DNA of 64,000 bases from an uncultured Planctomycetales bacterium (GTDB taxonomy: Bacteria > Omnitrophota > Gorgyraeia > Zapsychrales > JANLHA01), in contig CAZAXH010000004.1 in assembly GCA_964489065.1 (NCBI GenBank), positions 82,553 through 146,552 on the forward strand. The letters are read 5' to 3'. How positions within the stretch are numbered: position 1 is the first letter of the stretch; the number at the start of each line of letters is the position of its first letter. A program made the translations under genes and the position numbers. This document shows, piece by piece, positions 1 to 64,000 of this stretch. The notes under the pieces were generated by a model. It had not been told where the DNA came from. It saw only the letters and a program-made list of their open reading frames with translations, and did no database searches.

Positions 1-986
1 TTGGCCACGCCTTTTTTGATCCCTTCCCGCAGGCGCTTGACATTGGTCACAAAAAGATCGTCCCCGACCAGCTGAATGCTGTTGCCGAGTTTTTCCGTCA
101 GCGCCTTCCAGCCTGTCCAATCATTCTCATACAGGCCGTCTTCAATCGAAATGATGGGATACTGCCTGATCATGTCGTTATAAACCTCAATCATCTCCTC
201 CGGGGAATTCTTCTTGCCGTTATAATCATACATCCCGTCTTTATAAAATGAAGACGCCGCGCAATCCAAGGCGATAAAGATGTCCTGCTCCGGCTTGTAC
301 CCCGCTTTTTTCACGGCCTCCATGATCAAGAGCAGGGCCTCCTCGTTGCGCGAAAGGCTCGGTGCGAACCCGCCTTCGTCCCCCACCGCGGTGTTCAGTC
401 CCTTGGCTTTCAGGATGCTCTTTAAGTTATGAAAAACTTCCGTCGCCATGCGCATAGCCTCGGTAAAAGACGGCGCGCCGATCGGCGCAATCATGAATTC
501 CTGAATATCCAGGTTGTTGTCGGCGTGCACCCCGCCGTTGAGGATATTCATCAGCGGCACCGGAAGAATTTTAGCATCATCCCCGCCTATGAATTTATAT
601 AACGGCTGTTGGGCTTCCACAGCCGCGGCCCGGGCGACTGCCAGGGAAACGCCCAAAATGGCGTTGGCCCCGAGCTTGGATTTGTTATCTGTCCCATCCA
701 GGTCAAGCATGATTTTATCAATCACCTTGAAATCGGCCTCCTGGCCCACCACATGCCCGGCGATGGTCTTGTTCACGTGCTCCACCGCCTTGCTCACTCC
801 TTTACCCATGTAGCGCTCTTTGTTCTTGTCCCTCAATTCGATCGCTTCGTGCTCGCCGGTAGACGCCCCGGAAGGGACCGCGGCCCGGGCAAACGCCCCG
901 GACTCCAAAAGCACGTCCACTTCAACGGTCGGATTCCCGCGGGAATCAAAAATTTGCCGGCCTTTTACGGATTGGATACTTGACAT
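1..986 (-). CDS. eno: enolase (phosphopyruvate hydratase), N-terminal ~328 aa; the gene runs off the left edge
   Basis: Minus-strand translation from the ATG at 986 gives [25 protein letters not shown]... and continues to ...[30 protein letters not shown] at position 1. These are canonical enolase N-terminal motifs. The ORF is absent from the track because it has no stop within the window. Confidence 0.9.
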
Positions 987-1406
987 GTCATTTCCTTTCT
1001 TAAGATTAAAAACTTCGCACGGGATGGCCAGCCCGCTGCCGGCGCTGACCGGAATATTATTCTTGTCCCTGAAAAATTTAAATATCAGTATGCGGATTTA
1101 TCCCGGGTTTCCCGGAAAAAACAATGCCTGGCCGGGAAAAAGGAAGCGTAAGCCGTATGTCGAATTATGATTACTCGGGCGTTAACCGCCTTCGCGTGAA
1201 GAAATTATCACAGTTTCAATTCAAAGTCAAGCCTAAAACACCCCGCGTCCGCACGCCATCTCCAGATTTTACGCCCCCGCGCCCTTCTCCATGCCCTTTC
1301 TGCCAAGATTAATGCATAAAACCATATTTTATAGTATACTTAAAAAGACTTTTATGTTAATTTGAGGTATCTTTATCAGTAAAATTCTTATTGAAACGGG
1401 ATCTCC

Positions 1407-3089
1407 ATGAAAAAGTTCATCCTCTGGTTTAAGCTGAACTGGGTTAAAACCTCGATCATTACATTCTTCACCCTTGTATTCCTAGTAGGCGCCGTGTTTC
1501 TGTATTTCGGCATCACGAACTTCATACAACTGGAGGCCTTCAGCCGCCGCATGATCGCCGCCCAACTGGGCCTGACCATGATCATGTTCCTGTTCGTTCA
1601 CCTTTTCACGATTCCCTTTTATTTCGGAATGCATATGTACCTCATGCAGGGCGGCGGCTTAGGCAGCCTAGGCAAGGATAAAATCTCCACCGCTTTGGCC
1701 AACGTGAAGTGGGACGAGGTAATCGGCATGGAATCCGCCAAACGGGAGGCGTGGGAACTCGTCAAGCTCCTCAAAGACCGCGCCATGGTCAAAGCCATCG
1801 GCGGCAAAATCATCAAAGGAACCATCATGATCGGCCCGCCGGGCTGCGGCAAAACCTATCTGGCTAAGGCCATCGCCACCGAATGCGGTCTGCCCATGCT
1901 TTCGGCGGTGGGAAGCGAATTTGTGGGCATCTTTATCGGCCAGGGCGCCGCCCAAATGAAAACCCTCTTTAAGCAGGCTCGCGCGCTGGCCGCCATGCAC
2001 GGCGGGTGCATTGTTTTCATCGATGAAATCGACTCGTTCGCCCGGCCGCGCCAGGCGGAACGGGGTTTCGGGGGTGCCACCAGCCATAACGCCACCATCA
2101 ACCAGTTCCTCACGGAGATGGACGGGCTGCGCCAGGCGGAAAACAACCTGGTTGTGATCGCCGCCACGAACGTGCCGGCCGAGGAGTTGGACTCTGCCCT
2201 TATGCGGGCCGGCCGCTTCGACCGGAAAATCACGATCAGCAAACCCAACCTTGATGAACGCCGTCAGCTGTTCGAGTTTTATCTCAAACGGATTCAAACC
2301 GACCCCGGGATCAATGCGGACCTCCTCGCCCGCAAAGCCCTGTGGTTCTCCCCTTCCGATATCGACGCCATGGTGCGGGAAGCGGGACTGATCGCGCTCA
2401 GGGATTCACGGCATATAATTTCCATGAAAGACCTCTCGGAAGCCTACGACCGCGTCACGTTCGGGTTAAAAGCCAACATCACTTTGACGAAAAAAGAGAA
2501 AACCTGGACCGCTTATCATGAAGCCGGGCACGCGGTGGTGGCGTACCTGACCCACCCCACCAACGACGTCATCAAAGCCAGCATCATCCCGCACAAAGGG
2601 AACCTGGGCTTTATCTTTCAGCGGCCCACCGAAGAATTGCACTCGTCCAACCGGGAGCATCTCGTGGCCAACATCAAAGTGAGTTTGGCCAGCTACGCGG
2701 CGGAACGCATGAAATTCGGCTCCACGTCCAGCGGGGTCGGCGGCGGCTCCGGCTCCGACTTTGACAACGCCATGCGCATCGCCCATGTCATGGTGTGGCA
2801 GTATGGCATGGGAAAATCCGGCCTGATCGGGGACTTCCATGCCCTCACCGGATACAATCAGGATTACATCTCCGAGAAGACCAAGGAAATCCTCGACCAG
2901 GACGTGCAAGATATTTTAAAAACCTGCATGAAAGAGGTCGAAGACATCCTTGTGAAGAATAAAGACCTGTTTGAATGTTTCGCGGAACAGCTACTATCTA
3001 AAGAAGAACTTGAATATGATGAAATTGAAGGCATCTTCAATAAATTCGGCGTCCAACCTGCCTGGAAAAAGGCCGAAACGGCCCCATAA
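1407..3089 (+). CDS. FtsH-family AAA+ zinc metalloprotease (divergent, short N-terminal membrane region)
   Basis: Walker A GPPGCGKT, Walker B IVFIDEID, SRH with Arg finger (ATNVPAEELDSALMRAGRFDRKI) and the HEAGH zinc motif are all present. The N-terminus carries 2-3 hydrophobic helices. At 560 aa it is shorter than canonical FtsH. Confidence 0.8.
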   Translation: MKKFILWFKLNWVKTSIITFFTLVFLVGAVFLYFGITNFIQLEAFSRRMIAAQLGLTMIMFLFVHLFTIPFYFGMHMYLMQGGGLGSLGKDKISTALANVKWDEVIGMESAKREAWELVKLLKDRAMVKAIGGKIIKGTIMIGPPGCGKTYLAKAIATECGLPMLSAVGSEFVGIFIGQGAAQMKTLFKQARALAAMHGGCIVFIDEIDSFARPRQAERGFGGATSHNATINQFLTEMDGLRQAENNLVVIAATNVPAEELDSALMRAGRFDRKITISKPNLDERRQLFEFYLKRIQTDPGINADLLARKALWFSPSDIDAMVREAGLIALRDSRHIISMKDLSEAYDRVTFGLKANITLTKKEKTWTAYHEAGHAVVAYLTHPTNDVIKASIIPHKGNLGFIFQRPTEELHSSNREHLVANIKVSLASYAAERMKFGSTSSGVGGGSGSDFDNAMRIAHVMVWQYGMGKSGLIGDFHALTGYNQDYISEKTKEILDQDVQDILKTCMKEVEDILVKNKDLFECFAEQLLSKEELEYDEIEGIFNKFGVQPAWKKAETAP

Positions 3090-3096
3090 AAACCTC

Positions 3097-4119
3097 ATGT
3101 ATTTACATTTCAAGCATAAACCGCTCCTGACCGCCGGATTCTTCCTCCTGTGTTGTTGCGCCGGCTGCTTCCACCGGCCGGTCGACGAGAGCCTGCTGGA
3201 ACCTTTAAGCGAGCCCGAAAAAAAACTCGTGGAGACGTGCAAAAAAGACTACGGAGTCGACATCGTGCTCCGGCGCATGGCCAACACCCTGTGGGTCTAT
3301 GTGCCGACGGAAGACCAGTTCCTGCACCTGAAAGTCAGCGAAGACGGCCCCAAACCGGCCCAGCCGCCGGACGAGGCCCTAGCCATCCACTTTATTGACG
3401 CCGATTATCAAAACGCCGACGGCATGTTCACCGTCCGCTACGATATCGGGAAAACAAAAAAATCAACGGAAGATTATGGATATTCCCTGCAATACGTGGA
3501 ATCGTTTTCCAACCTCCGCCGCCAGATACCCACCGCGATCGGCCGGGCGTTCGCGGACGTGGAAGAAAACGAAAAAACCGGGCAAATGCAGGAACGCGTG
3601 GAAGGCGACGTGGATTACGGCGACTCCCAAAAACAATCCTCCCACAAAACCCTGGTGCAGTCCTATGTTAAAACCAACCCCGTGCCGGACTTTTTCGTGA
3701 TTGTGATCGCCGACATCAAAAACGGCCTGGAATCAAGGATGATATTTTATTTTAAAGATCTCCGCCGCGGCATGACCGACCCGTCGTTCACCGAAGAATA
3801 CACCCGCCGGATCATCGCGGAAAACATCACCGGCAACGCCGCGATCATCGGCGACCGTCTGGGGCGGCACGTCAAGTTCGACAACATCAGCTGGCCGAAA
3901 TTCCTAAGCAAACTGATCGCTTACCGCGTCCGTTATAAATTCGCCATGAGTTCAAACACGCCGTCTGAAGAGATCGACAAAGAAGTGCTGACGGTCACCG
4001 CCACGACCCTGGACATTTATCCATTCAGCCGGTATCAGGGGGTTTTAATGAAAAACCTCGACACGGGGCAGGATTTTTCCTACCGCAAAGAAGACCTCAA
4101 GCCCTACGTTTCCCATTAA
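3097..4119 (+). CDS. hypothetical secreted protein or lipoprotein
   Basis: Track ORF 2971..4119 overlaps the FtsH 3' end. The internal ATG at 3097 gives MYLHFKHKPLLTAGFFLLCCCAGC, a hydrophobic signal with a Cys cluster. No recognisable domain. Confidence 0.45.
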   Translation: MYLHFKHKPLLTAGFFLLCCCAGCFHRPVDESLLEPLSEPEKKLVETCKKDYGVDIVLRRMANTLWVYVPTEDQFLHLKVSEDGPKPAQPPDEALAIHFIDADYQNADGMFTVRYDIGKTKKSTEDYGYSLQYVESFSNLRRQIPTAIGRAFADVEENEKTGQMQERVEGDVDYGDSQKQSSHKTLVQSYVKTNPVPDFFVIVIADIKNGLESRMIFYFKDLRRGMTDPSFTEEYTRRIIAENITGNAAIIGDRLGRHVKFDNISWPKFLSKLIAYRVRYKFAMSSNTPSEEIDKEVLTVTATTLDIYPFSRYQGVLMKNLDTGQDFSYRKEDLKPYVSH

Positions 4120-4305
4120 CACCTCCTGAAACAAGGTTCTCTCCCGGGCCGCGCTTCCGGCTCCGCCTCCGGCACCCACATCCCGGGGAAAAAGTTACGG
4201 CAGAAAAAAAGCCGCTTCCCTGTCGGGAAACGGCTTCCTGAACACCCTTCTTGCGTAAGGGCTATCAAGAGACAAATATTTTCACGCAGCGAAGGAAGCG
4301 ACCTT

Positions 4306-4929
4306 TTAACGCTCCTCGGGTTGATCCAGGGTCACAAACACTTTGCGGCCTTTCACTTTCAAACGGCCCTCTTCAAACCAGGCGATCGCCTCCGGATAAA
4401 TTCTATGCTCCACCCGGTGTATTCTCTCCTCCAGGGTCTCCAACGTGTCCTCATCCTTAACCGGAACCGCCTGCTGAGCAATAATCGCCCCGTTATCAAT
4501 TTTTTCGTTCACAAAATGCACGGTCACGCCTGTCACCTTCACCCCGTACGTGAAGGCGTCTTTCAGCCCGGCGCTGCCCTTAAACGCGGGCAACAGGGCC
4601 GGATGGATATTCAGGATTTTCAGCGGGTATTGTTTGACAAAGAAAGGCGTTAAAAACCGCATATACCCGGCCAGAACGACAAAATCAATCCTTTCCTGTT
4701 TCAAATGAATGACGATGTCCCGGTCAACGCTCTGTTTGTTCGTATAATCCCGGACGTTAAACACCAGGCTGGGAATCCCGGCTTTTTCCGCCCTTTCCAG
4801 CGCGTAGGCTTTTTCCGTGCTGGAAACGACTAATGCCAAATGTGATTTGATCTGCCCTTTTTGACAGGCATCAATAATCGCCTGCAGGTTAGAACCGTTA
4901 CCGGACACAAACACCGCAAATCTTTTCAT
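4306..4929 (-). CDS. purN: phosphoribosylglycinamide formyltransferase
   Basis: The N-terminus MKRFAVFVSGNGSNLQAII and the core ...NIHPALLPAFKGSAGLKDAF... match the PurN formyltransferase fold. Length is 207 aa. Confidence 0.9.
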   Translation of the reverse strand: MKRFAVFVSGNGSNLQAIIDACQKGQIKSHLALVVSSTEKAYALERAEKAGIPSLVFNVRDYTNKQSVDRDIVIHLKQERIDFVVLAGYMRFLTPFFVKQYPLKILNIHPALLPAFKGSAGLKDAFTYGVKVTGVTVHFVNEKIDNGAIIAQQAVPVKDEDTLETLEERIHRVEHRIYPEAIAWFEEGRLKVKGRKVFVTLDQPEER

Positions 4930-5076
4930 ATCACCCCTGTTGATCTTTCTTGACCAGCCCCCTAAAAGCGCTAATCGTGATGTTTTTCCCTCATTTATAA
5001 CATTCTCTGACCGGAAGGGTTATTATACAATAAAACCGCCCAAAAGACAAATATCGCCTCTGTTTCACGCCAAGGG

Positions 5077-6342
5077 CTAAAACAAGGAAATTCCAAGTCC
5101 TTTTTTGTATTTGAACAAGCCCAATAGCCCTAGCAGAGTGAAGGTCCCTCCCACGCCCACCAAAATCCAGGTTCGGTCCACATATTCCGACAACAACGAG
5201 CTGGACAGCATCGCCACCAGAAACGCGAAATGGATGATAATCTCCAGCGAGCTGAACACCTTCCCCAGCATATTTTCGTCTGAAACAAGCAACGCAATCG
5301 TGTTGGCCGCGATGAAAACCGGGCCGATTACAAGCCCCAGAAAGAACGCCAGCGCCGCTGCCACAAGCAGTTGCGGATAAACCCTCACCATCAAGACAAA
5401 CAGGATCATCATCATGCCGCCCGCGAACAGGCAACAAAAAATCGTCTTGTGCCAGGGGATTTTCTTGCCCCAGCGGCCGTAAGCCAACGCGCCGACAAAA
5501 AGCCCCGCCCCGAGAAAGACGGCGAGGACGCCGAGGTCCCGGGTCACGCTTTTAAAACACTCCTGGATAAAAACAATAATGACCACGTACACCGCCCCGG
5601 CCGCGGCCATCAGGGTGAACAAAAGGTTGATCACAAACCGGATGCCGGGGTTGCGGGTGAGATATCGCACCCCTTCCTTAAGCTCCCGGACCACAGAACG
5701 TTCCAGGGCCAGGACTTCCTGCCCGGCCTGGATAAATTCTTTCCGGTCAAAATGCAAACGAAGATCATGAGGGATAGAAATCACAAGAAGACCCGACACA
5801 AAAAAAGTGACCGCGTTCACCACGAACCCGCCCCGTGCGCCGGTCCAGAAAACCAGGAACCCCCCAAACGCGCACCCGAAGACAAACGCCAGCATGCCGG
5901 TTGTGGTCATAAGGGAATTCGCCATGACCAGGTGTTCTTTTTCGACCAGTTCCGGAATGATCGACATCTTCGCCGGCACATAAAACCGGCTGAAGCAAAA
6001 AACCAAAAAGACAATAATATAAATAGGGATCAACGATTTCCAGACGATAAAAATCATCGGAATCAGCATCACCAGGACGCCCCGAGCGATGTCACAGAGG
6101 AACAGTGTTTTACGGTTTTCCCAGCGGTCTACATAAACGCCGGCGATGGGGCCCACGATAAAAACCGGGATGATCGTGAATGACAGGAGTTTGGCCAAAT
6201 CCATTGTTGAACCGGGGCTGCGCTCAGCAATAAGCCCTATCAAAGCCATCTGATTAATGCGGTCGCCGAACTGGGAAATCAGCTGCGCCAGCCATAACCG
6301 CATAAAAGGATAATTTTTCCGGTCAAAAATAAATTTTAACAT
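5077..6342 (-). CDS. MFS transporter
   Basis: About 12 TM helices and an MFS-type N-terminus (NYPFMRLWLAQLISQFGD). The track start at 6402 lies inside repeat copy A, so the start is moved to the internal Met (MLKF) at 6342. Confidence 0.75.
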   Translation of the reverse strand: MLKFIFDRKNYPFMRLWLAQLISQFGDRINQMALIGLIAERSPGSTMDLAKLLSFTIIPVFIVGPIAGVYVDRWENRKTLFLCDIARGVLVMLIPMIFIVWKSLIPIYIIVFLVFCFSRFYVPAKMSIIPELVEKEHLVMANSLMTTTGMLAFVFGCAFGGFLVFWTGARGGFVVNAVTFFVSGLLVISIPHDLRLHFDRKEFIQAGQEVLALERSVVRELKEGVRYLTRNPGIRFVINLLFTLMAAAGAVYVVIIVFIQECFKSVTRDLGVLAVFLGAGLFVGALAYGRWGKKIPWHKTIFCCLFAGGMMMILFVLMVRVYPQLLVAAALAFFLGLVIGPVFIAANTIALLVSDENMLGKVFSSLEIIIHFAFLVAMLSSSLLSEYVDRTWILVGVGGTFTLLGLLGLFKYKKGLGISLF

Positions 6343-6344
6343 GA

Positions 6345-6496
6345 TATGAAGCACTACGTTCCTATTAACAATTTGCCTCGAGGAATGGGCTGACTTCTTC
6401 ATATGCGTGCAGACATCCCCGAAGCAGAAGACCTTGTTATCCTCCCGCAGTCACCCCCGGGACTACCCGGGGTCTTCTGCGAAGGCGGATAAACAC
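6345..6496 (+). repeat. intergenic element family, copy A (5' box, hairpin GCAGAAGACC...GGTCTTCTGC, 3' tail GAAGGCGGATAAAC)
   Basis: The copy contains tatgaagcactacg, then aacaatttgcctcgaggaatgggctgacttcttcatatgcgtgcagacatccccgaagcagaagacc, a nested CCCCGGG/CCCGGGG hairpin, and ggtcttctgcgaaggcggataaac. It aligns to copies B-F. Confidence 0.7.
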
Positions 6497-6589
6497 TATC
6501 TAACCGGCCAAGCCGGGCACAACAGAAAAACCCTCTACAAGGCCGCCGGGACCGGGAGTATTATACATTTTTCTCCCCATGCCGGCCGT

Positions 6590-8383
6590 CTATTTTTCTA
6601 AAATATTTTTGTAAAGCGCATGCGCATGACTATAAATCACATCCCCGGTCTTTAAAAGCGGCAGCAGGCGCCCCAAGGCTTCTTTCGCCTCCAAAGGTTT
6701 GCCCTGCGCCACCAGGCTCGAGGCCCAGTTAAACAAAAAGTCGGGGTTCTCCGGTTCCAGCATGACCGCCCGCTCAAAATGAGCTACGGCCGTATCCAGG
6801 TCCGCGGTCTTGGAACAAATAATCCCAAGCGCGGCATGCGCCTGGGCGTCATTAAAGTCTTCCGTCAGCCGTTTTTCATACTGGTACCGCAGGGCTGTAT
6901 AGGTGGCCTGAACGTTCTTTTCCCACACGTGCCGCAAGCCGCCGGGATCGGTAATGCTCTCATATTGCCGCAGCCCCTCCCACAACCTGCCCTGGTCACA
7001 CAGGGCCTTACCAAGGGCGATACGCGCGTTGACCACATCAGGGGTTAATTCCAAAATCTGGCGGAACTCCCGTTCCGCGTCCGTCGGCTGCCCGTTGCGT
7101 GCGTAGACGTACGCAAGATTATACCGGACCCGCTGATTCCGGGGGTTCAGTTCCAGCGTGCGGCGGAACATTGCGATCTCGTTGCCGGAATAAATGTTCT
7201 GCTGAACTGTCATTAACATAAAATACCCCAGAAGGCCGATCAGCATGATCCTGAAAACCCGGTCCGAAACAAAACGCTTCCGCGCGCCCCAGCCGTAAAA
7301 ACCTTCCACCGCCAAGGCCGTCACCGCGAAAAACCCAATCGAGGCGGAGTACACAAAATGCTCGGCGAGAGAGATATAGCCGGCCTGCACGCCGATAGAA
7401 ACCAAAACCTGGGACACCGGCATCAGCTCGATCACAAACCAGGATATAAAAAACGCCCCCTCCGCCCGGATCCGCCGCCGGAACACGAAGAGGACAAGCA
7501 AGATCAGGCCATATACGCCCAGGGTCAGGCGGACCTCGGGGTCAGTAAACGCGACAAAAAGCCGCTGGGCCCGGTCGAACTGAAGATCAACCGGATGAAT
7601 AAAAATCCGGAAATAGGTCAACACGCCCCGCAAAAAACTTATAAACCCCAAGGCGGCTTCCTGCTGGCTCGGCCAGTAAAAAAGATGCGTAATGCCGAGG
7701 TGCTTACGTAAAAGCAGGTACAAGGCGTCAATCAGGAAAAACGGCAGCACCGGCTTTAAAACGCTGCGCCGGCCCTGCACCGGCATGCGTAAAAACCACC
7801 GGTACGCCAGCATCAAAAGAGGCGTGACGCCGGCCGACTCTTTGCTGAGCAGCCCCAACACCAGACACACGGCCGAAACAATATACGCGCTTTTGCGGAA
7901 TTCCCCCATGCAGAAAAAATGAAACGCGTTAATCGAAAAAAACGCGCTCAAAAGGATCGCCCGGCCCGGCACGTTTGAAACCGCCTCCCACTGCACAGGA
8001 TGAACCGCGAACAACATGGCCACCGCGAACGCGAAAAATTTACGACGGGTCATAAACATGATGGTTCCGAACACAGAGAGAGCGGTCAGGATATGCAAAA
8101 TAATATTGTCCAAGTAATAATAATAAGCGTTTAAGGCGTAAACATAATATTCCACCATAAAGCTGAACGTCACCAACGGCCTGTAATAAGAATTGCTCCC
8201 AAAGAAGGACGAAGAAAACACCTCCCTCAAATGGCTGAAACTGCGCAGGTTCATATTATTGACAATGCAATATTCGTCATCCATGGTTTTAAACTGCCCC
8301 TGTAGGGCAAAAGAATACACCACGAAGGTCATCAGGGCGATCACGCACTGCAACACGATGGTTTTTGACAAAAACGCTCTCAT
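6590..8383 (-). CDS. PMT/TMTC-like polytopic membrane protein with C-terminal TPR repeats (putative GT-C glycosyltransferase), paralog 1
   Basis: The N-terminal ~400 aa has about 10 TM helices and a DD/DE-type loop motif (MDDEYCIVNN) followed by YYRPL. The C-terminal ~200 aa are TPR repeats. The architecture matches DUF1736/PMT_2 + TPR (TMTC-like). Confidence 0.65.
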   Translation of the reverse strand: MRAFLSKTIVLQCVIALMTFVVYSFALQGQFKTMDDEYCIVNNMNLRSFSHLREVFSSSFFGSNSYYRPLVTFSFMVEYYVYALNAYYYYLDNIILHILTALSVFGTIMFMTRRKFFAFAVAMLFAVHPVQWEAVSNVPGRAILLSAFFSINAFHFFCMGEFRKSAYIVSAVCLVLGLLSKESAGVTPLLMLAYRWFLRMPVQGRRSVLKPVLPFFLIDALYLLLRKHLGITHLFYWPSQQEAALGFISFLRGVLTYFRIFIHPVDLQFDRAQRLFVAFTDPEVRLTLGVYGLILLVLFVFRRRIRAEGAFFISWFVIELMPVSQVLVSIGVQAGYISLAEHFVYSASIGFFAVTALAVEGFYGWGARKRFVSDRVFRIMLIGLLGYFMLMTVQQNIYSGNEIAMFRRTLELNPRNQRVRYNLAYVYARNGQPTDAEREFRQILELTPDVVNARIALGKALCDQGRLWEGLRQYESITDPGGLRHVWEKNVQATYTALRYQYEKRLTEDFNDAQAHAALGIICSKTADLDTAVAHFERAVMLEPENPDFLFNWASSLVAQGKPLEAKEALGRLLPLLKTGDVIYSHAHALYKNILEK

Positions 8384-10155
8384 GGATTTTCGCTCCTCTG
8401 TTGCACGAGACGGGACACATAGCGGACGTTGGTGTCGTCCCCGGCAAACCCTTCTACGGCCGTAAGCAGCCGCCGCGCTGCCGGGATATCTCCCAGTTCG
8501 AGATAGGCGTGAATCGCGTACACATAGGACAAAGACACAGTCGCGTCCAGTTGAATCGCGTTCAGAGCGGCGGACACCGCGCGAGGGTAATCGTTCTGCA
8601 AAATATACGCTTTGGCCAAATCGATATGCGCCGGCAGGAAATCCGGCCTTAGGCGGATGGTTTTCTCAAAATACCGGACCGCCTGGCCGGGGTCGCGCGC
8701 ACAACAGCGGCCCAGGTTATGCCAAAGCAGGAAGTTGTCATCCATCGCCGGGACGAACGGGTTGCGCGGGTCTTTCCGGGCGTATTCTTCAAAATAATAT
8801 TTCGCTTTATCGAATTGGGCCTGCTCGAAATAATTCAACCCCAGCACCCAGGCTGGCCGGGAACTGTCAGGATAGTTCCGGAGCATCTCCAGGCAGGCGG
8901 AAAAATTGTTCTTAAAAAAACTATTATTCCCGAATGTCGCCGCCATGCAAACTCCGATAAGCGCGGCCCTGAACATCAGCGCGGCGCGGGACGCGGGCCA
9001 ACGGGCCGCCAAAAACCGGGAAGCGCGTTCAACCCCCATGGCCAAAAGAAGAAACATGCCGACGGCCGGGAGATACATAAAGCGGAACGCAATCGGATTG
9101 GGCAGCCAGACGATATTGGAAACCGGCAAATACGCGATCACAAACCAGGCCACGGCAAAAAAGACCAGCGGCCGGCGCTTCTGGCCGCGCCATGCGGCCA
9201 CGACGCCAACGACGGCCAACACGGCCATCACCGCCAGCCCAAAACCGTCCCCAGGAGCCCAGCCCGGCGTATACAGGGGCGGCAGCACGGTCACAGCCAC
9301 GGGGAAAAGAAATACCTTTAAATATTCAAAAAAAATTTTTCCCGCGATCAGGCCGGAGGAAGCCAACCCCGTGCGGAAAAAAAGATATTTCGGATAATGC
9401 TGGCTGGGGCAAAGGACAAAATAAACAATCAGGTAGGCCAGTAAAATTAAAAAATACATCCGGTATTTTTTCTCCCTGGCCCGGACAAAGGCCCCCCATA
9501 ATTGGTTCTGCGGTTTAAAAATATATCCGTCATATAAAACCAAAAGCGGGATTAAAACCAGGGCGGTTTCTTTGGCGAAAAGCGCCAGCCCAAACGCCGT
9601 CAGAGATATTCCCAAAAATCTCCCGGAAGAAGGACAGGCGCATTCGGCGCGATAGTACGTTAAGAGGGCCGCCAGGATCAAAAGGGTCGACAGCAAATCG
9701 GACCGGTACCCGATGCAGCTCACGGCTTCCGACTGGATCGGATGGACACCGAACAGTAAAGCCGCCATAAACGCGAACGCCGGGTTGGGGCAAAGCGACC
9801 AGGCCAGCATAAAAACAAGCCCCACCACAACCAGATGAAACACAATATTGGTTAAATGATGCCCCGCGGGGTTGTCCCGGTAAAGCGCGTAATCTGCGAA
9901 AAACGTCAACGCCGTCACTGGGCGGTACGATATCAGCCCGGAATAAAAAGTCTCCTCCCCTTTCCAGTGGGGCTGGTATTGTTCCGGCGCCATCACCAGC
10001 TTCCTGCTGAATAAATACCTTAAATGGGCAGGATGTTTATAAAAAGAATTATTCCGGAAAATAGACAACGAATCCCCGATAAAACCATTATTCAAACAAT
10101 TCGAGAATGAGAGGAACGTCAGAGTGAAAAGAAGAATAATCGTGCGTTTTGTCAT
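8380..10155 (-). CDS. PMT/TMTC-like membrane protein with C-terminal TPR repeats, paralog 2 (tandem, 4-bp overlap with paralog 1)
   Basis: Architecture is the same as paralog 1: polytopic N-terminal domain (FIGDSLSIFRNN loop) and C-terminal TPR repeats. Its stop overlaps the start of the downstream paralog (ATGA-type overlap at 8380-8383). Confidence 0.65.
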   Translation of the reverse strand: MTKRTIILLFTLTFLSFSNCLNNGFIGDSLSIFRNNSFYKHPAHLRYLFSRKLVMAPEQYQPHWKGEETFYSGLISYRPVTALTFFADYALYRDNPAGHHLTNIVFHLVVVGLVFMLAWSLCPNPAFAFMAALLFGVHPIQSEAVSCIGYRSDLLSTLLILAALLTYYRAECACPSSGRFLGISLTAFGLALFAKETALVLIPLLVLYDGYIFKPQNQLWGAFVRAREKKYRMYFLILLAYLIVYFVLCPSQHYPKYLFFRTGLASSGLIAGKIFFEYLKVFLFPVAVTVLPPLYTPGWAPGDGFGLAVMAVLAVVGVVAAWRGQKRRPLVFFAVAWFVIAYLPVSNIVWLPNPIAFRFMYLPAVGMFLLLAMGVERASRFLAARWPASRAALMFRAALIGVCMAATFGNNSFFKNNFSACLEMLRNYPDSSRPAWVLGLNYFEQAQFDKAKYYFEEYARKDPRNPFVPAMDDNFLLWHNLGRCCARDPGQAVRYFEKTIRLRPDFLPAHIDLAKAYILQNDYPRAVSAALNAIQLDATVSLSYVYAIHAYLELGDIPAARRLLTAVEGFAGDDTNVRYVSRLVQQRSENP

Positions 10156-10184
10156 GCCCTTAAGGGACTTCCATACCGCTGGTT

Positions 10185-10349
10185 ATTGTGGAACCCACAC
10201 CGATGGGCGTGGGTACTGCTAACAATTCGCTTCGCGGAATGATCTGACTTTTTAACACATGTGAACATCCCCAGAGCAGAAGACCGTGTAACCCATTCGC
10301 CTTCATTCCGCGGGCGTGCCTATGGTCTTCCGCAAAGACGGATAAAACC
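10185..10349 (+). repeat. intergenic element family, copy B
   Basis: The copy reads tgtggaacccacaccgatgggcgtggg, then aacaattcgcttcgcggaatgatctgactttttaacacatgtgaacatccccagagcagaagacc, a loop, and ggtcttccgcaaagacggataaaacc. Confidence 0.7.
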
Positions 10350-10374
10350 ACGCAGGACACCGGGCAGGAAGAAC

Positions 10375-10662
10375 TCATCGCGGGACGTACGTGTTCTGCA
10401 GTTTCTTTTTATTATATGCGCTCGAGGCGCCCTGGACGCACCCAACGACCACCCCAAGCAATATCCACACAGCTGTTATCCCGATGCAAATTTTACCCCA
10501 GAGGATAAATTTTTTACCGATCGGGCTTAAAACCCCGAATTCATCCTTATTATTTTTTCCGGCAAAAATGAAAATGACACCGCATATCAACAGGACAACT
10601 TCCATAAAATCGGCTCCCGGATTTCTTCCCCCGCCCCCCTCATGGGTCGGACATCCTGCCAA
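10375..10662 (-). CDS. small hypothetical membrane protein (95 aa)
   Basis: Two predicted TM helices; no similarity recognised; weak support. Confidence 0.3.
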   Translation of the reverse strand: MAGCPTHEGGGGRNPGADFMEVVLLICGVIFIFAGKNNKDEFGVLSPIGKKFILWGKICIGITAVWILLGVVVGCVQGASSAYNKKKLQNTYVPR

Positions 10663-10691
10663 GACTGCAACGCCCGCTGTTAAAAAAAATA

Positions 10692-10765
10692 AGCCGACGA
10701 GAGGAGTTGAACCTCCGACCCACGGTTTACGAAACCGTTGCTCTACCGGGCTGAGCTACGTCGGC
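10692..10765 (-). tRNA. tRNA-Thr (anticodon CGU)
   Basis: The minus-strand sequence GCCGACGTAGCTCAGCCCGGTAGAGCAACGGTTTCGTAAACCGTGGGTCGGAGGTTCAACTCCTCTCGTCGGCT folds as a cloverleaf. Acceptor 7 bp, D stem GCTC/GAGC, anticodon stem ACGGT/ACCGT with loop TTCGTAA, T-loop TTCAACT. CCA is not encoded. Confidence 0.85.
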
Positions 10766-10989
10766 GTAAAAAACAATTGCGGATGCGTTTAAAAAATAGC
10801 ACCCAAGAAATATTGTGATATTTTACCGAAAAAATCCCATATTGGCAATAACTTTACCACAAAGCTCTCCCGACCGCCTTAAACAGTACAAAGACAGCCC
10901 CTTCAATATAAAAGGAACTGTCTTTGTGTTATCTCTGCCTCCCAGTATGAAACAAAAACCATAAGCCGGACAGTGTTAGCGGGGCCGCC

Positions 10990-11553
10990 TTATTCCAAAC
11001 CAGGGTCACCACCCATAGGGCCTTGCCTAAGGCCCCGCATGGAACCATGTCCCCCGGATTTCCATTCGGATTTCTCCTTATACAGCCCTGGAACCGTCTT
11101 TTTTTGCTCATCCGTCAAGATATTCTTTAAATCAGCCAGGGCCTTCACCAGCAGCTTGGCCTTCGCCTTTTTAATATCATATTTCTGCTCAATAAGCGCA
11201 TTCGCCTGCTCCACATCAATCACATCTTCCCGGAGCAAGGCCTTGACATCAAGACCGATAACCTCAATCTGGGCGTCCTTCATAATAATATCTTTCTTCA
11301 CGTCATGTTTTAACGCTCTGATTTTTCTGACCTGCTCATCGGAAAGATTCAGTTCACCCCAGTGCTTAAGCAACATTTGGGCTTTTTTCAGGAATTTGTC
11401 CTCCAGGCCTTTTTTCTCATCAGGCCCCCCAAGGCCGCCATCCTCCATAAAACCGCCGCAGACCGGCGGTTTCGCCCCTGCCGGCGCGACAGAAACCGCC
11501 ATCAGGGATATCCCCGCCACAACAATCATCCAGAATGTCTTTCCTCTCATCAT
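10990..11553 (-). CDS. periplasmic Spy/CpxP-family (LTXXQ motif) protein
   Basis: Signal peptide MMRGKTFWMIVVAGISLMAVSVAPAGA. LTXXQ-type motifs LSDEQVRKIRALK and LTDEQKK are present. The composition is K/E-rich and helical. The start is trimmed from the track ORF (11610) to the MM at 11553. Confidence 0.55.
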   Translation of the reverse strand: MMRGKTFWMIVVAGISLMAVSVAPAGAKPPVCGGFMEDGGLGGPDEKKGLEDKFLKKAQMLLKHWGELNLSDEQVRKIRALKHDVKKDIIMKDAQIEVIGLDVKALLREDVIDVEQANALIEQKYDIKKAKAKLLVKALADLKNILTDEQKKTVPGLYKEKSEWKSGGHGSMRGLRQGPMGGDPGLE

Positions 11554-11643
11554 GCCCTCCTTTTTTAACAGATTCCCGCCGTACACCCCGCTCACTCTCG
11601 TTGTCAGCAAGCCATAAAGACGAAACTGAATCTGCGCCTCATC

Positions 11644-12666
11644 TTATCGGACTAGTCTGTCCGCTGTCGCGATAATCTCCAGATCAAACTCCACGCCTAA
11701 CTCCGCGGCTTTTTTAAGATTAAGTTCAATCAAATAATCAATAGGTTCGATGGGAGGAATATTTCCTGCATACTCACCGTTAATGATTTGATCCAGAATT
11801 TTTGCCTGCAGGGCACCCAAAGAAAAATGATTTGTTAAAACTCCGCCGATAGCACCTTCATCAGTAAATTTGCTGGTAATACCAAGAATAGGCTTTTTAT
11901 ATAAATTCTGCAGTTTTCTAAACTGTTCTTCATCGGAACTTAACTGATCAAGGCTGAACCAACCGAATATAAGATCCGGTTCACCCTGCTTCAAGTTCTC
12001 CAGCAAAAGATCACAGCTGGCCTGTCCTTGCTCAGGATCATAAAAATCTATATATATAATATCCCACCCTTTCGTATCCGTAAGTTCTTTAAGATGTTTT
12101 ACATAGATCGTTTCCTGCAGCACGTTACTATCGTACACAAAGGCTATTCTCTTAAATCTGCTTCTATCAGAAAACATCTTGCGGAAAAGCTCCAGTCTCG
12201 CCAAGGGGCTTACCCCATAACTTATGCCTGTTATATTTTCACCCGTAGGTTTATTAAATTCTTTTATCAATCCCCCCTCTATGGGAAAGGTTACGCCACA
12301 AAAAATCATCGGAATTCCGGCCTTCTTTATTTCCGGCCATACCGGCACACTCGCCTGCGTCCCGATCGTAATAAGGACATCGGCGCCTTGTTCAATCAAT
12401 TCCTGCGCCATAGCAACGTTTTCACCAAAATATTTTGACTCACTATACGCTATTTTCGTCGCTAAAAACTGGACGTCGCGCCCTTCTTGGCGACTCAAAG
12501 ATTTAAAAGCGTCCTGAAAGCCCTGTTCGATCTCGACTCCAAACGGAGGAGATACCCTTATGACTCCAATAACGATCTGTTTTTTATCAGCTGCTTTACA
12601 AATTGTGGTGTTCACAAAACAGAAAATGGCACAAATACCGATAATTTTTAATAGCTTCCGACTCAT
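11644..12666 (-). CDS. ABC-transporter-type periplasmic substrate-binding protein (PF04392-like)
   Basis: Signal peptide, then IVIGVIRVSPPFGVEIEQGFQDAF...ADVLITIGTQAS...GISYG. This layout is typical of the 'ABC transporter substrate binding protein' family. Confidence 0.65.
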   Translation of the reverse strand: MSRKLLKIIGICAIFCFVNTTICKAADKKQIVIGVIRVSPPFGVEIEQGFQDAFKSLSRQEGRDVQFLATKIAYSESKYFGENVAMAQELIEQGADVLITIGTQASVPVWPEIKKAGIPMIFCGVTFPIEGGLIKEFNKPTGENITGISYGVSPLARLELFRKMFSDRSRFKRIAFVYDSNVLQETIYVKHLKELTDTKGWDIIYIDFYDPEQGQASCDLLLENLKQGEPDLIFGWFSLDQLSSDEEQFRKLQNLYKKPILGITSKFTDEGAIGGVLTNHFSLGALQAKILDQIINGEYAGNIPPIEPIDYLIELNLKKAAELGVEFDLEIIATADRLVR

Positions 12667-12849
12667 ACTGTTACTCCTTGTTTAGGCTACAGACAATTAT
12701 AAAATCTTAATTTCCCCTATCCTGCGGCCCCGGAATGGATCGGCCGGCTGTTCAAATAATAAACACAAATGTCATCCCGTTTTTTAAACTATCCGGGTTT
12801 CATTTCTTAGGCAACGGCATTGCATAAAAGCTCGGCATGCGTGAAATCA

Positions 12850-12960
12850 AAGGTATAACCCCAAAAGCAAACGCTGGACTTTCTTGCCCCGCGAATGCTC
12901 TTTGCCATTAAAAATTATACGTTAATTCCGGACGCCAATCAAAACAATTATACAAATTAC
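12850..12960 (+). repeat. degenerate remnant (copy H) of the intergenic element's promoter-proximal module
   Basis: ggtataaccccaaaagcaaacgctggac...gccccgcgaatgc...caatcaaaacaattatac aligns to the 62803-62860 part of copy E and to 22130-22180. The core hairpin is missing. Confidence 0.35.
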
Positions 12961-13011
12961 CATTAATCCTTGCTCTTTTAAAATATAGATCCGGGAAAAG
13001 CGGCTTGCCTG

Positions 13012-13072
13012 TATATTAAAACGCCCATCTCCAAGCGGATCTCAAATATTTAAGACTACCGGGAGATGGGCG
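13012..13072 (-). terminator. rho-independent terminator downstream of the porin-like gene
   Basis: An 11-bp stem CGCCCATCTCC/GGAGATGGGCG is followed on the minus strand by TTTTAAT. Confidence 0.45.
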
Positions 13073-13114
13073 TGATTCAACTTTTTATTTAAATACTCGT
13101 GCCAGAAACAGCAA

Positions 13115-14476
13115 TTAAAAACGCACTTCCGTATAAAGAGAAACCTGGTTCGTGGGCTTCCCTGATTTAAAGGCTTTTTCCAAATAACCTCTTGGCCAAA
13201 ACCGGGCACCGACCAGCTGAAACGAAACATTTTTATTTAATTCATATTTTATATACGCATTGGCCTCTGTTGCTTTTCCTTTTTCCCCGGATATGGCCGT
13301 AACACAATCAAGCAGCGCATACCGCGTCCCGACCGTTATTTTGTCTTCCGTTGTTATGCCATACTCTTTATAAATCTTATTCTCCATCTGTTCGCCTTTT
13401 CCGCCAAAGCCATACTCCACGCCGACAAAAGGAATCTTGACGTTGACGACATCTTCGGCGTACGAATCATTTAAAACCTCGTAGGTAATATAGGCCATGG
13501 AGTAAAAACAGTCCCGGCCGATACGCCGGAAATTCTCATCCTTCCCAGGGCTGGCTAGCTTATCTCCGGAAACATAAACGTAACCCGCATTCAAATCAAT
13601 GGCCTTGTCCTCCTCTAATTTAATGGAGTAGTCGCCCTTTAACCTGGCCAGCCAACCCGTGTAATCTTTATTGGCGATATCGTCTTCCCCGGCATTAACT
13701 CCCAGGAGAAAAGCATACGCCAGGTTATCGATAAACGTTTTTCCATCACCTTTTAATGTCCAAAGGACAAGGTTAGACTTTTCGCCCAGGGTGTCATCCA
13801 AGCGCTTGCGGTAATAAGTTCCCATCCTAAAATTATGGCCTTCAAAAATCTCGTCGGTCTGGGCCTCAAGACCATAAATAAGTTCGTCATAATTTCCTTC
13901 CATGGCGATCCCGGTCCCCATCTTAGCCCGCTGCCCAAAAAAAGTGCTCCAGTTAATCTTAGCCCAATTCTTGTCCACCTTTACGGCATCAATGGCCGTC
14001 AATTCCAGAAAACGTCCGGAATGAGGTCCGTAATAGAAGAAGGCGTCCTCACTTTCCCCCATATATTGCCTTCCAAGAGTGACGCTAAAACCCTGCCAAA
14101 AATCTGTAAGCTGTAGATAGAGATTCGCCACAACCGGATCAGCCGACTCGGGGGCGTCTTCTAATTCGCTTGTATGATAAGTTTTCCGGTAATGCTGCCA
14201 ATTCTGCCAGTAGCCAAGCTCGCTCCTTAAAAGCAGGTTTTCCGTTATCTTGGAGTCCAAAGCAACCAAGGCCCTTGTTATAATGGCCCCGTCGTCGCCC
14301 CCCTTCCCGCGGTAATTAGTCATATACGTTGCCATCGTCATGATGTCACCGCTCACTTCAATCCTTTCTTCCAAATCTTGCAAAAAGTCTGCGTTGGCGA
14401 CTCCTGCCGTGGACACCATAAATCCAACAAATGTCAACACGCAAAAAAATTTTCCCGGGCTTTTCTCCATAACCAT
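13115..14476 (-). CDS. outer-membrane beta-barrel (porin-like) protein
   Basis: Signal peptide ...FMVSTAGVANA; alternating amphipathic beta-strand pattern; C-terminal ...YTEVRF with terminal Phe typical of OMP beta-barrels. Confidence 0.5.
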   Translation of the reverse strand: MVMEKSPGKFFCVLTFVGFMVSTAGVANADFLQDLEERIEVSGDIMTMATYMTNYRGKGGDDGAIITRALVALDSKITENLLLRSELGYWQNWQHYRKTYHTSELEDAPESADPVVANLYLQLTDFWQGFSVTLGRQYMGESEDAFFYYGPHSGRFLELTAIDAVKVDKNWAKINWSTFFGQRAKMGTGIAMEGNYDELIYGLEAQTDEIFEGHNFRMGTYYRKRLDDTLGEKSNLVLWTLKGDGKTFIDNLAYAFLLGVNAGEDDIANKDYTGWLARLKGDYSIKLEEDKAIDLNAGYVYVSGDKLASPGKDENFRRIGRDCFYSMAYITYEVLNDSYAEDVVNVKIPFVGVEYGFGGKGEQMENKIYKEYGITTEDKITVGTRYALLDCVTAISGEKGKATEANAYIKYELNKNVSFQLVGARFWPRGYLEKAFKSGKPTNQVSLYTEVRF

Positions 14477-14599
14477 TCTCCTTCCTAAATTTAAGGTAAA
14501 TTTTTTAATATTATAACTCGTGTTTGATCATGGATTTAACAAAATTCTGCTTTTTTTATATTCTAAAAATCAACAAAACTCGTGAGCCCCCGGGTTGTC

Positions 14600-14807
14600 A
14601 TGGCCGTGGGTTTCCCGCGATAATAAAAAAATCTTGTCTGGGCCCTTGATTCATCACGTTACGCCTTCCCCCCGGGACATGGCAACAGATGACTCCACCG
14701 GGTTCGGCTGCGTCATTAGAAATGCAAACATCCCCGGGGCAAAAAACTTTGTGGACCCCTCGCATCCAGGGGCATGCCCGTGGCCTTCTGCTCATGGGGA
14801 TAAAACC
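14600..14807 (+). repeat. intergenic element family, copy F (divergent porin/MCP region)
   Basis: The copy reads ...ttagaaatgcaaacatccccggggcaaaaaac...ggggcatgcccgtggccttctgctcatggggataaaaccc. The 5' part is partly degenerate. Confidence 0.55.
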
Positions 14808-15063
14808 CAGCTTAATATCCGCATCTGTTTTCCCGGCCCCCGTCCTGAACCGCCCATATTTCTATAATCAATGAATGGTTCTGTTGTTAAAAAAGTTAAA
14901 ATTTTACATGCAAGTCTTTAAGAGGAGCGATATATTGAGTATGATGTTTTGAAAAGTGCGGACACAAAATTTCCCAAATAGTTTTGAAATTATAAATAGA
15001 GAATAATTATTGTGCCGTCTATTTCTTTGTTTCTTGATTTCAAAAACAGAAAAGAGAAGTGTT

Positions 15064-16938
15064 ATGTTTTTTCTAAAAAAGACACGAATGTTATTTAAGC
15101 TGCTCCTTTCCTATTTAATCCTCATCTCCCTTCCGCTGTGTGCTTTGGGATATATCTCTTACGCCAGCGCTTCCAAAGCAATCGTCTCCCTGTTTTCCCA
15201 GTCCTTAAGTAGCGTCGTTGAAAAATCCGTAAAACAAATAGATGCTTTTCTGGAAGTTTGTATTCGCGACATGGAAGAATTATCGGGGAAACCGACTACA
15301 CAGATAGCGTTTTACTTAAATGACTATATGCGTAACCGTCTTTCCGATGTCGTCAAGGAATACCAAGATTACATAAACAAACGGCCACACATATCCCGAA
15401 TCCGCTTAATATCTCTTGACGGCAAACAGATACTCTGCACTTCCGATAATGCGGAAAACATCAATAGAGATGAATCCCAAGCCGAATGGTTTCTTGGCGC
15501 GCTGGACAGGAAGGGGAAAGAAGTATATATCTCCGATATGTATCTTGATCAAACAACAGACTCGGCGATATTAACGATGTCAAAAGTGATAACCTCCAAA
15601 GAGGACAAAAAGGTCGGCGTTCTTGCTCTGGACATAAAAGGAAAAGCCATAACTTCGTTTATTGATGAACTGAAGGCGGGCGAAACAGGCTATGGATTTT
15701 TAATAAACAAGGCCGGTTTTTATCTGGCTTCCCCAAAAAAAGACCGTATTTTGCGTTTTAATCTACTCAAGACGCCGGATGAAAAATTAAAAGACATAAT
15801 AAATCAGATGATAAAAATGAAGCAGGGGCAGGGCGACTATGAGTTCGAAGGCGTCTTAAAACACGTGTTTTATGCTCCTTATCAGCGTTTAAATTGGGCC
15901 GCCGCAATAACTATTCCCGACAATGAATTATTAAAAGAGGCCTTAAAATTAAAGGGCGTTATTGTTGCCGTCGGAATTATTAGTATTATCGTGGCGATCA
16001 TTTTGAGTTTCTTTATATCGCTTTCAATTACAAATCCCATAGAAAAGTTAAAAGAAGGGATGAAAAATATCGGGGCGAAGAATTTAACGAGGGCGGTGCG
16101 TGTCAAGAGCCGTGACGAAATTGAGGACCTGGCGGTTGCTTATAACAAGGTTGTTGAAACCTTAAGAGACGTCATTTTTCATATCCAGGACGCCGGATTC
16201 AAGATCAACCAATTTGCTTCCACTATTAACAGCGGCGCGAGCAAACAAGCCGAAGACGCCGAAGCCCAGGCGGCCACGGTGGAAGAGGCCAGTTCCACGA
16301 TCGAGGAACTGGCCAACACATCCTCCCATATCTCCGAAAGGGCAACAGGCGTTGCTAAAACTGCTGAACGCACGCTTTTAAGTATGCAGGAGGTGAATGA
16401 AAAGGTGATTCAAACGGATACGCGTATCGCCAATCTGGAGAAAAAGTTGAGATATATCGGAGGGATCACCGAACTGATTGACAACGTTGTTGACCAGACA
16501 AACCTTTTAGCGATCAATGCCAGTATTGAAGCGGCGAGAGCGGGAGAGCTGGGGAAAGGGTTTAGCATTGTGGCCAGAGAAGTCAAAAAACTGGCCTCAA
16601 AGTCTTCTTCCTCTACCAATGAGATAAGAGCCATCATTGATGAAATTCAGGAAGAAACGAAATTAGCAGTCGACGACATGAGTAATTCTGTTAAGCAAGT
16701 GGCGCAAGTTTTAGAATTAGTGCAGGAAACCAGCACATCCGCACAAGAAATTTCGCGCACCATCCAGGAGCAGCAAGTCGCTTCCAATGATACCGTAAGT
16801 TGCATATTGAATATTTCCGAGGTTACTCAAAAATTTTTGGCTTCCACACAACAATTTGTGGACTCTGCCCAAAAACTTTCCCGCTTATCGGAAGAATTAA
16901 AAAAATCCGTTGGAGAATTTATCTTAGGCAAATCCTAA
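15064..16938 (+). CDS. methyl-accepting chemotaxis protein with periplasmic Cache-like sensor and HAMP domain
   Basis: N-terminal TM helix, ~280-aa periplasmic region, second TM helix, HAMP domain, then the MCP signalling domain (...[31 protein letters not shown]...). The start is set at the ATG at 15064 (MFFLKK). Confidence 0.85.
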
Positions 16939-16971
16939 CACAGGCACCCCGTTGAGGGCGAAAGGCCCGTT

Positions 16972-19128
16972 TCACTCAGCCCAGTCTTTCCGCTGGAATT
17001 TTAAGACCGGCAGAAAATTGGAATATTGGTCCGTCCAGGGGCGCACCGGATCGCCAGACTGAAAAGACACGGGCTCCCATCGCAACACTTCCGTCAATTT
17101 ACGGAAACACGCCTCATCCCAAGTCACCGCCGCCCATTTAGAGAAAAACGTACCCTTCCCTTCCCCCTGGCCCTCCTGAAACGCAACCCGCGCCCCCAAA
17201 TTCACGGCTTCGACCGCCACAATCCTCCGGATATCAGCAAAATGATTCGAGAGGTGAAACAATAACACCCCTTCCGGTTTAAGGTGCGCCCGGTATTCCT
17301 GAAGGGCTTCCAGAGTCATAAGATGAACCGGCACGGAATCGCCGCTGAAGGTGTCGACGATCATGCAATCATACTGTTTGCCCCCGCTGTTCCGAAGTTC
17401 AATCCGGGCGTCCCCAACGACATGACGGATCTCCGCCCCGGAGCCAGACAGGAAGGAAAAATATGTTCGGGCAAGCCGGATGATCTCCGGATCCAACTCA
17501 TAAGAATCCACGCGCTGCCCTGCGCGGAAATAACTCATCACCGACCCCACTCCCAGCCCCAGGCTCGCGATATCATCGAAATGAAATTCCGGGGACTGTA
17601 GCACCCGGCCGACCGGCGAGTTCAGAGCATAATACGCCAGCGGGATATGGGCGCGGTTATCCAGATAGCGGACACCGTGAATGGTCGAGCCGTGCATAAA
17701 AAACCGAAACCCGGACGGCTTGTCATAAATACGGCTGATCCCGTAATAATTGCGCCCTTTGTACACATATTGTCCGCCGGCTAAAGGTTCCAACAACGCG
17801 AAAAAACTTAAAAACACCACCCCTGCTACCTTATAAACTTTCAATGAATGAAAGGCCTCATCCAGCAAAACCTGAAACAACCCTGCGACCACCAGCCATT
17901 CCACCCAGCCGCCCTGAGGAAAAAGAATATAAAGAACGATCGCGGTTAAAACAGCCAGCGCCGCGTGGGAAATCCGAAACAGGTTCTTTTCCCTGGTCAC
18001 CTGCCAAGCCAAAAGACTCACATAAATACCCATAAGGTATTCGACAAAAGAAACCGAGACAACCGGAATCATCCACGTGACCACCATGCCGCCGCAAAAG
18101 CCACCCAGGGAAAAAATAAAATAATAATACGACAGCTGCCGGGAGCCCGGCGGCCGGATATCATACACCTGCCCCTGAATAAACATGCACAGATAAAACA
18201 AGACAGCCAAAAACGCCCCCAGCCCAAACAAAACCGGTAAGACCGTCAGGTTGTAAGTGAAATATAACAAAACACTCACGCCTATCATGCCGAACGGCCG
18301 ATGGGTGATCCATGCCGGACGCCAGGGCCGCTTTTTAAAAACCAAAGCAAAAGAAAGCAGATACAACGCTAACGGAAGAATCCACAAAAGCGGGATCGGC
18401 AGAATTTCCGACGTCAGGATATTCGTGACGGATAAAAGAAGCATGACCCCAGCGGCGCCATAAAGGAACCAACCCCACGCACGGCGGGGGCCGGCCCAAG
18501 AATCCCCCTCCTTCAAACCCTGTTCATAAACCGCCGTGACCGGCACCTGCCGGGCGGCCACCAGCAGCAACCCCAGAAACAATAAATAAAATCCCCGCCA
18601 CCAGGCCTGCTGCTGCGGCAAGGTAAAGAAATATTCAAAGAAAACCGGATACGTCAGCAAACCCGAAAAAGAGCCCCAATTGGACGTCGCAAACAGCTGA
18701 TAAGGGTCGTCCCGCTCCGCCAGGCTGCTTTGCGACAGCCAGGCCTGAAAAAAAACGCTGGACGTGGACAACAAAAAAAACACCAGGCCGATTGACCAGA
18801 ACAACTGCCAAAAAATACCCAAGACCAGCGGCCAAGATGTAAGTCCGGCGGACAGGCCGATGTCTCTTCCCGGGAAAAAAAACAGCGGCAGCACAAACAG
18901 GGCCAGGTGGACATAAAGGTATCTTTTGAGATCAACGGCCCGCAGGATAATATGCATGTAAGAGTATCCGGCCAGAAGCACGACCTGAAAAAAAACCACG
19001 CATGCGCCCCAGACAAGGTATCCGCCGCCGTAATAAGGCATGATCATCTTGCCGATAATAAGTTCAATTTGAAACAACAGGAAGGAAGCAAGAAACAAAG
19101 CCGCTTTCAGCAGATAAATTTTTTTCAT
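16972..19128 (-). CDS. fused MFS-like membrane domain / spermidine-synthase-like (PABS) protein
   Basis: The N-terminal ~450 aa are polytopic. The C-terminal ~250 aa form an aminopropyltransferase-like fold (GLGVGS, YDCMIVDTFSGDSVP, LKPEGVLL). The architecture is that of the 'fused MFS/spermidine synthase' proteins. Confidence 0.7.
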   Translation of the reverse strand: MKKIYLLKAALFLASFLLFQIELIIGKMIMPYYGGGYLVWGACVVFFQVVLLAGYSYMHIILRAVDLKRYLYVHLALFVLPLFFFPGRDIGLSAGLTSWPLVLGIFWQLFWSIGLVFFLLSTSSVFFQAWLSQSSLAERDDPYQLFATSNWGSFSGLLTYPVFFEYFFTLPQQQAWWRGFYLLFLGLLLVAARQVPVTAVYEQGLKEGDSWAGPRRAWGWFLYGAAGVMLLLSVTNILTSEILPIPLLWILPLALYLLSFALVFKKRPWRPAWITHRPFGMIGVSVLLYFTYNLTVLPVLFGLGAFLAVLFYLCMFIQGQVYDIRPPGSRQLSYYYFIFSLGGFCGGMVVTWMIPVVSVSFVEYLMGIYVSLLAWQVTREKNLFRISHAALAVLTAIVLYILFPQGGWVEWLVVAGLFQVLLDEAFHSLKVYKVAGVVFLSFFALLEPLAGGQYVYKGRNYYGISRIYDKPSGFRFFMHGSTIHGVRYLDNRAHIPLAYYALNSPVGRVLQSPEFHFDDIASLGLGVGSVMSYFRAGQRVDSYELDPEIIRLARTYFSFLSGSGAEIRHVVGDARIELRNSGGKQYDCMIVDTFSGDSVPVHLMTLEALQEYRAHLKPEGVLLFHLSNHFADIRRIVAVEAVNLGARVAFQEGQGEGKGTFFSKWAAVTWDEACFRKLTEVLRWEPVSFQSGDPVRPWTDQYSNFLPVLKFQRKDWAE

Positions 19129-19187
19129 CGCTCTTTCTCGAATGAGGGTATCAGGAAGCCTTAAAACACGGAAAGAATCATCGCCGC

Positions 19188-19550
19188 TTAACCGATCAAT
19201 TCTTTGATTTTCTGAAGCAAAAGTTCCGGAGCTCCGGATTTCGGAAAATACGCATCCGCACCGGCGTCATAACCGCGTTGGGCATCGTCATCCCGGCCCC
19301 GGACCGAACACATCAAGACAGGGATTTTCTGCAATGCCGGGTCCGCTTTGAGAAGCCGGCAGACCCGGCATCCATCGATATCCGGCAAAATGACATCCAG
19401 CAAAACAAGATCAGGGCGTTCCAGGCGGGTCTTGTTCACCGCCTCCTGGCCGTCCTTGGCGGTCACGACGGCAAACCCTTCTTTTTGGAAATAAGAATGA
19501 AAAACATTACGAAAAAACGAGGAGTCTTCACACACCAAAATCTTTTTCAC
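19188..19550 (-). CDS. single-domain response regulator (REC only)
   Basis: MKKILVCEDSSFFRNV...PDLVLLDVILPDIDG...CSVRGRDDDA..YDAGADAYFPK. Asp and Lys signature positions are present; 120 aa. Confidence 0.85.
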   Translation of the reverse strand: MKKILVCEDSSFFRNVFHSYFQKEGFAVVTAKDGQEAVNKTRLERPDLVLLDVILPDIDGCRVCRLLKADPALQKIPVLMCSVRGRDDDAQRGYDAGADAYFPKSGAPELLLQKIKELIG

Positions 19551-19609
19551 CGCACCCCCCTCCCGGTCCCTGCGGTCCGGACCTGCACAGACGCCGGATC
19601 CGGACGGGC

Positions 19610-19981
19610 TCAGGGCTTCCCTGCAAGAAATTCCTTGAGTTTTTCCAACAGCTTCTCCGGCCCGATCGTTTTGGGGATATACGCGTCCGCCCCCACCTGA
19701 AACCCCAAGGCCTGGTCGCTCTCTTCCGCCTTGGCTGTAAATATGATGATCGGTATTTTTTTGTACTTCTCGTCAAATTTCAGCATCCGGCAGATTTTCA
19801 GCCCGTCAATTTTCGGCAGCATCAGATCCAGAAGAATCAGGTCGGGATGATCATTGCGCGCCTTAGCCAAAGCATCATACCCATTGTCAGCGGTCAGGAC
19901 TTCATACCCGTTCGCTTTTAATGTTTCATATAAAAGATCACATAAGGCCTTGGAGTCTTCACATAATAATATTGTTTTCAT
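19610..19981 (-). CDS. single-domain response regulator (REC only)
   Basis: MKTILLCEDSKALCDLL...PDLILLDLMLPKIDG...IIIFTAKAEESD..GADAYIPK. The start is trimmed to MKTIL. Confidence 0.85.
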   Translation of the reverse strand: MKTILLCEDSKALCDLLYETLKANGYEVLTADNGYDALAKARNDHPDLILLDLMLPKIDGLKICRMLKFDEKYKKIPIIIFTAKAEESDQALGFQVGADAYIPKTIGPEKLLEKLKEFLAGKP

Positions 19982-20071
19982 ACATCGCCTCAACTGGTAA
20001 AAGCTGTTTGTCTATTATAACGAAATGCCTCGGATTTAACAATAAGCTTCTGCCCGCACCCTCTTTTGTTC

Positions 20072-22102
20072 TTACGGTTTTAACGCCTCCGCCTGCGTGA
20101 TCAGGTCCTTAAAGCGCGGATCGTCCGGAGCCCGGTGTTGCCCCTCCTGCCAGGTTGCGATGGCGCGGGTGAAGTCATCCCTGTTGCCATAAAATTTTCC
20201 AAGCTCCACATAAGCGGCCGGATAATCCGGGTCCTTTTCCAGGGCTTTCTGGAAAAAAGACAACGCGGCCGGAGCCGCCCCAGCGGCCGCGAAGCGGCTG
20301 CCCAGAGCGGTCAACCTCCCCGCATCCGTACCCTCCGCCAGTACCCGCTGCGCCGCTTCCAGCGCCGACGGCTGCAATCCCGCCTCCAGATACAACTCCG
20401 TTAAATTATACAGGCTTTCTTCCTCATGCGGATCATATTTAAGAATATTCTGATATATTTCAATCGCGCGAAGATGCTCGCCCTGTTGCTGATACACCAA
20501 CGCCAGATTGCGGCGGGCTTCCAGCAACGCCGGATTCAGGGATTGGACTTTCAGAAAAACCTCCTGCGCCTGCTGCAGCTGCCCCGTCCGTAGATATAAC
20601 ACGCCCAGGTTGCTCCAGGTTTCGGCATATTCAGGATTCACGCCCAGGGCCTTTTCAAAATAATCCCGGGCCTCAAGGACGTTCCCCTCTTCCAGGAAAA
20701 TAAGGCCGAGATTATTCAATGTTTTATAACTCCGGGGATCCAGCCGGATAGCGTGATACAACATCTGTTTGGCGGCCCGGTAGTTCCCCACCCCCATATA
20801 CGCCGCGGCCAGATTATCATAAGGCCGCACTTTACGGGGAGATTTGCGGAGCACGTCCGTCCAGAGCGTCACCGGATTCTTCCACACGGCATTTCTCTGA
20901 TAAGTCAAAATGCCAAGCCCCGCCAGCCAAACCCCTATCACCACATAAAAAAACACACGGTTTTTAAACAGGGCCTGGAATCCTGACACGGCGAAAAGCG
21001 CAAAGCCGGTCAAAGCCAGATAAAGCCAATGCTCAAAAATCATATCCTTCCCCAGCAAAGCGCTTGACAGGAATTCCATCATCAGGCTGACAAGGAACCA
21101 AATAACGCAAAAGCTGAAAACCCGCCGCCGGTTAAACTGCCGGCACGCCCAGGCCGCCAGCCCCACGATCAGGATGATGGACAGAAGCGTCTGCCCTTCC
21201 CACACGCTTTGCGCCCGGGGGAAATCGTAATCCAAATTCTGCCGCACAGGCGCCAGGCATAACCAAAAATACGTTCTCAAAGCGTTCAAAGCCGTCAACC
21301 CGTTATTGACATGGAACCGGCCTGTGGCAAGCTGTTCCCGCAGGTCAACGATAGAAGATGACCGCTCCGCCAGCAGGCTAAAAGGGATAATAAACCAGGT
21401 CAAAAAAAACGGGGACAGCCGTTTCAGGCCCCCCAGGAGGCTCTCGTAGGAGCGGCGGATAAAAAACACGTGGATAATAAAAAGCATCAACGGCAGCGTA
21501 AAGGCGAGCTCTTTGGAAAACATCGCCAGAACCGCCGCGGCCAGGGAGGCGATATAATAATCCCGGTGGGCGGCACCGGCCCATTTGAGATAAAAAACAA
21601 TAGAAAGCAAATAAAAAAACACGGCTAAAAGCACGGCCCTTTGGGAAATATAATTGACCGCCTGGGTCTGCAAAGGATGTGCCAGGAAAACCAAAGCGGT
21701 CAACACGGCGGTGACCGCCGGCGCGCCGGCGTCAGCGGCGGAACGGCTTTCAAAAAACGGTGTCTGTAAAAGCTTCCTCACAAACACGAAGACCAAAAAC
21801 GCGTTCATAAAATGAAGCAGCAGATTGACCACATGATACCCGAAAACATCAAGTCCGCCGAACCGGTAGTTAAGCGCAAAGCTTAAACCCGTTACAAACC
21901 GGGTGTTGAAACTCGCCCATAGCGCCGGCCAATTCCAGAGAGAACGAACGGCGGGATTATGAATAATAAAGATATCGTCATCCAGGTGAAAAGTATTGTG
22001 GAGTGAGTTAGCATAAATCGTCCCGCCCAAAAGGACGATCAGGACAAAGGCGGCAACCCGGGCCCGGTCGGTAAATAACGACATTTTCTCTTGATTTTGC
22101 AT
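20072..22102 (-). CDS. PMT/TMTC-like membrane protein with C-terminal TPR repeats, paralog 3
   Basis: Polytopic N-terminal domain with HLDDDIFIIHNPAV loop motif; C-terminal ~250 aa TPR repeats. The start is trimmed to MQNQEK (GGAG 9 nt upstream) because 22125-22222 is a repeat remnant. Confidence 0.65.
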   Translation of the reverse strand: MQNQEKMSLFTDRARVAAFVLIVLLGGTIYANSLHNTFHLDDDIFIIHNPAVRSLWNWPALWASFNTRFVTGLSFALNYRFGGLDVFGYHVVNLLLHFMNAFLVFVFVRKLLQTPFFESRSAADAGAPAVTAVLTALVFLAHPLQTQAVNYISQRAVLLAVFFYLLSIVFYLKWAGAAHRDYYIASLAAAVLAMFSKELAFTLPLMLFIIHVFFIRRSYESLLGGLKRLSPFFLTWFIIPFSLLAERSSSIVDLREQLATGRFHVNNGLTALNALRTYFWLCLAPVRQNLDYDFPRAQSVWEGQTLLSIILIVGLAAWACRQFNRRRVFSFCVIWFLVSLMMEFLSSALLGKDMIFEHWLYLALTGFALFAVSGFQALFKNRVFFYVVIGVWLAGLGILTYQRNAVWKNPVTLWTDVLRKSPRKVRPYDNLAAAYMGVGNYRAAKQMLYHAIRLDPRSYKTLNNLGLIFLEEGNVLEARDYFEKALGVNPEYAETWSNLGVLYLRTGQLQQAQEVFLKVQSLNPALLEARRNLALVYQQQGEHLRAIEIYQNILKYDPHEEESLYNLTELYLEAGLQPSALEAAQRVLAEGTDAGRLTALGSRFAAAGAAPAALSFFQKALEKDPDYPAAYVELGKFYGNRDDFTRAIATWQEGQHRAPDDPRFKDLITQAEALKP

Positions 22103-22124
22103 CAGCGGGAATTCTCCGGTCAAC

Positions 22125-22262
22125 AAAAAAGCATGAACCCCAAAGCAAGCCCTAGACCCAATGAACCGCAGCAACCTGCGGGGTATTACACACACATCCT
22201 TCGACCCGTTCGCCTGGCTCACTAATATTTTTCTCAGAGCCGGCGGCCTCTTCCCCCGGTCT
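22125..22262 (+). repeat. degenerate copy (G) of the intergenic element (promoter-proximal module plus decayed core)
   Basis: tgaaccccaaagcaagccctagacccaatgaaccgcagcaacctgcgggg is followed by catccttcgacc...ggtcttgggtgtattctaatggataagacggc. The first part aligns to copy E at 62803-62860. Confidence 0.4.
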
Positions 22263-22470
22263 TGGGTGTATTCTAATGGATAAGACGGCAGGAAACAATC
22301 ATTAACCCGAATTTTTCATTTGCACAAAACGTACAGATGAAAAATGTCGACTTCCATAGTGTCCATTGCCGGGAAAGCCACGGATTATCCCGCATTCCTC
22401 AATTTCTATTTTAAAAAGAAGGAATCAATCTCTGCCCCCTGCCTTTTCCGGCATCCGGACGAGAGAAAAC

Positions 22471-22520
22471 AAAAAAGCCGTCCTGTCAACGCGCTTATTG
22501 TTCCCGCATAACAAGACGGC
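22471..22520 (-). terminator. rho-independent terminator downstream of tRNA-Phe
   Basis: A 10-bp stem GCCGTCTTGT/ACAGGACGGC is followed by UUUUUU on the minus strand. Confidence 0.5.
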
Positions 22521-22531
22521 TTATAAATAGA

Positions 22532-22607
22532 TGGTGCCGAGACCCAGAATTGAACTGGGGACGCAAGGCTTTTCAGGCCTTCGCTCTACCAACTGAGCTA
22601 TCTCGGC
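22532..22607 (-). tRNA. tRNA-Phe (anticodon GAA), CCA encoded
   Basis: The minus-strand sequence GCCGAGATAGCTCAGTTGGTAGAGCGAAGGCCTGAAAAGCCTTGCGTCCCCAGTTCAATTCTGGGTCTCGGCACCA folds as a clean cloverleaf. The anticodon loop is CTGAAAA. Confidence 0.9.
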
Positions 22608-22673
22608 ACACAAGTTTCAACATTTTAAATAAGAGTGGCGCAATTGTCAACAACTCTTATCAAAGACCGGCCA

Positions 22674-23081
22674 CTATTCATACAAAGCTTTCTCTATCTT
22701 CACATAAACATCCTGGGCCACCCGGATACGCGGTAAAAAGGCTTTCCGGGCCTTCACAGACAGCTTAACCATGGAATTGGAAATGCTGTAAAGAGTTAGG
22801 GTAACCCGGTTCCCCTGAATATTCACAATAATAATTCCCCCGGGTTCATTCTGTTCCTGAATAACGCCCATCACAGAAACAACTTCCAGCGCCCGGTCCC
22901 AGACTTCCGTGAAATCCCCGCTCATCACGCCCTCTACGGTATCCGGGCTCACCACATACCCGCCCAGGGCCCCGACGCCGCCTACGACCAGGTAAATGCA
23001 ACCGTACAGCGAAACGCTGAACAAACATAATAAAATTCCAGGAAGAGTCTTTTTTTGTCCCCACCCCCAAAACATTATCAC
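22674..23081 (-). CDS. hypothetical small lipoprotein
   Basis: Signal with LYGC lipobox (...CLFSVSLYGCIYL); 135 aa; no domain recognised. Confidence 0.45.
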   Translation of the reverse strand: MIMFWGWGQKKTLPGILLCLFSVSLYGCIYLVVGGVGALGGYVVSPDTVEGVMSGDFTEVWDRALEVVSVMGVIQEQNEPGGIIIVNIQGNRVTLTLYSISNSMVKLSVKARKAFLPRIRVAQDVYVKIEKALYE

Positions 23082-23204
23082 CGTCCTTCCTGATAAAATT
23101 TTACAGGACCATTAAGAACTCAAATCTATTCTTAAAAATTACTTGAGTATAAATTTATAAGTAATTCCCGGGAATGTCCTCATCTTTATGGAACAAGGCC
23201 GCCA

Positions 23205-23285
23205 TTATCCCTTATTGGGTTTGGTGCCGTGGTTCGCTTTTTTGGAACGCCAATTCAGCTTGCCTCTTCGTTTCTTCTTGCTCAT
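23205..23285 (-). CDS. 26-aa highly basic micro-protein, possible ribosomal protein bTHX-like
   Basis: Hand-translated from ATG at 23285 as MSKKKRRGKLNWRSKKANHGTKPNKG followed by TAA. GGAGG lies 10 nt upstream. The composition and an RRGK-L/I-W-R core resemble Thermus THX ([24 protein letters not shown]). Not in the ORF track because it is under 60 aa. Confidence 0.35.
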   Translation of the reverse strand: MSKKKRRGKLNWRSKKANHGTKPNKG

Positions 23286-23416
23286 CTAAAAAACACCTCC
23301 TCTATCGTGCCAGCCACAGAATTTTGCTCTTAACCTGAATAGTTATTTAAAGTTACATTTATAGCAGGAATACAAAAAAAAGCAACAAAAAATTCGCGCT
23401 CCTGGCATTTAAAGCT

Positions 23417-24070
23417 TCAGCCGGTCCCGTTGATATCCTCCAGGATTTTGACAAAGTCCCGGATATCCTTAATAAGCGCATAGGGTTTTAATTCCTGCAA
23501 CTCGTCCTTTGTGGAAGATCCCGTAACCACAGCAACGGTTTTGATCCCCGCTCTTTGGCCTGTCTGAATGTCAATCGTCATATCCCCTACGTACAGGCAC
23601 TGGGCCGGACAAAGGTCAAATTTCAGCATGATTGTTTTTAAAATATCCGGATAGGGCTTGGGCCGGTGAACCCGGTCCCCGCACAGGACATAATCAAAAT
23701 AATCTTTAAGGCCCAGATGCCGGATCAGGAGATCACTGAACAGTGTCGGCCGGTTGCTCGCCACCGCGATTTTGTATCCCCGCTGCTTGAGATAGTTTAA
23801 AACCCGTTTGGCGCCCGGCAGGGTTTTAGACCCCGTCTTCAGCGATGTCTGATGATGCTTCCGGTAGACGGTGAGGATTGGGTCGAGATCTTTCTCCCCG
23901 ACAAAACTTTGCAAAAGATGGCGGTCCCCCCAGCCGACGGTCTTTTTAATCGTTTCGGCGCTCACCGGAGGGAACCCGAACTTTTTCATCGTATAATTAA
24001 TGCTGCGCTCCACGGGCCTGTAGGCGTCGACAAGCGTACCATCCAGATCAAAGATGACCAATTGAATCAT
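23417..24070 (-). CDS. HAD-superfamily hydrolase (phosphoglycolate-phosphatase-like)
   Basis: MIQLVIFDLDGTLVDAY is HAD motif I (DxDGT), with S/T motif II and K...DD motifs downstream. The start is trimmed to MIQLV. Confidence 0.8.
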   Translation of the reverse strand: MIQLVIFDLDGTLVDAYRPVERSINYTMKKFGFPPVSAETIKKTVGWGDRHLLQSFVGEKDLDPILTVYRKHHQTSLKTGSKTLPGAKRVLNYLKQRGYKIAVASNRPTLFSDLLIRHLGLKDYFDYVLCGDRVHRPKPYPDILKTIMLKFDLCPAQCLYVGDMTIDIQTGQRAGIKTVAVVTGSSTKDELQELKPYALIKDIRDFVKILEDINGTG

Positions 24071-24141
24071 TATGATATTCTTCCTCCTCAACGGACTTTC
24101 GGCCCGCCGGGCAAAAGACCGCACGGCCACGCATGCGGTCT

Positions 24142-24327
24142 TTATTCCTTCACCATATACAACAGAAGCAGCCCCCCCAAGGCGACCCCCATGCCGATGG
24201 CCCCTTTAAATAAACTCACCACATCCTGCCACCAAACCAGGATCATAACGATGCCTGCAATCAAAACCGCAAAACCGCATGCGAGCAAAGCCGACCGGCT
24301 TGATTTAATCTTTTTATCCAAAGACAT
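24142..24327 (-). CDS. small membrane protein (61 aa), hypothetical
   Basis: Two TM helices, on the same strand between the LpxL-like and HAD genes; weak support. Confidence 0.3.
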   Translation of the reverse strand: MSLDKKIKSSRSALLACGFAVLIAGIVMILVWWQDVVSLFKGAIGMGVALGGLLLLYMVKE

Positions 24328-24351
24328 CCTTCCTCCTCGGAAGCGCCCTCC

Positions 24352-25323
24352 TCAGGATATGGGGGAAGCCGCTTCTCCTGATGAAACCAGAGCCGACACG
24401 CCAGCCGGCTCTTCTTGAATTTTCTTCCAACGCTTATGCATCCATCCCCATTCATGGGGATACCGGCGGATATACTGTTCAATAATTTTCGTCAAGGCCG
24501 CGACATTCCTCCGGATCGTTTCTTCGTCTGATCCGCATTTTTTCAGAGGCATCTCCGGCTCGATAAAAATCTTCTGCTGACTCCCTTCCTGCCGGACGTT
24601 AAAAACCGGCAGGATCGGGGCCCCGGTACGGTTAGCAATCACAACGGCGCCGGGAGCGGTTGCCGCCTGCTGCCCAAAAAATTCTACAAAGACTCCGCCT
24701 TCGCTGCCAAAATGCTGATCCATAAGAATAAACAGCAGCTCATTATTCCTCAAAACTTTCAGGGACTCCAGCACGCATTGCCGGCGGGGCTGCGTGTAAA
24801 TCGTATGCACCTTCTCCCGGTCCATAATCTTTAGAATCACATCCGCGATCTTCTCATCCCGGGCGCGCCGCATAATCACGTTCACTTTATACCCCATCTG
24901 CGCCATCTGCAGCATCATCAGGGGGAAATTCCCATAATGAGCCGTGACCAGAATAACGCCTTTCCCTTTCTTGAGCGCGTCATCCAGACGCTCTTTCCCT
25001 TCAAAAGAAAAAAGGTTGACCACTTCTTTCGGATAACGGGAAAAATACAAAAGCTCAATAATCCCCTTGCGGATCGTTTTAAAACAGTCCTGGACAATTT
25101 GTTCGATCTGCTCTTGTGTTTTTTCCTGCCCGAAAGCGATCCGCAGGCTCTCCCGGGCTATCCGCTTAAGGCGGAACGTCACCCGGAATGCCGCAGACAG
25201 CAAAAAATTCAACACCCCCCTTACCATCACAAAAGGCAGATGTTCTACCAGGAAACACCCCAATAACATGCCGTAACGGGCTGCGGCCCTGGACATCTTT
25301 TTTTGAAAAGTACGAAAATCCAT
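24352..25323 (-). CDS. lipid A biosynthesis (Kdo2-lipid IVA) lauroyl/myristoyl acyltransferase family (LpxL/HtrB-like)
   Basis: N-terminal TM helix, then the LPLAT-type region ...VILVTAHYGNFPLM...ANRTGAPILPV..., consistent with PF03279-type acyltransferases. Confidence 0.75.
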   Translation of the reverse strand: MDFRTFQKKMSRAAARYGMLLGCFLVEHLPFVMVRGVLNFLLSAAFRVTFRLKRIARESLRIAFGQEKTQEQIEQIVQDCFKTIRKGIIELLYFSRYPKEVVNLFSFEGKERLDDALKKGKGVILVTAHYGNFPLMMLQMAQMGYKVNVIMRRARDEKIADVILKIMDREKVHTIYTQPRRQCVLESLKVLRNNELLFILMDQHFGSEGGVFVEFFGQQAATAPGAVVIANRTGAPILPVFNVRQEGSQQKIFIEPEMPLKKCGSDEETIRRNVAALTKIIEQYIRRYPHEWGWMHKRWKKIQEEPAGVSALVSSGEAASPIS

Positions 25324-25400
25324 TTCCCGACTCTGCTCTATATGATCAATCCCTCTCGCCAGAACTAGGGGCGGGAAGGCCGGCCCGACGCTGACAAAGC

Positions 25401-25883
25401 TTAACGTTTATATCCAATCTTCCTTAAAAAATCTTTTCTCCAAGCGACATCCTTCTCGTCCTCAATCCCGGCCGACTTTATCCCGTCGATCACGCCCAGC
25501 ACCCCCCGGCCGGTTCCATTATCCGCCACAATCACCTCCAAAGGATTCGCGGTGGCGGCGAACACAGAACAAACTTCGCACACGCTTTTAACAGCGTTTA
25601 AGATATTAATCGGAAACCCGTTCTGCATGCAGATGATAAACATGTGCCCCGCTCCGATCCTGACCGCGTTGTCCGCAGCCAAAGCCTTCATCCCCTCATC
25701 GTTGCCTTCCACCCTCACTTTGCACGCACCGGAAGCCTCACAAAACGCAACGCCGAATTTCAGGCCAGGCGAAGAGGACACAACAACTTCATACAAATCC
25801 TCCACCGTCTTGATAAAATGAGTCTGCCCCAAGACCACGTTCACGTCATCTGGCTTCCGGACAGGCACGTTGATAATGTCCAT
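25401..25883 (-). CDS. COG1839-like protein (adenosine-specific kinase family), tentative
   Basis: 160 aa; GQTHFIKTVEDLYEVV...GLKFGVAFCEASG...VRVEGND. The assignment is by recollection of the family and is weak. Confidence 0.3.
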   Translation of the reverse strand: MDIINVPVRKPDDVNVVLGQTHFIKTVEDLYEVVVSSSPGLKFGVAFCEASGACKVRVEGNDEGMKALAADNAVRIGAGHMFIICMQNGFPINILNAVKSVCEVCSVFAATANPLEVIVADNGTGRGVLGVIDGIKSAGIEDEKDVAWRKDFLRKIGYKR

Positions 25884-25985
25884 AGGCCCTCTCCTTCAAA
25901 CGGCTCGTCTGATTAACGGCCTGTTTTATATTTTATCACCTGACACTTTCCCGAAGCACGCCGTATCCCAGCGGCGGAAACCGTG

Positions 25986-26735
25986 TCACTTGGATTGCTG
26001 TTCAAAAATACGCCGCACTTCCGCCAACAGGGTTTTGGCGTGGACGGGTTTGGTCAAATGAGAAACTGCTCCGGCGGCCATTTCCGCGTGAATATCATAC
26101 AAGGAATCTTTGGCCGTTAAAAAAAGCACCGGGATGTCCTTGGTGGCTTCGTCCTGTTTGAGGGTGGCGCAAACCTCCCGGCCCTTAATGCCCGGCAGAA
26201 TCACATCCAGAATAATTAAATCCGGCTTCTGCAGTTTGGCGATCTGTATCCCCTTCTCTCCGGAAGTCGCCGTCAGAACGCTGAGCCCGTTGGGGAGAAG
26301 AATCCCTTTAACCGCTTTAACAAGACCCTCATCATCATCAACAACTAAAACGCTCTTGCGGGCGTATTTCCACTTGCGGTCAAAAACCAGTTTAATCTTG
26401 TCCTGGATAAAAAACAAAAGCATCAGGATGTTAAACAAAATAAACGGCACGGCCTCTCCCGGGGCCAAAGCCAACCCGCCTGCCGCCAGGTAAATACACA
26501 ACAATGCGTTGCCCCCCAGAAAAATTTTCCTGCTCCATTCTTTAAACAGCAGCATCACCAGCGAAACCAGGGACAGGGTGAAAAATAAAAAGACCACCAC
26601 CTGGCGGTGCAGGGGAAAAGGGACATCCCCAAACATGTCCGGATTAGCCAGGAAGGACAACAGGGCTGTCCCATACATAACAACGCACAAACTAATAATG
26701 ACAGCTGCGGATCTCTTATCCCTTGTCATGGGCAC
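25986..26735 (-). CDS. membrane-anchored response regulator (4 TM helices + REC domain)
   Basis: The N-terminal ~120 aa are hydrophobic. The REC domain reads SVLVVDDDEGLVKAV...PDLIILDVILPGIKG...VLFLTAKD...HLTKP. Confidence 0.7.
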   Translation of the reverse strand: MPMTRDKRSAAVIISLCVVMYGTALLSFLANPDMFGDVPFPLHRQVVVFLFFTLSLVSLVMLLFKEWSRKIFLGGNALLCIYLAAGGLALAPGEAVPFILFNILMLLFFIQDKIKLVFDRKWKYARKSVLVVDDDEGLVKAVKGILLPNGLSVLTATSGEKGIQIAKLQKPDLIILDVILPGIKGREVCATLKQDEATKDIPVLFLTAKDSLYDIHAEMAAGAVSHLTKPVHAKTLLAEVRRIFEQQSK

Positions 26736-26766
26736 CTCCCGGGTTTCTCTTGCCTTGACGAATTAC

Positions 26767-27156
26767 TCACTCAACCATTGTCTCTTTTTTTATTTTCAAC
26801 AAATAACCGGAAACCAGCGCCGCAACCGCCATAGGGATGAGATAGTACCCCTGAAACGGGCTCTGGGTCCGGAACACCATTATCAAAAGCGCCACGTTCA
26901 TAACCGCGGTCATTCCCGCCACGACACCATGCAAAAATCTCCACAGCGTATTCCCCATCAACGTGAAGACCGCCACAGCAAAAAAAAACACCGACGTAAT
27001 AAAACAAGATAATAAAAACCAGTCCCTGACCGGTACTGCGGCTACCGGAGCCATCCCTGTGCGCACAAGAACCGGCAAACTATAAAACAAAATAACGGCC
27101 GAAATCACGATTTCGGCCCAAACCATGCCGGAATAAAACTTCGGGTCCTGTTTCAT
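26767..27156 (-). CDS. hypothetical membrane protein
   Basis: Four predicted TM helices. The start is set at the internal MKQDPKF rather than the track start at 27255. Confidence 0.35.
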   Translation of the reverse strand: MKQDPKFYSGMVWAEIVISAVILFYSLPVLVRTGMAPVAAVPVRDWFLLSCFITSVFFFAVAVFTLMGNTLWRFLHGVVAGMTAVMNVALLIMVFRTQSPFQGYYLIPMAVAALVSGYLLKIKKETMVE

Positions 27157-27241
27157 GGCAACAGTTTCCCTGGATGAAACAAAATGATTATGAATTTTTA
27201 AACAGGTATTCCCGCGATTGTTTTTTATTATACAAGAACAA

Positions 27242-28909
27242 CTACGGCCGTACACTCCTTTTTAATATTATTCCCCAAGCGGCCAAAGCCAGGCAAAGAT
27301 ACGCGAAGACGTCTCCGTAAACGGTGTAAAAAGACCGCTGATTCAAAAGCCGCACGCCCGCCACCGCAACCCCCTCCACAAAAACTTTCTTATGCTTTTG
27401 ATCCTGCACATACTTCATGACCTCTCCGGAGGAGGAAACAACGCATGTAACCCCGGTATTCGCCGCCCGCACAAGAAAACGCCGATGCGCAACCGCCTGA
27501 AACACCGCGGCCTGGAGATGCAGCCAAGGGGCTTTCCTGGCCAGGAACCAGGCGTCATTGGTGATATTCACCAAAAGATTCGCGCCGTTCAAGACCAGCC
27601 TCCTGGACACAGAACCCACCGTGTCTTCAAAGCAGATCAGGACCGAATAATGCGCGGGCACTATTTCAAACCTCTCTCCGGCCCTGCCGGCAGCCTCCTC
27701 CTTAACCCGGCGCATCACCGGGAAGAGCGTCGGCACCTGGCCCCGCTGAAAGTCCAGAATAGGGATCAACGCCGCCAGAATGGGGAACTGCGCCCGGAGA
27801 GGGACATATTCTCCAAAAGGAACCAGATGCAGCTTGTCATGTTTTTTGCGCACCTGCCCTTCAGCGGTCATCAGTAATGCGGAATTGTAATAATTCTCCC
27901 CCTGCTGATGCACCGCGCCGAACAAAATCGGGGTGCGGATCCAATACCGCACCGCCTCCTGCATGTCGGTAAACATATCCATAGATTCCCATAAATACCC
28001 CGGGAAAGACGTTTCCGGCCAGATAATCAGATCCGGCTTGGCCTTCAGCACCGACTTGGACAAAGACAAATATTTTTCCATGATCCCAGGCCAGTGGAGA
28101 GGAATCCACTTCATTCGCTGAGGGATATTGCCCTGCACGACGGCCACCGTCATGTCTGCCTTGTCCCCAGAGGCGGCCGCGGTGCGGCAACGCCAGCCCC
28201 CGTATCCAAAAACAAGAACAGATATCAAGACGGCTCCGGCGAGCGGCCCCCAGATAGCCCGGTCTCTAAAAGACTTGTCTTCGACAAAAAAATTCCTCAA
28301 TGTGTCCAATAAAACAAGGTTGATCAACACAATAAAAAACGAAACACCGAACACACCGGTTATATCGGCAATCTGGATAACCGGCAAGAATTTAAACTGG
28401 GAATGCCCCAGCCCCGCCCACCCGAACCCGGTGAACAACCTGTCCCGGATAAACTCCAGTCCCGTCCAAAGAGAAGGGACAAAAAAATACCGGAAGACCG
28501 GCATCCTTCTTTGTATGAGCGCGTAACCGTATCCAAAGAATCCGAAATAAAGCGACAAGTACCCCACCAGCGCCCCCACGGCAAGGACCGCGAGAAACAC
28601 CGGGATCCCGGCCGTGACATGCATGGAAATAAACCAATAAAACATACCGAAGAAAAAAACAACCCCTGCGTAATAAGCCAGCCGGAACGCCTCCGCCGGG
28701 AGTTGGTCTTCAAAGGCCCACATCATGGGAATAAGGGCGATCCAAACCAGCGGCCAGAAATCAAAACACGGATAGGATAAAATCAGCAAAACAGCGGACA
28801 GTAAACAGAGGAGGAAGGGGAAGCTGAAAATAAAATCAAAAGAATTCGTTTCCTTATTCTCCGCAGCAAGCTGCAGGAGTTTTTCCAAAGTATGTTCTTC
28901 CTGGCTCAT
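27242..28909 (-). CDS. lnt: apolipoprotein N-acyltransferase
   Basis: N-terminal polytopic domain plus CN-hydrolase domain (VVQGNIPQRMKW, LIIWPETSFP, YNSALLM, LVPFGEYVP). The start is trimmed to MSQEEH at 28909 (AGGTGA RBS). The long track ORF to 29122 would overlap secA. Confidence 0.85.
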   Translation of the reverse strand: MSQEEHTLEKLLQLAAENKETNSFDFIFSFPFLLCLLSAVLLILSYPCFDFWPLVWIALIPMMWAFEDQLPAEAFRLAYYAGVVFFFGMFYWFISMHVTAGIPVFLAVLAVGALVGYLSLYFGFFGYGYALIQRRMPVFRYFFVPSLWTGLEFIRDRLFTGFGWAGLGHSQFKFLPVIQIADITGVFGVSFFIVLINLVLLDTLRNFFVEDKSFRDRAIWGPLAGAVLISVLVFGYGGWRCRTAAASGDKADMTVAVVQGNIPQRMKWIPLHWPGIMEKYLSLSKSVLKAKPDLIIWPETSFPGYLWESMDMFTDMQEAVRYWIRTPILFGAVHQQGENYYNSALLMTAEGQVRKKHDKLHLVPFGEYVPLRAQFPILAALIPILDFQRGQVPTLFPVMRRVKEEAAGRAGERFEIVPAHYSVLICFEDTVGSVSRRLVLNGANLLVNITNDAWFLARKAPWLHLQAAVFQAVAHRRFLVRAANTGVTCVVSSSGEVMKYVQDQKHKKVFVEGVAVAGVRLLNQRSFYTVYGDVFAYLCLALAAWGIILKRSVRP

Positions 28910-28928
28910 CTCATTCACCTTTTGCCAG

Positions 28929-31907
<2,979 letters not shown>

Positions 31908-31980
31908 GAGAACCGCGTCCTCCCTAACATTTTATTGTCCCCTACAGAATTTTCCTTATAAAGACCCGTCCCCGCCGGTT

Positions 31981-33081
31981 TCAGGCCGAAACGTCCGGTT
32001 TCCAGCGTAAAAACGCGTCTATAAACAAACTCAGGTCGCCGTCCATCACCCGGGACACATTCCCCGTTTCCGCATCAGTGCGGTGATCTTTCACCATACT
32101 GTACGGGTGCATCACATAAGAGCGAATCTGGCTGCCCCATTCAATTTTCTGCTTCTGCCCGTATTCCTTGGCCATGCGCTCTTCCTGTTCTTTACGTTTT
32201 TTCTCATACAGTCGGGCTTTAAGGATACGCATCGCCATCTGTTTATTCTGAAGCTGAGAGCGCTCATTCTGGCACTGAACGACAATACCGGAAGGGACAT
32301 GGGTCATCCGCACCGCCGAGTCAGTTGTGTTAACGCTTTGCCCCCCCGGACCGGACGAACGGAAAATATCGATCCGCAGCTCATCGGGGTTAATCTCCAC
32401 TTCAATATCGTCCTCAATCTCCGGAATCACATCCACAGACGCAAAAGACGTGTGCCGCCGTTTATTGGCGTCAAACGGAGATATCCGGACCAGCCGGTGC
32501 ACCCCCTTTTCACCCTTCAGATACCCATACGCCATCGGGCCTTCGATGCGCAGGGTCACGTTCTTTATCCCGGCTTCCTCACCGGGAAGGATGTCCGTAG
32601 TGGACAGCTTATATTTCATATTTTCAACCCAGCGCATATACATCCTCAAAAGCATGTTGGACCAGTCGCACGATTCGGTTCCGCCCGCGCCAGCATTGAT
32701 ACTGAGGATCGCGTTGTTGCGGTCGAACGGGCCGGACAAAAGCGACTTGGTCTCCAAATCCGTTATGTCGTTCTGCAGGACCGCCAGGTCCTTTTCAATT
32801 TCCTGCAAAGCCGCTTCTTCGCCTTCCGACAACTCAGCCAGTTCCTCCAAATCGTTAAGCTTATTTGTGATCTCCTCAAAAGGCTCAACGCAGGATTTCA
32901 GGAATTTCAGGTTCTGCATGACTTTATTGGCCGCATCATTATCGTCCCAAAAATTCGGCTGTGACATGTTCTGCTGAATCGCCACTATTTCTTTCTGCTT
33001 TTTGGAAAGGGCCAAAAACCCAGTCAGTTGGCAGACTTTTTCCCTAAGTATATTAATTTGTGTGGTGATACTGTTAGACAT
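31981..33081 (-). CDS. prfB: peptide chain release factor 2 (single uninterrupted ORF, no programmed frameshift)
   Basis: SPF motif (VRISPFDANKRRHTSFASV) and GGQ motif (SGPGGQSVNTTDSAVRMTHVP). The full-length 366 aa, including the RF2 N-terminal domain, lie in one frame. Confidence 0.9.
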   Translation of the reverse strand: MSNSITTQINILREKVCQLTGFLALSKKQKEIVAIQQNMSQPNFWDDNDAANKVMQNLKFLKSCVEPFEEITNKLNDLEELAELSEGEEAALQEIEKDLAVLQNDITDLETKSLLSGPFDRNNAILSINAGAGGTESCDWSNMLLRMYMRWVENMKYKLSTTDILPGEEAGIKNVTLRIEGPMAYGYLKGEKGVHRLVRISPFDANKRRHTSFASVDVIPEIEDDIEVEINPDELRIDIFRSSGPGGQSVNTTDSAVRMTHVPSGIVVQCQNERSQLQNKQMAMRILKARLYEKKRKEQEERMAKEYGQKQKIEWGSQIRSYVMHPYSMVKDHRTDAETGNVSRVMDGDLSLFIDAFLRWKPDVSA

Positions 33082-33208
33082 ATAAATATTTATAATATTT
33101 GAAGTTAAGGATTGGAGGATATTATAACATAACGATTCCTAAAAACAACGAAGAAATACGCAGGATATACCCCACACAACCAGCGGACAAAACGGGAGAA
33201 CAGTTTTT

Positions 33209-33499
33209 TTAAGGGACAACAGGAGGCATAAAAAAGCTGAGCAGAAGAAATATGATCACCACTAAAAGTATTAATATAAAAAAGGCGGGCACAAAAAAAC
33301 CGACACGGACAACCCGCAATTTCCTTCGGGCCCGTTCGGCGTTATAAATCAGCACCGCCAATTCATTTTCGCTGTATTCCCCTCCGGTCCTCTCTGCGTG
33401 AAGGAAATTCACTTTCAATATCTTGGCGTATTCCACCAGAGCTTGCCTGCGTTCCTGCCCGTCTTTGATTTTAGAAATCACCTCAAGTTTCGTTCCCAC
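33209..33499 (-). CDS. hypothetical tail-anchored membrane protein (96 aa)
   Basis: Soluble N-terminal ~60 aa and a single C-terminal TM helix; no similarity recognised. Confidence 0.3.
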   Translation of the reverse strand: MGTKLEVISKIKDGQERRQALVEYAKILKVNFLHAERTGGEYSENELAVLIYNAERARRKLRVVRVGFFVPAFFILILLVVIIFLLLSFFMPPVVP

Positions 33500-33791
33500 C
33501 GGTCTGCCCTTCTCAACATTGAGTGATACTTTTCGTAAAGGCGCCCTCGTTCAAGCGCCCCGGATATTCCGTCCCATAAGCCCAGGACAAAATCCCCCCT
33601 CTCCCGCGGCGTCTGCGTTCAGCGTCTTTTGTGGCACGTCTTCGCGGGCACAATCCGACACCCTGTAAAAATAGTATCCGAACCTAAGGATATTTTCAGA
33701 ATCGAACATCCGGCGCACCCCATCGAGAATAATACGCAAAAGACACCGGTGACAATTCTATCAGGCCTCATATCCCGGATTAAAGACCCCG

Positions 33792-34871
33792 TTATTTATG
33801 GTAACGTTTCAGCCCCTTCAGTTCCAGGTTAAATTCGTCTTTGCTGTCCGCGAACCGGCGGGCGTCCTCTTCATCCACGTATTCTTCTTTGACCAGGTGC
33901 ACCAGGGACTTTTTAAACGACTGCATCCCATACAGGTCGCCGTCATCGATAAATTTCTGAATTTCATTAATCTTCCCTTCCCGGATCAAACGGGATATCG
34001 TCGGGGTAACGACCATGGTTTCATACGCCGGCACACGGCCCGACCCGTCTTTTAAAGGAATGAGCCGCAGGGAAATCACACCCTTAAGAATAATGGCCAG
34101 CTGCATACGCACTTCTTCGTGCAGGTACGGGGGGAAAAAGTTGACGATACGGGTGATGGCCTGAACCGCGTTAACCGTGTGGAAGGTCGTAAGAACAAAG
34201 CTTCCCAGTTCAGTTGCGGTAATCGCCGCGCGCATGGTGTCAACATCGCGGATCGTGCCGATATAAATGATGTCCGCGCTCTGCTGGGTGACATGCTTCA
34301 GGGCCGCCGGGTAAGAAAGGACGTCCGTCCCGAGTTCCCGCTGGTTAATCGTGCTCTTTTTATCCGCGAAAATAAACTCGATCGGGTCCTCGATCGTGAC
34401 AATATGTTTCTCGCTGTTGTTGTTTATATAATCAATCATGCTGGCAATCGTCGTGGATTTCCCGCTTCCCGCCGGGCCGGAAAGAATCACCAGCCCCGAA
34501 GACTCCTCGCAAAACGTCTTCAGCAGCTCAACGGGCAGTTTGAGGTATTCAAAATCTTCCACGCTTGTTTTAATGTGACGGGCCACGAGCGCCGGATGTC
34601 CTCTTTCGACAGAAAGGTTAATCCGGAACCGCCCCACCTCTGGTTCGTTGTAAATAAAATCAATATCTTTGTTAAAATGGAACAGTTTTTTCCGCTCTTC
34701 ATTATTCAGCACCACAGAAGCGATCTGATCCATCTGCTCCTCGCTGATCATGTCCTCCGAGATAACCTTAACAACCCCATTGATTCTGGCCCGCGGCAGG
34801 GACTTCGCGCTCACGAATAAATCCGACGCCTTTTTATCGATCATGATCCGGAACAACTGTTTGATATCCAT
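33792..34871 (-). CDS. pilT: type IV pilus retraction ATPase PilT family
   Basis: Walker A GPAGSGKSTT, plus Asp and His boxes typical of PilT/PilU (..IVTIEDPIEF.., ..TFHTVNAVQAI..). Length is 359 aa. Confidence 0.8.
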   Translation of the reverse strand: MDIKQLFRIMIDKKASDLFVSAKSLPRARINGVVKVISEDMISEEQMDQIASVVLNNEERKKLFHFNKDIDFIYNEPEVGRFRINLSVERGHPALVARHIKTSVEDFEYLKLPVELLKTFCEESSGLVILSGPAGSGKSTTIASMIDYINNNSEKHIVTIEDPIEFIFADKKSTINQRELGTDVLSYPAALKHVTQQSADIIYIGTIRDVDTMRAAITATELGSFVLTTFHTVNAVQAITRIVNFFPPYLHEEVRMQLAIILKGVISLRLIPLKDGSGRVPAYETMVVTPTISRLIREGKINEIQKFIDDGDLYGMQSFKKSLVHLVKEEYVDEEDARRFADSKDEFNLELKGLKRYHK

Positions 34872-34984
34872 GCTCTAACCTCTTTCTTTTAAATGATCCC
34901 CAAAACGGATTTTTCCCTTTATGAAGTAATATTGTACATCCCCGGAAGCGTCCTGAAAACAATTAAACATCCTTTGCGCCGCCC

Positions 34985-35347
34985 TTAAGACGCCGGGCCA
35001 CCCTGCTCTGCGCCGGGGAGAGCCCGTATCCGGGCGGCAATCTCCAGCTCCTGCGCCAACAAACGCGCTTTCCGAGGGTCCTGCCTGCCGCCGTACCCCC
35101 CCATGTCCCCGTTTGACCGGATGACCCGGTGGCACGGGATAATCAGCGGATAAGGATTCTTTCGTAACGCCTGCCCTACCGCCCTCACCGCCCGCGGCCG
35201 GCCAATCCTCTCCGCCACCCATTGATATGACCGGGTTTCTCCCAAAGGGATCTCCAGCGTCGCCTTGAGAACCGCCCATTCAAAATCAGTGAGGCGTCGT
35301 GAAATTTTTCCGTTCACCTTTGCCTCCCCGTTTTCATCCGTTCCCAA
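34985..35347 (-). CDS. ogt: methylated-DNA-protein-cysteine methyltransferase (Ogt/MGMT), catalytic/DNA-binding domain only
   Basis: PCHRV active-site motif (IIPCHRVIRSNG) and HTH region (TRSYQWVAERIGRPRAVRAVGQA). At 120 aa it lacks the N-terminal domain. Confidence 0.75.
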   Translation of the reverse strand: MGTDENGEAKVNGKISRRLTDFEWAVLKATLEIPLGETRSYQWVAERIGRPRAVRAVGQALRKNPYPLIIPCHRVIRSNGDMGGYGGRQDPRKARLLAQELEIAARIRALPGAEQGGPAS

Positions 35348-35386
35348 ACCCCTTTGCCTGAAAGAACCGGACGCCCTGAAAATCTT

Positions 35387-36628
35387 CTAAACATTCTTTG
35401 AAAACACCTTTTTGCCTCGCAGCGTCCGGTGATACGCGACCGCGAACCGGTGCGCCTCATCGCGGATCCTCTGCAACAGCATCAACCCTAACGAATCCCT
35501 GGGAAGGATAACAGCTTTTCGTTTCCCCGGCAAGAATATTTCTTCTTCCCTTTTAGCCAAAGACACCAGCGGGATTTCCAGATCCAAAGCGGCCAGTTCC
35601 GCCCGGGCCGCGGAAAGTTGGCCTTTTCCGCCGTCAATCAAGATCAAATCCGGAAACCGCCGCTGTTCCGCTTTAAGCCGGGTGTAACGGCGGCGGACAA
35701 CCTCGGCCATCATCTTAAAATCATCGATCCCCTCCACGTCTTTGATACGGAACCTCCGGTAATTGCTTTTGTCCGGTTTCCCGTTCAAAAAAGAAACCAT
35801 CGACCCCACGCTGTGCTGGCCCATGATATTGGAAATATCAAACGCCTCAATCCGGTCCGGCCGTTTCGGCAGCCCCAAAACGCGCTGCAGCTGCTCCGCC
35901 TCCTTATAAAAATTCAGGTCCTTGGTGCCGGAATACAGGGCTCCCAATGCGTAAACCTGGTCCCTCACTTTCGCCGCCTGCTCAAACCGACGGGATTGGG
36001 ACAGGAGCTCCATCTCCTTCTCCAGATCGCGGAACAGATCGTTCTTTTCCCCTTCTAAAATCTGACAGACATGCCGGATAATAGCCGCATAATCCCGGCG
36101 GCCGATCTTCCCGCAGCAAGGGGCGTCGCACAGGCCGATATGATGATCCAGACAGGGCTTGTCCGGAAACGGGTCGCACGTCCGGAAATGAAAAATCCGG
36201 CGGATAAAAGTCAGCGCTTCACGGATCAGGCGGGGATTGACGTACGGGCCATAATAGCGTGAGGCCGGGTTCTTCATCCTCGGCCTCACCACAAAAATTC
36301 CCGGAAACGGGTCCCCGGTCACTTCAATAAACGGATACGTCTTATCGTCCCGCAAATCCACATTAAACTTGGGCTGAAAATTCTTGATCAGGCTGGCTTC
36401 CAAAATAAGCGCTTCCGCCTCCGATTGTGTGGAGATCCAGTCAAGATCGGCGATTTCCGCCACCAAGTAATCCACCTTGGAAATCACAGGATTTTTGCGA
36501 AAATACGACTGCACCCGCCTTTTAAGGCTCACAGCCTTGCCCACATAAATCACTTTCCCAGCGCTGTTCTTCATCAAATAAACACCGCTGGTGAGGGGCA
36601 AACTTTTTATTTTTTCTTTTAAATCCAT
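35387..36628 (-). CDS. uvrC: excinuclease ABC subunit C homolog lacking the C-terminal (HhH)2 domain
   Basis: GIY-YIG motif (GVYLMKNSAGKVIYVGKAVSLKRRVQSYF), UvrBC-interaction region, and RNase H-like endonuclease domain ending ...RDEAHRFAVAYHRTLRGKK. There is no HhH tail. The start is trimmed to MDLKEK. Confidence 0.7.
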   Translation of the reverse strand: MDLKEKIKSLPLTSGVYLMKNSAGKVIYVGKAVSLKRRVQSYFRKNPVISKVDYLVAEIADLDWISTQSEAEALILEASLIKNFQPKFNVDLRDDKTYPFIEVTGDPFPGIFVVRPRMKNPASRYYGPYVNPRLIREALTFIRRIFHFRTCDPFPDKPCLDHHIGLCDAPCCGKIGRRDYAAIIRHVCQILEGEKNDLFRDLEKEMELLSQSRRFEQAAKVRDQVYALGALYSGTKDLNFYKEAEQLQRVLGLPKRPDRIEAFDISNIMGQHSVGSMVSFLNGKPDKSNYRRFRIKDVEGIDDFKMMAEVVRRRYTRLKAEQRRFPDLILIDGGKGQLSAARAELAALDLEIPLVSLAKREEEIFLPGKRKAVILPRDSLGLMLLQRIRDEAHRFAVAYHRTLRGKKVFSKNV

Positions 36629-36690
36629 AACACAACCGGACACCCCCAAAAAGGGCACAGGGCCTTCTGCCGCCGTAAAAGCCAAACTTT

Positions 36691-38274
36691 TCAGCCGATT
36701 TTTGTCCCGAAATTCTGTAACCACCGGTAAAGAGCCCGTGCCTGTTCGATCTTTAGCATAAAACATACACACCCGTAAACCAGGGCCCCCAGGATAACCG
36801 CTAACAGGAGCCGTATCATTTCATTCGGGACGCACGCCGTGTTCCATATCCGGCTGACCACCATCCCGGCCACGACCCCGGCCACGACAATCTTGGCGAC
36901 AAAAATTTTAAACCCGCCATCGATCCCCCCCAGCCGTTTGTCTAAACAATAAAAAAGCCAGATAAAATCAACCGATGCCGCGATGGAGCTGGCCAAAGCG
37001 ATGCCCCCCACCTTGAGCGGGATCATCAGCCCGAAATTTAAGACCGTGTTGATCACCAGACAGACCGCGGCAATCTTAACGGGGGTCTTGGTGTCCTGCA
37101 ACGCGTAAAAAGCGGTGACCAGAATCTTGATCCCCCCAAAACTGAACAGCCCGATCGAATAAAATAACAGCGCCCAAGAGCTGATCGTCGTGGAATAAGC
37201 CGTAAACTCGCCGCGCTCAAATAAAATCCGGATAATCGGATGAGCCAACAACATCAGCATAATACTAAAAGGAATCATAACAAAAAATATGCTCTCCAGG
37301 GTAAAGACAAGGGTTTTTTTGAGATGCGACAGGTCGTTCTGGGCGGCCAGGCCTGAAAGCGTGGGCAATGTGGCGGAAGCAAGCGCAAACCCGAAAACCC
37401 CCATGGGGAACTGGATAATCCGGTTGGCATAATAGATCGCCGATATCCCGCCCGCGCCCACGATGGAAGAAAGGGACGCGCAAAACGTATCAATAAAAAT
37501 ATTCAGCTGATACACGCCGGCTCCCACCACGCGCGGCAACAACAACCGCCCTACCCTGACCGCGGCGGGATGGTTCAACGGCAACGGGTTGTATATTTTG
37601 ACGCCGAGTTTCAACATCGGGCCAAGCTGCACCAACAGCTGCAAAAATCCCCCGGTTAAAACTCCAATGGCCAGACCGTACACCGGTTCCTTGAGAAAAC
37701 GGGATGACACAAGAGCGCTGATAATCATCGCGATATTAAGCAAACAGGGGCTGAACGCCGGAACTGTAAACAAGCGAAAAGAGTAAAGGAGGGCCATGGA
37801 ATAGGCGGTCAACCCGATTAAAAGAAGATACGGGAACATAATCCTGGTCAGACGAATCGTCAGGACCAATTTTTCCGTATGGGCCATAAACCCGGGGGCC
37901 ATCAGCCGCACGATATACGGCGACAGGAGTATCCCGAGGAAAGTCAATAAGGTCAAACACATCAGGGCCAGGGCCAGAATAACACTCACGAAACGCCAGA
38001 ACTCCCGGCGGTCTTTCTGGACAAGATACTCTGAAAACACGGGAACCACCGCGGAATTGGCCGCCCCTTCCCCCACAAAATCGCGGAAGAGATTAGGAAT
38101 TTTAAAAGCGACGAAAAACGCGTCGGCCTGAAATCCGGTGCCGAAAAATTTGGCCAAAATCACGTCCCGGACAAACCCCAGCACCCGGGACGCTAGGGTT
38201 CCGATAGAAATAATGGACGTGGATCTAAGCAAGGCCCCGTGGGAATCAGGCTGTCCGGAATTATTATTTGACAT
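36691..38274 (-). CDS. murJ: lipid II flippase MurJ
   Basis: The N-terminus LLRSTSIISIGTLASRVLGFVRDVILAKFFGTGFQADAFFVAFKIPNLFRDFVGEGAANSAVVPVFSEY is a canonical MurJ/MviN signature. 14 TM helices. Confidence 0.9.
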   Translation of the reverse strand: MSNNNSGQPDSHGALLRSTSIISIGTLASRVLGFVRDVILAKFFGTGFQADAFFVAFKIPNLFRDFVGEGAANSAVVPVFSEYLVQKDRREFWRFVSVILALALMCLTLLTFLGILLSPYIVRLMAPGFMAHTEKLVLTIRLTRIMFPYLLLIGLTAYSMALLYSFRLFTVPAFSPCLLNIAMIISALVSSRFLKEPVYGLAIGVLTGGFLQLLVQLGPMLKLGVKIYNPLPLNHPAAVRVGRLLLPRVVGAGVYQLNIFIDTFCASLSSIVGAGGISAIYYANRIIQFPMGVFGFALASATLPTLSGLAAQNDLSHLKKTLVFTLESIFFVMIPFSIMLMLLAHPIIRILFERGEFTAYSTTISSWALLFYSIGLFSFGGIKILVTAFYALQDTKTPVKIAAVCLVINTVLNFGLMIPLKVGGIALASSIAASVDFIWLFYCLDKRLGGIDGGFKIFVAKIVVAGVVAGMVVSRIWNTACVPNEMIRLLLAVILGALVYGCVCFMLKIEQARALYRWLQNFGTKIG

Positions 38275-38316
38275 TCAAAAGCCTCTCTGCTATAGTATGA
38301 AATTCAAAAGAAAGGA

Positions 38317-38592
38317 GTGAGTGAGTTGCCACAAAGAAGATCTGCTATTAAAGAGCTGCGAAAAAGCCATAAAAACCGGCTGCGTAACCTGGATGTGAAG
38401 ACGGAACTGAAAAAAACGATCAAGAAATTTCTTGGTTCGGTCGCCAGCAACAACAAATCGGAAGCGACAACCCAGTTAAAATCAGTTTACAAAAAACTGG
38501 ATAAGGCGGCAAAACGCAACCTCATCCATAAAAACACCGTCGCGCGGCGCAAGTCCCGTTTCAGTATCATGGCCAACAAAATAGCCTCGTAA
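38317..38592 (+). CDS. rpsT: 30S ribosomal protein S20
   Basis: ...AIKELRKSHKNRLRN...LIHKNTVARRKSRFSIMANKIA matches bS20. The start codon (GTG/TTG at 38317-38326) is uncertain. AAGGAG lies upstream. Confidence 0.8.
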   Translation: MSELPQRRSAIKELRKSHKNRLRNLDVKTELKKTIKKFLGSVASNNKSEATTQLKSVYKKLDKAAKRNLIHKNTVARRKSRFSIMANKIAS

Positions 38593-38621
38593 AGCTCCGC
38601 TGCCGCAATACTCTTCCCGCT

Positions 38622-39287
38622 TTATCCATGTGCCAACAGGCTTGTCAGCTGCACGACGACCAGTTCCAACGCATAATCCGGATATAAACGGCTACGTTTA
38701 ATATTTAAATCCGCGGCCTGCAGGAACTGTAGCCCCTCCCTATAACGGGCCGGGGATAACCTGTCCTTGATTTCACGCCAAAACCATACCAGCGCCCCCA
38801 TAATCTGCAGAGGCTGATCCCCTTCAATCAATAATTCCGCAAGAATCCTCAGGGCCTCGGCCGTCTGCCTAGCTGATATCGCCTTAGTCATATCAAAAAC
38901 ATTGGGTTTGCCTTTGCTGGAGAAATCAAAAATGTCCGCTTTTTTATGGAATTTTTTAATGAAGAGGTCTGAAGAGGTCAACCGGGCGGCCTCCAAAACC
39001 AAAAACACATGTTCAAAAGGGGCGGCGGCGTAGGCGACCAAGACATCTTTCACCGGCTTGGACAACTGCTGGCAATTCCTGACCATGACCAGCCGCCGGT
39101 CCGCCACAGCCGGCAAAGCCAAAAGGGTTTCTTGCAAAATCCTGGGGGACAACTTGTGGGCGTCTAAACTGTCGTAATCCAACTTCAATGCATCCGATGA
39201 TGTCAGCCATTGCTCCTTTAAAGAAGCCAGCTTCTTTTCCTTAGGATGTGGGTCATCCCCTATAATAATGCTGATCGCTTGGCTCAT
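38622..39287 (-). CDS. holA: DNA polymerase III delta subunit (HolA-like), short form
   Basis: Collinear with E. coli HolA segments (IIIGDDP ~ LLLGNDP; LVMVRNCQQLSK ~ LLIVRGNKLSK; ILAELLIEGDQPLQIMGAL ~ ILQQLRLEGSEPVILLRTL). It lies downstream of lptE, as in the E. coli leuS-lptE-holA arrangement. Confidence 0.5.
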   Translation of the reverse strand: MSQAISIIIGDDPHPKEKKLASLKEQWLTSSDALKLDYDSLDAHKLSPRILQETLLALPAVADRRLVMVRNCQQLSKPVKDVLVAYAAAPFEHVFLVLEAARLTSSDLFIKKFHKKADIFDFSSKGKPNVFDMTKAISARQTAEALRILAELLIEGDQPLQIMGALVWFWREIKDRLSPARYREGLQFLQAADLNIKRSRLYPDYALELVVVQLTSLLAHG

Positions 39288-39331
39288 GGTTCTACCTGAA
39301 GCCGGCCCCGCGCGCAAGGCACGGGCCAGCT

Positions 39332-39868
39332 TCACCAGTTCTCTATCGTCCGCTCAACAACCCGCCGGGCTAAATCAACCGTGGCCTCTTCCAGGGCCGA
39401 GCTTTCCGTCGTGGCCATGGCCCCGGAAACGAAATACGTTGCTTCGCCGGCGAATCCGGACTCTTCCCAGAACACTTCATTCTGCCGGCAGTCTTTCATA
39501 ACCAGATTAACAATCACATGGACCCGGTATTCCTGAACATCATCGTTGTCCGTATACCGAAGGGCGTAACGCTCATAACGGATCAGCTCCCCGCTCAAAA
39601 CCAAATCCGCCTGATCCTTTTCCGCCACCCGGAGATTGCCGTCAAACAAAAAACGGTCAATAATAGCATTACGGACCTTCACTTCCAACAAGGGAAAATA
39701 AATCTGCCGGTCGTCAGAGGCCGTGTAATCGATGTTATTCACGAACGGCTCGACGCAAATTGTTTTTAACCGGGCCGGCAAAGCAGACTGCGTCGTATAG
39801 CCGCATCCGCCCATTCCGGAAAAAACCGCTGCGATAAGCCAGAAACGGAAAAAGAGGGACGCTTTCAT
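39332..39868 (-). CDS. lptE: LPS-assembly lipoprotein LptE-like
   Basis: Lipoprotein signal with GCGY lipobox; ~160-aa mature domain with LptE-like pattern (...DLVLSGELIRYERY...). Its stop overlaps the holA start by 4 bp. Confidence 0.55.
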   Translation of the reverse strand: MKASLFFRFWLIAAVFSGMGGCGYTTQSALPARLKTICVEPFVNNIDYTASDDRQIYFPLLEVKVRNAIIDRFLFDGNLRVAEKDQADLVLSGELIRYERYALRYTDNDDVQEYRVHVIVNLVMKDCRQNEVFWEESGFAGEATYFVSGAMATTESSALEEATVDLARRVVERTIENW

Positions 39869-40836
39869 GGCTGGCCGAGCTCATTAAGAGCCCTGATTTT
39901 ATTCAGGGCCTGGGAAGCCCACGGGGTATCCTTATAACTCTCGACAATTTTACTATAATAAATTTCCGCGGCCCGGTATTCTTTTCTCTTTTCGTAAAAT
40001 TCCGCAATCAGGAAATTTTGCTGGGCCTCTTTATTCTTTAAATCCTTAATCTGCTGTTGGGCTTCCTCGGAAAATGCCGTGTCAGGGGTCTCTTTTAAAA
40101 CCTCCTCCAACTCCTGAATGGCGACCTGGGTGACCTTCTGCTCATAAGGCGCAGCTGAAGACCGTCTCGCGTCCGCTAAAGCGATCTGATACCTGGCTTT
40201 TTTCGCCCACTCACTTTCCGGATAATCATTGAGGGTCTTCTCAAATTCATCTCTGGCCTCCGGCAAAAGGCCTTCTTCCTGCAAATACAGGGCGATATTA
40301 TACTGAGACGGAGCGGCATAGGGTCCGTAAGGAGAATTCTTGATGACAGTCCGGAAAATTTCCACCACCAAAGCTTCCGTTCCCATGCCTCCGCCTTGGA
40401 AAAAACGTTTTCTTCCTTTTCCTTCCAGCAATTTCATGCCCAGATCATACTGGCGCTGAATAATTTCGCCGAAACGTTCGGAAAAAGGGTATTGGTCCAC
40501 CACCGTTTGATAATTTTTAAAGGCTTTTGAATAATTACCCTCTTCTTCCTCTATAACCCCCAAATAAAACTGCGCCTCCGCCGCTTCCCGGGCACGGGGA
40601 TAATATTTTATAACTTTCTTGAATTCGGTCACAGCTTTCTCAAGTTCCTTCGCCCGGTACAGTTCAAGAGAAAACGCAAGCTGTTCAGCCGGTGTTCCCT
40701 TCACCGCCAATTTAGGATTTTCCCATTTGTTCGTCTGCGGGGTCCACACCCACAAGGCTTCGGAAGGAACCGGGAAAGACAGTCCGGTTAAAATGATAAG
40801 CGCGTAAAAAAGAAATTTTTTTGTCATGGTTTTCAT
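39865..40836 (-). CDS. TPR-repeat outer-membrane lipoprotein, BamD/YbgF-like
   Basis: Signal peptide followed by several TPR-like helices (KYYPRAREAAEAQFYLGVIE..., ...DYPESEWAKKARYQIA...). Its stop overlaps the lptE start by 4 bp. Confidence 0.45.
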   Translation of the reverse strand: MKTMTKKFLFYALIILTGLSFPVPSEALWVWTPQTNKWENPKLAVKGTPAEQLAFSLELYRAKELEKAVTEFKKVIKYYPRAREAAEAQFYLGVIEEEEGNYSKAFKNYQTVVDQYPFSERFGEIIQRQYDLGMKLLEGKGRKRFFQGGGMGTEALVVEIFRTVIKNSPYGPYAAPSQYNIALYLQEEGLLPEARDEFEKTLNDYPESEWAKKARYQIALADARRSSAAPYEQKVTQVAIQELEEVLKETPDTAFSEEAQQQIKDLKNKEAQQNFLIAEFYEKRKEYRAAEIYYSKIVESYKDTPWASQALNKIRALNELGQP

Positions 40837-41187
40837 AGTATAAATTTAAATACTGCGCCAATTTATCACAGGATACTATTTTTGTCAATCGTCCCCGCCC
40901 TCTAAATCAGGCCCTAATTTTTTTATTTTAATATTGTTAGTATAAATCGTCTATCTTTAATACCCCAAAAACTCATCAACGGGACACGGCCCCTGGCCTG
41001 GGACTCCGGGAAAAATTAAATGGCGGTTAGGAAATAAGACGCTGGGCAGTCTTGCGGCAGGGCAAGAACCCAGCTCGCATAAATTAGTCAAGCCCGGAGT
41101 CCTTCCGAAAAACACAAAGGAAGCAAAACCCGGCAAGCATCAAAATCCCAGCCCAGGATAATATCAGGGAAAACCAGCCGCCGAGAG

Positions 41188-42759
41188 TCATGGCGCTCCC
41201 TCCGTTATTTGTCTTTTCCTTCGCCAGGCGACCCGCACCATGACGGCAATCATGGAAAAAATCAAAAACAACCCCACCCGGGTCGCCAAAATATAACCTT
41301 TATTCTCTGGAGCCACCTCTTCCATAAAAATAACCGGAAGCCATTTCTGGAAAAACCACGTCCCGAGAATAATCAGTAAAAAAACCGGGGTCACATATTT
41401 GATAATAAATTTATAAACCCGGGGGATCCGCATCTCCGCCCCCATATGGATCTCGTCCCAGGCGGCCTCCATACCCAAGACCCAGCTAAATAATATGGCT
41501 TCAATCGTCGCGAAAAGAACCAGAAAAAACGTGCCGCCCCAGAAATCCAACTCGTCCACAACTCCTCTCCCTAAGAACAGCACCGCTGGCTGGCATAATA
41601 TAAACGTCGCGGCAGCAAAGATGGCCACGGCTTTCTTCTTGGAAAGGTTAAATTCATCCTCCATAAAAGCGATAACCGGCTGCGCCAACGAAACCGAAGA
41701 GGTGATCCCCGCGATAAACAGCAGCAAAAACCAAAGAAAACTCAAGAAATCCGCTAACGGCAGGCGCTGCAAAATAAGCGGCATGGTGACATAGCTTAAG
41801 TTAAAAACTCCGGAGTCCGCTACAGCGCGAATCTCCATGGGCCCGAAAAAGACAAAGGCGGCAGGCACGACAATGCTGCCGCCTATAATGATCTCCGCGA
41901 TCTCGTTCATGCTGGCCGCCGTAAGGCCGGATAAAACAACGTCATCCGTCTTGGACAAATAACTCGCGTAGGTCAGGATAACCCCGATGCCGACACTCAA
42001 AGTAAACAAAATCTGCCCGGCCGCTTCCAACCAGACCTGGGCGGATTTAAGCGCGCTTAAATCCGGATTCCACAGAAACCCGAAGCCGTTTAAGACATTC
42101 CAGTCCGGCCGGCCGGGATCAGGGGCCCCCAAAGTCATCACCCGGATCATAAGCGCAAAGCCGCATAAAAATAGCGCAGGCATGGCCAACTTGCAGAGCC
42201 GTTCAATCCCGCCTTTAATTCCGTGATAAATAACAAAAATGTTCAAAATAAACGTAATGAAAAAAAACGTGTACGCCGGGGCAAGGCTTGAAAAAAACTG
42301 GTTTGTCGTCAATCCCTGGAAGGCATGGAGGAATCCCCTCATCTGGGTCTGATCGGTGACTTGGCTTAGCTTACCCGTCAGAGAAAAAAAACTGTACGCC
42401 AGAGACCACGACTCGATATAAAGATAATACATAAAAATAACGAGCGGGCCGAAAATGCCGATCACTCCGAAATACTTTATGAAGCGGTTTTTCCTGGCAA
42501 TGCTATGAAAGATACCCGGAGCCGTCCCATGCCCAAACCCGCCTCCAAACCGGCCTAATGTCCATTCGATCCACATCAGAGGAATCCCGATCAGAAGCAG
42601 AGAAACAAAATAGGGAATCATGAAAGCCCCACCGCCGTTCGCCACGGCTTTGGCCGGGAAACGCAGAAAATTCCCCAAGCCAACCGCCGAACCGGCGACC
42701 GCCAGAATAATGCCTATTTTAGAAGACCAGGTTTCTCTCTGTGGTTTTGGACCAGGCAT
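41188..42759 (-). CDS. sodium-dependent transporter, NSS (SNF) family
   Basis: AVAGSAVGLGNFLRFPAKA is the GxGNxWRFP NSS signature; 12 TM helices. The start is trimmed to MPGPKP (42759) because a consensus promoter (TTGACT-17-TATAAT, 42839-42867) lies inside the longer track ORF. Confidence 0.8.
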   Translation of the reverse strand: MPGPKPQRETWSSKIGIILAVAGSAVGLGNFLRFPAKAVANGGGAFMIPYFVSLLLIGIPLMWIEWTLGRFGGGFGHGTAPGIFHSIARKNRFIKYFGVIGIFGPLVIFMYYLYIESWSLAYSFFSLTGKLSQVTDQTQMRGFLHAFQGLTTNQFFSSLAPAYTFFFITFILNIFVIYHGIKGGIERLCKLAMPALFLCGFALMIRVMTLGAPDPGRPDWNVLNGFGFLWNPDLSALKSAQVWLEAAGQILFTLSVGIGVILTYASYLSKTDDVVLSGLTAASMNEIAEIIIGGSIVVPAAFVFFGPMEIRAVADSGVFNLSYVTMPLILQRLPLADFLSFLWFLLLFIAGITSSVSLAQPVIAFMEDEFNLSKKKAVAIFAAATFILCQPAVLFLGRGVVDELDFWGGTFFLVLFATIEAILFSWVLGMEAAWDEIHMGAEMRIPRVYKFIIKYVTPVFLLIILGTWFFQKWLPVIFMEEVAPENKGYILATRVGLFLIFSMIAVMVRVAWRRKRQITEGAP

Positions 42760-42838
42760 ACAGGAAATCCACAATCCTTGTTGGACCCCATTCAGAGGGC
42801 GGTTTTCAAAAGACGGAAACAGTAGTACAACTGGGAAG

Positions 42839-42867
42839 ATTATAAAACAACCCTTCCCTCCAGTCAA
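42839..42867 (-). promoter_or_regulatory. consensus sigma70-type promoter for the NSS transporter (TTGACT-17 nt-TATAAT)
   Basis: The minus strand reads ggcTTGACTggagggaagggttgtttTATAATcttccc. It lies about 70 nt upstream of the ATG at 42759 and is part of the promoter-proximal module of repeat copy D. Confidence 0.5.
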
Positions 42868-42914
42868 GCCAAACACCGGCCATTTGGCAGCGAAATTTTC
42901 TCAACCGCCGCTTC

Positions 42915-43052
42915 CTATAGGAGACCCCGCGCCCATAGGCATGGTTCCGAGGAACCATTCGCTTTGCGAGATGATCTATCTTTCTTAACATCCATGCAAA
43001 CATCCCCAACGCAGAAGACCACGGGCACGCCCGTGGTCTTCTGCGAAAACAG
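42915..43052 (+). repeat. intergenic element family, copy D (perfect 17-bp inverted repeat)
   Basis: ctataggagaccccgcgcccataggcatggttccgaggaacc is followed by attcgctttgcgagatgatctatctttcttaacatccatgcaaacatcccc. The hairpin is aacgcagaagaccacgggc-ac-gcccgtggtcttctgcg and the tail is aaaacagataagcagg. Confidence 0.7.
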
Positions 43053-43088
43053 ATAAGCAGGTCTTCCCGTCCTATCAGCTGCCCCGTG

Positions 43089-45188
43089 TTAAAACAACGA
43101 GACATTCATGACGAATGACGCGAAAACAATTGCAACAATCGACATGAGCTTAATAAGGACATTTAAACTCGGGCCTGAAGTATCCTTGAACGGATCGCCC
43201 ACCGTGTCTCCCACAACAGCGGCTTTATGCGCCTGAGACCCCTTGCCTCCATGATTGCCTTCTTCAATATATTTCTTGGCGTTATCCCAGGAGCCCCCGG
43301 CATTCGCCATCATAACCGCAAGCACAAAACCAGTCACCGTGGCGCCGGCCAACAACCCCATTTCCGCTTCCATCCCGATAAGAACGCCGGTTAAAACAGG
43401 CGCGACAATGGCCAGCAGCGAAGGAAGAATCATTTCTTTTTGCGCGGCGGCCGTGGCAATCGTGACACAGCGGGCATAATCGGGTTTGGCCTTCCCGTCC
43501 ATCAGACCGACGATTTCCTTAAATTGACGGCGCACTTCAACGACAATCATGCCGGCGGCCCGGCCCACGGCGCGCATCGTCATGGCACAGAACAAAAACG
43601 GCAGCATGCCTCCTATAAACAAACCGACGAGAAGATTGGGATTCAGCAGGCTGAGATTCATCGTTTTTCCCAATAAAACAACCTGGCTGTTAAAGGCCGC
43701 AATCAAGCCCAAGGCGGTTAACGCCGCGGACCCGATGGCAAAACCTTTTCCGGTGGCCGCGGTCGTGTTGCCGAGAGAATCCAGAGCATCGGTTCTTTTC
43801 CTGACTTCCGGCGGCAGGCCGGCCATTTCAGCGTTTCCTCCGGCATTGTCCGCCACCGGCCCATAAGCGTCCGTCGCCAGCGTGATCCCTAACGTGGACA
43901 GCATCCCGACGCCGGCAATAGCGATACCGTAAAGACCGGAATTAAAATTCGTGGCCCCGCCGGACAGAAAATAGCTGGCCAGGATCGCGACCCCGACAAC
44001 GAGAACCGGGAGCGCCGTGGACATCATCCCCACGGACAGGCCCGCGATGATGACCGTGGCCGGGCCGGTGAGAGATTGTTCTGCGATATATTTCGTCGGC
44101 TTAAAGTTACTGGACGTGTAATATTCCGTCACGACGCCGATGATGACCCCGGCCAGAAGGCCCGCCAAAACCGACCAATATACGCCCATATGCTCCACGC
44201 CTAAAATCCAACGGACAAGAAAATAAGAGACAAAGGCCATAAGGATCGAACTGCTCCATACGCCTTTTCTCAAGGCAGCCAATAACGCCTGCTGCGTCGC
44301 ATTCTCTTTTGTGCTCACGAAAAACGTGCCGATCACCGAGGCGATGATGCCCACGGCCGCCATGATCATGGGGACCATGACCCCGGCCACGCCTAACCCG
44401 GCCGCAACACCCAGCGCGCTCGTCGCGACAATAGACCCGACATAAGATTCAAAAAGATCCGCCCCCATCCCGGCGACGTCCCCGACGTTGTCTCCGACAT
44501 TGTCGGCAATAACCGCAGGATTGCGGGGGTCGTCTTCCGGAATCCCGGCCTCGACTTTACCGACCAGGTCAGCGCCGACATCCGCAGCCTTGGTAAAAAT
44601 TCCTCCGCCGACCCGGGCGAACAGGGCCAGGGAACTGGCGCCCATGCTAAAAGTCAGCATCGCCGAAGTGATGGCGGTAATCTTATCCATATTCACCGGA
44701 AGAGGATGGCCGGCATAATACCAATCCAGAAAATAATACCACGCCGTCAGGTGCAGCAGTCCCAGCCCTACCACGGTCAATCCCATGACCGCCCCGCTGG
44801 AAAAAGCCACCCGCAAACCCGAATTCAGGCTCTGCATAGCCGCCGCCGCGGTCCGGTTGGAGGATTGCGTGGCCACCGTCATGCCGATGAACCCTGAAAG
44901 GCCGGAAAAAAATCCGCCGGTTAAAAACGCGAACGGGACAAATATAACGACATATCCCTTAGAAGCCATCCACAACAAGACAACGAACATCACGGCAAAG
45001 AACAGCGACACGCCTAAATACTGGCGCTTGAGATAGGCCCGCGCCCCCAGCCGCACGGCCAAAGCGATCTCTTTCATCTTGTCGTTTCCCTCGTTCTCGC
45101 GCATGATGGAAAAGGCAAGATACAGCGCAAACAGCAACGCCCCGATTGAACAGACGGGTGCCAGAATAAAAAACCCGGAACCACTCAT
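43089..45188 (-). CDS. hppA: membrane-bound proton/sodium-translocating pyrophosphatase
   Basis: 699 aa; motifs [19 protein letters not shown] and [20 protein letters not shown]; about 16 TM helices. Confidence 0.9.
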
Positions 45189-45258
45189 TTTTTCCTACCT
45201 CCTTTTTTTATACCCAAACGCATTGTTAAAAAATTTTCAATAACTCCGACGGATTTTT

Positions 45259-46530
45259 TTATCTCCAAATAATCCAGACAAACATATACGCGGCGGTCAC
45301 AGCCGCGACAGTAAAAGGAAACCCTATTTTAAAAAATTCCTTAAAACTGACGATATGGCCTTCTTTTTTAAGCAGTCCGCAGGCCACGATATTGGCCGAA
45401 GCTCCGATAGGCGTAATGTTGCCGCCCAGACTGGCCCCGATCAGAAGCCCGAAGAGGAACAGCTCCGGGGGTCTATGAAGCTTATCGGCCACAGAAAGGG
45501 CGACGGGCAGCATAGCGGCCAGGAAAGGCACATTATCGATAAAAGCCGACAAAACCACCGATAAAAATACAATGAGCGTGTAACCTAAAAATATCCGGTC
45601 CCCTATCAAATGAGACAAGGAATCAGAAAAAATTTCAATCCACCCCGTTAAGGTCAGGCTGCCGACCAAGATAAAAATTCCCATAAGAAAAAATGTGGTT
45701 TCCCAATCCAGGGACTTTAAGCCCTGGAGGAGCAGGCTCTTATTCACAAATTTTTCCCACGCCAGCGAAACCGCGCCCGCGACCATACAGATCACGCCAG
45801 CGCTGTAAGAAAACCCCCGGTCCAAAAAAGAAGTGCCTGCCAGAATGACAATGGATGCGACTAAAATAAACGTCGGCACCAGGGACTGTATTTTTTCCGG
45901 ATCGATATCAGCCGCTTTTTCCTTATGGCTCTTAAAAAAGAAATACAACACAAAAAAAGACGCGACCGCCCCCAGCTCCACCGCGAAGAAAATGCCTGGT
46001 TTTCCTTTATAAAAGAAGAAATCCGCAAAAGACATTTTGGCAAAACCGCCTAAAAGCATGCTGGGCGGGTCTCCGATCAGCGTCGCTGCCCCCTGAAGAT
46101 TGCTCGACACGGCGATAGCGATCATCATGTTCATAGGATTTATTTTTAGTTTTTTCGCCAAGGCCAGGGCGACCGGTGCCACGATCAAGACCGTGGCCAC
46201 ATTCTCAACGAAAGCGGATATAAAACTCGTCATAAAGCAAATCGACAAAATAGCCCAGGCCGTGTTTTTTGATTTATCAACAATAACTTCCGCCAGATAA
46301 GCCGGGACGCGGCTCTTCATAAAAACGTCCGCCACGGCAAGCATACCGACAAAAATGCCCATCACATTCCAATTAATGGACAAGAAGGCTTCCCAAGGAG
46401 AAATCGTCCGCAATAAGACCAGCAGGCCGGATCCGATGACCGCGACGGCCGCTCTCCTGTGGCTCAAGAAAGCGAACAGGACATAAGAAACAATAAATAT
46501 AATTAAAGCGGTGGCCTGGGGGTTAAACAT
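45259..46530 (-). CDS. ArsB/NhaD-superfamily permease (ion transporter)
   Basis: 423 aa, about 12 TM helices, repeated halves, IDNVPFLAAMLPV-type motif typical of the ArsB/NhaD/CitMHS fold; subfamily not resolved. Confidence 0.5.
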   Translation of the reverse strand: MFNPQATALIIFIVSYVLFAFLSHRRAAVAVIGSGLLVLLRTISPWEAFLSINWNVMGIFVGMLAVADVFMKSRVPAYLAEVIVDKSKNTAWAILSICFMTSFISAFVENVATVLIVAPVALALAKKLKINPMNMMIAIAVSSNLQGAATLIGDPPSMLLGGFAKMSFADFFFYKGKPGIFFAVELGAVASFFVLYFFFKSHKEKAADIDPEKIQSLVPTFILVASIVILAGTSFLDRGFSYSAGVICMVAGAVSLAWEKFVNKSLLLQGLKSLDWETTFFLMGIFILVGSLTLTGWIEIFSDSLSHLIGDRIFLGYTLIVFLSVVLSAFIDNVPFLAAMLPVALSVADKLHRPPELFLFGLLIGASLGGNITPIGASANIVACGLLKKEGHIVSFKEFFKIGFPFTVAAVTAAYMFVWIIWR

Positions 46531-46649
46531 GACATAACCTTTTTATGGGTGTATTATCCTAAATAAGCCTTTCGGGGAGTTCCGCGAAGGGATGAAATCT
46601 GCGGCTTAGAAAAATTCACACAATGGGTCCTTCGCAAAAATTTTTTTTT

Positions 46650-46677
46650 ATTGTATACTAATTCCGCTAAAATACAA
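46650..46677 (-). promoter_or_regulatory. putative sigma70 promoter upstream of the ArsB/NhaD gene (TTGTAT-16-TACAAT)
   Basis: The minus strand reads cccTTGTATtttagcggaattagtaTACAATaaaa, about 110 nt upstream of the ATG at 46530 and immediately downstream (in gene sense) of repeat copy C. Confidence 0.35.
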
Positions 46678-46699
46678 GGGGAATCTGTAATGACAGAAA

Positions 46700-46876
46700 A
46701 TTTATTCGCTTTCTATGGAGCCCCCCGCTTACGGGCATGTCCCTATCAACAATTCGCTTCGCGGAATGACCTGACTTCTTAACATACACGCGAACATCCC
46801 CGAAGCAAGTCGTTGTTAATCTCTTGCCTTCATCCGCGGGCATGCCCGTGGTCTTCTGCGAAGGCGTATAAAATAC
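46700..46876 (+). repeat. intergenic element family, copy C
   Basis: tatggagccccccgcttacgggcatgtccc is followed by tatcaacaattcgcttcgcggaatgacctgacttcttaacatacacgcgaacatccccgaagc. Then come a degenerate arm, gcgggcatgcccgtggtcttctgcgaaggcgtataaaatacc. Confidence 0.7.
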
Positions 46877-48453
46877 CGGCACACAAAGCCCAGCAACAGA
46901 AGCAGATAATATAAAACGACCCCCCAAAACGGAACCCGGCTCAATTCAATATAGGCCCCGGGAATCCCGGCAAAGAAATCTACGCTCGCCACCATAAAAT
47001 TCAACAAAAGCACAAGGCAATTCGCGAAAGAAAACGCCAAGAACGGGCAAAGGCCCCCCACCAGCAAAAGTCCCAGACCCAAATAGATCATAATGGAAGC
47101 TACCGGAACGATCACGATATTTGCAATCATAACAACCGGTGTTACTAAACGAAAGTAATACGCGATCAACGGCCCCACAAAAACGTAAACCGCCCCAGAA
47201 AGGGCTATGGGCTGCAAAAGATATCTCATCCCAAACGTCTGGAAACAACCCCAACCTCCTGCCACGCCCGGTTTCGCGCCCCGGGCCGTTCCGGACGCGA
47301 TCCCAAACCCCGAAAACGGCTTACGCACGAAATTCAGGACCTCCGGATACAACACATAAATCGCAAGGACACTGATGAAAGACAGCTGGAACCCGACATC
47401 ATAAAGACTCCAAGGGTTGATCAATAAAATAATGAAGGCGGCCAAAGCCAGGCTGTTTAACGGGTCCGGCTCCCGTTCAACAAGCAATCCTATCAGAAAG
47501 ACGACCGCCATAATGGTGGCCCGGACCACCGACGGCTGCCCTCCGGTCAGGACGGCATAAAAAATCAACAGCGCAACGGTGAGCAGATACTGCCCCCGCC
47601 GCGGGATAGGGAACATTTTCAAAAAAAACAATATCCCATATGCGACAATGCCGATATTAAACCCGGATATCGCGATAATATGCGCCACTCCGGAAAATTG
47701 AAAATGGACATACACCTCTTTGGGAATCTCGCTGCGGTCCCCTAACAGAAACGCCTGCATAATGCCGGCCGCTTCTTCCGGCAAACTTCCCTTTAAAATT
47801 CTTCTTAATTGATGTTTGAGGCGAAAGACTCCCTCCAGAAGGACGTGGCCACGGCCTTGTTTCAATTTTTCCAGGCGTCCGGTTTTCTTAACGCTCAGGA
47901 TAAACAAAATGCCTTTGCGGGCGAGATACTCCCGGTAGGAAAAACGTCCACCTCTTGAAAAATTGAAAGGCCGGTGCAATGTCCCTTCCAGGATCAGATA
48001 ATCCCCGTACTGAACAGCTTCCTGCCGAAAAAGGTTCACCAGGACCCGGCCCCTGTTCCCTTCCCAGCCCTGCTTTGATTGAACCCGCTCAAGTTCCAAC
48101 ACAAACACTGTTTTTTCCCGGCCGAAAAAATCACGGTTCTCCGCGTCGGACACCACCACGCCTTCCGCCAGGACGCTGTCCTGGCGGGCCCAGGACGGCA
48201 TACGGCCCACATGGCCGGCGGGAAGTCTCTGACAATTCCTGAAATAAACCGTCCCCCAACACATCACGGCCGACAAAAGCAAAACAGTGGACAGCGTTGC
48301 CGCCCGGGCCCACAGGCTCATGAGCAACAAAAATACAGTAAGAACAAATAAAATCGCTCCCGAAACCTTAAAGCATTGGTCAAAGACAATGCCCAGAATA
48401 AAGCACAGGCAAACCCCTAACAAAGGACGGCGGGAAAAAACGGGGTCCATCAT
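46816..48453 (-). CDS. comEC: DNA internalization-related competence protein ComEC/Rec2 (no C-terminal beta-lactamase-fold domain)
   Basis: DUF4131-like N-terminus plus Competence domain (LLGDRSEIPKEVYVHFQFSGVAHIIAISGFNIGIV...). The last ~16 codons (..RLRRRPRACPRMKARD) are encoded by repeat copy C. Confidence 0.75.
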   Translation of the reverse strand: MMDPVFSRRPLLGVCLCFILGIVFDQCFKVSGAILFVLTVFLLLMSLWARAATLSTVLLLSAVMCWGTVYFRNCQRLPAGHVGRMPSWARQDSVLAEGVVVSDAENRDFFGREKTVFVLELERVQSKQGWEGNRGRVLVNLFRQEAVQYGDYLILEGTLHRPFNFSRGGRFSYREYLARKGILFILSVKKTGRLEKLKQGRGHVLLEGVFRLKHQLRRILKGSLPEEAAGIMQAFLLGDRSEIPKEVYVHFQFSGVAHIIAISGFNIGIVAYGILFFLKMFPIPRRGQYLLTVALLIFYAVLTGGQPSVVRATIMAVVFLIGLLVEREPDPLNSLALAAFIILLINPWSLYDVGFQLSFISVLAIYVLYPEVLNFVRKPFSGFGIASGTARGAKPGVAGGWGCFQTFGMRYLLQPIALSGAVYVFVGPLIAYYFRLVTPVVMIANIVIVPVASIMIYLGLGLLLVGGLCPFLAFSFANCLVLLLNFMVASVDFFAGIPGAYIELSRVPFWGVVLYYLLLLLGFVCRYFIRLRRRPRACPRMKARD

Positions 48454-48803
48454 GGCCCGGGATCCCGAATTTCAATATGCGCGCGCAGATTAAGGTACTT
48501 AGCCGGGCCGATTCCCTTAATCTCTTTTAACTGCGCAAGATCACGAAACGGCCCGTATTTCTGCCGGTAGTCCATGATCCGCTGGGCCGTGACCGGCCCG
48601 ACACAAGGCAAGGCCAAGAGCTCTTCTTGAGACGCGCTGTTGATATCCAGTTTCCCGCCGGACAGTCTGCGCGGTTGGACGTACGACTGTGGCCGCGTGT
48701 CGGGGATCCGCTTGATCACACCCTGTATTCCGGTTCCCGTCACCAAAACCCCGACAAAAAAACATAAAACCAGACGCTCCTGCTTTGTCAGAAAAACAGG
48801 CAT
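48450..48803 (-). CDS. comEA: competence protein ComEA (helix-hairpin-helix DNA-binding)
   Basis: Signal/TM, then KLDINSASQEELLALPCVGPVTAQRIMDYRQKYGPFRDLAQLKEIKGIGPAKYLNL, which is a tandem HhH. Its stop overlaps the comEC start by 4 bp. Confidence 0.85.
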   Translation of the reverse strand: MPVFLTKQERLVLCFFVGVLVTGTGIQGVIKRIPDTRPQSYVQPRRLSGGKLDINSASQEELLALPCVGPVTAQRIMDYRQKYGPFRDLAQLKEIKGIGPAKYLNLRAHIEIRDPGP

Positions 48804-49180
48804 AAGGATTTCACCTTTCCATAAGTTAATAGGAGAACTAGCGGGGGTATTAATAAAAGAATAGGGAAGGCTTGCAGGAAAGTTTATTTAATCTTACCAA
48901 AAAAGTTGTGCGTGTCAAAAAATTTTTCACGCCGGCGAAAATATCCTGTGACCTCATTGACACAAAAACGAAATCCCTGGCCGAGGGGGGTATGGGGCCG
49001 CGCCTATATTTGCCGAAAGGCGGCCTTCCGGCGTTAAAAACTCTTGCTTAAGTCCAGGCCTTCCCTTATCATAAAATTTATTCTATGAATTTCAGAAGAA
49101 TCAGGACCAGCCCCTGACTCCGCGAGGCAAAGATTCCGTCCGGGGGCCACAAATCTTTGGGATGAAAAACAACAACAGCC

Positions 49181-51130
49181 ATGGATTTATTGAAAGGAAT
49201 GCACATGAAGCCCCCGATAAGGACAACAATCCGGCAGGCGCTGCTATCAGGGAAAGGGACAGGGCTTTTACTCGCCGCCATAACTTTCCTGATTTATTTC
49301 CATGCCTTTCCCAACGGATTCTTACTGGATGATTACAATTTTGTGGAACAAGAATATCAGGAAATATTTAAAACTCCGCAGGATTTCTTCGTGCACATTC
49401 CGCCCCGAACGCATCATTACGCCCCCCTTTATTACTGGACAAACACCGTCCTCTTTCGTCACTTTCAAGCTTATCCATATAGGATGCGCTTTATCCTGTG
49501 GATGGCGTTTCTCGCGAACGTGCTTTTTTTCTTTCAATCCATCCATCTCCTCCTGAAGGACCAAAAAACGGCTTTTCTCTGCGCGGCCTTGTTCGCTATC
49601 CATCCCATTCACGCATTCTATATTCATATGCCCAGCGGCGGTTTTGTGTTCTTCTACACGCTATGCCTGCAAGCGAGTCTGTTCTGGATGTGGAAATATC
49701 TGTCCGGCGCCGCAAGAAATACGGGCCTCTATCTCGCAAGCCTCTTATGCTTCCTGGCCGGGCTTCTCTTCTTTGAGGCCGCCGCCCTCTACCCCCTGTA
49801 TCTTTTGATTTTCATGAGATTTATCAGCACAGAGCGTTGGGGGGTTCACCTCAAACGCGCCCTGCCGTTTTTTACTCTTTCTCTAATCGACGTGTTTCTC
49901 TGGAGCTGGATATGCCGGGGAGAATCCGGTTTTCCGCAAAGAATCCTCCTGCTCGGCCTTTCTGTCCCCCGCTATACAGCGTCTGTAACGCGCCTGATAT
50001 TCTGGTATATGTCGCGGCTGCTCTATCCGGAAGGGCTCGTATTTATTTATAATATGCCCCCGGCACAACAAGAAATCTGGCTCTGGAACGGGCTCGCCGG
50101 ACTTCTATTGTTCTTATTCGTTCTTCTCATGAAACGGCGGCCTAAAGATATAAAAACCCTGGCGCTGGCCTGGTTTCTTACCGGCTGTCTCTTTGTCTTT
50201 CCCGCCAGTTTGACGCATGCTTATATGGGCATGGTGATCGAAACCCATTGGATATATTTCTCAAGCATAGGCCTGTTTCTTCTTTTAACTCTGGGCCTTA
50301 TCCGGGTTCTGAAAAAAATTCGGCCTGGTTTTCAATACGCTTGTTTAGGATTGACCGCGATCTATTTCATGGCCTGGACGCAGACCTATCATGTCATGGC
50401 GCGGTCAGAAAAAACTTACTGTGAATACTGGCTGAAAGTTTGCCCGGCGAACCTTATCCCCTTGATCAATTTATCCAAAATCTACGCCGAAGAAGGCCAG
50501 TTGACCCGGGCCACGGATTACGCCCGGCGCGCATTCCTGCTCGGCCGCGATTGTGTCCCCGCGACCTATGAAAACCTGGCTATGGTCTTAACTTTCAAAG
50601 GGGATGACGCGCAAGCGGAGGACGTCATCACCCGGGCCGCCGGCAAAGGATTCACGTCGCCTTGTTTACTCAACACCCTCGGCGTTATTCACCGCCGTCA
50701 AGGGAACAGCCTCACCGCGGAGCAGGATTTTCTCACCGCCATTAAGCAGGCACCGCGGTACGTTTTGCCCAGGTTAAATTTGGCCAAACTCTATAGTTCC
50801 TCCGGGCGGGAAAAGGAAGCCGTCCGCTGTTATGAAACCGCCCTGTCGCTCCAGCCTGATAAAAAACAAATCTTTCATATTCAACGCCATCTCATGGTGC
50901 TGTATTTAAAACAGAATGCCCCCGACCGATATCACGGGCTTGTCCAGAAGGCGCTGACCCAAAATCCTGTCCAGCGGACATACCTCCGATTAAGCCGTAC
51001 TCTTGAAACATATCATTACTGGCGTGAAGCCCAAGCCTTGTTAAACCAGGCCCAGGAACATTACCCGGAAGATGCTTCCTTACAACAATATTACCGGGAT
51101 TTTATGAAAAGATATGACGCCGCCCGGTGA
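49181..51130 (+). CDS. PMT/TMTC-like membrane protein with C-terminal TPR repeats, paralog 4
   Basis: Polytopic N-terminal domain with FLLDDYNFVEQEY loop motif; C-terminal TPR repeats. Only + strand member of the family here. The exact start is uncertain (Met at 49181 or 49193). Confidence 0.65.
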   Translation: MDLLKGMHMKPPIRTTIRQALLSGKGTGLLLAAITFLIYFHAFPNGFLLDDYNFVEQEYQEIFKTPQDFFVHIPPRTHHYAPLYYWTNTVLFRHFQAYPYRMRFILWMAFLANVLFFFQSIHLLLKDQKTAFLCAALFAIHPIHAFYIHMPSGGFVFFYTLCLQASLFWMWKYLSGAARNTGLYLASLLCFLAGLLFFEAAALYPLYLLIFMRFISTERWGVHLKRALPFFTLSLIDVFLWSWICRGESGFPQRILLLGLSVPRYTASVTRLIFWYMSRLLYPEGLVFIYNMPPAQQEIWLWNGLAGLLLFLFVLLMKRRPKDIKTLALAWFLTGCLFVFPASLTHAYMGMVIETHWIYFSSIGLFLLLTLGLIRVLKKIRPGFQYACLGLTAIYFMAWTQTYHVMARSEKTYCEYWLKVCPANLIPLINLSKIYAEEGQLTRATDYARRAFLLGRDCVPATYENLAMVLTFKGDDAQAEDVITRAAGKGFTSPCLLNTLGVIHRRQGNSLTAEQDFLTAIKQAPRYVLPRLNLAKLYSSSGREKEAVRCYETALSLQPDKKQIFHIQRHLMVLYLKQNAPDRYHGLVQKALTQNPVQRTYLRLSRTLETYHYWREAQALLNQAQEHYPEDASLQQYYRDFMKRYDAAR

Positions 51131-51173
51131 AATTCCCGGGGCTCACGGCAGGGATTTTCAAAAAAAAATAACG

Positions 51174-51221
51174 GGCTGGGGGCCCCGGGGAACAACAACC
51201 CCCCATTCACACCCCCAGCCC
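51174..51221 (-). terminator. putative terminator hairpin between convergent genes
   Basis: A 10-bp stem GGGCTGGGGG/CCCCCAGCCC with a long GC-rich loop and a T-run on the minus strand (ttttcaaaaaaaaataac on +). Confidence 0.3.
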
Positions 51222-51236
51222 ATCATGTTCCAGAGC

Positions 51237-51698
51237 TTATCCTTCCAGCACCAATAACTGATCTTTCGCCGCCTTAGCCGGAGCCCAGAACCACGGCCCG
51301 TTCGGGTCCCAACACTGGCCATACGTGAATTCCTCGACCAACATCTTAAACGCCGCCTTGGCGTCCTCTTCCCGGCCCAGCTCAAGCAAGGCTTTGCCTT
51401 TGATAAACAAACTTGTCGCCACATCATTCAGCGCCCAATAATTCGTGTGAATCTCTTCCGTGGCTCCGGCGGGATAGTCCTTCAGAGTCGCCTGCATCTG
51501 CCGCGCCTGGTCCGCATAAAGTTCGATACATTTATCTGTATAGACAACCGCTCCCTCGTAATCCTTACCGTTGAGGGCGCCCCAGGCTTTCACCGTGAGG
51601 GTGGATGATTTGTAGTCCCCGAAATCCAGCGCCCGCGCGACCGTCGAGGCGGCAAGCAGGCTCCCCGCAACCGTCAAAATAATTAAATACCGTTTCAT
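51237..51698 (-). CDS. hypothetical secreted protein
   Basis: Signal peptide MKRYLIILTVAGSLLAASTVARA; ~130-aa helical/TPR-like soluble domain; no family recognised. The start is trimmed to MKRYL. Confidence 0.4.
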   Translation of the reverse strand: MKRYLIILTVAGSLLAASTVARALDFGDYKSSTLTVKAWGALNGKDYEGAVVYTDKCIELYADQARQMQATLKDYPAGATEEIHTNYWALNDVATSLFIKGKALLELGREEDAKAAFKMLVEEFTYGQCWDPNGPWFWAPAKAAKDQLLVLEG

Positions 51699-51763
51699 GA
51701 TACGCCCCTTTCCTTTCATGGTTTTTTGTTGTTTCTGCCCTTCCCAAACAGGGCCCATCGCCT

Positions 51764-53005
51764 CTAAAGCTCTCCGGCGAATTTTTCCTTGATCACCTCA
51801 TAAGCCGCCCGGGGTCGCAGGATGTCCAACTGGCCTGGAACCGGATTGGGCTCCAAAGCCATCACCCCGTACCACTCTTGATTCATATAACCGTCCGGCC
51901 CCGCGTGAGCTCCCGGCGTATACCCGCAGTCATGCGTGACGGCCGACGGAGCCCACTCCCCCTCATCTTTCCACCATCCGTCGGCGTACTGGAACACCAC
52001 CCCGCCTATATTCGGGCCGCCATGAGCCGCGTTATAACCCAAAATCGTGTCCCAACAACCGGCGATATACCTGGCCTGCATGTCCGGACGCTCTTTACCA
52101 TTCTCCGGATGATCCGCTCCAAGAACAAACCACGCGTCCGTGCCGAATTCCGTTATCAAGACCGGCTTAGCGGACCGCTTCTGGTACTGCAGAAAAAAAT
52201 TGTTTGTCTTAGATCCGAAATCTTCCCCACGATACACGTTGCATCCATGGATATCCACGTCGGGTAAGACGTCATCCGTCGCATGGATCCCAATGTCACC
52301 CAAGTCCGCGGAAACCATCATCACCGGGTGAAAAGAATCTCCTTCCACTGCCTTAATTTTCCTAGCCAGCGTATTTATAAATTTATAAAAAGCGGCCGCC
52401 TGATCCTCCCTCCGGCAGGATTCGTCCGCGCCTTTGTAAGTACAGAAAGCCATTTCGTTCTCGTTGGCGATGCCCCACATTAAGATCGCCGGGTCATCCT
52501 TGAATTCCGCGACATAGTCCAGGATGTCCTTTTCCAAGGAAGACAGATCGCCGTTCACATAATCCGACTGATGCGGAATCCAGTAACCGGCAATGACCTT
52601 TAACCCCTGTTCGTTAGCTTTCTTAAGAAGAGCCGGGGTAACCTTTCCCCATGTCCGGATCGTGTTGGCATTCATGCCTTTGATCAAAGGCAGGTCCTGG
52701 TCTAAGAGAAGAGGATTCTCATACTCCTGCTCCCCCGGGCAATCAAATTGCGGCTGCCCGTCCGTGGTGCCGCGGTACCAGCATAAGCCGTACTGGGAGG
52801 GGAACGACCCGATCGGCGTGTTAGAATACCCCATCCCTTTCACCAGAAACGGCTCATACCGGCCGTCCCGGTCAAAATCCGTCAATAACTGCCGCCCTTC
52901 GACTTTGACATAAGGATACGCCCAACAGGAAGAAACCTCTGATAAGAAAAAACCCACAATCGCCCCAACCACTATTCCGTATTGAATCCCTGTCCTTTTC
53001 ATCAT
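51764..53005 (-). CDS. secreted clan GH-A TIM-barrel glycoside hydrolase/transglycosylase, GH72-like (short paralog)
   Basis: Signal peptide; FLVKGMGYS...QDLPLIKGMNANTIRTWGKV...GLKVIAGY...AILMWGIANENE (acid/base NE)...KPVLITEFGTDAW (nucleophile TExG). Order and spacing parallel fungal Gas1/Gel (FYIRGVAYQ...RDIPYLKKLNTNVIRVY...FFAGNEV...FFSEYGC). Confidence 0.55.
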   Translation of the reverse strand: MMKRTGIQYGIVVGAIVGFFLSEVSSCWAYPYVKVEGRQLLTDFDRDGRYEPFLVKGMGYSNTPIGSFPSQYGLCWYRGTTDGQPQFDCPGEQEYENPLLLDQDLPLIKGMNANTIRTWGKVTPALLKKANEQGLKVIAGYWIPHQSDYVNGDLSSLEKDILDYVAEFKDDPAILMWGIANENEMAFCTYKGADESCRREDQAAAFYKFINTLARKIKAVEGDSFHPVMMVSADLGDIGIHATDDVLPDVDIHGCNVYRGEDFGSKTNNFFLQYQKRSAKPVLITEFGTDAWFVLGADHPENGKERPDMQARYIAGCWDTILGYNAAHGGPNIGGVVFQYADGWWKDEGEWAPSAVTHDCGYTPGAHAGPDGYMNQEWYGVMALEPNPVPGQLDILRPRAAYEVIKEKFAGEL

Positions 53006-53239
53006 AATATCCTCCTTTCAAGTTCAAGATCTGCTCTCCGACAAAGCTCCCTTGCGGCCATAAAAAAGCACCACCTCCTTTAAGATGAAGATTGCAAAGG
53101 AGACGGTGCCTTGCTATACTAATAATCGCAAAACAGTCCTGAGGACCGGCTCCCATGCTATCCTCGGGTTACTTACGGTGTGCGGGTGGCCGCCCGTACG
53201 CCGTTTTTTTTCCCCAAGATCAAACCTGCCGCTTCCCAT

Positions 53240-54283
53240 TTAGAAATTATACTCAATCCTCGATTGCGGTATCCAAGTGTGCCATTCCGCCTCCAACTGC
53301 CGGAGCCCACCCGGATAATAACGCTCGATTGCCCGGTGTCCAGGAAAATTTTTATGATGAAATCGCCTGAGTTCGTGGATCAGCCCGGCAAACGCGGCCC
53401 GGCCTTTTTCCGTCGACAATAAAAACGTTACCAAAGACCAGGATATAATGCTCATCGGGCCATTCGCCTGTTCGTTACGTTGCCGCCACTGCTCGTCCGT
53501 CAAACGGAGGAAATCTTCGAGGGGCATAAGCACTCCGGCCTGCAGCCATTTTTTCATCCGTTGGTCCTTATGCGTCTGCGGCCGCACAACCACAGAATCC
53601 GCCTCCAGAGTGCCGTACGCAAAAAACTCCGCCAGCCCCTCCTCGATCCAGGGTGGGCATCGGGAAATTTGCCGGCGCAAAATAGCGCGGCTGGCTTCGT
53701 GATAAAGGATACGCAGCATGTTGCGTTCATTTTCGTTTTTCCAAAGGACCATTTCTTTCTTTTCCAAGGAATAAAAGCCGGCGTCCGACCGGGAGGCCGA
53801 GTCCTGCCCCAGATAGGATTGATACGCACCGAAATCCCCGAAGATACGGGTTTTAAACATGCGTTCCCGGTTAAAGTCCAGGCCAAACACATCTTCAAAA
53901 ACAATGAACATTTTGGAAATCACACACACGATTTCCTCCCGCACCTCGGGCGAAAGAGTGTGCCCTTCGGAAAGGATCTCCACATCAACCGGCGTAAACG
54001 GCCTGCCTGGGCTTCCCGGCTGGGGAACACGCGGTGGATAGGGGGCCCGCGTCCCGACTTTCGTGACTACAGGGGTCTCCGTTTCGATCTTCTGAATAAG
54101 GCGTTTCTGCAGGGAAAAAATCCTCCGGTCGGTTTTGATCTTCAAGGCGTCATCCGTTTCTTCCACAATCGTTCCTTCCACAATTTTTCCGGACCGCAAG
54201 TAAAACGTGTCTCCGACCGCCAGGGCCGGCTGCCCCAGGAGCGCCGTCCACACAATGCCCGCTATAAGGCAATGTCTTTTCAT
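53240..54283 (-). CDS. secreted DUF1570-like protein (possible peptidase-like fold, HEXXH not intact)
   Basis: Signal peptide; N-terminal beta-rich segment (FYLRSGKIVEGTIVEE); central ...LRILYHEASRAILRRQ..; C-terminal helical region. The family assignment is tentative. Confidence 0.4.
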   Translation of the reverse strand: MKRHCLIAGIVWTALLGQPALAVGDTFYLRSGKIVEGTIVEETDDALKIKTDRRIFSLQKRLIQKIETETPVVTKVGTRAPYPPRVPQPGSPGRPFTPVDVEILSEGHTLSPEVREEIVCVISKMFIVFEDVFGLDFNRERMFKTRIFGDFGAYQSYLGQDSASRSDAGFYSLEKKEMVLWKNENERNMLRILYHEASRAILRRQISRCPPWIEEGLAEFFAYGTLEADSVVVRPQTHKDQRMKKWLQAGVLMPLEDFLRLTDEQWRQRNEQANGPMSIISWSLVTFLLSTEKGRAAFAGLIHELRRFHHKNFPGHRAIERYYPGGLRQLEAEWHTWIPQSRIEYNF

Positions 54284-56262
54284 GGTTTCCTCCCCGGCTC
54301 CGGGACCGTTTGATCATAAACGGGAAAAACATCGAAAAGGACGTTCCCATACACAAGCCCTCCCCGCCCGTCACTGACGAGACTGATCACATTGACCATT
54401 GTTTGCTCCGATACGTCCGGAGGGATATACGTCACTTCCGGCCCGTCGCCCTGAACGCTTCCCAAGCTGGGAAGCCACCGGTAAACCAAAGTGTCCCCGT
54501 CTTCATCCCGGGCCTGCACTTTCAACATCCCGTTCTTGTTCTCCTGAACAGATCGCGGCGTGATCACCGGCGAAGAAATAATAACGGGCGCACGGTTATT
54601 CCCCTGCCGCTGGGGAACAAAGTTAATATCGGCCTGTCCATACATCTGCGCCGATACCGTTGAAACCGGGCGGGCATTCCCATAAGCGAATGTCGAACTT
54701 TCAATCCGGATATCCCCGCAGGTCAACGGCAAGGGGGAGATGTCATAAGAATGGCTGCCGCCGCTCCCCTCCAGAGTCACCGCCACGGTGTAGGTGTAGC
54801 TCGGGATAACGTCTACCGGAGAAATGTCGCTGTACGACCATGTGCCGGCTGACGTCACCTTCGTCTGCGCCAGCAACACCCCCGTCATCTTATTCCACAA
54901 GGAGACCACTTTGGTCCCGTTAAACAAACCGCCCAGTTGAGTGATCTGTCCCGGCTGCAGAGGCGTGAAATGATACCCGGCCGTGTAATTCCAGGCAACG
55001 TCCTTTCTTAGGGTTCCTTTGCCGAAACTCTGCCAGGGCCGCTCCGGAGGGCGATCCGTGAATTTCTGCTGCATGACGGTATAAGCGAGCCGCGGTTTAA
55101 CCCAATCGTATTTTTGCCCTTCCTCCGGCGGCCTCAAAGCCATAAGACCGAACCACTCCGGGTTGGTAAACCCGTCAGGGCCGGAATAAAAACCAACGAT
55201 ATAATTCTGATCGTGCGTCGCGCAGGTGGGGGACCACTCGCCCTTATACTGCCACCAACTGTCGGCGAAAGGAGAGACAACCCCGCCCAGGACAAAACCA
55301 CCGCGCCCGCCGGAATATTTCAATAACGTGTCCCACTCTTCGGCGAGAAAAGAAGCCTGGAGGTCCTCCCGTTCAACCCCGCGCTCCGGCCGTTTTCCGT
55401 CCAGGACAAACCAGGCGTCCACACCGAATTCGGAGATTAAAAGCGGTTTGGCCGAACGGTTGGCGTACAGTTCAAAGAAATTGCTGAAATCCTGGCCCCG
55501 GTAAACATTACATCCGTGCAGATCCACTTCCTTTAACCGTTCATCACTGGCCGCCTGGCCGATATCCCCCAGATCCGCGGAGATCATCATCACGGGATGA
55601 AAGGAATCGCCCTCTATTGTCTTAATCTGGCGGGCTAAATAATTAACAAAACCATAATAAGCCTTGGCCTGCTCCGCCCGGCTGCAGTCGCTTTGGGCCC
55701 CCTGAAAATTACAGAGATCCGTTTCATTCTGGTACCCCACGACCCACATCAGCAACGCTGGATGATCCTTAAAGGCCTGAACATAACGCAGGAAATCCCG
55801 CTCCACCCCGGAGAGATCGCCGTTCACAAAGTCCAGGTTATGATCAAGCCAGTAGCCGGCGATCACCTTTAACCCCAGTTCCCGGGCTTTATCCATCAAT
55901 GGCGACGTCACCTTGCCCCATGTCCGGATTGTGTTGGCGTTCATGGCTTTTATAATAGACAAATCCCTCTCGATCATCACCGGGTCCTCATATTCTTTAA
56001 CCCCGGGGCAGTCAAATTGGGGTTTCCCGCTGACAAGGCCTTTATACCAACACAGTCCATATTCGCTGGGGAACGCCCCCGTGGGGATAGCGTTATACCC
56101 GACGCCCTTGACAAAGAAAGGTGTATACGTCCCGTCCTGATCATAATCAGCGACCAACTGACATCCTTCCACCCGGACATGCTGATAGGCCCACACCGAA
56201 GATGTCCAAAACAGAACGCTCCCTAATACAGCCGCCGATACCCGCCCGGCCCTCTTCTTCAT
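54280..56262 (-). CDS. secreted clan GH-A TIM-barrel glycoside hydrolase/transglycosylase, GH72-like (long paralog with ~300-aa C-terminal beta-rich extension)
   Basis: Paralogous to 51764..53005 (FFVKGVGYN...ANTIRTWGKVT...LMWVVGYQNE...KPLLISEFGVDAW), plus a C-terminal Ig-/CBM-like region. Its stop overlaps the start of 53240..54283 by 4 bp. Confidence 0.55.
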   Translation of the reverse strand: MKKRAGRVSAAVLGSVLFWTSSVWAYQHVRVEGCQLVADYDQDGTYTPFFVKGVGYNAIPTGAFPSEYGLCWYKGLVSGKPQFDCPGVKEYEDPVMIERDLSIIKAMNANTIRTWGKVTSPLMDKARELGLKVIAGYWLDHNLDFVNGDLSGVERDFLRYVQAFKDHPALLMWVVGYQNETDLCNFQGAQSDCSRAEQAKAYYGFVNYLARQIKTIEGDSFHPVMMISADLGDIGQAASDERLKEVDLHGCNVYRGQDFSNFFELYANRSAKPLLISEFGVDAWFVLDGKRPERGVEREDLQASFLAEEWDTLLKYSGGRGGFVLGGVVSPFADSWWQYKGEWSPTCATHDQNYIVGFYSGPDGFTNPEWFGLMALRPPEEGQKYDWVKPRLAYTVMQQKFTDRPPERPWQSFGKGTLRKDVAWNYTAGYHFTPLQPGQITQLGGLFNGTKVVSLWNKMTGVLLAQTKVTSAGTWSYSDISPVDVIPSYTYTVAVTLEGSGGSHSYDISPLPLTCGDIRIESSTFAYGNARPVSTVSAQMYGQADINFVPQRQGNNRAPVIISSPVITPRSVQENKNGMLKVQARDEDGDTLVYRWLPSLGSVQGDGPEVTYIPPDVSEQTMVNVISLVSDGRGGLVYGNVLFDVFPVYDQTVPEPGRKP

Positions 56263-56331
56263 AATGATCTCCTTGTCTTTTTAAAAATACCCTCTTGCTT
56301 TCCTCGGCGGACCGGGGCAACGGCCCGACGA

Positions 56332-58029
56332 TCATTTTTTAAAGTCACTGGTTTCCGGGAGGACAAAACCGGATAAGCGCAACCGCCTGTTCAAAGAACC
56401 CCGATCCAACGCATCCAGACGGATCAAGACCGCCTCTTTCAACCAAGACTGCTGCCCCCCGGGTAAAGAGTCCCCGGGGTTGAGGGAAGAAAAATCATAC
56501 CGTTTAACCTTAAAATCCAGCCGCCCTGCCCCCGCCGGCCAAGCCAGGTCAATTCTGGTTACCGGCTGAGCAAGGGTGTCCACCAAAAACGCTTCCTTGC
56601 GGACAGGATGAACCAAAACGTACGTCCGGGTAAAATCCAAGGACGTGTCTTCTCCATAAGGGACAGCCCCTGGCCTGAAACCCGATGACACGCTCAAGGA
56701 CTTTTCTCCGACAATAACCGTAACCCCAGAGGGTTTTTCGACGATATCAAGAATAACGCTTTCCGTGCCTCCCGCCAGGCTTTTCGCCCCCCGGATCAGA
56801 GGCATTTTCACGCCGATGCGATATTCATAGACATCAAACGTCCCCACGCCTTCATAGGTCCCGCTCTGTTTCTGATACCGGTCATAAACCGGTTCCGGCA
56901 GCCGCAAAACAGCATACCGGGGCTCCTCCCCGTCGTAAGGATTCATCACGACGAAATCTTGTAGGGCATGCTGAATCGAGTCCTGCAACCGGCGGCTTGA
57001 AAGCAAAACGACAGGAGAACTCAAAGCCCCGGAAGAAAACACCTTAACACCGGGACCATACGAAACAAACGGGGTGGGCCCCACCCGACGCAATATGGCA
57101 AACAGGCCGGGGTGAAGGCCCAGCACCTGAACAGGCATCGATACGACGCGATCCCTGGTTAAACGGTTCCCGGAAACCATGTTGCCCGCAACCGTCATCT
57201 GGCCTGTCCGGATAACTGTTTGCGGCGGGTTAATCTGGACGGGCCTTCGCTCCAGCGCGCCCTGCGGCAGGGCAACAAAGGCCACAGGGATCAACACAAT
57301 CCCGGCAATCATCCCCAGAACCGTCCGTGAGGTCCGGCGGGTCTTGTATTGATACGCTATTAAAAACGCGCATACAAAAATCATAAGCGCTTGATGTGAC
57401 AGCGACACGGCGGTCATCCCGGGGATGAGAAAACCGTCCTCTCCTCCTCGCTCGGCCATAGCCCCGCCGAGAAACAGCCCCCTAGCCAAGACAGAAAACA
57501 AAGCCCCCGCGGTCAGCCCCGCTAAAGCCGCGGCCATTCCGGTCAAAACAAATTTATGAAATTTTTCCGTAACGCCGGCCATTAAAAATACCGGAGCAAC
57601 ACAAGCGCTTTTTTCAATCGCGATCAGCACGGCCGCAGGCAGAATGTCCTTCCAGCCAAGCCCATTAACCGCCAGCACCACGATCTCCAGCAGCAAGGGG
57701 AGGCCGACAAAAAGACTTCCCACCAATACAACTTTGGCCCGGAGTAAAGAAAAGCGGGAAACCGGCCTGGTCATCCAAAATGCTGTTGTGCCAACCGTCG
57801 GATCGGCCTGAATAATCAAAGGGACAAAGATGATCATTAAAACCGCCTGCAAGACCGACAGGCTCTGCAAGACCAAGGGCTGGATGATTCTAAACATCAA
57901 TTGAGTGCTCAACAGCGTCCCTCCAAGCAAGGCGATCCCCTGGGTTACGCCGACTACGCCTAACCACGACAAAAGGATAAAACGGAACCGTTTGAGATCT
58001 TTTTCCAAGACTAAAACAGCATGGGGCAT
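56332..58029 (-). CDS. ABC-2-type transporter permease with large C-terminal extracytoplasmic domain
   Basis: Six TM helices in the first ~260 aa, then a ~300-aa soluble domain. Paired with the upstream ATPase gene. Confidence 0.55.
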   Translation of the reverse strand: MPHAVLVLEKDLKRFRFILLSWLGVVGVTQGIALLGGTLLSTQLMFRIIQPLVLQSLSVLQAVLMIIFVPLIIQADPTVGTTAFWMTRPVSRFSLLRAKVVLVGSLFVGLPLLLEIVVLAVNGLGWKDILPAAVLIAIEKSACVAPVFLMAGVTEKFHKFVLTGMAAALAGLTAGALFSVLARGLFLGGAMAERGGEDGFLIPGMTAVSLSHQALMIFVCAFLIAYQYKTRRTSRTVLGMIAGIVLIPVAFVALPQGALERRPVQINPPQTVIRTGQMTVAGNMVSGNRLTRDRVVSMPVQVLGLHPGLFAILRRVGPTPFVSYGPGVKVFSSGALSSPVVLLSSRRLQDSIQHALQDFVVMNPYDGEEPRYAVLRLPEPVYDRYQKQSGTYEGVGTFDVYEYRIGVKMPLIRGAKSLAGGTESVILDIVEKPSGVTVIVGEKSLSVSSGFRPGAVPYGEDTSLDFTRTYVLVHPVRKEAFLVDTLAQPVTRIDLAWPAGAGRLDFKVKRYDFSSLNPGDSLPGGQQSWLKEAVLIRLDALDRGSLNRRLRLSGFVLPETSDFKK

Positions 58030-58040
58030 AGGTTCTTCTC

Positions 58041-58949
58041 CTATATATTCAACATCTTTAACTGCCTGGCCTGGATTAAAAATATTTCTTTCAGGGACAT
58101 CCCCTGGACATCAATGGCGGAAACTGACGGCAAACCCTTCCGGTATTCCTTTTCACTCTCTCCTAGCCGGTAGGCATCGTCCACAAAACAGACAAACCGC
58201 CCTTCCTGTTGAGGCAACAGCCAATTCACCGGGAAAGGGATATCCGATTCCGGAGATTTCTGCAAAGTCACATTGATTCTCTTAAACCGGGCCTGCAGGG
58301 ATCCCGTGGTTTCACTCAGCCGCAATTGCCCTTTATGAAGAAACCCGACCCAGTCCGCCAGATGCTCCACTTCCTCTATATCGTGTGACGATATAAAAAT
58401 CGTCCATTCCTCTGTTTCGGTCAACGCCATAATTCCATCCATCAAATCCTTGCGGGCCACCGGATCCAGGCCGCTGAAGGGTTCATCTAAAATCAGCAGC
58501 TTCGGGCGATAGGCCAAAGAAGCGATAAGCGCTGCCTTCATTTTCATTCCCCGGGATAACTGTTCCATAGGTTCATCCACGGGAAGATCAAACTGCCTGG
58601 TCAGCGACTGGCAAAAGCCCTCATCCCACTGGGGATACATGGGCCGGCAATAATCAAAAAGCTCATCTGCCGTCATCCCCTCCGGCAACACCTGGTTCTC
58701 CGACACATACCCGATCTGCTGGAACGCCTTCGCGTCCAAATCCGTGGAAGCCACGCCCCAGATCTTCACCGTACCACTGGTAGGCCGCAGAATGTTAACA
58801 ATAGTTTTTATCGTGGTTGTTTTCCCGGCTCCGTTAGGCCCCAGATACGCGTAAATGCTGCCCGCCGGGACATCCAAGTCCACTCTCGCCAAAACGGTCC
58901 TAGCTCCAAATTTCTTCGTTAAGCCTCTGCTTTCTATAACGGTCTTCAT
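58041..58949 (-). CDS. ABC transporter ATP-binding protein
   Basis: Walker A GPNGAGKTT, signature LSRGMKMK, Walker B LLILDEPFSGLD, plus a ~80-aa C-terminal extension. Confidence 0.9.
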   Translation of the reverse strand: MKTVIESRGLTKKFGARTVLARVDLDVPAGSIYAYLGPNGAGKTTTIKTIVNILRPTSGTVKIWGVASTDLDAKAFQQIGYVSENQVLPEGMTADELFDYCRPMYPQWDEGFCQSLTRQFDLPVDEPMEQLSRGMKMKAALIASLAYRPKLLILDEPFSGLDPVARKDLMDGIMALTETEEWTIFISSHDIEEVEHLADWVGFLHKGQLRLSETTGSLQARFKRINVTLQKSPESDIPFPVNWLLPQQEGRFVCFVDDAYRLGESEKEYRKGLPSVSAIDVQGMSLKEIFLIQARQLKMLNI

Positions 58950-59338
58950 GGCGTCTCTTTTCTGTTATTAATGTCCCACTGGCGCTGAACCGCATCCAGC
59001 AGTTCCTTTTTAGCTATGGAAAGCCGTTTCGCTTCCACAACCAGTCGTTCCACTTCGTTCTGCAGGATTGCCCCCCGTTGCTCCTGGTTCCCCAGGCTTA
59101 ATTCCGATACAACGCTGCCGATCCCGGGCTTCACCTGAAGCAGCCGTTCATTCACCAGGTGAGAAACCACTTTTTGAGCCGTATTGGGATTGATGCGCAG
59201 TTCCCGGCTCATTTCCCGAACAGAAGGAAACCGGTCTCCCGGTTTTAGGTGGCCGGCAACGATGGATTTCTTCACGGCGTAAATGACCTGTTCGTAAATC
59301 GGCTCACCTGGTTTTAATGTAACATCAAAATTAATCAT
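58946..59338 (-). CDS. GntR-family transcriptional regulator (YtrA-like, short)
   Basis: The wHTH reads GDRFPSVREMSRELRINPNTAQKVVSHLVNERLL. At 130 aa it heads the ABC operon, the typical YtrA arrangement. Confidence 0.85.
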   Translation of the reverse strand: MINFDVTLKPGEPIYEQVIYAVKKSIVAGHLKPGDRFPSVREMSRELRINPNTAQKVVSHLVNERLLQVKPGIGSVVSELSLGNQEQRGAILQNEVERLVVEAKRLSIAKKELLDAVQRQWDINNRKETP

Positions 59339-59377
59339 AGGCCTATGGGATAAAGGTCGCTCTCTTGCTGACCTAAC

Positions 59378-59398
59378 TGTATTATGTTACATAGTACA
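59378..59398. promoter_or_regulatory. imperfect palindrome, candidate GntR autoregulatory operator
   Basis: TGTATTATGT-t-ACATAGTACA has 9 of 10 symmetric half-sites and lies 40-60 nt upstream of the gntR start. Confidence 0.3.
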
Positions 59399-59522
59399 CA
59401 GAAAGTCAAGAGAGATTTGCTTATTTTTTCAAAATAAGCCCCTAAAAACAAAAATGAATATTTTTTATTAAAATCAGGGGAGGACAAAAAGGAGGGGGAC
59501 ACAGATTCCGTTTGATCTCATC

Positions 59523-62006
59523 TCATACCACAATATTCACAAGTTTCTGCGGCACCACAATAATTTTCCTTACCGTTTTCCCATCCAGATGACGCTGGAC
59601 ATTCTCATCCGCCAATACCAGGGAACGCAATTCATTTTCAGCGATGTCCACCGGGACTTCCAGTTTACTGCGGAGCTTCCCGTTAATCTGAACCACCATC
59701 AGCACACTATCTTTCTCAAGCGCACGCTCTTCATAAACCGGCCAGGGGGCCCGGCTGACGCTCTCTTCTTGTCCCCCCATGACCTGCCACAGTTCCTCGC
59801 ACATATGCGGCGTCAACGGGGCCAGCAGCAAGACCACGGTGCGGACCGCCTGATTAAAAACAGCCTGTCTCACCGGATCTCCGTCCGGGCTGAATTTGTC
59901 GAGCCGGTTCATTAAAATCATAATCTGACTAATGGCCGTATTAAACTTAAAGCCGTTGGCGATGTCTTCCGTCACCTTTTTGATTGTGAAATTCCTTTCC
60001 TGCTCCAGTTCCTTCGCGTCGCCCGTCAAATTCTCATACATATATGTTTGATCCATCGGGTGGAACCTCTGTTGAATACAATTCCAGACCCGGCTTAAAA
60101 ATTTCCATGACCCGTCGATCGCATGATCATTCCATTCCAGTTGATCTTCCGGCGGAGCGGCAAAAAGGATAAACAAACGCAACGTGTCAGCCCCGTATTT
60201 GGCGATAACCGCATCCGGGTCAACTGTATTTCCTTTAGACTTAGACATGACCTCCCCGTCCTTCAGCACCATCCCCTGCGTGAGAAGCCGGTCAAACGGT
60301 TCATCAACGTTCACGAGCCCCAAATCCTTAAAAAATTTTGTAAAAAAACGGGAGTAAAGCAAATGCAGAATCGCATGCTCAATGCCTCCGATATATTGAT
60401 CCACCGGCATCCAATAAGCCGCCTGCCCGGGATCAAAGGCCCTGCGGTCATCTTCAGAAGATATATAGCGCAAGTAATACCATGACGAATCAAAGAACGT
60501 CGCCATCGTATCCGTTTCCCGCCGGGCGTCTTTCCCGCAGGCCGGGCACGCCACATGCACAAAATGTTCACTTTGGCTTAACGGGCTTCCCCCTTCCCCG
60601 GTAAACTGGACATCTTCAGGGAGCTCAACGGGCAACTCATTCTCCGGAACAGGCACGAGTCCGCAGGCCGGGCAATAAACCATCGGAATCGGCGTGCCCC
60701 AATATCGCTGCCGGGATATCAGCCAATCCCTTAACCGCCAGTAAACAGTGATCTTCCCCTTGCCCTCGGCTTCCATCCAACGGGAGATCTGTTTCTTCCC
60801 CTCTTCGTTGGCGAGGCCGTCAAATTCCCCGGAATGCACCTGCCGCCCTTCCCCCTCATACGCCTCCGTCATCTCTTCAACCGCCATCTCCGGCCGCTGG
60901 GGGTCCTGAATCACAATGCGCATAGGCAACTGATGCTCTCTGGCAAACAAAAAATCTCTCTGGTCATGCGTCGGGACAGCCATAATCGCGCCGGTCCCGT
61001 AATCCATAAGCACATAATCGGCCACCCATACCGGAATAGCCTCGCCATTCACGGGGTTGACAGCATACTGCCCAGTGAAAACACCTTCCTTCCGTTCTTC
61101 TCCGGACACCCGCATGCTTTTGCTCATCTGGCTGACCTTGGCCACAAAATCCATCACCGCCCGCTCAAAGGCGGTGCCAGCGACCAAAGTTTTCACCAAC
61201 GGGTGTTCCGGGGCCAGGACCACGTAAGTCGCCCCGAAAATCGTATCCGGACGCGTGGTAAAGACCGGCAGCCGTTCTCCCGTCTTTTGCAGGCTAAAAT
61301 AAATTTCTACCCCGTAACTTTTGCCGATCCAGTTCTCCTGCATCGCCACTACTCTCGACGGCCAGTTTTGCAGTTTTCTCAAATCCTCCAGCAGGGCTTC
61401 CGAATAATGGGTAATTTTCAAATACCACTGTTCCAAATCTTTTTGAACAACCTCATTCTTGCAACGCCAGCACTGCCCTTGAATGACCTCCTCATTCGCC
61501 AGAGTCGTTTCGCAACTCGGGCACCAGTTAACAGAGGAACTCTTTTTATAAGCCAGCCCTTTTTCAAACATCTTTAAAAAAATCCACTGGTTCCAGCGGT
61601 AATAGTCTTTATCACACGTCGCCAATTCCCGGTCCCAATCGTAAGAAAAACCCATGCGTTTTAAATTTCCCCGCATCTGGTCGATACAGGCGTACGTCCA
61701 TTTCGCAGGATGCGTTTTATGCTTAATCGCAGCGTTTTCAGCCGGTTGGCCAAACGCGTCATACCCCATAGGATGCAACACGTTAAAACCCTGCATGAGT
61801 TTAACCCTGGCGATAACGTCGGCAATCGTGTAATTCCGGACATGGCCCATGTGAATCTTCCCGGACGGATAGGGGAACATCTCCAGGCAGTAAAATTTCG
61901 GCCGGCGGCTCTCGTGTTCCGGAGTCTTAAAAACTCGCCGCTCGTCCCAAACGGCCTGCCATTTTTTTTCAATACGGGCTATTTCATTTGTGTTATATGG
62001 AATCAT
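59523..62006 (-). CDS. leuS: leucine--tRNA ligase
   Basis: [27 protein letters not shown]...[29 protein letters not shown] (HMGH) is collinear with E. coli LeuS. The start is trimmed from the track ORF to MIPYN. Confidence 0.95.
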
Positions 62007-62084
62007 GATATCAATCTCTGGTGAAAGCAAACGAGGGAACCCCCTGCCCGGCCATTCCCTCTTCAAGACGCTTCATAGAAACGT

Positions 62085-62516
62085 TTATGATTTGTAATAA
62101 TCTTTGCCCCGTCGAAGATACTGGGCATCCAGGCGTTGGGGCTTGAAGTATTCCCGGCAGAATTTTTCGGCGAAAACAGCATCAAACTCCCGGCAGCAGT
62201 AAATATCCACGCTGATAAAATTTTTTACCGATAACGTGTGAATCACAATCGAACTTTCGATTAAGGGGACCCAGCCGGATAAACCCGCCTTCTCGGGGAA
62301 ACGAACCGCGTCACTCCTGAAAAGACTGGGGGGGGACTGCTTCTCCATCCCCAGGGCCTCAACCATCTCATCCAGGAAACGGTAATTCAGCGTTAAATCA
62401 TCGCACGCACCCGGCTGACAGTTGTACAGGTCCAACAAAAGCTGATGTCCAAACGCCACGGATTCCTGACCTGTCCCGCAGGGAAAATTTTTTAAAACAG
62501 TTTGATTCATAGTCAA
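62085..62516 (-). CDS. speH: S-adenosylmethionine decarboxylase proenzyme (SpeH-type, small form)
   Basis: LLLDLYNC...ESSIVIHTLSVKNFISVDIYCC parallels Bacillus SpeH ([22 protein letters not shown]), including the self-cleavage Ser region. Confidence 0.75.
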   Translation of the reverse strand: MTMNQTVLKNFPCGTGQESVAFGHQLLLDLYNCQPGACDDLTLNYRFLDEMVEALGMEKQSPPSLFRSDAVRFPEKAGLSGWVPLIESSIVIHTLSVKNFISVDIYCCREFDAVFAEKFCREYFKPQRLDAQYLRRGKDYYKS

Positions 62517-62591
62517 TTCCTCTCAACAGTCCTAGATTATTCTATTTATACCCATCACAACCCTGTTCTTCATATAACAGCAGGCCCAGGA

Positions 62592-62795
62592 TCAGAAGCC
62601 GCAGAACTTCAAAAACACCAGCAAAAACGCCGCAATCAAAACACTTATAAGGATGGCCCGGGAAGACCATTTATATTTCATTTTGCCAAAAATACCGTCT
62701 CCGGCCCGATGCAGGCTTTCACCGCAAAAATGACACAAGAGGGCATCGTTATCATAAATCGGTTTCTTGCAATGAGGACAGATATACTCAGACAT
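62592..62795 (-). CDS. small zinc-ribbon membrane protein
   Basis: CPHC...CHFC zinc ribbon followed by one C-terminal TM helix; 67 aa. Confidence 0.4.
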   Translation of the reverse strand: MSEYICPHCKKPIYDNDALLCHFCGESLHRAGDGIFGKMKYKWSSRAILISVLIAAFLLVFLKFCGF

Positions 62796-62799
62796 AAAT

Positions 62800-63031
62800 C
62801 AAAGGTATAAACCCAAAAGCAAGCCCTGGACCCCATTAACCGCAGCAAACTGCGAGAAAGCAACAGCGGCGCCGGGTATGGAGCACCACGCCCTGCTCCC
62901 TGTTAATAATTCCCTTCGCAGGATGAACGCACCCCTTCACATACGTGCGAACATTCCCGAAGCAAAACACCTTATCAAACCCTTGCCTCCACCCACGGGC
63001 ATGCCCACACTCTTCTGCGAAAACGGATAAA
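62800..63031 (+). repeat. intergenic element family, copy E (full composite: promoter-proximal module plus core)
   Basis: ggtataaacccaaaagcaagccctggaccccattaaccgcagcaaactgcgagaaagcaacagcggcgcc, then gggtatggagcaccacgccctgctccc, then tgttaataattcccttcgcaggatgaacgcaccccttcacatacgtgcgaacattcccgaagc. Then a degenerate arm, cacgggcatgcccacactcttctgcgaaaacggataaaccc. Confidence 0.7.
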
Positions 63032-63273
63032 CCCCTGCATTTGGAAAGGTATTATCTCACTTGAGGTCCGTAAAGTCAAAAAATAATCTGTATTGTTTTC
63101 CCCTTCCTGGGGATATCCGGACGGCAAGAAAAACAGCCCCTTGCGTGCCGGAAACGCAGGACAGGGGTCCTTAGTTCACCGCCTTTATCTATTTGCAAAT
63201 TATTTAAAAATATTCTAAAATGGCTCAGTATCATACAGGAATGTCTCCTCTTAACAACAGGACTCTTTATAGC

Positions 63274-63474
63274 ATGAAGGTTTCCATCAACGGAAAAACA
63301 CATGAATTAACCGCGCCCCTGCCTTTATCAGGACTCATTCAGGATATCTGCAAGAACAACCCTTATGTTATCGCCGAGCTGAATGGGGCAATCATTCATA
63401 AAAAGCGCTGGACAGATGTTAACGTTTGCGAGGGAGACAAAATCGAACTGGTCAGTTTCGTGGGAGGAGGCTAG
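63274..63474 (+). CDS. thiS: sulfur-carrier protein ThiS
   Basis: MKVSINGKTHEL...CEGDKIELVSFVGGG has a ubiquitin-like fold and a C-terminal GG. The start is trimmed from the track ORF to MKVSING. Confidence 0.75.
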   Translation: MKVSINGKTHELTAPLPLSGLIQDICKNNPYVIAELNGAIIHKKRWTDVNVCEGDKIELVSFVGGG

Positions 63475-63531
63475 GCCGCCAACAGGCCCCCTTCCAGGAG
63501 TTGGATTCTTCCACAGACTGCGAAAAAAAAT

Positions 63532-64000
63532 ATGGACATAAAATCAGCCCAACCCCCCAGCGCCGTGCCCCGCACAAGCCAAACAGACCCCCTGGTTATC
63601 GGGGGGAAAGAATTGTCTTCCCGGTTCCTCTTGGGAACAGGGAAATTTAAAAATAAGGCCGAAGTCAGAGACTGCATCCAGGCCTCCGGGGTACAGATTG
63701 TGACCGTGGCCTTGCGGCGCATTGACCTCAACCGGCATGAAGACAATATCCTGGACTATATCCCCCCGGGCATCACATTGTTAACAAACACGTCCGGGGC
63801 AAGAAACGCGAACGAAGCGGTCCGGCTGGCCCGTTTGGCCAGGGAAGCGGGATACGGCACCTGGGTAAAAATAGAAGTGATCAACGACAGCAAATACCTG
63901 CTCCCCGACAACGCAGAGACCGTCAAGGCGACAGAAATACTGGCGAAAGAAGGATTTACCGTCCTGCCGTATATCCTGCCGGATTTAAACATCGCCCGGG
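63532..64000 (+). CDS. thiG: thiazole synthase ThiG (5' part; runs off window)
   Basis: MDIKSAQP...[46 protein letters not shown]...[25 protein letters not shown]...VKIEVI is collinear with ThiG. No stop in window. Confidence 0.85.

Follow-up and report, generated by a model that had tools for sequence, protein, structure and literature searches.

The 64-kb stretch of Omnitrophota DNA analysed here (the window) contains six homologous copies, A, B, C, D, E and F, of a 140-160 nt repeat that we refer to as the main element, and every one of them is on the + strand as written. The main element is probably a lineage-specific, non-coding, non-autonomous dispersed repeat of the MITE/REP/ERIC kind belonging to an Omnitrophota clade, and most likely a new family that is structured, co-transcribed with its neighbours and nearly neutral. 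It reveals neither a new regulon nor a new class of regulatory RNA.

A structured repeat and an unrelated second family

The six copies were detected by nhmmer with E-values of 2e-47 to 2.6e-15, and a degenerate two-block pattern matched exactly these six in the window and gave 0 matches in shuffles (n=100). A covariance-model search of the whole window added no further copy, and none was found when the window was extended by ~5 kb via exact-protein look-ups. Full extents were set from TTTATCC to GGCTCCATA in the minus-strand reading, which is the strand given below; the extents of copies A and E coincide with the outer limits 6345 and 63031 of the original prediction. The features referred to in the text are as follows:

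6345..6493, minus strand: copy A, full length except for a shorter 3' hairpin
10187..10346, minus strand: copy B, full length
about 12831..12910, minus strand: R2 copy (formerly H), ~165 nt ahead of the gene for the substrate-binding protein, non-homologous to the main element
about 14664..14804, minus strand: copy F, the most decayed, 60-67% identical to the other copies
about 22114..22194, minus strand: R2 copy (formerly G), upstream of the third TPR paralog, non-homologous to the main element
42916..43057, minus strand: copy D, in which an internal deletion has left behind a perfect 17-bp hairpin
46714..46872, minus strand: copy C, full length
62796..62868, minus strand: third R2 copy of the window, between copy E and the Zn-ribbon ATG
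62877..63031, minus strand: copy E, full length
63051..63079, minus strand: sigma-70-like promoter match, TTGACT-17-GATAAT with TG, 10/12, present in the ortholog

Two of the listed sequences, H and G, had been counted as remnants of the main element, but both belong to an unrelated repeat family, R2. The orientation count is therefore 6/6 and not 8/8, and uniform orientation corresponds to a chance of 1 in 32. A sigma-54-like reading of R2 was rejected, because the -24 GG / -12 GC pair is not kept in every copy. Outside the window, six more copies of the main element (designated by L numbers) were found in related Omnitrophota MAG excerpts, giving a census of about 12 independent copies that occupy unrelated loci and represent at least three genome lineages; a scan of viral contigs gave 0 matches. 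No reading frame is conserved across the copies, and a small-peptide gene was rejected from the sequence. The family accounts for spurious small ORF calls such as a 72-aa ORF across copy B, whose sole match in a protein-database search was itself. A literature search on Omnitrophota repeats returned nothing relevant.

Read on the minus strand, the main element has a single-stranded 5' head, TTTATCC(G)CCTTC, which is invariant to nearly invariant. Helix P1 (GCAGAAGACC / GGTCTTCTGC) encloses an 18-nt palindromic hairpin, CCACGGGCATGCCCGTGG, together with a variable internal loop, and helix P2 (TTCGGGGATG / CATTCCGCGAA) likewise has a variable loop. After P2 come the tail GAATTGTTAATAGG, a second GC hairpin, CCACGCCCATGGGCGTGG, and the terminus GGGGCTCCATA. 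The P1a hairpin lies ~21 nt from the left end and the P3 hairpin 9 nt from the right end, with outer stems that are alike, and the two 18-nt palindromes stand in direct order without a GTAG-like foot. Several GGAUG motifs are conserved. The TTCGC "direct repeats" that had been put forward as an operator-like feature turned out to be one strand of helix P2. Terminal inverted repeats are absent from the main element, the ends TTTATCCGCC... and ...GGGGCTCCATA not being complementary, and its sole complementary pair is the internal CTTCGC/GCGAAG.

The fold is well kept across the copies: 88.8% of cells are paired, as compared with 43-54% in slid controls, and the consensus energy is -20.6 kcal/mol on the minus strand and -13.1 on the + strand. 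In 11/11 copies the gene-sense strand has the lower MFE, and the sense strand carries 49 G-U pairs against 19 A-C mismatches; neither observation was retained as support for an RNA, the sense strand being also the G/T-rich replication strand. Covariation is marginal, with two-sided changes in 6 pairs (shuffles 3.4±1.3; 26/500 reach 6). Among the paralogs, conservation is higher in stem columns (0.88) than in loop columns (0.78; p=2e-4). Together with the near-invariant head, the conserved paralog stems could reflect function instead of descent from a constrained master copy.

Presence, absence and divergence between genomes

Genomes of the same species (about 95% nt identity) have copies C and D. 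In the sister species (about 82%), where gene order is unchanged, the syntenic spacers (comEC-citMHS and PPase-SNF) lack them, and both are likewise missing from two more distant relatives. A search with filters off over 69 kb from the sister species and the two distant relatives found 0 copies, as compared with 6 in the 64-kb window. The main element is also a strain- and species-level marker. At copy C, the comEC reading frame enters the repeat for ~19 codons and encodes 545 aa, as compared with 535 aa in the sister species, an apparently insertion-like effect that supports a dispersed repeat.

Orthologous copies are 7.8-19.6% divergent, while four-fold sites of the adjacent genes differ by 9.4-19.3%, and the copies change as fast as or faster than the flanking spacer DNA. 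Their stems differ by 12.0% and their loops by 15.2%, which is not a significant difference (p=0.27), and among the changed stem pairs 15 were kept and 11 broken in one copy. The paralogs show star-like identities of 60-81%. Two non-syntenic copies from one MAG, L005 and L006, are 89% alike and have derived loop and tail sequence in common, while their identity with copies of the window species is 66-78%; they form a subfamily of their own. Dispersed non-coding copies of 50-500 nt, presence/absence polymorphism and a genome-specific subfamily are the hallmarks of a MITE in the broad sense. We infer that the copies spread to short intergenic spacers in the ancestor of the window species, after its split from the sister species, and that drift at close to the neutral rate followed. 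The scatter of 12 copies over unrelated loci, the presence/absence pattern, the genome-specific subfamily, the apparent synonymous-rate drift, and the deletion in D and decay of F all support such a history. Thus, whereas the pattern had been judged less consistent with a purely selfish repeat, the data on the main element favour a decaying dispersed repeat.

Other observations point the opposite way, since no terminal inverted repeats, target-site duplication, autonomous partner or transposase occur in the sequence examined. The flanks of the 12 copies hold no direct repeat, and the three bases ahead of TTTATCC vary (GTG, GGT, TAT, CTG, GGG, ACG and others). All empty sites belong to another species, which accounts for the ragged edges in the two filled/empty comparisons. 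No autonomous relative with the same ends was found in ~450 kb of related sequence, the ends of the IS110-type element at L010 being different.

An IS110/IS1111-type insertion sequence does, however, directly adjoin the 3' hairpin of the L010 copy, and the end of a related one (L027) also adjoins a GC-rich hairpin. REP elements are targets of IS110/IS1111-type insertion sequences, and the adjoining insertion supports the dispersed repeat in that the copy hairpin would have acted as a repeat-like target. That the main element is itself part of such an insertion sequence, for example a bridge-RNA-like end, was rejected because homology between the insertion sequences ends at ...TTCATAGTAG, ~70-90 nt short of the element, and because related insertion sequence copies (77% and 68% identical transposases) occur without it.

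The comparison between genomes also bears on whether the main element is a former mobile element that has been domesticated, its folded sense RNA being kept for a generic mRNA job. Candidate jobs are protection from exonucleases, provision of an RNase III or RNase E site, insulation of cistrons, and a platform for a GGA-binding protein. Such a module would fit the sense orientation of the copies throughout and their location inside transcribed spacers, as well as the stable, well-kept two-domain fold, the stems and 5' head that are more conserved than loops among paralogs, and the preference for G-U over A-C on the sense strand. We nevertheless consider it unlikely. Single copies drift at the synonymous rate with stems no slower than loops, the sister species does without the copies, a G-/T-rich replication strand would by itself be expected to give the G-U excess and lower MFE, and the covariation (6 pairs against 3.4±1.3) is marginal.

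Orientation, flanking genes and expression signals

The shared orientation reported originally holds for all six true copies and extends beyond the window: at five further independent loci in related Omnitrophota MAGs, the strand of the element as written is again opposite to that of the flanking genes, for a total of 11/11. The uniformity is thus real, but as a statistic it is confounded by gene-strand bias and GC skew. The minus strand carries about 38 of the 43 real genes in the window, and GC skew is negative throughout, + strand genes included, which is a replication-type pattern, so that the directions of transcription and replication are inseparable here. The structured strand is the G-rich strand in the window and at 8/8 loci scored, and for all 12 independent copies, again confounded with gene direction; the skew value at L010 is uninformative because that contig is mostly insertion sequence. 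The G-rich strand has the leading-strand sequence, and therefore the sequence of the lagging-strand template, and it is also the sense strand of the flanking genes. Two causes of the uniform orientation appear about equally likely, namely that the repeat was inserted strand-specifically at the replication fork through a single-stranded intermediate, or that the opposite orientation was selected against inside transcription units. The main element is a clean case of fully uniform repeat orientation in a phylum that has received little study and whose members are ultra-small and often depend on a host, and it bears on whether replication or transcription sets the orientation of repeats.

Fully uniform orientation exceeds that of many selfish repeat families and to this extent argues against a dispersed repeat. 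Given that the orientation is perfect, that the TTTATCC head does not vary and that paralogs conserve their stems better than their loops, we keep a small place for a strand-specific RNA/ssDNA module that is retained by the host, improbable though it appears. Such a module would occupy ~1 in 5 Omnitrophota intergenic spacers, mostly flanked on both sides by membrane-protein genes, and would be either a generic post-transcriptional docking or processing device or an ORF-less version of a single-strand transposon yet to be described.

With regard to the neighbouring genes, every true copy in the window lies upstream of a minus-strand gene, as originally described, and A, B, D and C are also just downstream of one. 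Copy A is 96 nt past the stop (6590) of a TPR protein gene, and the MFS gene has its AGGA and called GTG start (6354) within the 3' end of the copy; an alternative ATG (6342) is 2 nt outside the copy. Copy B is ~28 nt past the stop of an ORF for a 76-aa membrane protein and 31 nt from the ATG (10155) of the TPR membrane protein paralog, or 193 nt from its called start (9993). Copy D is 31 nt past the stop of the H+-PPase gene, with the called start of the SNF/NSS transporter gene ~156 nt further on. The comEC gene ends inside copy C, which takes in its final ~19 codons and the stop codon (46816-46818). Copy C itself is 183 nt ahead of the CitMHS/ArsB start and is followed by a conserved promoter-like block. 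F and E are located in divergent spacers, the former between a porin-like gene (-) and a chemoreceptor gene (+), the latter between the Zn-ribbon gene (-), with 81 nt to its ATG, and thiS (+). Elsewhere, the L005 copy ends at a start codon, and D, L003 and L014 are only 19-31 nt past a stop codon, inside gene strings. The minus strand of the window copies is the one transcribed with the neighbours, and the sequence places the copies on the mRNAs of adjacent genes, whether in the 5' leader, between cistrons or at the 3' end.

Since copy A carries the GTG and AGGA, L005 sits at a start codon and E lies behind a promoter-like site, some copies are literally 5' leaders; the idea of a structured 5' leader is correct for these and fails as a shared module. 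A few copies now supply start context or a stop codon, which speaks against full inertness, and the family accounts for the altered comEC C-terminus and for unusual start-codon contexts in Omnitrophota MAGs. Some copies of ERIC/Correia/RUP/BOX-type repeats happen to provide a promoter, a ribosome-binding site or a processing site. Effects of the main element on expression, such as hairpin-dependent mRNA stability or processing and the ribosome-binding site in A, would be copy-specific and incidental, with no shared regulatory programme.

The original prediction had instead proposed a shared cis-regulatory module, that is, an operator or upstream activating sequence, or a riboswitch-like leader, through which one trans factor such as a REC-only regulator would control envelope and transport genes. 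A membrane or envelope gene does follow each of the six true window copies (MFS, TPR membrane protein, porin-like, SNF/NSS, CitMHS/ArsB and Zn-ribbon) and 9/11 independent copies, but this is weak evidence because a membrane segment is predicted in 26/54 scored ORFs, and the 28 without one include several spurious overlapping ORFs. With at least half of the window genes encoding membrane proteins, 9/11 is not significant (about p=0.07, a binomial estimate against a background of 0.55). Promoter-like -10 boxes upstream of the E, A and L004 copies would also fit such a module, but their frequency at copies (7/12) shows no excess over the background of ~0.57 boxes per 90 nt in other spacers. Enrichment of perfect TATAAT boxes upstream of copies was not significant compared with intergenic background. 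The 18-bp palindrome in the element could bind a dimer. Against this, lepA and a gene for a cytoplasmic FAD/NAD oxidoreductase are also found downstream of related copies, element and start codon are anywhere from 0 to about 190 nt apart, copy C overlaps the comEC stop upstream of the conserved citMHS promoter block, orthologous genes in the sister species have no element upstream, and evolution is at the neutral or synonymous rate. The fixed stem sequence and variable loops are the opposite of what is seen in the core of a ligand- or factor-sensing RNA, and nothing ties the REC-only proteins to the main element. Searches against Rfam 15 gave no match over the whole window at the gathering threshold and no match to the element at E<=5 over copies A and C, the lone match being FinP (E=0.6), outside the element and irrelevant. 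Taken together, a regulon of envelope genes is very unlikely.

It is even harder to regard the copies as independent small-RNA genes, each a transcription unit producing an RNA of ~150-170 nt from either strand: copy E has the strong promoter-like match, ending ~20 nt ahead of its 5' TTTATCC, from which a transcript would begin at the copy, and its 3' end carries a weak hairpin resembling a terminator, but the remaining copies lack a consistent promoter or U-tract terminator, A, C and L005 overlap flanking start or stop codons, and D, L003 and L014 are close behind stop codons within gene strings. Terminator scans found no site at the elements other than that at E, and an intrinsic terminator was rejected, as the T run expected behind such a hairpin is missing after P1, P2 and P3 on both strands. 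An integron attC site (RYYYAAC ... GTTRRRY) was also rejected; neither end fits, and the flanks are housekeeping genes (PPase, lepA, bamD).

Comparison with known repeats and leader RNAs

Like riboswitches and leader RNAs, the main element has a sense-strand structure upstream of genes and several copies per genome, with many transporter genes downstream. Unlike riboswitches, it has no fixed distance to start codon or promoter, is not retained upstream of orthologous genes in the sister species, and combines a neutral substitution rate with variable loops, fixed stems, heterogeneous downstream genes and no Rfam match.

Similarity to ERIC, Correia/NEMIS, RUP/BOX and other stem-loop families (PMC1590033) lies in the length of 100-200 nt, the intergenic location, co-transcription and the long RNA hairpins. 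These families have clear terminal inverted repeats, often TA duplications, and both orientations, whereas the ends of the main element are not inverted repeats and its orientation is uniform.

In common with REP/BIME/REPIN sequences (PMC3333891, PMC3116915), the main element consists of extragenic, highly repeated, GC-rich imperfect palindromes carried on mRNAs, and its two related hairpins with linker motifs form a mosaic unit with genome-specific subfamilies. REP/BIME and REPIN elements are associated with RAYT (Y1 HUH) transposases (PMC3333891, PMC3116915). The main element differs in being 140-160 nt long with two long-range helices, as compared with a 20-40 nt palindrome or simple inverted pair, in lacking a GTAG-type tetranucleotide at the hairpin foot, and in the single orientation of its copies, REPs commonly being inverted pairs.

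Lastly, ORF-less derivatives of IS200/IS605 (PATE-type MITEs; PMC5027513, PMC3333891) resemble the main element in lacking terminal inverted repeats and, judging from the flanks of the 12 copies, target duplications. Differences are that the main element has no conserved 4-5 nt target just 5' of its left end, unless TTTAT is the target, no clean empty site and no TnpA/TnpB gene in the sequence examined, and that long-range helices such as P1 and P2 do not characterise the ends of those derivatives. The resemblance extends to similar subterminal hairpins near both ends (CCACGGGC..GCCCGTGG and CCACGCCC..GGGCGTGG). Members of the IS200/IS605 family insert largely with the active strand on the lagging-strand template (PMC5027513), and the main element is similar in this respect as well, its one fixed orientation placing the structured strand on the lagging-strand template, albeit confounded with gene direction.

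Copies of the element and their predicted fold

The same six homologous copies of the element, all on the + strand, were recovered in the window by a repeat search, by an nhmmer profile and by a two-block degenerate pattern (0 matches in 100 shuffles), and a covariance model search of the window found no further copies. On the minus strand the unit begins with a nearly invariant TTTATCC and ends in the terminus GGGGCTCCATA. The original prediction had counted eight copies in one orientation; the uniform + strand placement stands, but the count becomes six of six, since H and G, taken as remnants of the element, belong to a second, unrelated repeat family (R2). Gene contexts were derived from ORFs and Pfam, by which the gene identities proposed earlier were essentially correct.

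Copies of the element in the window, all read on the minus strand, with the gap from the upstream stop codon
Copy A, 6345-6493: 3' hairpin shortened; upstream TPR membrane protein (96 nt), downstream MFS transporter
Copy B, 10187-10346: full length; upstream 76-aa membrane ORF (28 nt), then tRNA-Thr; downstream TPR membrane protein
Copy F, about 14664-14804: decayed; in a divergent spacer with a chemoreceptor gene, no upstream neighbour; downstream porin-like protein (without Pfam match)
Copy D, 42916-43057: internal deletion; upstream H+-PPase (31 nt), downstream SNF/NSS transporter
Copy C, 46714-46872: full length; upstream ComEC (-56 nt, the comEC stop codon lying inside the copy), downstream CitMHS/ArsB permease
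Copy E, 62877-63031: full length; in a divergent spacer with thiS, no upstream neighbour; downstream 67-aa Zn-ribbon membrane protein

Scans of genome contigs and of metagenome contigs, one of each, gave 15 loci: six from two Candidatus Omnitrophota MAGs in the genome scan, and nine metagenome contigs without taxon label, most of which duplicate the MAG loci. Discounting duplicate loci and those orthologous to B, F and E left six more independent copies.

Independent copies on related contigs (L-numbers)
L003: between cmk and lepA
L004/L009: before a 117-aa membrane protein
L005: between two pilin-like genes
L006: between an RND pump and a cytoplasmic FAD/NAD oxidoreductase
L014: between a secreted protein and a TPR outer-membrane-like protein
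L010 (1.6-kb contig): element at 1296-1569, beside an IS110-type insertion sequence (IS) at 1-1330 (about 1.3 kb; subterminal inverted repeats AATGAATAGTTGTGTC / GACACAACTATTCAT)

RNAalifold folds the minus strand into two domains. Helix P1 (GCAGAAGACC/GGTCTTCTGC) encloses a palindromic hairpin, CCACGGGCATGCCCGTGG, and a variable internal loop, while helix P2 (TTCGGGGATG/CATTCCGCGAA) carries a variable loop, and most copies additionally have a 3' hairpin, P3. The TTCGC motifs, previously described as direct repeats, are actually the 3' strand of P2. Paired cells make up 88.8% over 15 sequences, versus 43–54% with the partners slid, and covariation is marginal (two-sided changes in 6 pairs versus 3.4±1.3 in shuffles). 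The gene-sense strand has 49 G-U pairs against 19 A-C mismatches and the lower MFE in 11 of 11 copies; we give this no independent weight in favour of an RNA, since the sense strand is also the G-/T-rich replication strand, on which a C-to-T bias makes G-U pairs from G-C. Rfam gave no match, even at E<=5.

Small ORFs called across the repeat are read-throughs, as with 82 aa over the L003 copy (L003 3244-3492, -) and 72 aa over copy B (window 10160-10378, -). The latter product has no homolog except itself among 5.8 billion proteins, and its ORF is thus almost certainly spurious.

Divergence, dispersal and an IS110 neighbour

A homolog search with the H+-PPase yielded a graded series of syntenic contigs, which nucleotide identity over twelve genes assigned to the window's own species (L018, L019, L022; about 94–97%), to a sister species (L016, L017, L021, L041; about 70–88%) or to more distant lineages (L020, L040). 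Copies C and D are found only in the window's species, though the gene order comEC-citMHS-PPase-SNF-bamD is conserved in the sister species, and searching 69 kb of the other lineages with the model, filters off, found no element. The same genes thus do without it. Orthologous copies diverge by 9.2% (B), 19.6% (F), 16.8% (E), 7.8% (C) and 15.7% (D), at least as much as flanking spacer DNA and matching four-fold degenerate sites of neighbouring genes (9.4–19.3%). Stems do not change significantly more slowly than loops (12.0% versus 15.2%, p=0.27); among changed pairs 15 are still paired and 11 broken in one copy. By these rates, individual copies are close to neutral. Between paralogs, conservation is higher in the stems and the TTTATCC head than in the loops (0.88 versus 0.78, p=2e-4), which, given the neutral drift of orthologs, we attribute to constraint on source copies during spread.

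Several observations are marks of a mobile or amplifying repeat. Paralog identities are star-like (60–81%, mean 71%), and in the DAOWGP01 MAG two copies that are not syntenic are 89% alike, with derived loop and tail sequence in common. Decay and rearrangement are seen in the internal deletion of D, the degenerate F and a nested hairpin in the L006 copy (L006 2930-2990). The last, about 30 nt long (CCCAAATGTAAAAACATTTGGG) with CGAAG duplicated on both sides, resembles a very small secondary insertion within P2. The comEC frame extends about 19 codons into C, giving 545 aa here versus 535 aa in the sister species. Classical MITE marks, namely terminal inverted repeats, target duplications and a clean empty site, were not found.

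The L010 contig consists mostly of an IS110/IS1111-type IS. Homology to related IS copies stops at ...TTCATAGTAG and P3 of the element copy starts right after, so the IS has inserted exactly at the element's 3' hairpin. REP sequences are targets of some IS110 members, and the element is likewise a target of this IS. Hairpins also adjoin two related ISs, L027 (where the hairpin is GC-rich) and L030. The idea that the element is one of the IS ends was rejected, as the IS homology ends before P3 and the element is missing from all the related ISs. Hundreds of IS relatives exist, mostly on contigs the size of an IS, indicating that they are multicopy in Omnitrophota.

Taken as a whole, the element is probably a new family of lineage-specific, structured, non-autonomous dispersed repeats, co-transcribed with its neighbours and almost neutral. 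We consider it unlikely that the host instead retains it as a strand-specific RNA module, or that it is an undescribed single-strand transposon in ORF-less form.

The block from citMHS to the PPase is itself far more diverged than its flanks (window 43089-46530 versus 8655-12100 of same-species L018), with four-fold sites differing by 38–45%, against 9–14% in comEC, SNF and bamD. This confinement suggests import by recombination; copies C and D roughly bound the block, possibly placing repeats near the crossover points.

Orientation and gene context

Among the 11 copies whose neighbours are informative, those in relatives included, the strand of the element that runs in sense with the flanking genes is always the same, so that the orientation rule proposed earlier is real, and transcription of the sense strand is likewise upheld. 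About 38 of the 43 real genes of the window are on the minus strand, and spacers between tandem + strand genes are almost absent from it. GC skew (about -0.13 on the + strand) stays negative across the whole window, + strand genes included, and is thus replication-type; how the copies lie with respect to genes is therefore tied to how they lie on the chromosome. The strand organisation is very strong, the window falling entirely within one replichore with its genes co-oriented with replication.

Two causes of the single orientation each fit all the data. Strand-specific insertion via a single-stranded intermediate at the replication fork, as proposed for REP/BIME with Y1 transposases (PMC3333891), agrees with the element's similar subterminal hairpins, with its lack of inverted repeats and duplications and with a structured strand always on the G-rich strand, although the flanks of the copies show no conserved target and the element has no known transposase. 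Selection relative to transcription agrees with every copy being inside or adjoining co-directional transcription units.

The further claim that all downstream genes encode envelope functions holds for only 9 of 11 copies, and is weaker than the orientation rule given predicted membrane segments in 26 of 54 ORFs of the window's greedy set, several of the rest being spurious (p about 0.07, our own binomial estimate). Neither did a shared cis-regulatory module of envelope genes survive, given neutral drift, the absence of C and D from the sister species and the lack of a fixed relation to promoters. The promoter-like block that is best conserved in the citMHS spacer lies downstream of copy C, which thus belongs to the 3' end of comEC, while E sits directly behind a strong promoter-like site and would be a 5' leader. 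The gap to the downstream start varies from 0 to about 190 nt, and the AGGA and GTG used by gene callers for the MFS gene are inside copy A. Upstream of the copies, -10-like boxes are no commoner than in other spacers. Perfect TATAAT boxes stand 47–63 nt upstream of A (6560-6565, -), B (10416 region, -) and the L004 copy, with the TG before that of A one base out of register (ATGTATAAT); they may be real promoters making those copies 5' leaders.

The R2 family and the TPR paralogs

R2 (about 70–80 nt) comprises a small CGCAG..CTGCG hairpin followed by GTCCAGGGCTTGCTTTTGGGGTTTATACCTTTGATT.

Copies of R2, all gene-sense and 0–165 nt upstream of start codons
Window 12831-12910
Window 22114-22194
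Window 62796-62868, between E and the Zn-ribbon start codon
L009 7340-7405
L009 7506-7573
L009 8953-9002

In L009, R2 is present as a tandem duplication (about 165 nt) that precedes a 619-aa gene. A sigma-54 reading of R2 did not hold; the family may be a promoter/leader module or another mobile repeat.

Lastly, the 'TMTC-like' proteins are four paralogous large membrane proteins (window 6590-10155, 20072-22222, 49181-51130), each with 8–9 predicted N-terminal transmembrane segments and C-terminal TPR repeats, of which Pfam recognises only the TPR part.

Follow-up and report, generated by a model that had tools for sequence, protein, structure and literature searches.

In the stretch of DNA analysed here (the window, 64 kb of a Candidatus Omnitrophota genome), two adjacent minus-strand genes encode TMTC-like proteins that join a GT-C membrane domain to tetratricopeptide repeats (TPRs). 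The upstream member, here called U, occupies positions 8380 to 10155 and encodes 591 aa, while the downstream member, D, occupies positions 6590 to 8383 and encodes 597 aa, with coordinates, strand and lengths as given in a preliminary description of this DNA. The 4-bp overlap that it placed at 8380 to 8383 is also present and reads ATGA on the coding strand, the TGA stop codon of U being interlaced with the ATG start codon of D. According to our reading of the sequence, the 3' end of U harbors a Shine-Dalgarno sequence for D, GAGGAG (8393 to 8398, minus strand), 9 nt upstream of the D start codon. An NTGA overlap is retained at 13 to 14 of the 17 U-D junctions in other Omnitrophota genomes. 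The two genes most likely form one transcription unit and are translationally coupled via the ATGA overlap. U and D are full-length paralogues with 25% identity over 577 aa (BLASTP, E = 2e-19) and, judging from their sequences, most likely diverged anciently within the TMTC-like branch of the GT-C superfamily. The window contains two more paralogues, at 20072 to 22222 (minus strand) and 49181 to 51130 (plus strand), the latter having lost more conserved residues than U or D.

Both proteins consist of a multi-pass membrane domain with the GT-C fold, followed by an all-helical C-terminal domain which Pfam and the structural models identify as TPR. In U, the membrane domain comprises residues 1 to 414 (8914 to 10155, minus strand), as delimited by the helix map of the model, hydropathy and hhalign comparison with a TMTC/DUF1736 set, and the TPR domain comprises residues 415 to 591 (8380 to 8913, stop codon included). 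In D, residues 1 to 400 (7184 to 8383, minus strand) form the membrane domain with its 11 transmembrane (TM) helices, and residues 401 to 597 with the stop codon (6590 to 7183) form the TPR domain (Pfam TPR_17, E = 8e-16; TPR_2, E = 5e-15; and others). The matches to many Pfam TPR families, with E values down to 1e-16, bear out the C-terminal TPR domain of the preliminary description, and each domain has about 5 repeats. The model helices, hydropathy, the positive-inside rule and the Pfam TPR matches together predict the same topology for U and D, with 11 TM helices, a cytoplasmic N terminus and a periplasmic TPR domain; the architecture is thus shared, as had been proposed, but the number of helices is 11 rather than about 10. 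In the predicted topology, the conserved polar motifs are all periplasmic, namely the Asp and YRP of the first extracytoplasmic loop (EL1), the Arg of EL2, the Lys-Glu of EL3 and the motifs of EL4 and EL5.

When searched against Pfam, neither protein matched PMT, PMT_2 or DUF1736, so that the check proposed in the preliminary description came out negative when taken at face value; at a threshold of E ≤ 10, the whole proteins and their isolated membrane domains returned TPR matches only from Pfam and NCBIfam. Among 84 distant relatives, PF08409 (TMTC_DUF1736) was found in only 4, PMT_2 in 21 and PMT (PF02366) in 6, and many D homologues carry a precomputed PF13231 annotation. [quoted passage not shown] Single-sequence searches of the PDB sequences likewise yielded TPR matches only, and the membrane-domain profile retrieved no solved structure. 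Among the PDB matches, PA4667, with its seemingly similar architecture, was discarded since it is LbcA, a soluble TPR lipoprotein. The kinship to TMTCs became evident by direct comparison: hhalign aligned the membrane-domain profile with TMTC3/DUF1736 proteins over 383 columns (probability 100%, E = 9.3e-66), and BLASTP matched D to the TMTC3 fragment P0189 (27% identity over 374 aa, E = 1e-21) and the membrane domain of U to the same fragment (E = 2.6e-17). The TMTC-type layout proposed beforehand is therefore supported at the sequence level by full-length homology of the membrane domain, the same topology and a C-terminal TPR domain, so that of the earlier interpretation the TMTC/GT-C kinship stands, while its heterodimer, as discussed below, is not supported. 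The membrane domain of D alone retrieves about 45,000 representatives of clusters formed at 50% identity; U and D are new additions to a bacterial branch that is very large and has hardly been studied, and they do not reveal a new type of system. The literature searched contained no characterized bacterial member close to U or D; TfpW, a bacterial enzyme of like architecture, has been characterized. The "Ogt" that modifies pilin in cyanobacteria, a soluble enzyme of family GT41, is unrelated.

Motif conservation was counted over 98 sequences of the D family, 27 of the U orthologue group and a set of 84 sequences; all motif coordinates refer to the minus strand. The acidic EL1 motif attributed to both proteins is complete in D, where D35-D36 of MDDEYCIVNN (8276 to 8281) form the DD of TMTC motif M1 in 98/98 sequences of the family. 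In U, FIGDSLSIF supplies D28 (D28-S29, 10069 to 10074), which corresponds in the family alignment to the first of the two Asp residues and takes the catalytic position (82/84 in its column), but the second acidic position is Ser. The column of position 29 holds Asp in 68 of these 84 sequences, and Ser, Thr or Ala in U and in 11 of its 27 closest orthologues. In the column of D35 and D28, the two additional paralogues of the window show no deviation from D and U. The YYRP and YRP motifs of the preliminary description were found at residues 66 to 69 of D and 77 to 79 of U. Y66-Y67-R68-P69 of D (8177 to 8188; R68 and P69 in 98/98) corresponds to the YRP core of M2, SHKSYRP, of which the (S/Y)YRP core alone is retained (SYYRP in D, ISYRP in U); the His-Lys of this motif, proposed to contact the donor in TMTCs, is absent.

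The remaining motifs differ between the two proteins in all but one case. Motif M3, RxD in EL2, is present in U as R151-S-D153 (9697 to 9705; Arg in 27/27, Ser in 26/27, and Asp at 153 in the orthologue rows displayed, this last not being a count over all 27), while D has R141-A-I143, with Arg present and Asp absent in 98/98. Motif M4, KE(T/Q)xxT in EL3, was found in both, as K195-E196-T197 in U (9565 to 9573; K and E in 27/27) and K181-E182 in D (7838 to 7843; 98/98), its trailing Thr being variable. In EL4, D carries P264-VDLQF-D270-R271 (7571 to 7594; P264 and D270 in 98/98, R271 in 96/98), where D270 aligns with the Asp of the M5 "DW" in a register upheld by both BLASTP and hhalign to TMTC3 and is followed by Arg, not Trp; U has Leu291-Pro292 at this site, and Asp is absent in 27/27. 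Motif M7, ERxxY in EL5, reads E341-H342-F-V-Y345 in D (7349 to 7363), with its Arg replaced by an invariant His (H342 and Y345 in 98/98, E341 in 86/98), and F357-R358-F-M-Y361 in U (9073 to 9087), with Arg retained and Glu absent (R358 and Y361 in 27/27, Phe or Tyr at 357). Conserved in both proteins are thus the first EL1 Asp, YRP, HP and KE, and the deviations are reciprocal, with no M3 Asp or M7 Arg in D and no M5 Asp or M7 Glu in U, whose clade has also lost the second M1 Asp. Since the two active sites differ in a fixed and reciprocal way, their sequences suggest two different specificities, not redundancy.

The full TMTC motif set is present in neither protein, so catalytic competence is not guaranteed. 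One or both might be dead pseudo-enzymes in which the GT-C fold survives only to anchor a periplasmic TPR scaffold in the membrane or to bind lipid for it, as would also fit the missing Pfam GT-C match, the loss in U of the EL4 Asp, modelled as a metal ligand in TMTCs, and the still greater loss of conserved residues in the paralogue at 49181 to 51130. We deem this very unlikely, since the EL1 Asp, YRP, HP and KE, together with D270 and H342 in D and R151 and R358 in U, do not vary among the 98 D and 27 U sequences, divergent as these are, which is a signature of purifying selection on the active site. Moreover, according to PMC7801869, every GT-C enzyme retrieved in its homology search has the first EL1 Asp, if not more, in common.

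Upstream of the pair lie a small membrane ORF and a tRNA-Thr gene. Directly downstream of D is a gene for an MFS transporter (5077 to 6402, minus strand; Pfam MFS_1, E = 2e-27; MFS_3, E = 6e-16), whose true start may be internal to the ORF; its product matches NCBIfam TIGR00900 (E = 1e-58, below the cut-off) and LplT-type proteins and matched nothing among the PDB sequences. An MFS gene is found immediately 3' of D at 61/69 loci. It is followed by purN, encoding GAR transformylase (4306 to 4929, minus strand; NCBIfam PurN equivalog, 254 bits against a cut-off of 150; PDB GAR transformylases, E = 2e-54), the last gene of a D-MFS-PurN block which extends across the phylum Omnitrophota. The linked formyltransferase was considered as a possible ArnA-like enzyme acting on sugars, a role that would have connected the locus to an Arn-like pathway, and this was ruled out since it is a bona fide PurN. 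The presence of PurN in the block means that tight linkage alone does not imply a common function, which weakens any inference drawn from the linkage of D to the MFS gene. We detected no polyprenyl-phosphate sugar synthase, flippase, pilin gene or candidate substrate gene in the 64-kb window, and pseudopilin genes were found beside distant relatives only.

The preliminary description also likened the pair to the eukaryotic PMT1/PMT2 complex. In an obligate heterodimer like yeast Pmt1-Pmt2, translational coupling would set a 1:1 stoichiometry and each protein would supply residues or functions missing in its partner; the ATGA overlap with its internal Shine-Dalgarno sequence, the retention of NTGA at most U-D junctions, the fixed reciprocal deviations and the fact that close U orthologues invariably adjoin D are all in line with such an arrangement. 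However, 34 of the 53 Omnitrophota loci with sufficient flank have no GT-C/TPR gene upstream of D, and the motif states of D are identical with or without U, so that D can do without U in most of the phylum. In addition, the catalytic-position Asp and the KE are retained in both proteins, and more distant U-like proteins occur in other contexts where D is absent. The obligate heterodimer is therefore not supported, and we regard it as unlikely.

We rather favor, with somewhat better than even confidence, the reading that U and D are coupled TMTC-like GT-C paralogues acting as periplasmic transferases dependent on polyprenyl-phosphate sugars, with protein as the most plausible acceptor. By homology to TMTC, PMT and ArnT, the donor would be a polyprenyl (undecaprenyl) monophosphate-sugar, from which each protein would transfer one sugar at the periplasmic face, the EL1 Asp, D35 of D and D28 of U, being the putative catalytic residue. 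The TPR domain would present the acceptor, for which Ser or Thr residues of exported proteins are the most plausible candidates. The acceptor could instead be an envelope lipid or glycan, as with ArnT on lipid A or with AftA and PimE, the TPR domain then serving as a scaffold to envelope machinery. AftA and PimE are an arabinosyl- and a mannosyltransferase, respectively, and TPR scaffolds occur in exopolysaccharide export systems. Yet proteins are the acceptors of TMTC1-4, the closest sequence relatives of known function, and of TfpW, which shares the architecture, distant relatives are located among pseudopilin genes, and TPRs are the protein-substrate recognition module in TMTC, TMEM260 and OGT (PMC10214176), which makes a lipid or glycan acceptor doubtful.

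Alongside the reading of U and D as protein-modifying transferases, we considered a more elaborate and quite improbable arrangement, in which the pair in one Omnitrophota clade would constitute a two-site heteromeric periplasmic glycosyltransferase with reciprocally specialized sites. The site of D would be made up of DD, the EL4 Asp and the EL5 Glu-His and that of U of D-S, the EL2 RxD and the EL5 Arg, while the LplT-like MFS protein encoded downstream would see to the supply or recycling of lipid carrier, acting as a flippase for the polyprenyl-phosphate sugar or returning polyprenyl phosphate. We know of no MFS protein with such a carrier-supply or recycling role for a GT-C enzyme.

Bacterial TMTC-like GT-C/TPR proteins are usually annotated merely as "tetratricopeptide repeat protein", and beyond the TfpW-type enzymes we found in the literature searched no family member with an established donor, acceptor or phenotype. 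With its two fixed active-site variants encoded by overlapping genes in an uncultivated phylum, the U/D pair offers a concrete case for probing TMTC-type periplasmic protein O-glycosylation in bacteria and could help explain the roles of the TMTC motifs.

Among the known systems, U and D differ from the PMT/POMT family (GT39), to which the Pmt1-Pmt2 heterodimer and actinobacterial Pmt belong, in having a C-terminal TPR domain in place of a lumenal MIR (beta-trefoil) domain; they match neither MIR nor PMT or PMT_2, and D is mostly found without U. ArnT (GT83), the Und-P-L-Ara4N:lipid A transferase, differs from U and D in its 13 TM helices, its small periplasmic domain devoid of TPRs and its acceptor, lipid A; moreover, no arn-type donor-synthesis genes lie near U and D, the neighboring formyltransferase being a true PurN. 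TMEM260, a eukaryotic O-mannosyltransferase for IPT domains that contains DUF2723 and has distant bacterial homologues, resembles U and D in its 11-TM GT-C module, its C-terminal TPR-containing lumenal domain and an EL1 Asp that matches D77 of PMT1 in position. However, U and D match neither DUF2723 nor any Pfam GT-C family, and the sequence kinship found is to TMTC. [quoted passage not shown] Its architecture of 11 TM helices, a periplasmic DDX and a periplasmic C-terminal TPR domain is that of U and D, a likeness drawn from its description; unlike the coupled pair, TfpW acts alone, and the gene immediately upstream of tfpW is pilA, whereas U and D have the small membrane ORF and tRNA-Thr upstream and the MFS gene and purN downstream.

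TMTC1-4 (CAZy GT105) are eukaryotic ER protein O-mannosyltransferases for cadherins and protocadherins. In contrast to them, U and D are bacterial proteins predicted to lie in the inner membrane, with a periplasmic TPR domain of only about 5 repeats, have no DUF1736 match and an apparently shorter EL4 (about 57 residues by the model helices, versus the 74-residue DUF1736 loop), and show M2 (without His-Lys), M3, M5 and M7 each incomplete in one or the other paralogue. Their donor, in place of the Dol-P-Man of TMTCs, would by analogy have to be a bacterial polyprenyl-phosphate sugar. TMTC1-4 share with U and D a membrane domain homologous over its whole length, 11 TM helices with a cytoplasmic N terminus, a non-cytoplasmic C-terminal TPR domain, and the EL1 Asp(-Asp), YRP, HP, KE and EL5 xxxxY motifs.

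The two minus-strand genes described earlier, the upstream U (8380..10155, 591 aa) and the downstream D (6590..8383, 597 aa), were recovered as such, and the observation of a tandem overlapping pair is confirmed: the ATGA at 8380-8383 is common to the TGA stop codon of U and the ATG start codon of D, giving the 4-bp overlap, and a Shine-Dalgarno GAGGAG lies within U, 9 nt 5' of the D start. U and D align over 577 residues with 25% identity (E 2e-19) and are full-length paralogues; since their membrane domains are just 26% identical, the pair derives from an old duplication rather than from a recent tandem copy. Both proteins contain the motifs quoted in the preliminary description and carry the proposed C-terminal TPR domain, with matches to many Pfam TPR families in their last 180 to 200 residues. 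Directly upstream of U, a small hydrophobic ORF of 76 aa (10375-10605, minus strand) encodes a probable membrane protein, found at the same position with 73 to 94% identity in the closest relatives (loci L004, L005, and L006), and a tRNA-Thr gene with anticodon CGU (10692-10765, minus strand) lies just upstream of both on the same strand.

The preliminary description had assigned the pair to PMT/TMTC-like GT-C proteins, and had named the lack of a PMT_2 or DUF1736 match together with the lack of a GT-C core as evidence against that reading. Neither D nor U matched PF13231, PF02366, or PF08409, and searches with the membrane domains alone at an E value of ≤10 gave no match to these models either, so that at face value the first half of this evidence was found, and the fold was therefore inspected directly. 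For U, the same GT-C enzymes as for D, interleaved with TPR domains, were among the fold matches (for U, ALG12 19.5, AglB 18.6, Pmt4 18.1, STT3B 17.9, Pmt2 16.2, and ArnT 16.1), which establishes a GT-C fold for both D and U at the level of predicted models. By sequence, the NCBIfam scan and the PDB searches with D and U yielded TPR-type matches only, and the membrane-domain profile matched no solved structure. The PDB match PA4667 was rejected as a related protein, since it is LbcA, a soluble TPR lipoprotein.

The relationship to TMTC proteins emerges from profile and direct comparisons. A profile of 25 membrane domains, built from D, U, their relatives, and two other paralogues in the window, aligned with the TMTC3/DUF1736 profile over 383 columns, corresponding to the whole domain (probability 100, E 9.3e-66). 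In a search of 5.8 billion sequences, the U membrane domain directly matched a spider TMTC3 (E 2.6e-17), to a fragment of which D is 27% identical over 374 residues (E 1e-21). These matches show that the membrane domains of D and U are truly homologous to that of TMTC (GT105), though divergent, and, together with the fold, they support the GT-C/TMTC-like reading. In animal TMTCs, the loop represented by the Pfam DUF1736 model lies between TM7 and TM8 and is long; the model does not reach D or U, whose fourth extracytoplasmic loop (EL4), read off the helix map of the predicted models, appears shorter. Membrane-domain homologues of D and U belong overwhelmingly to "Candidatus Omnitrophota"; many D homologues have a precomputed PMT_2 match, and the 84 members of the U family include 21 with PMT_2, 6 with PMT, and 4 with TMTC_DUF1736. 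With the D membrane domain alone as query, an exhaustive search retrieved 45,496 cluster representatives at an E value of ≤1e-3, a number that falls to 11,245 at ≤1e-10 and to 213 at ≤1e-30; the superfamily is huge and the group of D orthologues small.

Model helices and a hydropathy scan gave 11 TM segments in both proteins, with short Lys/Arg-rich loops after TM2, TM4, TM6, TM8, and TM10, which predicts a cytoplasmic N terminus and a periplasmic TPR domain. The same topology was deduced for TMTCs (PMC7801869), and for TfpW it has partial support from reporter fusions, which cover loop 1 and the C-terminal domain. All the conserved polar motifs of D and U fall in periplasmic loops. Among the seven motifs defined for TMTCs (PMC7801869), M1 (DD, EL1) is D35-D36 in D (98/98), while U has D28 (82/84) followed by Ser; 15 of 27 close orthologues have Asp at this second position, and the clade of the window has Ser, Thr, or Ala. 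The first EL1 Asp, kept in both, is the residue common to all the GT-C enzymes from the homology search in PMC7801869. Both proteins keep YRP alone of M2 (SHKSYRP) and have an invariant M4 (KE, EL3). M3 (RxD, EL2) reads R-A-I in D, with Asp never present, and R151-S-D153 in U, where Arg (27/27) and Ser (26/27) were counted and Asp occurs in all the orthologue rows printed. M5 (DW, EL4) is D270-R271 in D (Asp 98/98) and Leu-Pro in U (27/27), and M7 (ERxxY, EL5) is E-H-x-x-Y in D (His 98/98) and F/Y-R-x-x-Y in U (Arg 27/27). Decay is the alternative reading of these departures from the consensus; however, D and U deviate at different, strictly conserved positions, which favors two active sites that differ but are both functional, with catalysis predicted.

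When species-representative genomes were scanned with the D alignment and the neighbors classified with family HMMs, 73 loci were found, all in Omnitrophota MAGs. Many of these (L007, L008, L012 to L015, and others) are labelled "uncultured Planctomycetales bacterium," which is probably coarse or outdated taxonomy. Among the 53 loci with enough flank, the gene directly 5' of D is of U type in 17, another D-like paralogue in 2, and nothing related in 34; the NTGA 4-nt overlap is kept in 13 to 14 of the 17 U-D junctions, down to ~40% identity. Directly 3' of D, an MFS transporter gene is present in 61/69 loci, overlapping D or within 30 nt of it in 28 of the 61, and purN usually comes next, sometimes also overlapping (loci L002 to L075; in the window, MFS at 5077..6402 and purN at 4306..4929, both minus strand). 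The phylum-wide unit is therefore D-MFS-PurN, and U is an extra gene, tightly coupled and restricted to a clade. The Pmt1/Pmt2-like heterodimer proposed earlier is hypothetical, and this distribution weakens its obligate form, at least from the side of D. The transporter is DHA3-like, and its secondary similarity to LplT-type lysophospholipid transporters suggests a role with a lipid carrier. Yet the formyltransferase gene is linked just as tightly and encodes a genuine PurN (GAR transformylase, 254 bits versus a cutoff of 150); linkage in this block is therefore no proof of shared function.

The window consists of unremarkable diderm chromosomal DNA, encoding FtsH, SecA, Lnt, an LpxL-like acyltransferase, MurJ, LptE, BamD, LeuRS, and UvrC, among others; no sugar-donor synthase was found within its 64 kb. 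Four large minus-strand ORFs had no Pfam match at E ≤ 1e-3 (13115-14476, 453 aa; 16972-19128, 718 aa; 54280-56262, 660 aa; and 56332-58029, 565 aa). With U and D, the window holds four TPR-tailed GT-C paralogues. The third (20072-22222, minus strand, 716 aa as longest ORF) shows D-like motif states (DD, R-A-V, KE, the EL4 Asp, and E-H-x-x-Y). In the fourth (49181-51130, plus strand, 649 aa as longest ORF), DD, HP, and the EL3 Glu are retained, but the residues corresponding to R68, R141, K181, and D270 are gone; it may therefore be inactive or perform different chemistry. Directly downstream of it and convergent, 51237-53005 (minus strand) encodes a small TPR protein and a GH2-like TIM-barrel glycoside hydrolase.

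In the searchable literature, which notes only distant prokaryotic homologues of TMTC and TMEM260, we found no characterized close relative of D or U. The pair represents two fixed active-site variants of a predicted TMTC-like glycosyltransferase of bacteria, whose overlapping genes are expressed together. Among distant U-like genes, one (L078, 5001-6770) has a 4-nt overlap with ExbD, downstream of ExbB, with PilO and secretin genes nearby, and another (L079, 3556-6518) is translationally coupled, by a 4-nt overlap, to a further gene of PMT_2-like type in the midst of N_methyl pseudopilin genes; these contexts hint at substrates of the pilin type, like that of TfpW. PMT and ArnT are related in structure, and TMTC1-4 are the closest family by sequence. 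By architecture plus biology, the closest bacterial system is TfpW, the characterized pilin arabinosyltransferase of P. aeruginosa, which combines 11 TM helices with a periplasmic TPR domain and requires a DDX motif in its periplasmic loop 1.

Follow-up and report, generated by a model that had tools for sequence, protein, structure and literature searches.

Four genes of one TMTC-like family had been proposed in the 64-kb stretch of DNA analysed here (hereafter the window), which comes from an uncultured Omnitrophota bacterium, and with them a large lineage-specific expansion. We asked whether the four genes are related at all, to which glycosyltransferases they are akin, how old they are, and what they might do in the cell envelope.

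Four related genes in the window

Exactly four open reading frames (ORFs) in the window encode a membrane domain of about 400 amino acids with 11 helices, followed by tetratricopeptide repeats (TPRs). Paralog 1 (P1; positions 6590–8383, minus strand, 597 aa) and paralog 2 (P2; 8380–10155, minus strand, 591 aa) are the downstream and upstream members, respectively, of a tandem pair. The stop codon of P2 and the start codon of P1 overlap by 4 bp, and the two genes are translationally coupled through this overlap. Paralog 3 (P3; 20072–22102, minus strand, 676 aa) opens a syntenic block, and paralog 4 (P4; 49181–51130, plus strand, 649 aa) is the most divergent of the four. The reading frames of P3 and P4 lie where the initial annotation had placed them and contain the peptides quoted there. 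Its estimate that the four members lie within about 2% of a genome fits a 64-kb window, if the genome is as large as the 3.35-Mb contigs of relatives.

If the four proteins had only their TPR tails and a hydrophobic composition in common, they could be unrelated membrane proteins. Searches of the full proteins and of the isolated membrane domains against Pfam and NCBIfam returned TPR matches or nothing, and the membrane domains of P2 and P4 gave no significant BLASTP match to each other (E 0.57), as such a reading would have it. Pfam found C-terminal TPRs in all four paralogs. Against the reading of unrelated proteins stands a hidden Markov model (HMM) of the bacterial membrane domain, from which the TPRs had been removed and whose construction left out the other three genes of the window. 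Run on all 236 ORFs of 80 aa or more in the window, this HMM gave four matches, each nearly end to end: P3 (481 bits), P1 (121 bits, E 7e-37), P2 (116 bits, E 3e-35), and P4 (36 bits, E 5e-11). TPR-free membrane-domain HMMs matched all four paralogs across about 400 aligned positions. All four have the invariant columns D, HP, P, and Y in common. These matches and columns refute the notion of unrelated proteins that share TPR tails, to which we give practically no weight. Pairwise BLASTP linked P1 with P3 (E 8e-22), P1 with P2 (E 7e-15), P2 with P3 (E 1.5e-13), and P1 with P4 (E 1.6e-7). The paralogs had been called highly diverged, correctly: their identity to one another is 20–25% (354–378 shared columns), and the distance between paralogs is about the same as the distance of each to human TMTC3, to which they are 17–22% identical.

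Kinship to the TMTC proteins

Reciprocal profile searches were performed against eukaryotic TMTC1–4, with ArnT, STT3B, PglB, and Pmt1 as negative controls; the TMTC sequences were transcribed from a published alignment (PMC7801869, supplement 2). The bacterial HMM scored 112–159 bits on 12 animal TMTC1–4 N-terminal domains. On the controls it scored 12 bits for ArnT, where the match was partial (HMM positions 167–248 alone), and below 0 for STT3B, PglB, and Pmt1. In the reverse direction, the TMTC HMM ranked P2 best among the 236 window ORFs (112 bits), followed by P1 (92 bits), P3 (72 bits), and P4 (24 bits, E 2e-7), and none of the other window ORFs had an E value below 0.5. The comparison of folds agreed. 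The polytopic membrane domain has the conserved GT-C helical core and an acidic residue in the first extracytoplasmic loop, and its best structural match is the protein O-mannosyltransferase Pmt4. The fold is also that of ArnT, AftA/AftB, PimE, and the ALG enzymes, with PIG-U and GAB1 as further structural neighbors. O-antigen ligase was absent from the structural neighbors, and PF04932 (Wzy_C) had no Pfam match at E≤10. The earlier view of a common architecture, a common ancestry, and a TMTC-like character was therefore borne out by the reciprocal searches and the fold, and the searches did not place these proteins in an unrelated family, ArnT or O-antigen ligase for example.

Existing family models recognize little of this kinship. 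PF08409 (DUF1736) is the Pfam model that marks eukaryotic TMTCs; it had no match at E≤10 in the four paralogs, nor at E≤1 in 22 family members. None of the four paralogs matched DUF2723 at E≤10, and none matched PF02366, PF13231, or MIR. Precomputed matches to PF13231 (PMT_2) are found on two or three relatives, including the P2 ortholog in locus L002. Among PDB sequences, neither sequence nor profile searches returned a meaningful match, and a search that started from LIC11990, the Leptospira membrane protein with a solved TPR domain (8ebf), led to nothing.

Judged by their sequences, the four paralogs belong to a bacterial branch of the TMTC superfamily, are like CAZy family GT105, and have a GT-C fold. 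Eukaryotic TMTC1–4 (GT105) are ER protein O-mannosyltransferases that act on cadherins and protocadherins, and they resemble the bacterial proteins in full-length profile similarity (72–159 bits) and in having an N-terminal GT-C domain of about 420 aa with 11 transmembrane helices, followed by extracytoplasmic C-terminal TPRs. The bacterial proteins differ from them in having fewer TPRs and a shorter EL4 loop, in which DY takes the place of DW or the motif is missing, and cadherin substrates do not exist here. They are bacterial proteins, predicted to reside in the inner membrane and periplasm, so their donor cannot be dolichyl-phosphate-mannose and is presumed to be an undecaprenyl-phosphate-sugar.

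Other GT-C families are less alike. Compared with the PMT/POMT enzymes (GT39; yeast Pmt1, Pmt2, and Pmt4), the paralogs have no MIR beta-trefoil, and a TPR tail takes the place of the MIR loop. ArnT (GT83), a bacterial undecaprenyl-phosphate-L-Ara4N:lipid A transferase, has a lipid acceptor and no TPR domain. TMEM260, a metazoan O-mannosyltransferase with DUF2723, also has a GT-C module followed by TPRs, and distant bacterial homologs of it have been mentioned (PMC10214176); however, the sequence affinity of the paralogs is to TMTC, with no DUF2723 match. Prokaryotic TMTC homologs have already been noted (PMC7801869), and these genes are not a new kind of system.

Domains and predicted topology of P3

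A database protein of 676 aa (P0001) is 100% identical to P3 over a 414-aa query, and this equal length supports the ATG at 22102 as the start of P3. Residues 1–420 (20843–22102, minus strand) form the membrane domain, predicted to be catalytic, with 11 transmembrane helices. Residues 421–676 (20072–20842, minus strand) form a TPR domain of about seven repeats, which matches Pfam TPR_1/2/8/19 and related models; on a longer, 716-aa version of the ORF these matches lie at residues ~440–710. In the AlphaFold2 model (pLDDT 94), 11 long helices precede residue 406 and are followed by seven TPR-like helix pairs, and Foldseek matched the TPR part to OGT and consensus-TPR structures.

The lysine and arginine bias is consistent with an N terminus inside and with the DD loop and the TPR domain outside. 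An 11-helix topology has been proposed for TMTCs (PMC7801869), with which the bacterial helices agree, and the topology of TMTC3 and TMTC4 is known from experiments (PMC7001481). From the 11 helices, the inside N terminus, and these experiments (PMC7001481), the TPR domain of P3 is predicted to be periplasmic. The loops predicted to face the periplasm carry D41-D42, R68, H142-P143, K197-E198, D291-Y292, and E357-H358..Y361.

Motifs of the predicted active site

The motifs common to the bacterial proteins and TMTC1–4 are DD, (S)YRP...LxFxLNY, HPxxT(E/Q)AV, KExxxT, PxSN, and E(R/H)xxYxPSxG. TMTC motifs M1, M2, M4, and M7, together with HPxxT(E/Q)AV, align column for column with the bacterial proteins, M2 being kept unevenly among the paralogs. 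The first aspartate of DD (D41 in P3 numbering) is invariant in 82 sequences, all four paralogs included; the second is kept in P1, P3, and P4 and replaced by serine in P2. P1 has the motifs DD, SYYRP, HPVQWEAV, KES, and EHFVY. M2, which is SHKSYRP in loop EL1 of TMTC, is matched well by SNSYYRP in P1 and GLISYRP in P2; P3 has SFNTRF, with the arginine kept, and P4 has THHYAP, with the arginine lost. M4 of TMTC (KE(T/Q)xxT, loop EL3) is predicted to bind phosphate and metal. Its counterparts are KESAGV in P1, KETALV in P2, KELAFT in P3, and FEAAAL in P4, where the lysine is lost. At M5, the DW motif of the DUF1736 loop in TMTC, P3 has DY, P1 a lone D, and P2 and P4 neither, in an aligned loop shorter than that of TMTC. 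M7 (ERxxY before TM10 in TMTC) is EHFVY in P1, EHWLY in P3, ETHWIY in P4, and FRFMY in P2, which has lost the glutamate and kept the arginine; its consensus is EHRLYLP in the bacterial family versus ERVLY(L/M)P in TMTC.

P4 retains DD, HP, and the glutamates of M4 and M7, and lacks the predicted donor-binding residues M2 Arg, M3 Arg, M4 Lys, and M5 Asp. In P2, DS stands in place of DD and FR in place of the E(H/R) of M7, and the M5 aspartate is missing. These differences suggest that the paralogs may differ in donor use or catalytic competence too. Some copies, P4 especially and possibly P2, could even be non-catalytic and either provide a TPR scaffold or partner an active paralog. The replaced residues of both proteins favor this, and P2, translationally coupled to P1, could pair with it by analogy with the Pmt1–Pmt2 heterodimer. 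GAB1 and PIG-U, the latter a GT-C-fold protein without enzyme activity, are also among the structural neighbors. However, P2 is the best of the four against the TMTC profile, and the residues that P4 keeps also speak for activity. Moreover, the variant motifs of P4 are invariant among its five orthologs, which argues for purifying selection and is compatible with an active site that works with altered specificity. We regard non-catalytic copies as a possibility, though a doubtful one. The P4 orthologs start about 8 or 12 residues further in, and the true start of P4 may therefore lie a few codons downstream.

Age of the paralogs

If the four genes had arisen by a recent expansion, they would have duplicated in this Omnitrophota lineage and diverged fast toward new acceptor specificities. 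The crowding of four copies into 64 kb, with an overlapping tandem pair among them, agrees with such a history, as does the narrowness of the P4 subfamily: its five orthologs are 56–94% identical, those named by source are labeled Omnitrophota, and the next match is at 27%. A phylogeny of the membrane domains, which the initial annotation had proposed as a check on the expansion it suggested, gave a different picture. In the neighbor-joining tree, midpoint-rooted and based on a simple distance, so that its deep branching order is unreliable, the four paralogs fell into four deep clades, in each of which a paralog joined its orthologs from related Omnitrophota genomes with a bootstrap value of 100%, and a large lineage-specific expansion was not supported. 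These clades are as distant from one another as from human TMTC3.

Gene order and copy number point the same way. The order of P3, two response regulators, and a 717-aa protein, and further on P2, P1, and an MFS gene, is kept in two relatives with P3 orthologs of no more than 62% and 75% identity, and the P4 block is also syntenic in relatives. The family comprises more than 120,000 clusters at 50% identity. At least two family copies occur in 24 of 81 related loci, found with a narrower alignment that sampled the P3-like subfamily only. Clusters of two to four genes are common in many phyla, and multi-copy loci are spread over Omnitrophota, Nitrospirota, and Deltaproteobacteria alike. The proposed large lineage-specific expansion thus gives way to the ortholog clades, the conserved synteny, and the widespread small clusters; a recent expansion is largely refuted for P1–P3 and, for the set as a whole, very unlikely. 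The sequence comparisons instead identify the four genes as ancient paralogs from a very large, commonly multi-copy family that often forms tandem arrays, which makes their presence here a real but fairly ordinary finding.

Genes adjoining P3

P3 had been described as sitting directly downstream of two REC-only response regulators. The regulators in fact lie 3' of P3 on the same strand, which makes P3 transcriptionally upstream of them. The first (19610–19993, minus strand, 127 aa; PF00072, E 1.5e-27) begins 78 nt downstream of the P3 stop codon, a position kept in both relatives (L001 and L002), and the second (19188–19550, minus strand, 120 aa; PF00072, E 1.4e-25) is syntenic in both as well. 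The gap between P3 and the first regulator contains a promoter-like site (20042–20014), and its terminator-like sites are not commoner than in shuffled sequence. The syntenic block is closed by a gene (16972–19128, minus strand) for a polytopic membrane protein of 718 aa, spermidine-synthase-like in its C-terminal domain. This protein matches NCBIfam NF037959, "fused MFS/spermidine synthase" (E 2e-16), and no Pfam model; its counterparts in L001 and L002 have 628 and 717 aa. No donor-synthesis gene (polyprenyl-phosphate glycosyltransferase) or obvious acceptor gene adjoins any of the paralogs, and within the 64-kb window neither a polyprenyl-phosphate-sugar synthase nor a glycosylation cluster was found.

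Proposed function

The four genes probably encode ancient bacterial TMTC-branch paralogs, each an inner-membrane protein with a periplasmic TPR domain, that glycosylate envelope proteins from a polyprenyl-phosphate-sugar. This explanation builds on the homology, fold, motifs, paralog age, and synteny observed here, and extends them to a predicted topology, donor, acceptor, and activity. Each protein would span the inner membrane with 11 transmembrane helices and turn its acidic and basic loop motifs, like its TPR domain, toward the periplasm. By homology, the membrane domain would take a sugar from a polyprenyl-phosphate-linked donor, in a bacterium an undecaprenyl-phosphate-hexose. Within the DD loop, it would be the first aspartate that acts on the acceptor; the donor phosphate, together with a metal ion, would be bound by the lysine and glutamate of KExxxT and by the E(H/R)xxY motif. 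Choice of the acceptor would fall to the TPR domain, and the proteins chosen and then O-glycosylated would most likely be those of the periplasm, the outer membrane, or the cell surface. That the four old subfamilies differ in their putative acceptors is a reasonable idea. For P4 and in part P2, in which predicted donor-binding residues are replaced, a different donor or a role as a non-catalytic partner is possible. The literature searched reported no demonstrated activity for any bacterial member.

The acceptor might instead not be a protein but lipid A or the LPS core, as for ArnT, a glycolipid, or an envelope polysaccharide, with the TPR domain docking the enzyme to an assembly machine. 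The fold is common to enzymes that modify lipids and glycans (ArnT, AftA/AftB, PimE, and the ALG enzymes), and the region holds envelope genes (lipid A acyltransferase family, LptE, BamD-like, and MurJ-like), although none is adjacent to a paralog. However, the sequence similarity is specific to TMTC, the top structural match modifies proteins, and no LPS-modification operon context was found. The TMTCs, which modify proteins, have this architecture of GT-C plus TPRs too, and TMEM260 offers a second example of a protein O-mannosyltransferase that combines a GT-C module with TPRs. We therefore consider a non-protein acceptor unlikely, and glycosylation of envelope proteins the probable role.

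A broader reading, in which all of its parts would hold jointly, is speculative. Periplasmic O-glycosylation of proteins would be carried out by batteries of TMTC-type enzymes in Omnitrophota and several other phyla, with each TPR domain picking different envelope proteins, and the eukaryotic enzymes that O-mannosylate cadherins would come from inside this bacterial radiation. P3 would be wired to the two regulators and the spermidine-synthase-like protein, hinting at signal-controlled envelope glycosylation. P2 and P1 would form a heterodimer in the manner of Pmt1–Pmt2, one subunit degenerate and the other complete.

The assignment is useful chiefly for annotation. By Pfam and NCBIfam these proteins are labeled just "tetratricopeptide repeat protein," and neither recognizes in them the ~400-aa membrane domain, which belongs to a family of many clusters. 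A TMTC-type GT-C identity gives a testable function to a gene class that is very common in uncultured phyla, and offers bacterial models for an enzyme family linked to human disease. A PDB search for the TMTC family returned no solved structure.

Intergenic repeats

A repeated intergenic element of about 145 nt has six copies in the window according to nhmmer, all on the minus strand (6355–6498, 10209–10352, 14715–14811, 42941–43060, 46731–46876, and 62889–63037). At the gathering threshold, Rfam found two tRNAs alone in the window, and the element matches no family. It had been placed upstream of both P2 and P3. The copy at 10209–10352 (135 bits) does lie upstream of P2, but upstream of P3 nhmmer gave no match, and the element is not specific to TMTC-type genes. 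Just 5' of the P3 ATG there is instead a 54-nt piece (22127–22180, minus strand), distinct from the repeated element and 85% identical to positions 62801–62854.

Four members of one family

Four genes in the window encode a TMTC-like membrane domain with a TPR tail: P1 (6590–8383, minus strand, 597 aa), P2 (8380–10155, minus, 591 aa), P3 (20072–22102, minus, 676 aa) and P4 (49181–51130, plus, 649 aa). The peptides quoted in the initial annotation were found in ORFs of the window. P2 and P1 form a tandem pair; the P2 stop and the P1 start overlap by 4 bp, and P2 is translationally coupled to P1. The P3 frame is open upstream as far as a GTG at 22222; the ATG at 22102 was favoured because a database protein of the same length (676 aa) is 100% identical to P3 across a 414-aa query. 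TPR families were the sole Pfam and NCBIfam families reported, all within the C-terminal 170–260 residues, and the N-terminal ~400 residues of P1–P4 had no match, even at E ≤ 10, and none among PDB sequences.

The proposal that these are four paralogs of shared architecture was borne out. When membrane domains alone were compared by BLASTP, P1 matched P3 (8e-22) and P2 (7e-15), P2 matched P3 (1.5e-13), and P4 was linked to P1 (1.6e-7) and P3 (8.6e-4); the P2–P4 comparison was not significant. An HMM of 79 membrane domains (P3 and database homologs; P1, P2 and P4 left out) matched exactly 4 of the 236 window ORFs that are 80 aa or longer, each along nearly the whole model, with scores of 481 bits for P3, 121 for P1 (E 7e-37), 116 for P2 (E 3e-35) and 36 for P4 (E 5e-11). 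In a 22-sequence alignment including P1–P4, D41, F139, H142, P143, P285, Y361 and G366 (P3 numbering) were invariant. Together, the BLASTP links, HMM matches and invariant columns show a real kinship, far beyond chance.

Affinity to the TMTC proteins

AlphaFold2 modelled P3 with a pLDDT of 94 at full length and 87.6 for the membrane domain alone, placing 11 long helices ahead of residue 406 and then seven TPR-like helix pairs. TPR proteins were all that a Foldseek search with the full-length model recovered, and no TMTC structure was found among the PDB copies searched. The TMTC1–4 membrane-domain alignment was transcribed from Eisenhaber et al. 2021 (PMC7801869, supplement 2), and its ArnT, STT3B, PglB and Pmt1 rows served as controls. 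Against 12 human, zebrafish and fly TMTCs the bacterial HMM scored 112–159 bits (model positions ~13–405), while ArnT scored 12 bits and STT3B, PglB and Pmt1 fell below zero. Reciprocally, an HMM from 12 eukaryotic TMTCs scored 112 bits for P2, 92 for P1, 72 for P3 and 24 for P4 (E 2e-7), and no further window ORF matched at E < 0.5.

The TMTC motifs, with M1–M7 as defined in PMC7801869, align with P1–P4 column for column. The DD of M1 is retained in P1, P3 and P4 and is DS in P2. In the order P1 to P4, SHKSYRP (M2) reads SNSYYRP, GLISYRP, SFNTRF and THHYAP; HPIHTEAV reads HPVQWEAV, HPIQSEAV, HPLQTQAV and HPIHAFYI; GRAD (M3) reads GRAI, YRSD, QRAV and GGFV; KE(T/Q)xxT (M4) reads KESAGV, KETALV, KELAFT and FEAAAL; and ERxxY (M7) reads EHFVY, FRFMY, EHWLY and ETHWIY. 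In contrast, the TMTC marker DUF1736 (PF08409) had no match in P1–P4, extracytoplasmic loop EL4 is shorter in the bacterial proteins than in TMTC, and the TMTC DW motif is merely approximated in them (DY in P3). Since the reciprocal HMM scores and motifs agree, yet the PF08409/DW marker fails, the label "TMTC-like" is supported at the level of the superfamily, with EL4 as a variant loop. None of ArnT, PMT, TMEM260 and O-antigen ligase is a closer home for P1–P4; ArnT and O-antigen ligase had been named in advance as the case against common ancestry.

Predicted topology and putative function

GT-C enzymes have their active site on the extracytoplasmic side, and their sugars are supplied as lipid-phosphate-linked donors. 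In the P3 model, the short predicted cytoplasmic loops carry 14 K/R per 52 residues versus 9 per 77 on the opposite side, a bias that fits an N terminus inside. Given 11 TM helices and this orientation, the DD, HP, KE and EH loops and the TPR domain would be periplasmic; such a topology has been shown by experiment for TMTC3 and TMTC4 (PMC7001481). By homology, the likely reaction is hexose transfer to TPR-bound envelope proteins: the hexose would be passed from an undecaprenyl-phosphate-sugar onto Ser/Thr, while the TPR domain would bind the acceptor.

P4 lacks four motif residues: Arg in both M2 and M3, Lys in M4 and Asp in M5. Its own motif versions are invariant among its orthologs, and P4 appears to be under selection; it may use another donor or have a partner role. 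P2 lacks the second Asp of DD and the M7 Glu; speculatively, P2 and P1 might pair as a heterodimer like Pmt1–Pmt2. Within the window, none of P1–P4 has a donor-synthesis or acceptor gene next to it. The rest of the window is housekeeping (SecA, LeuRS, H+-PPase), with matches to release-factor, BamD (YfiO), LptE and lipid A acyltransferase families and UvrC- and MurJ-like products called from sequence.

Distribution of the family

A sludge-digester MAG of Candidatus Omnitrophota (JAGOJP010000021) contains a 97%-identical locus. Two peptide patterns, drawn from the P3-like subfamily alone, occurred at no fewer than 587 loci in species-representative genomes, the matches listed being labelled mainly Omnitrophota, Nitrospirota, Deltaproteobacteria/Desulfobacterota and Planctomycetota. 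Among 1.84 billion representatives, a profile search returned 123,179 clusters (50% identity) at E ≤ 1e-3, with 53,139 remaining at E ≤ 1e-30. Source names for family proteins read "tetratricopeptide repeat protein" or, in a few JGI records, "protein O-mannosyl-transferase". TMTC homologues "even among prokaryotes" have been remarked (PMC7801869), and GT105 is listed in one published bacterial CAZyme table (PMC11166690); no functional study of a bacterial member was found in the literature searched. P1–P4 add a set of new members to an already known kind of enzyme; their interest is modest and lies chiefly in the annotation gap in a very large family.

Age of the four copies

The initial annotation read the four copies as a large lineage-specific expansion, which was not supported. 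Two relatives, on 3.35-Mb contigs, have the same order of P3, REC, REC, a 628-/717-aa membrane protein, P2, P1 and an MFS transporter, and the window P3 shares 62% and 75% identity with their orthologs of it. In one of them the P4 ortholog lies ~95 kb away, followed by the same block as in the window: a small TPR protein, a 412-aa protein (413 aa in the window, with a weak Glyco_hydro_2_C match), 345-, 661- and 564-aa proteins, an ABC ATPase, a GntR regulator and LeuRS. Neighbour joining was applied to 43 membrane domains (380 columns, 100 bootstraps). In the resulting tree the window paralogs fell into four distinct, deep clades, each paralog joined to its own orthologs with 100% support, and the eukaryotic TMTCs made up one clade (100%) amid bacterial sequences; the deep order was not relied on because the tree is distance-based and midpoint-rooted. 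Identity is 20–25% between window paralogs and 17–22% between these and human TMTC3, and 24 of the 81 fetched loci (~8 kb each) hold two or more family ORFs, up to four in tandem. From the ortholog clades, synteny, paralog identity and multi-copy loci, the four copies are ancient, and clustering of several copies is the norm in this family.

P4 has only five close orthologs (56–94% identical; next match 27%), those bearing a source name being labelled Omnitrophota, and is the one narrow lineage among the four. Unlike the window copies, arrays in other Omnitrophota MAGs and in groundwater MAGs (L009/L034, L042, L059, L060) look like genuine recent tandem arrays, with 3–4 family genes arranged head to tail in 8 kb or less, each above 400 bits on the P3-type HMM.

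The conserved P4-side block, with its 565-aa membrane protein and ABC ATPase, contains two paralogous secreted proteins (51764–53005 and 54280–56262, both minus). Their ~400 N-terminal residues are common to both, and the Glyco_hydro_2_C (TIM barrel) match there is no more than weak; in the longer protein (54280–56262) a C-terminal extension follows, which faintly matches bacterial Ig.

Neighbourhood of P3 and P2

P3 had been placed downstream of two REC-only regulators (PF00072; 19610–19993 and 19188–19550, minus); both in fact lie 3′ of P3 on the same strand. The P3–REC1 and REC1–REC2 gaps are 78 and 59 nt, the 78-nt gap behind P3 contains a promoter-like site, and terminator-like sites in this region are no commoner than in shuffled sequence. 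In conserved synteny, P3 and the regulators are followed by the gene of a 718-aa protein (16972–19128, minus) that joins a large polytopic membrane region to a spermidine-synthase-like domain (NF037959, E 2e-16; no Pfam match). Genes for tRNA-Thr(CGT) (10692–10765, minus) and tRNA-Phe(GAA) (22532–22607, minus) lie ~430–540 bp upstream of P2 and P3, respectively, on the same strand; the latter has a near-consensus promoter, TTGACA-17-TAAAAT, at 22650–22622.

The stretch from the spermidine-synthase-like gene to P2 (10156–16971) differs from that in the two relatives (L001, L002), where only two small genes are called. In the window its GC content is ~42–46% versus ~52% elsewhere, and it encodes a methyl-accepting chemotaxis protein (15010–16938), a 453-aa protein without a Pfam match (13115–14476) and an ABC substrate-binding protein (11644–12666).

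Repeated intergenic elements

A ~145-nt repeat occurs in six copies (6355–6498, 10209–10352, 14715–14811, 42941–43060, 46731–46876 and 62889–63037; all minus), always between genes on the minus strand. It contains a long GC-rich hairpin (GCAGAAGACCACGGGCATGCCCGTGGTCTTCTGC), broken by an insert in most copies, has a conserved 3′ part, GGGGATGTT.GCA...AAGTCAG.TCATTCCGCGAAGCGAATTGTT, and matched no Rfam family at gathering threshold. This element had been reported upstream of both P2 and P3: the copy at 10209–10352 does precede P2, but none of the six precedes P3. Another copy lies between P1 and the MFS gene.

Near P3, a 54-nt piece (22127–22180) is 85% identical to 62801–62854, with a weaker third copy at 12844–12879. 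The first two copies lie directly 5′ of start codons, namely that of P3 (ATG at 22102) and that of a small, zinc-ribbon-like ORF (ATG; 62592–62795). Within the piece are a CGCAG.TTGCTGCG hairpin and a stretch, GG-N10-GC/TTGCT, with a loose resemblance to a sigma-54 −24/−12 site.

Follow-up and report, generated by a model that had tools for sequence, protein, structure and literature searches.

A shortened copy of a low-copy intergenic repeat beside a separate, probable sigma-70-type promoter of an NSS transporter gene in an Omnitrophota genome

ERIC and the BOX elements of Streptococcus pneumoniae are structured, non-coding intergenic repeats of 100-200 nt which are restricted to certain lineages and exist as modular variants differing by insertions or deletions; in some genomes ERIC is present at low copy number. 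REP units are shorter (20-40 nt); hundreds of them are present, frequently arranged as inverted pairs, and they flank a RAYT gene. The repeat described here, from a 64-kb window (the whole stretch of Omnitrophota DNA that was analysed), resembles ERIC and BOX in its length, structure, intergenic location, modular variants and lineage restriction. It has no sequence relation to them, however, is not one long imperfect palindrome and numbers only about 6-10 copies per genome, which all point the same way. With REP units and BIMEs it shares the property of being a GC-rich extragenic palindrome which follows stop codons and can form stable stem-loops in RNA, but none of the REP/RAYT features (short units, hundreds of copies, inverted pairs, a RAYT gene) is seen: its units are 165-180 nt long and the six copies of the window have a single orientation. 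The reading that we favour, with a probability of roughly 0.6, is a joint one: the copy situated upstream of an NSS-family transporter gene (copy D) would be a decayed copy of a selfish-type repeat, and the gene would have its own, separate sigma-70 promoter and start at the ATG at 42759.

The six copies of this multi-hairpin intergenic repeat were found both with nhmmer and with a covariance model, and all lie on the minus strand: A (6334-6503, without P4 and followed directly by the ATG of an MFS transporter gene at 6342), B (10176-10356, preceding the start of a TPR-protein gene by 29 nt), C (14639-14814, in a divergent intergenic region), D (42907-43067), E (46703-46882) and H (62866-63041). 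Copy D scores 124.8 bits with the covariance model and is matched by nhmmer over 42916-43057 (E = 2e-34). An earlier note on this DNA had counted eight copies; the covariance-model search of the window at E <= 10 gave none beyond these six, the F and G of that note included. P0-P1-P2, with the one-sided loop J, come first and are followed by P3 and, last, P4. In the P0/P1/P2/P4 consensus structure 89.7% of the cells are paired. P0 is paired in 101 of 105 cells and P3 in 134 of 150, the two being mutually exclusive. The stems are kept despite insertions in the loops (copies L006 and L010 have extra hairpins there), and a TTAT is invariant at the 5' boundary in the alignment of copies. Two other proposals were discarded. 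The copies differ by 1-nt and 2-nt indels, so the repeat is not coding, and a pseudoknot between CGCCUUC in the 5' flank and GAAGGCG in loop J is, by eye, not kept in copies A, C, L002 and L010.

Copy D contains a perfect inverted repeat of 17 bp around a 2-nt centre, CGCAGAAGACCACGGGC-AC-GCCCGTGGTCTTCTGCG, at 43010-43045, for which 0.14 matches (up to three mismatches allowed) were expected in shuffles. The earlier note had singled out this palindrome, and it is real; the 2-nt loop which that description implied cannot form, and the effective hairpin has a 16-bp stem and a 4-nt loop. As RNA, the hairpin domain has a predicted folding energy of -38.8 kcal/mol (z = -6.0). The hairpin was also taken in the note to be the core of one member of a repeat family, and here nhmmer, the covariance model and the alignments concur. 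As judged from the aligned copies, the palindrome is the coaxially joined P1 and P2 stems of the larger repeat and not a free-standing element: a segment of about 23 nt present in the full copies, AUGAAGGCGAGnGGUUnACAAGG (alignment columns 50-73), is absent, with a deletion junction at 43018-43019 on the minus strand that is ambiguous within a GG repeat, and because copy D is thereby without loop J its P1 and P2 stack into a single hairpin. Loop J was lost through a deletion between GG repeats. Further along copy D a remnant of the 3' hairpin P4, CCATGCC-TATG-GGCGCGG, aligns at 42927-42944 (minus strand). The same internal gap is present in copy D of the sister genome L015 (about 91% nucleotide identity), which shows that the loss of loop J predates the split of both lineages.

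The 28 core stem bases of the copy D hairpin are identical in L015, whereas the remainder of the copy has diverged by 18%. The probability of this by chance is about 0.004-0.04, which hints at some constraint on the hairpin, and this counts against a purely selfish repeat. Such an unchanged core amid changed surroundings, together with the perfect dyad symmetry, would also suit an operator or similar DNA site, bound by a protein which regulates the NSS gene or the pyrophosphatase gene preceding it. We regard an operator as very unlikely. The -35 box is 143 nt downstream of the palindrome, whose symmetry is explained by its P1/P2 origin, and in the other copies, which are situated at unrelated genes, the two stems are apart. 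Moreover, the changes seen in L015 are limited to the foot of the stem (one of them a compensatory G-C to A-T change) and to the loop, where GT and AC are flipped, as expected of a hairpin and not of a sequence-specific site.

On the minus strand (42867-42839), a TTGACT -35 box (42862-42867) and a TATAAT -10 box (42839-42844) are separated by a 17-nt spacer, in agreement with the earlier note, and match 11 of the 12 consensus positions. Only three 11/12 matches occur in the 64-kb window, versus 0.57 expected in shuffles; the other two are just upstream of tRNA-Phe and rpsT, and the 10/12 sites of the window likewise precede gene starts. In L015, the only relative available for assessing promoter conservation, 28 of the 29 bases of the promoter block are identical, the -35 box in full, versus 81-82% for the flanking spacer and repeat. 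The promoter faces the NSS gene, and 80 nt separate the end of its -10 box from the ATG at 42759. Its hexamers, spacer length and position about 80 nt before the start are those of an E. coli-type sigma-70 promoter, with nothing unusual. This is very likely the NSS gene's own conventional sigma-70 promoter. The predicted transcription start is near A42832, which would give a 5' UTR of about 73 nt (42760-42832, minus strand), the distal 47 nt of which (42813-42767) have one mismatch with L015. Support of this kind suggests that an uncultivated Omnitrophota lineage uses textbook sigma-70 promoters.

According to the earlier note, the hairpin and the promoter were fused in a single mobile or duplicated cassette, with degraded versions of the promoter at copies E, G and H. 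At the D locus a strong promoter is indeed the neighbour of the repeat, a TTGACC is present 27 nt after the end of copy A and a weak TTGTAT-16-TACAAT is present at copy E. The distances and the comparisons between copies speak against the cassette, however. The gap between hairpin and promoter, given as 50-80 nt, is in fact 143 nt to the -35 box, and the 49 nt which separate this box from the 3' end of copy D (42916) are unique sequence. For the 156 nt of promoter and leader that extend from copy D to the NSS ATG, searches of the window gave nothing above chance level (blastn-short, 9- to 12-mers with E >= 0.45; no nhmmer match below E = 6). When the 120 nt following copy D were aligned locally with the corresponding sequence beyond copies A, B, C, E and H, the scores were no better than those of shuffles (p = 0.35-0.97), so that the proposed likeness to a module of the other copies was not recovered. 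In the multiple alignments all conservation ends at the 3' end of the repeat. Lastly, spacer and repeat have diverged by 18-19% from L015 versus 1 base in 29 for the promoter. From these alignments the promoter lies outside the repeat, in unique DNA, and we give hardly any credence to a common cassette.

The NSS/SNF-family sodium-dependent transporter gene (Pfam PF00209) is read from 42759 to 41188 on the minus strand. Started at this ATG it encodes 523 aa, whereas the mechanical ORF (41188-42876) begins at a GTG at 42876 and would encode 562. The promoter lies inside the 39-codon 5' extension of that ORF (42760-42876, minus strand), as the earlier note had pointed out in moving the start to 42759, and its correction is borne out here by three lines of evidence. 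The NSS homologues listed are 515-544 aa long, mostly 518-523, and the aligned ones begin within 4 residues of Met 42759; the longer N-terminus is found in none of them. In L015 an in-frame TAA is present 12 nt upstream of the ATG. In public assemblies with an identical NSS protein the gene is called as 523 aa; the organism is also present in sequencing runs SRR15237810 and SRR21822500. The start at ATG 42759 rather than GTG 42876 is therefore well supported by these comparisons, and the extension is spurious and non-coding. Since the hairpin is a shortened repeat copy beside an ordinary, separate promoter, what is gained is mainly a corrected gene start and not a new regulatory device.

Comparison of orthologous copies bears on the nature of the repeat as a whole. 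These copies are 84.9% identical, versus 89.2% for the four-fold degenerate sites of neighbouring genes, and among the stem pairs altered between them 10 are still paired and 11 are broken. The copies thus drift at roughly the rate of synonymous change, and base pairs are not preferentially retained. This argues for REP/ERIC-type selfish or formerly mobile DNA and against a conserved regulatory RNA, and, because the divergence is neutral, it argues that most copies, D included, are decaying passengers. Covariation among 15 copies is weak, with double-sided compensatory changes in 5 pairs (9 cells); neither marked covariation nor slow evolution of the sort expected of a riboswitch or leader structure maintained by selection was observed.

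Several properties of the repeat would nevertheless also fit a transcribed structured RNA. In one-sided stem changes among paralogues, read on the gene-sense strand and with one invariant pair excluded, G-U outnumbers A-C (39 versus 19 cells). The stems tolerate loop insertions, the repeat has the same orientation as the neighbouring genes at 10 of 10 independent loci, and at two loci a start codon follows it directly. The corresponding explanation is a functional cis-acting leader, transcribed with the downstream gene, whose two-state fold would control translation or read-through: GGGGAUG would pair either with a 5' UAUCCgCC, forming P0, or with a 3' CAUUCCgCG, forming P3, and copy D would be a disabled copy, locked in one state. 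The high pairing of both mutually exclusive stems is in line with this, as is the position of the start codon, which adjoins the repeat's 3' end at A, A' and L005 and is found at a distance of 29-47 nt in B and L003 (no obvious Shine-Dalgarno sequence was seen). We find a leader unlikely all the same, given the divergence described above, the small number of compensatory changes and the genes concerned. The distance from repeat to start is 0 to about 80 nt when the nearest small ORF is considered and reaches about 350 nt for the nearest Pfam-supported gene; the next start is 170-800 nt away in C, D, E and H, and in D a separate promoter intervenes. The L010 copy is followed by a convergent IS110-family element and not by a co-oriented gene. 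The downstream genes (MFS, TPR, hypothetical protein, NSS, CitMHS, a small ORF then SAM decarboxylase, LepA, pilin-like, Fe-S oxidoreductase) have no common functional theme in their Pfam assignments, and the idea of a riboswitch or regulon was rejected because they are unrelated. A search of the whole window against Rfam 15 at gathering thresholds returned only two tRNAs and no match to the repeat, and E-value searches with copies D and E returned nothing relevant.

For the selfish-type repeat, past mobility is suggested by its presence at non-orthologous sites in different lineages and by copy E, inside which the comEC reading frame stops (46816). We infer this mobility, and its mechanism, from such distribution since no transposase was found among the Pfam-scanned ORFs of the window, and we saw neither terminal inverted repeats nor a target-site duplication or clean empty site. 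Compared by eye, the two ends (5', TTTATCCGCC; 3' as reverse complement, TTATGGAGCC) have only TTAT..CC in common. The more distant Omnitrophota NSS loci are without the repeat. In one of these, L018, the only pyrophosphatase-NSS locus without it, the two genes are just 68 nt apart, and the divergence of this spacer is too great for an alignment; L017, L021 and L022 are not syntenic with the locus of the window. Two features sit poorly with REP-type or MITE-type DNA, namely the very low copy number and the concentration of most known copies in one 64-kb region.

A specific version of the selfish-repeat explanation is a non-autonomous derivative of an IS200/IS605-type or RAYT-type single-strand transposon, with P2 and P4 recognised by a Y1 transposase acting in trans and with the lagging-strand template as the substrate for insertion, always in a single orientation and 3' of a TTAT-like target. 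The apparent lack of terminal inverted repeats and the invariant TTAT would suit such an element. P2 and P4 are similar CCAYG...CRYGG stems near the two ends (in L005, CCACGGGCATGCCCGTGG and CCACGGCTTTAGCCGTGG), a likeness short enough to be due to chance. At 10 of 10 independent loci the repeat's sense strand coincides with the G-rich one, which was taken as leading (skew +0.09 to +0.18), a bias that in these data is inseparable from gene orientation. The Pfam-scanned ORFs of the window and related loci include no Y1 transposase, and the copy number is very low; we hold this version to be improbable.

IS621, ISPpu9 and ISPpu10 insert into REP sequences (PMC11208160, PMC12288879), and MITEPpu9 / ssr9 of Pseudomonas putida is a non-autonomous, RNA-structured element with eight copies, found alone or beside an IS110-family transposase (PMC12288879). 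The Omnitrophota repeat is comparable to MITEPpu9 / ssr9 in its low copy number. In the metagenomic copy L010, an IS110-family element directly adjoins P4 with its right end; the insertion is thus at a repeat hairpin, as those of the three IS are at REP sequences. The conserved right end of this IS stops at the repeat and related IS copies on other contigs have no repeat adjoining them; the repeat is therefore a target of the IS110 element and not, as MITEPpu9 / ssr9 would be, a passenger module or part of it. A role as IS110 part or as bridge RNA (seekRNA), which is encoded within the IS beside the gene of the DEDD recombinase, was rejected for the same reason and because only L010 has such a recombinase gene nearby; the window has no IS110 gene.

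What copy D may do today is the weakest step of the selfish-repeat reading. Upstream of it lies the gene of an H+-translocating pyrophosphatase (43089-45188, minus strand; Pfam PF03030, E = 6e-271), whose stop codon precedes the hairpin by 44 nt and copy D by 22-32 nt. If active, the stem-loop would most likely act at the 3' end of pyrophosphatase transcripts, by 3'-end protection or by termination without a U-tract, so that NSS expression would depend on that gene's own promoter. A stem-loop so stable and GC-rich, 44 nt past a stop codon, is reminiscent of an intrinsic (Rho-independent) terminator. The hairpin is, however, followed by no U-tract, the sequence there being UUGGGGAUGUUU in the window and UUUUGGAGAUGUUU in L015, which weighs against a 3'-end role; a simple scan called no terminator in 42500-43300, and a canonical terminator was rejected. 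Terminator-like sites are not enriched in the region (34 versus 31.7 in shuffles).

In a pattern scan of the whole collection the repeat was confined to MAGs of Candidatus Omnitrophota and one sludge metagenome; plasmids, phages and viral contigs gave no match. The related JAGOJP01 MAG has 4 pattern matches, plus 1 more copy detected by nhmmer, and the 4 of the sludge metagenome duplicate those of JAGOJP01. By these searches it is a low-copy, lineage-specific family, with a handful of copies per relative, in a clade to which DAOOLG01, JAGOJP01 and DAOWGP01 belong. Since it has no Rfam match and a limited literature search on Omnitrophota repeats turned up nothing relevant, the family appears to be previously uncatalogued. 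It is doubtful that it represents something new in kind, whether an undescribed two-state (P0/P3) RNA leader or module, carried to a few unrelated genes and acting on start codons that adjoin its 3' end, or a hairpin-ended, orientation-specific non-autonomous element with a partner enzyme, copy D being a 'locked' mutant; were it a functional RNA or a new mobile element, the family would be of moderate interest. Finally, ORF calling is disturbed by the repeat at several loci of the window, namely at the NSS start, the MFS start and the end of comEC.

The earlier note described a hairpin fused to a promoter, and a re-called start codon, at copy D, the repeat copy adjoining the NSS gene (an NSS/SNF-family sodium-dependent transporter; 41188-42759, minus strand). 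The mechanical ORF (41188-42876) has its GTG start a little upstream of the -35 box of the promoter described below. Among the 120 best homologues, lengths are 515-544 aa (mostly 518-523), covering 90-93% of its 562 aa. The nine that were examined in alignment start at most 4 residues from the Met of 42759, four of them exactly there; they have no counterpart of the 39-residue N-terminal extension. Moreover, the identical protein is annotated as 523 aa in public assemblies, and in the sister-genome locus L015 (DAOOLG01), where NSS is 97% identical in amino acids, an in-frame TAA lies 12 nt upstream of the same ATG. On these sequence comparisons, the proposed re-call to ATG 42759 is secure.

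The promoter call for the NSS gene is also right. On the minus strand, TTGACT (42867-42862) and TATAAT (42844-42839) are separated by a 17-nt spacer and give an 11/12 match; the sequence is as previously described, but its distance from the hairpin is 143 nt and not 50-80 nt (the 3' end of copy D is ~50 nt away). A window-wide scan found three 11/12 sites (versus 0.57 in shuffles). The other two are directly upstream of tRNA-Phe (TTGACA-17-TAAAAT, 22622-22650, minus) and 30 nt before rpsT (TTGACA-17-TATAGT, TG-extended, 38268-38296, plus), and 10/12 sites at 48918 and 40888 likewise precede gene starts. Judging from these sites, the organism evidently uses canonical sigma-70 promoters. The comparison with L015 indicates that promoter and leader are under constraint, since the -35 to -10 block (28/29 identical) and the distal leader as predicted (47 nt, 42767-42813; 46/47) are far better conserved than copy D (82%) and the spacer between repeat and promoter (81%). 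Transcription would start near A42832, giving a leader of ~73 nt. The distal leader is more conserved than four-fold sites; it has no Rfam match and its predicted fold is not unusually stable.

The hairpin of copy D is a truncated copy of a repeat family. Repeat finding, an nhmmer search and a covariance-model search agree on six window copies of ~165-180 nt, all on the minus strand: A (6334-6503), B (10176-10356), C (14639-14814), D (42907-43067), E (46703-46882) and H (62866-63041); no other was found in the window at E <= 10. The gene-sense consensus is UUUAUCCGCCUUC-GCAGAAGACC-ACGGGC-AU-GCCCGU-GG-AUGAAGGCGAGnGGUUnACAAG-GUCUUCUGC-UUC-GGGGAUG...CAUUCCGCGAAGC...CCACGCC-loop-GGCGUGG-GGCUCCAUA. 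In the consensus fold, the outer stem P0 pairs UAUCCgCC with GGGGAUG, P1 pairs GCAGAAGAC with GUCUUCUGC and encloses the P2 hairpin together with a one-sided loop, J, of ~23 nt; in P3, the GGGGAUG of P0 pairs instead with CAUUCC...CGAA, and P4 is the 3' hairpin. Copies differ by module-level indels (D is without J, A without P4), and two diverged copies in other loci, L006 (2853-3094) and L010 (1294-1570), have extra hairpins within the P3/P4 loops while keeping the flanking stems.

The perfect 17-bp inverted repeat reported for copy D, CGCAGAAGACCACGGGC-AC-GCCCGTGGTCTTCTGCG, is indeed present at 43010-43045. Since a loop of 2 nt cannot form, the effective hairpin is a 16-bp stem with a 4-nt loop (hairpin domain, -38.8 kcal/mol, z = -6.0). 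The 'cleanest core' of the earlier note is a deletion product and not minimal and ancestral: alignment with full copies shows that exactly loop J is missing, so that P1 and P2 stack into a single uninterrupted palindrome. L015 has the same deletion, which is therefore older than the split of the two genomes. Since then copy D and its L015 counterpart have diverged by 18%, yet the 28 core stem bases are identical; in the hairpin, one G-C pair was replaced by A-T in a compensatory change, one pair is broken at the foot of the stem, and the loop is flipped (GT/AC). Such a pattern would be expected of a hairpin that is maintained or of a palindrome that corrects itself.

The further proposal of a mobile or duplicated promoter cassette was ruled out. 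The promoter is outside the repeat and no similar segment exists in the window: the 156 nt that separate copy D from the ATG gave only chance 9-12-mer matches elsewhere in it, local alignment to the 120 nt following each other copy was no better than with shuffled sequence (p = 0.35-0.97), and in multiple alignments conservation ends entirely right after ...GGCUCCAUA.

A specific gapped pattern, searched in 185,579 species genomes, matched Candidatus Omnitrophota MAGs only, plus one chance match; in JGI and ENA metagenomes, the same pattern further matched duplicates of one Omnitrophota MAG and the diverged copy of L010. The repeat was absent from the plasmids, phages and viral contigs searched, and did not match Rfam 15 at gathering thresholds or, for copies D and E, at E-value thresholds. 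The relative JAGOJP01, 92-95% identical to the window across aligned blocks, has four pattern matches and one more copy by nhmmer, so that the family is low-copy (probably fewer than ~10 per genome); four of the five are orthologous to A, B, C and H. The repeat is missing from the NSS loci of more distant Omnitrophota. Among these, L018 has NSS adjacent to the gene of the H+-translocating pyrophosphatase with 68 nt between them (1313-1384), versus 330 nt in the window; repeat and promoter-bearing segment are thus lineage-specific additions. The L018 layout suggests that the gene pair is ancestral and was split later. The family consists of new but ordinary-looking structured intergenic repeats of one Omnitrophota lineage.

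With moderate confidence, we regard the repeat as selfish or formerly mobile DNA of the REP/ERIC/BOX kind. Besides the module indels, copies occupy non-orthologous sites across lineages, beside unrelated genes (MFS, TPR, hypothetical protein, NSS, CitMHS, small ORF then SAM decarboxylase, LepA, pilin-like, Fe-S oxidoreductase). The comEC frame (46816-48453, minus) enters copy E by ~57-66 nt and stops inside it at 46816, homology to another Omnitrophota ComEC ending at about residue 530/545. Drift is near-neutral: between the window and its two relatives, orthologous copies share 84.9% identity, compared with 89.2% for four-fold degenerate sites in adjacent genes. Paired columns changed somewhat less (9.8% versus 16.1% for unpaired). 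Of the changed stem pairs 10 are still paired and 11 broken, as unconstrained transitions give, and covariation across 15 copies is weak (double changes in 5 pairs, 9 cells). Against the selfish reading, one-sided changes between paralogues give G-U more often than A-C in gene sense, P0 and P3 each pair well and are mutually exclusive, all independent loci have the repeat on the G-rich strand, shared with nearly all neighbouring genes, and a start codon directly follows the repeat in A, its orthologue and L005 (6342 in the window, 7255 in L004, 2526 in L005). Copy number is also far below that of typical REP or MITE families, and neither terminal inverted repeats nor a target duplication or partner transposase was found. 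The rival readings are a structured-RNA role and a single-strand-transposon origin.

An insertion at L010 adds to the selfish-DNA reading. The right end (...TTGACACAACTATTCATAGTAGC) of an IS110-family element (96-1300; DEDD_Tnp_IS110 and Transposase_20) abuts P4 of the diverged copy; this end is conserved in independent IS copies at L031, L032 and L023, so that the repeat served as insertion site. REP sequences are likewise IS110-family targets, IS621, ISPpu9 and ISPpu10 inserting into them (PMC11208160, PMC12288879). No repeat adjoins related IS copies; at L031 the same end adjoins another GC-rich palindrome, GGGCACGGTGCCC.

As for the present-day role of copy D, its hairpin lies 44 nt after the stop codon of the pyrophosphatase gene (43089-45188, minus). 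A U-tract is lacking, and a terminator scan does not call it; canonical terminators are in any event not enriched in this region. Most plausibly, we infer, it would act as a 3' stem-loop of pyrophosphatase transcripts, with the NSS gene downstream being transcribed from a promoter of its own.

Several minor observations concern neighbouring genes. The MFS ORF (5077-6402) is over-extended into copy A, its likely start being ATG 6342, right after the repeat end (...CAUAUC-AUG), and in L005 the end ...GGGGCUCCAUA-AUG abuts the start of a 161-aa ORF; no Shine-Dalgarno sequence is obvious at either start. The TPR gene starting 29 nt after copy B showed no sigma-70-like promoter, and the ~345 nt from tRNA-Thr to copy B (10348-10691) no convincing ORF. 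Plus-strand GC skew is negative throughout the window (-0.11 to -0.18) and the minus strand carries nearly all genes, which places the window inside a single replichore where genes are strongly biased to one strand. Another short repeat, unrelated to the first, GTCCAGsGyTTGCTTTTGGGGTTATACCTTTGATTT, occurs at 62796-62854, 22122-22180 and 12844-12879 (minus-strand reading), two copies being preceded by a CGCAG-TTTG-CTGCG hairpin. The copy at 62796 ends at the ATG of a 67-aa zinc-ribbon-like ORF (62592-62795), and the remaining ones likewise lie just upstream of genes.
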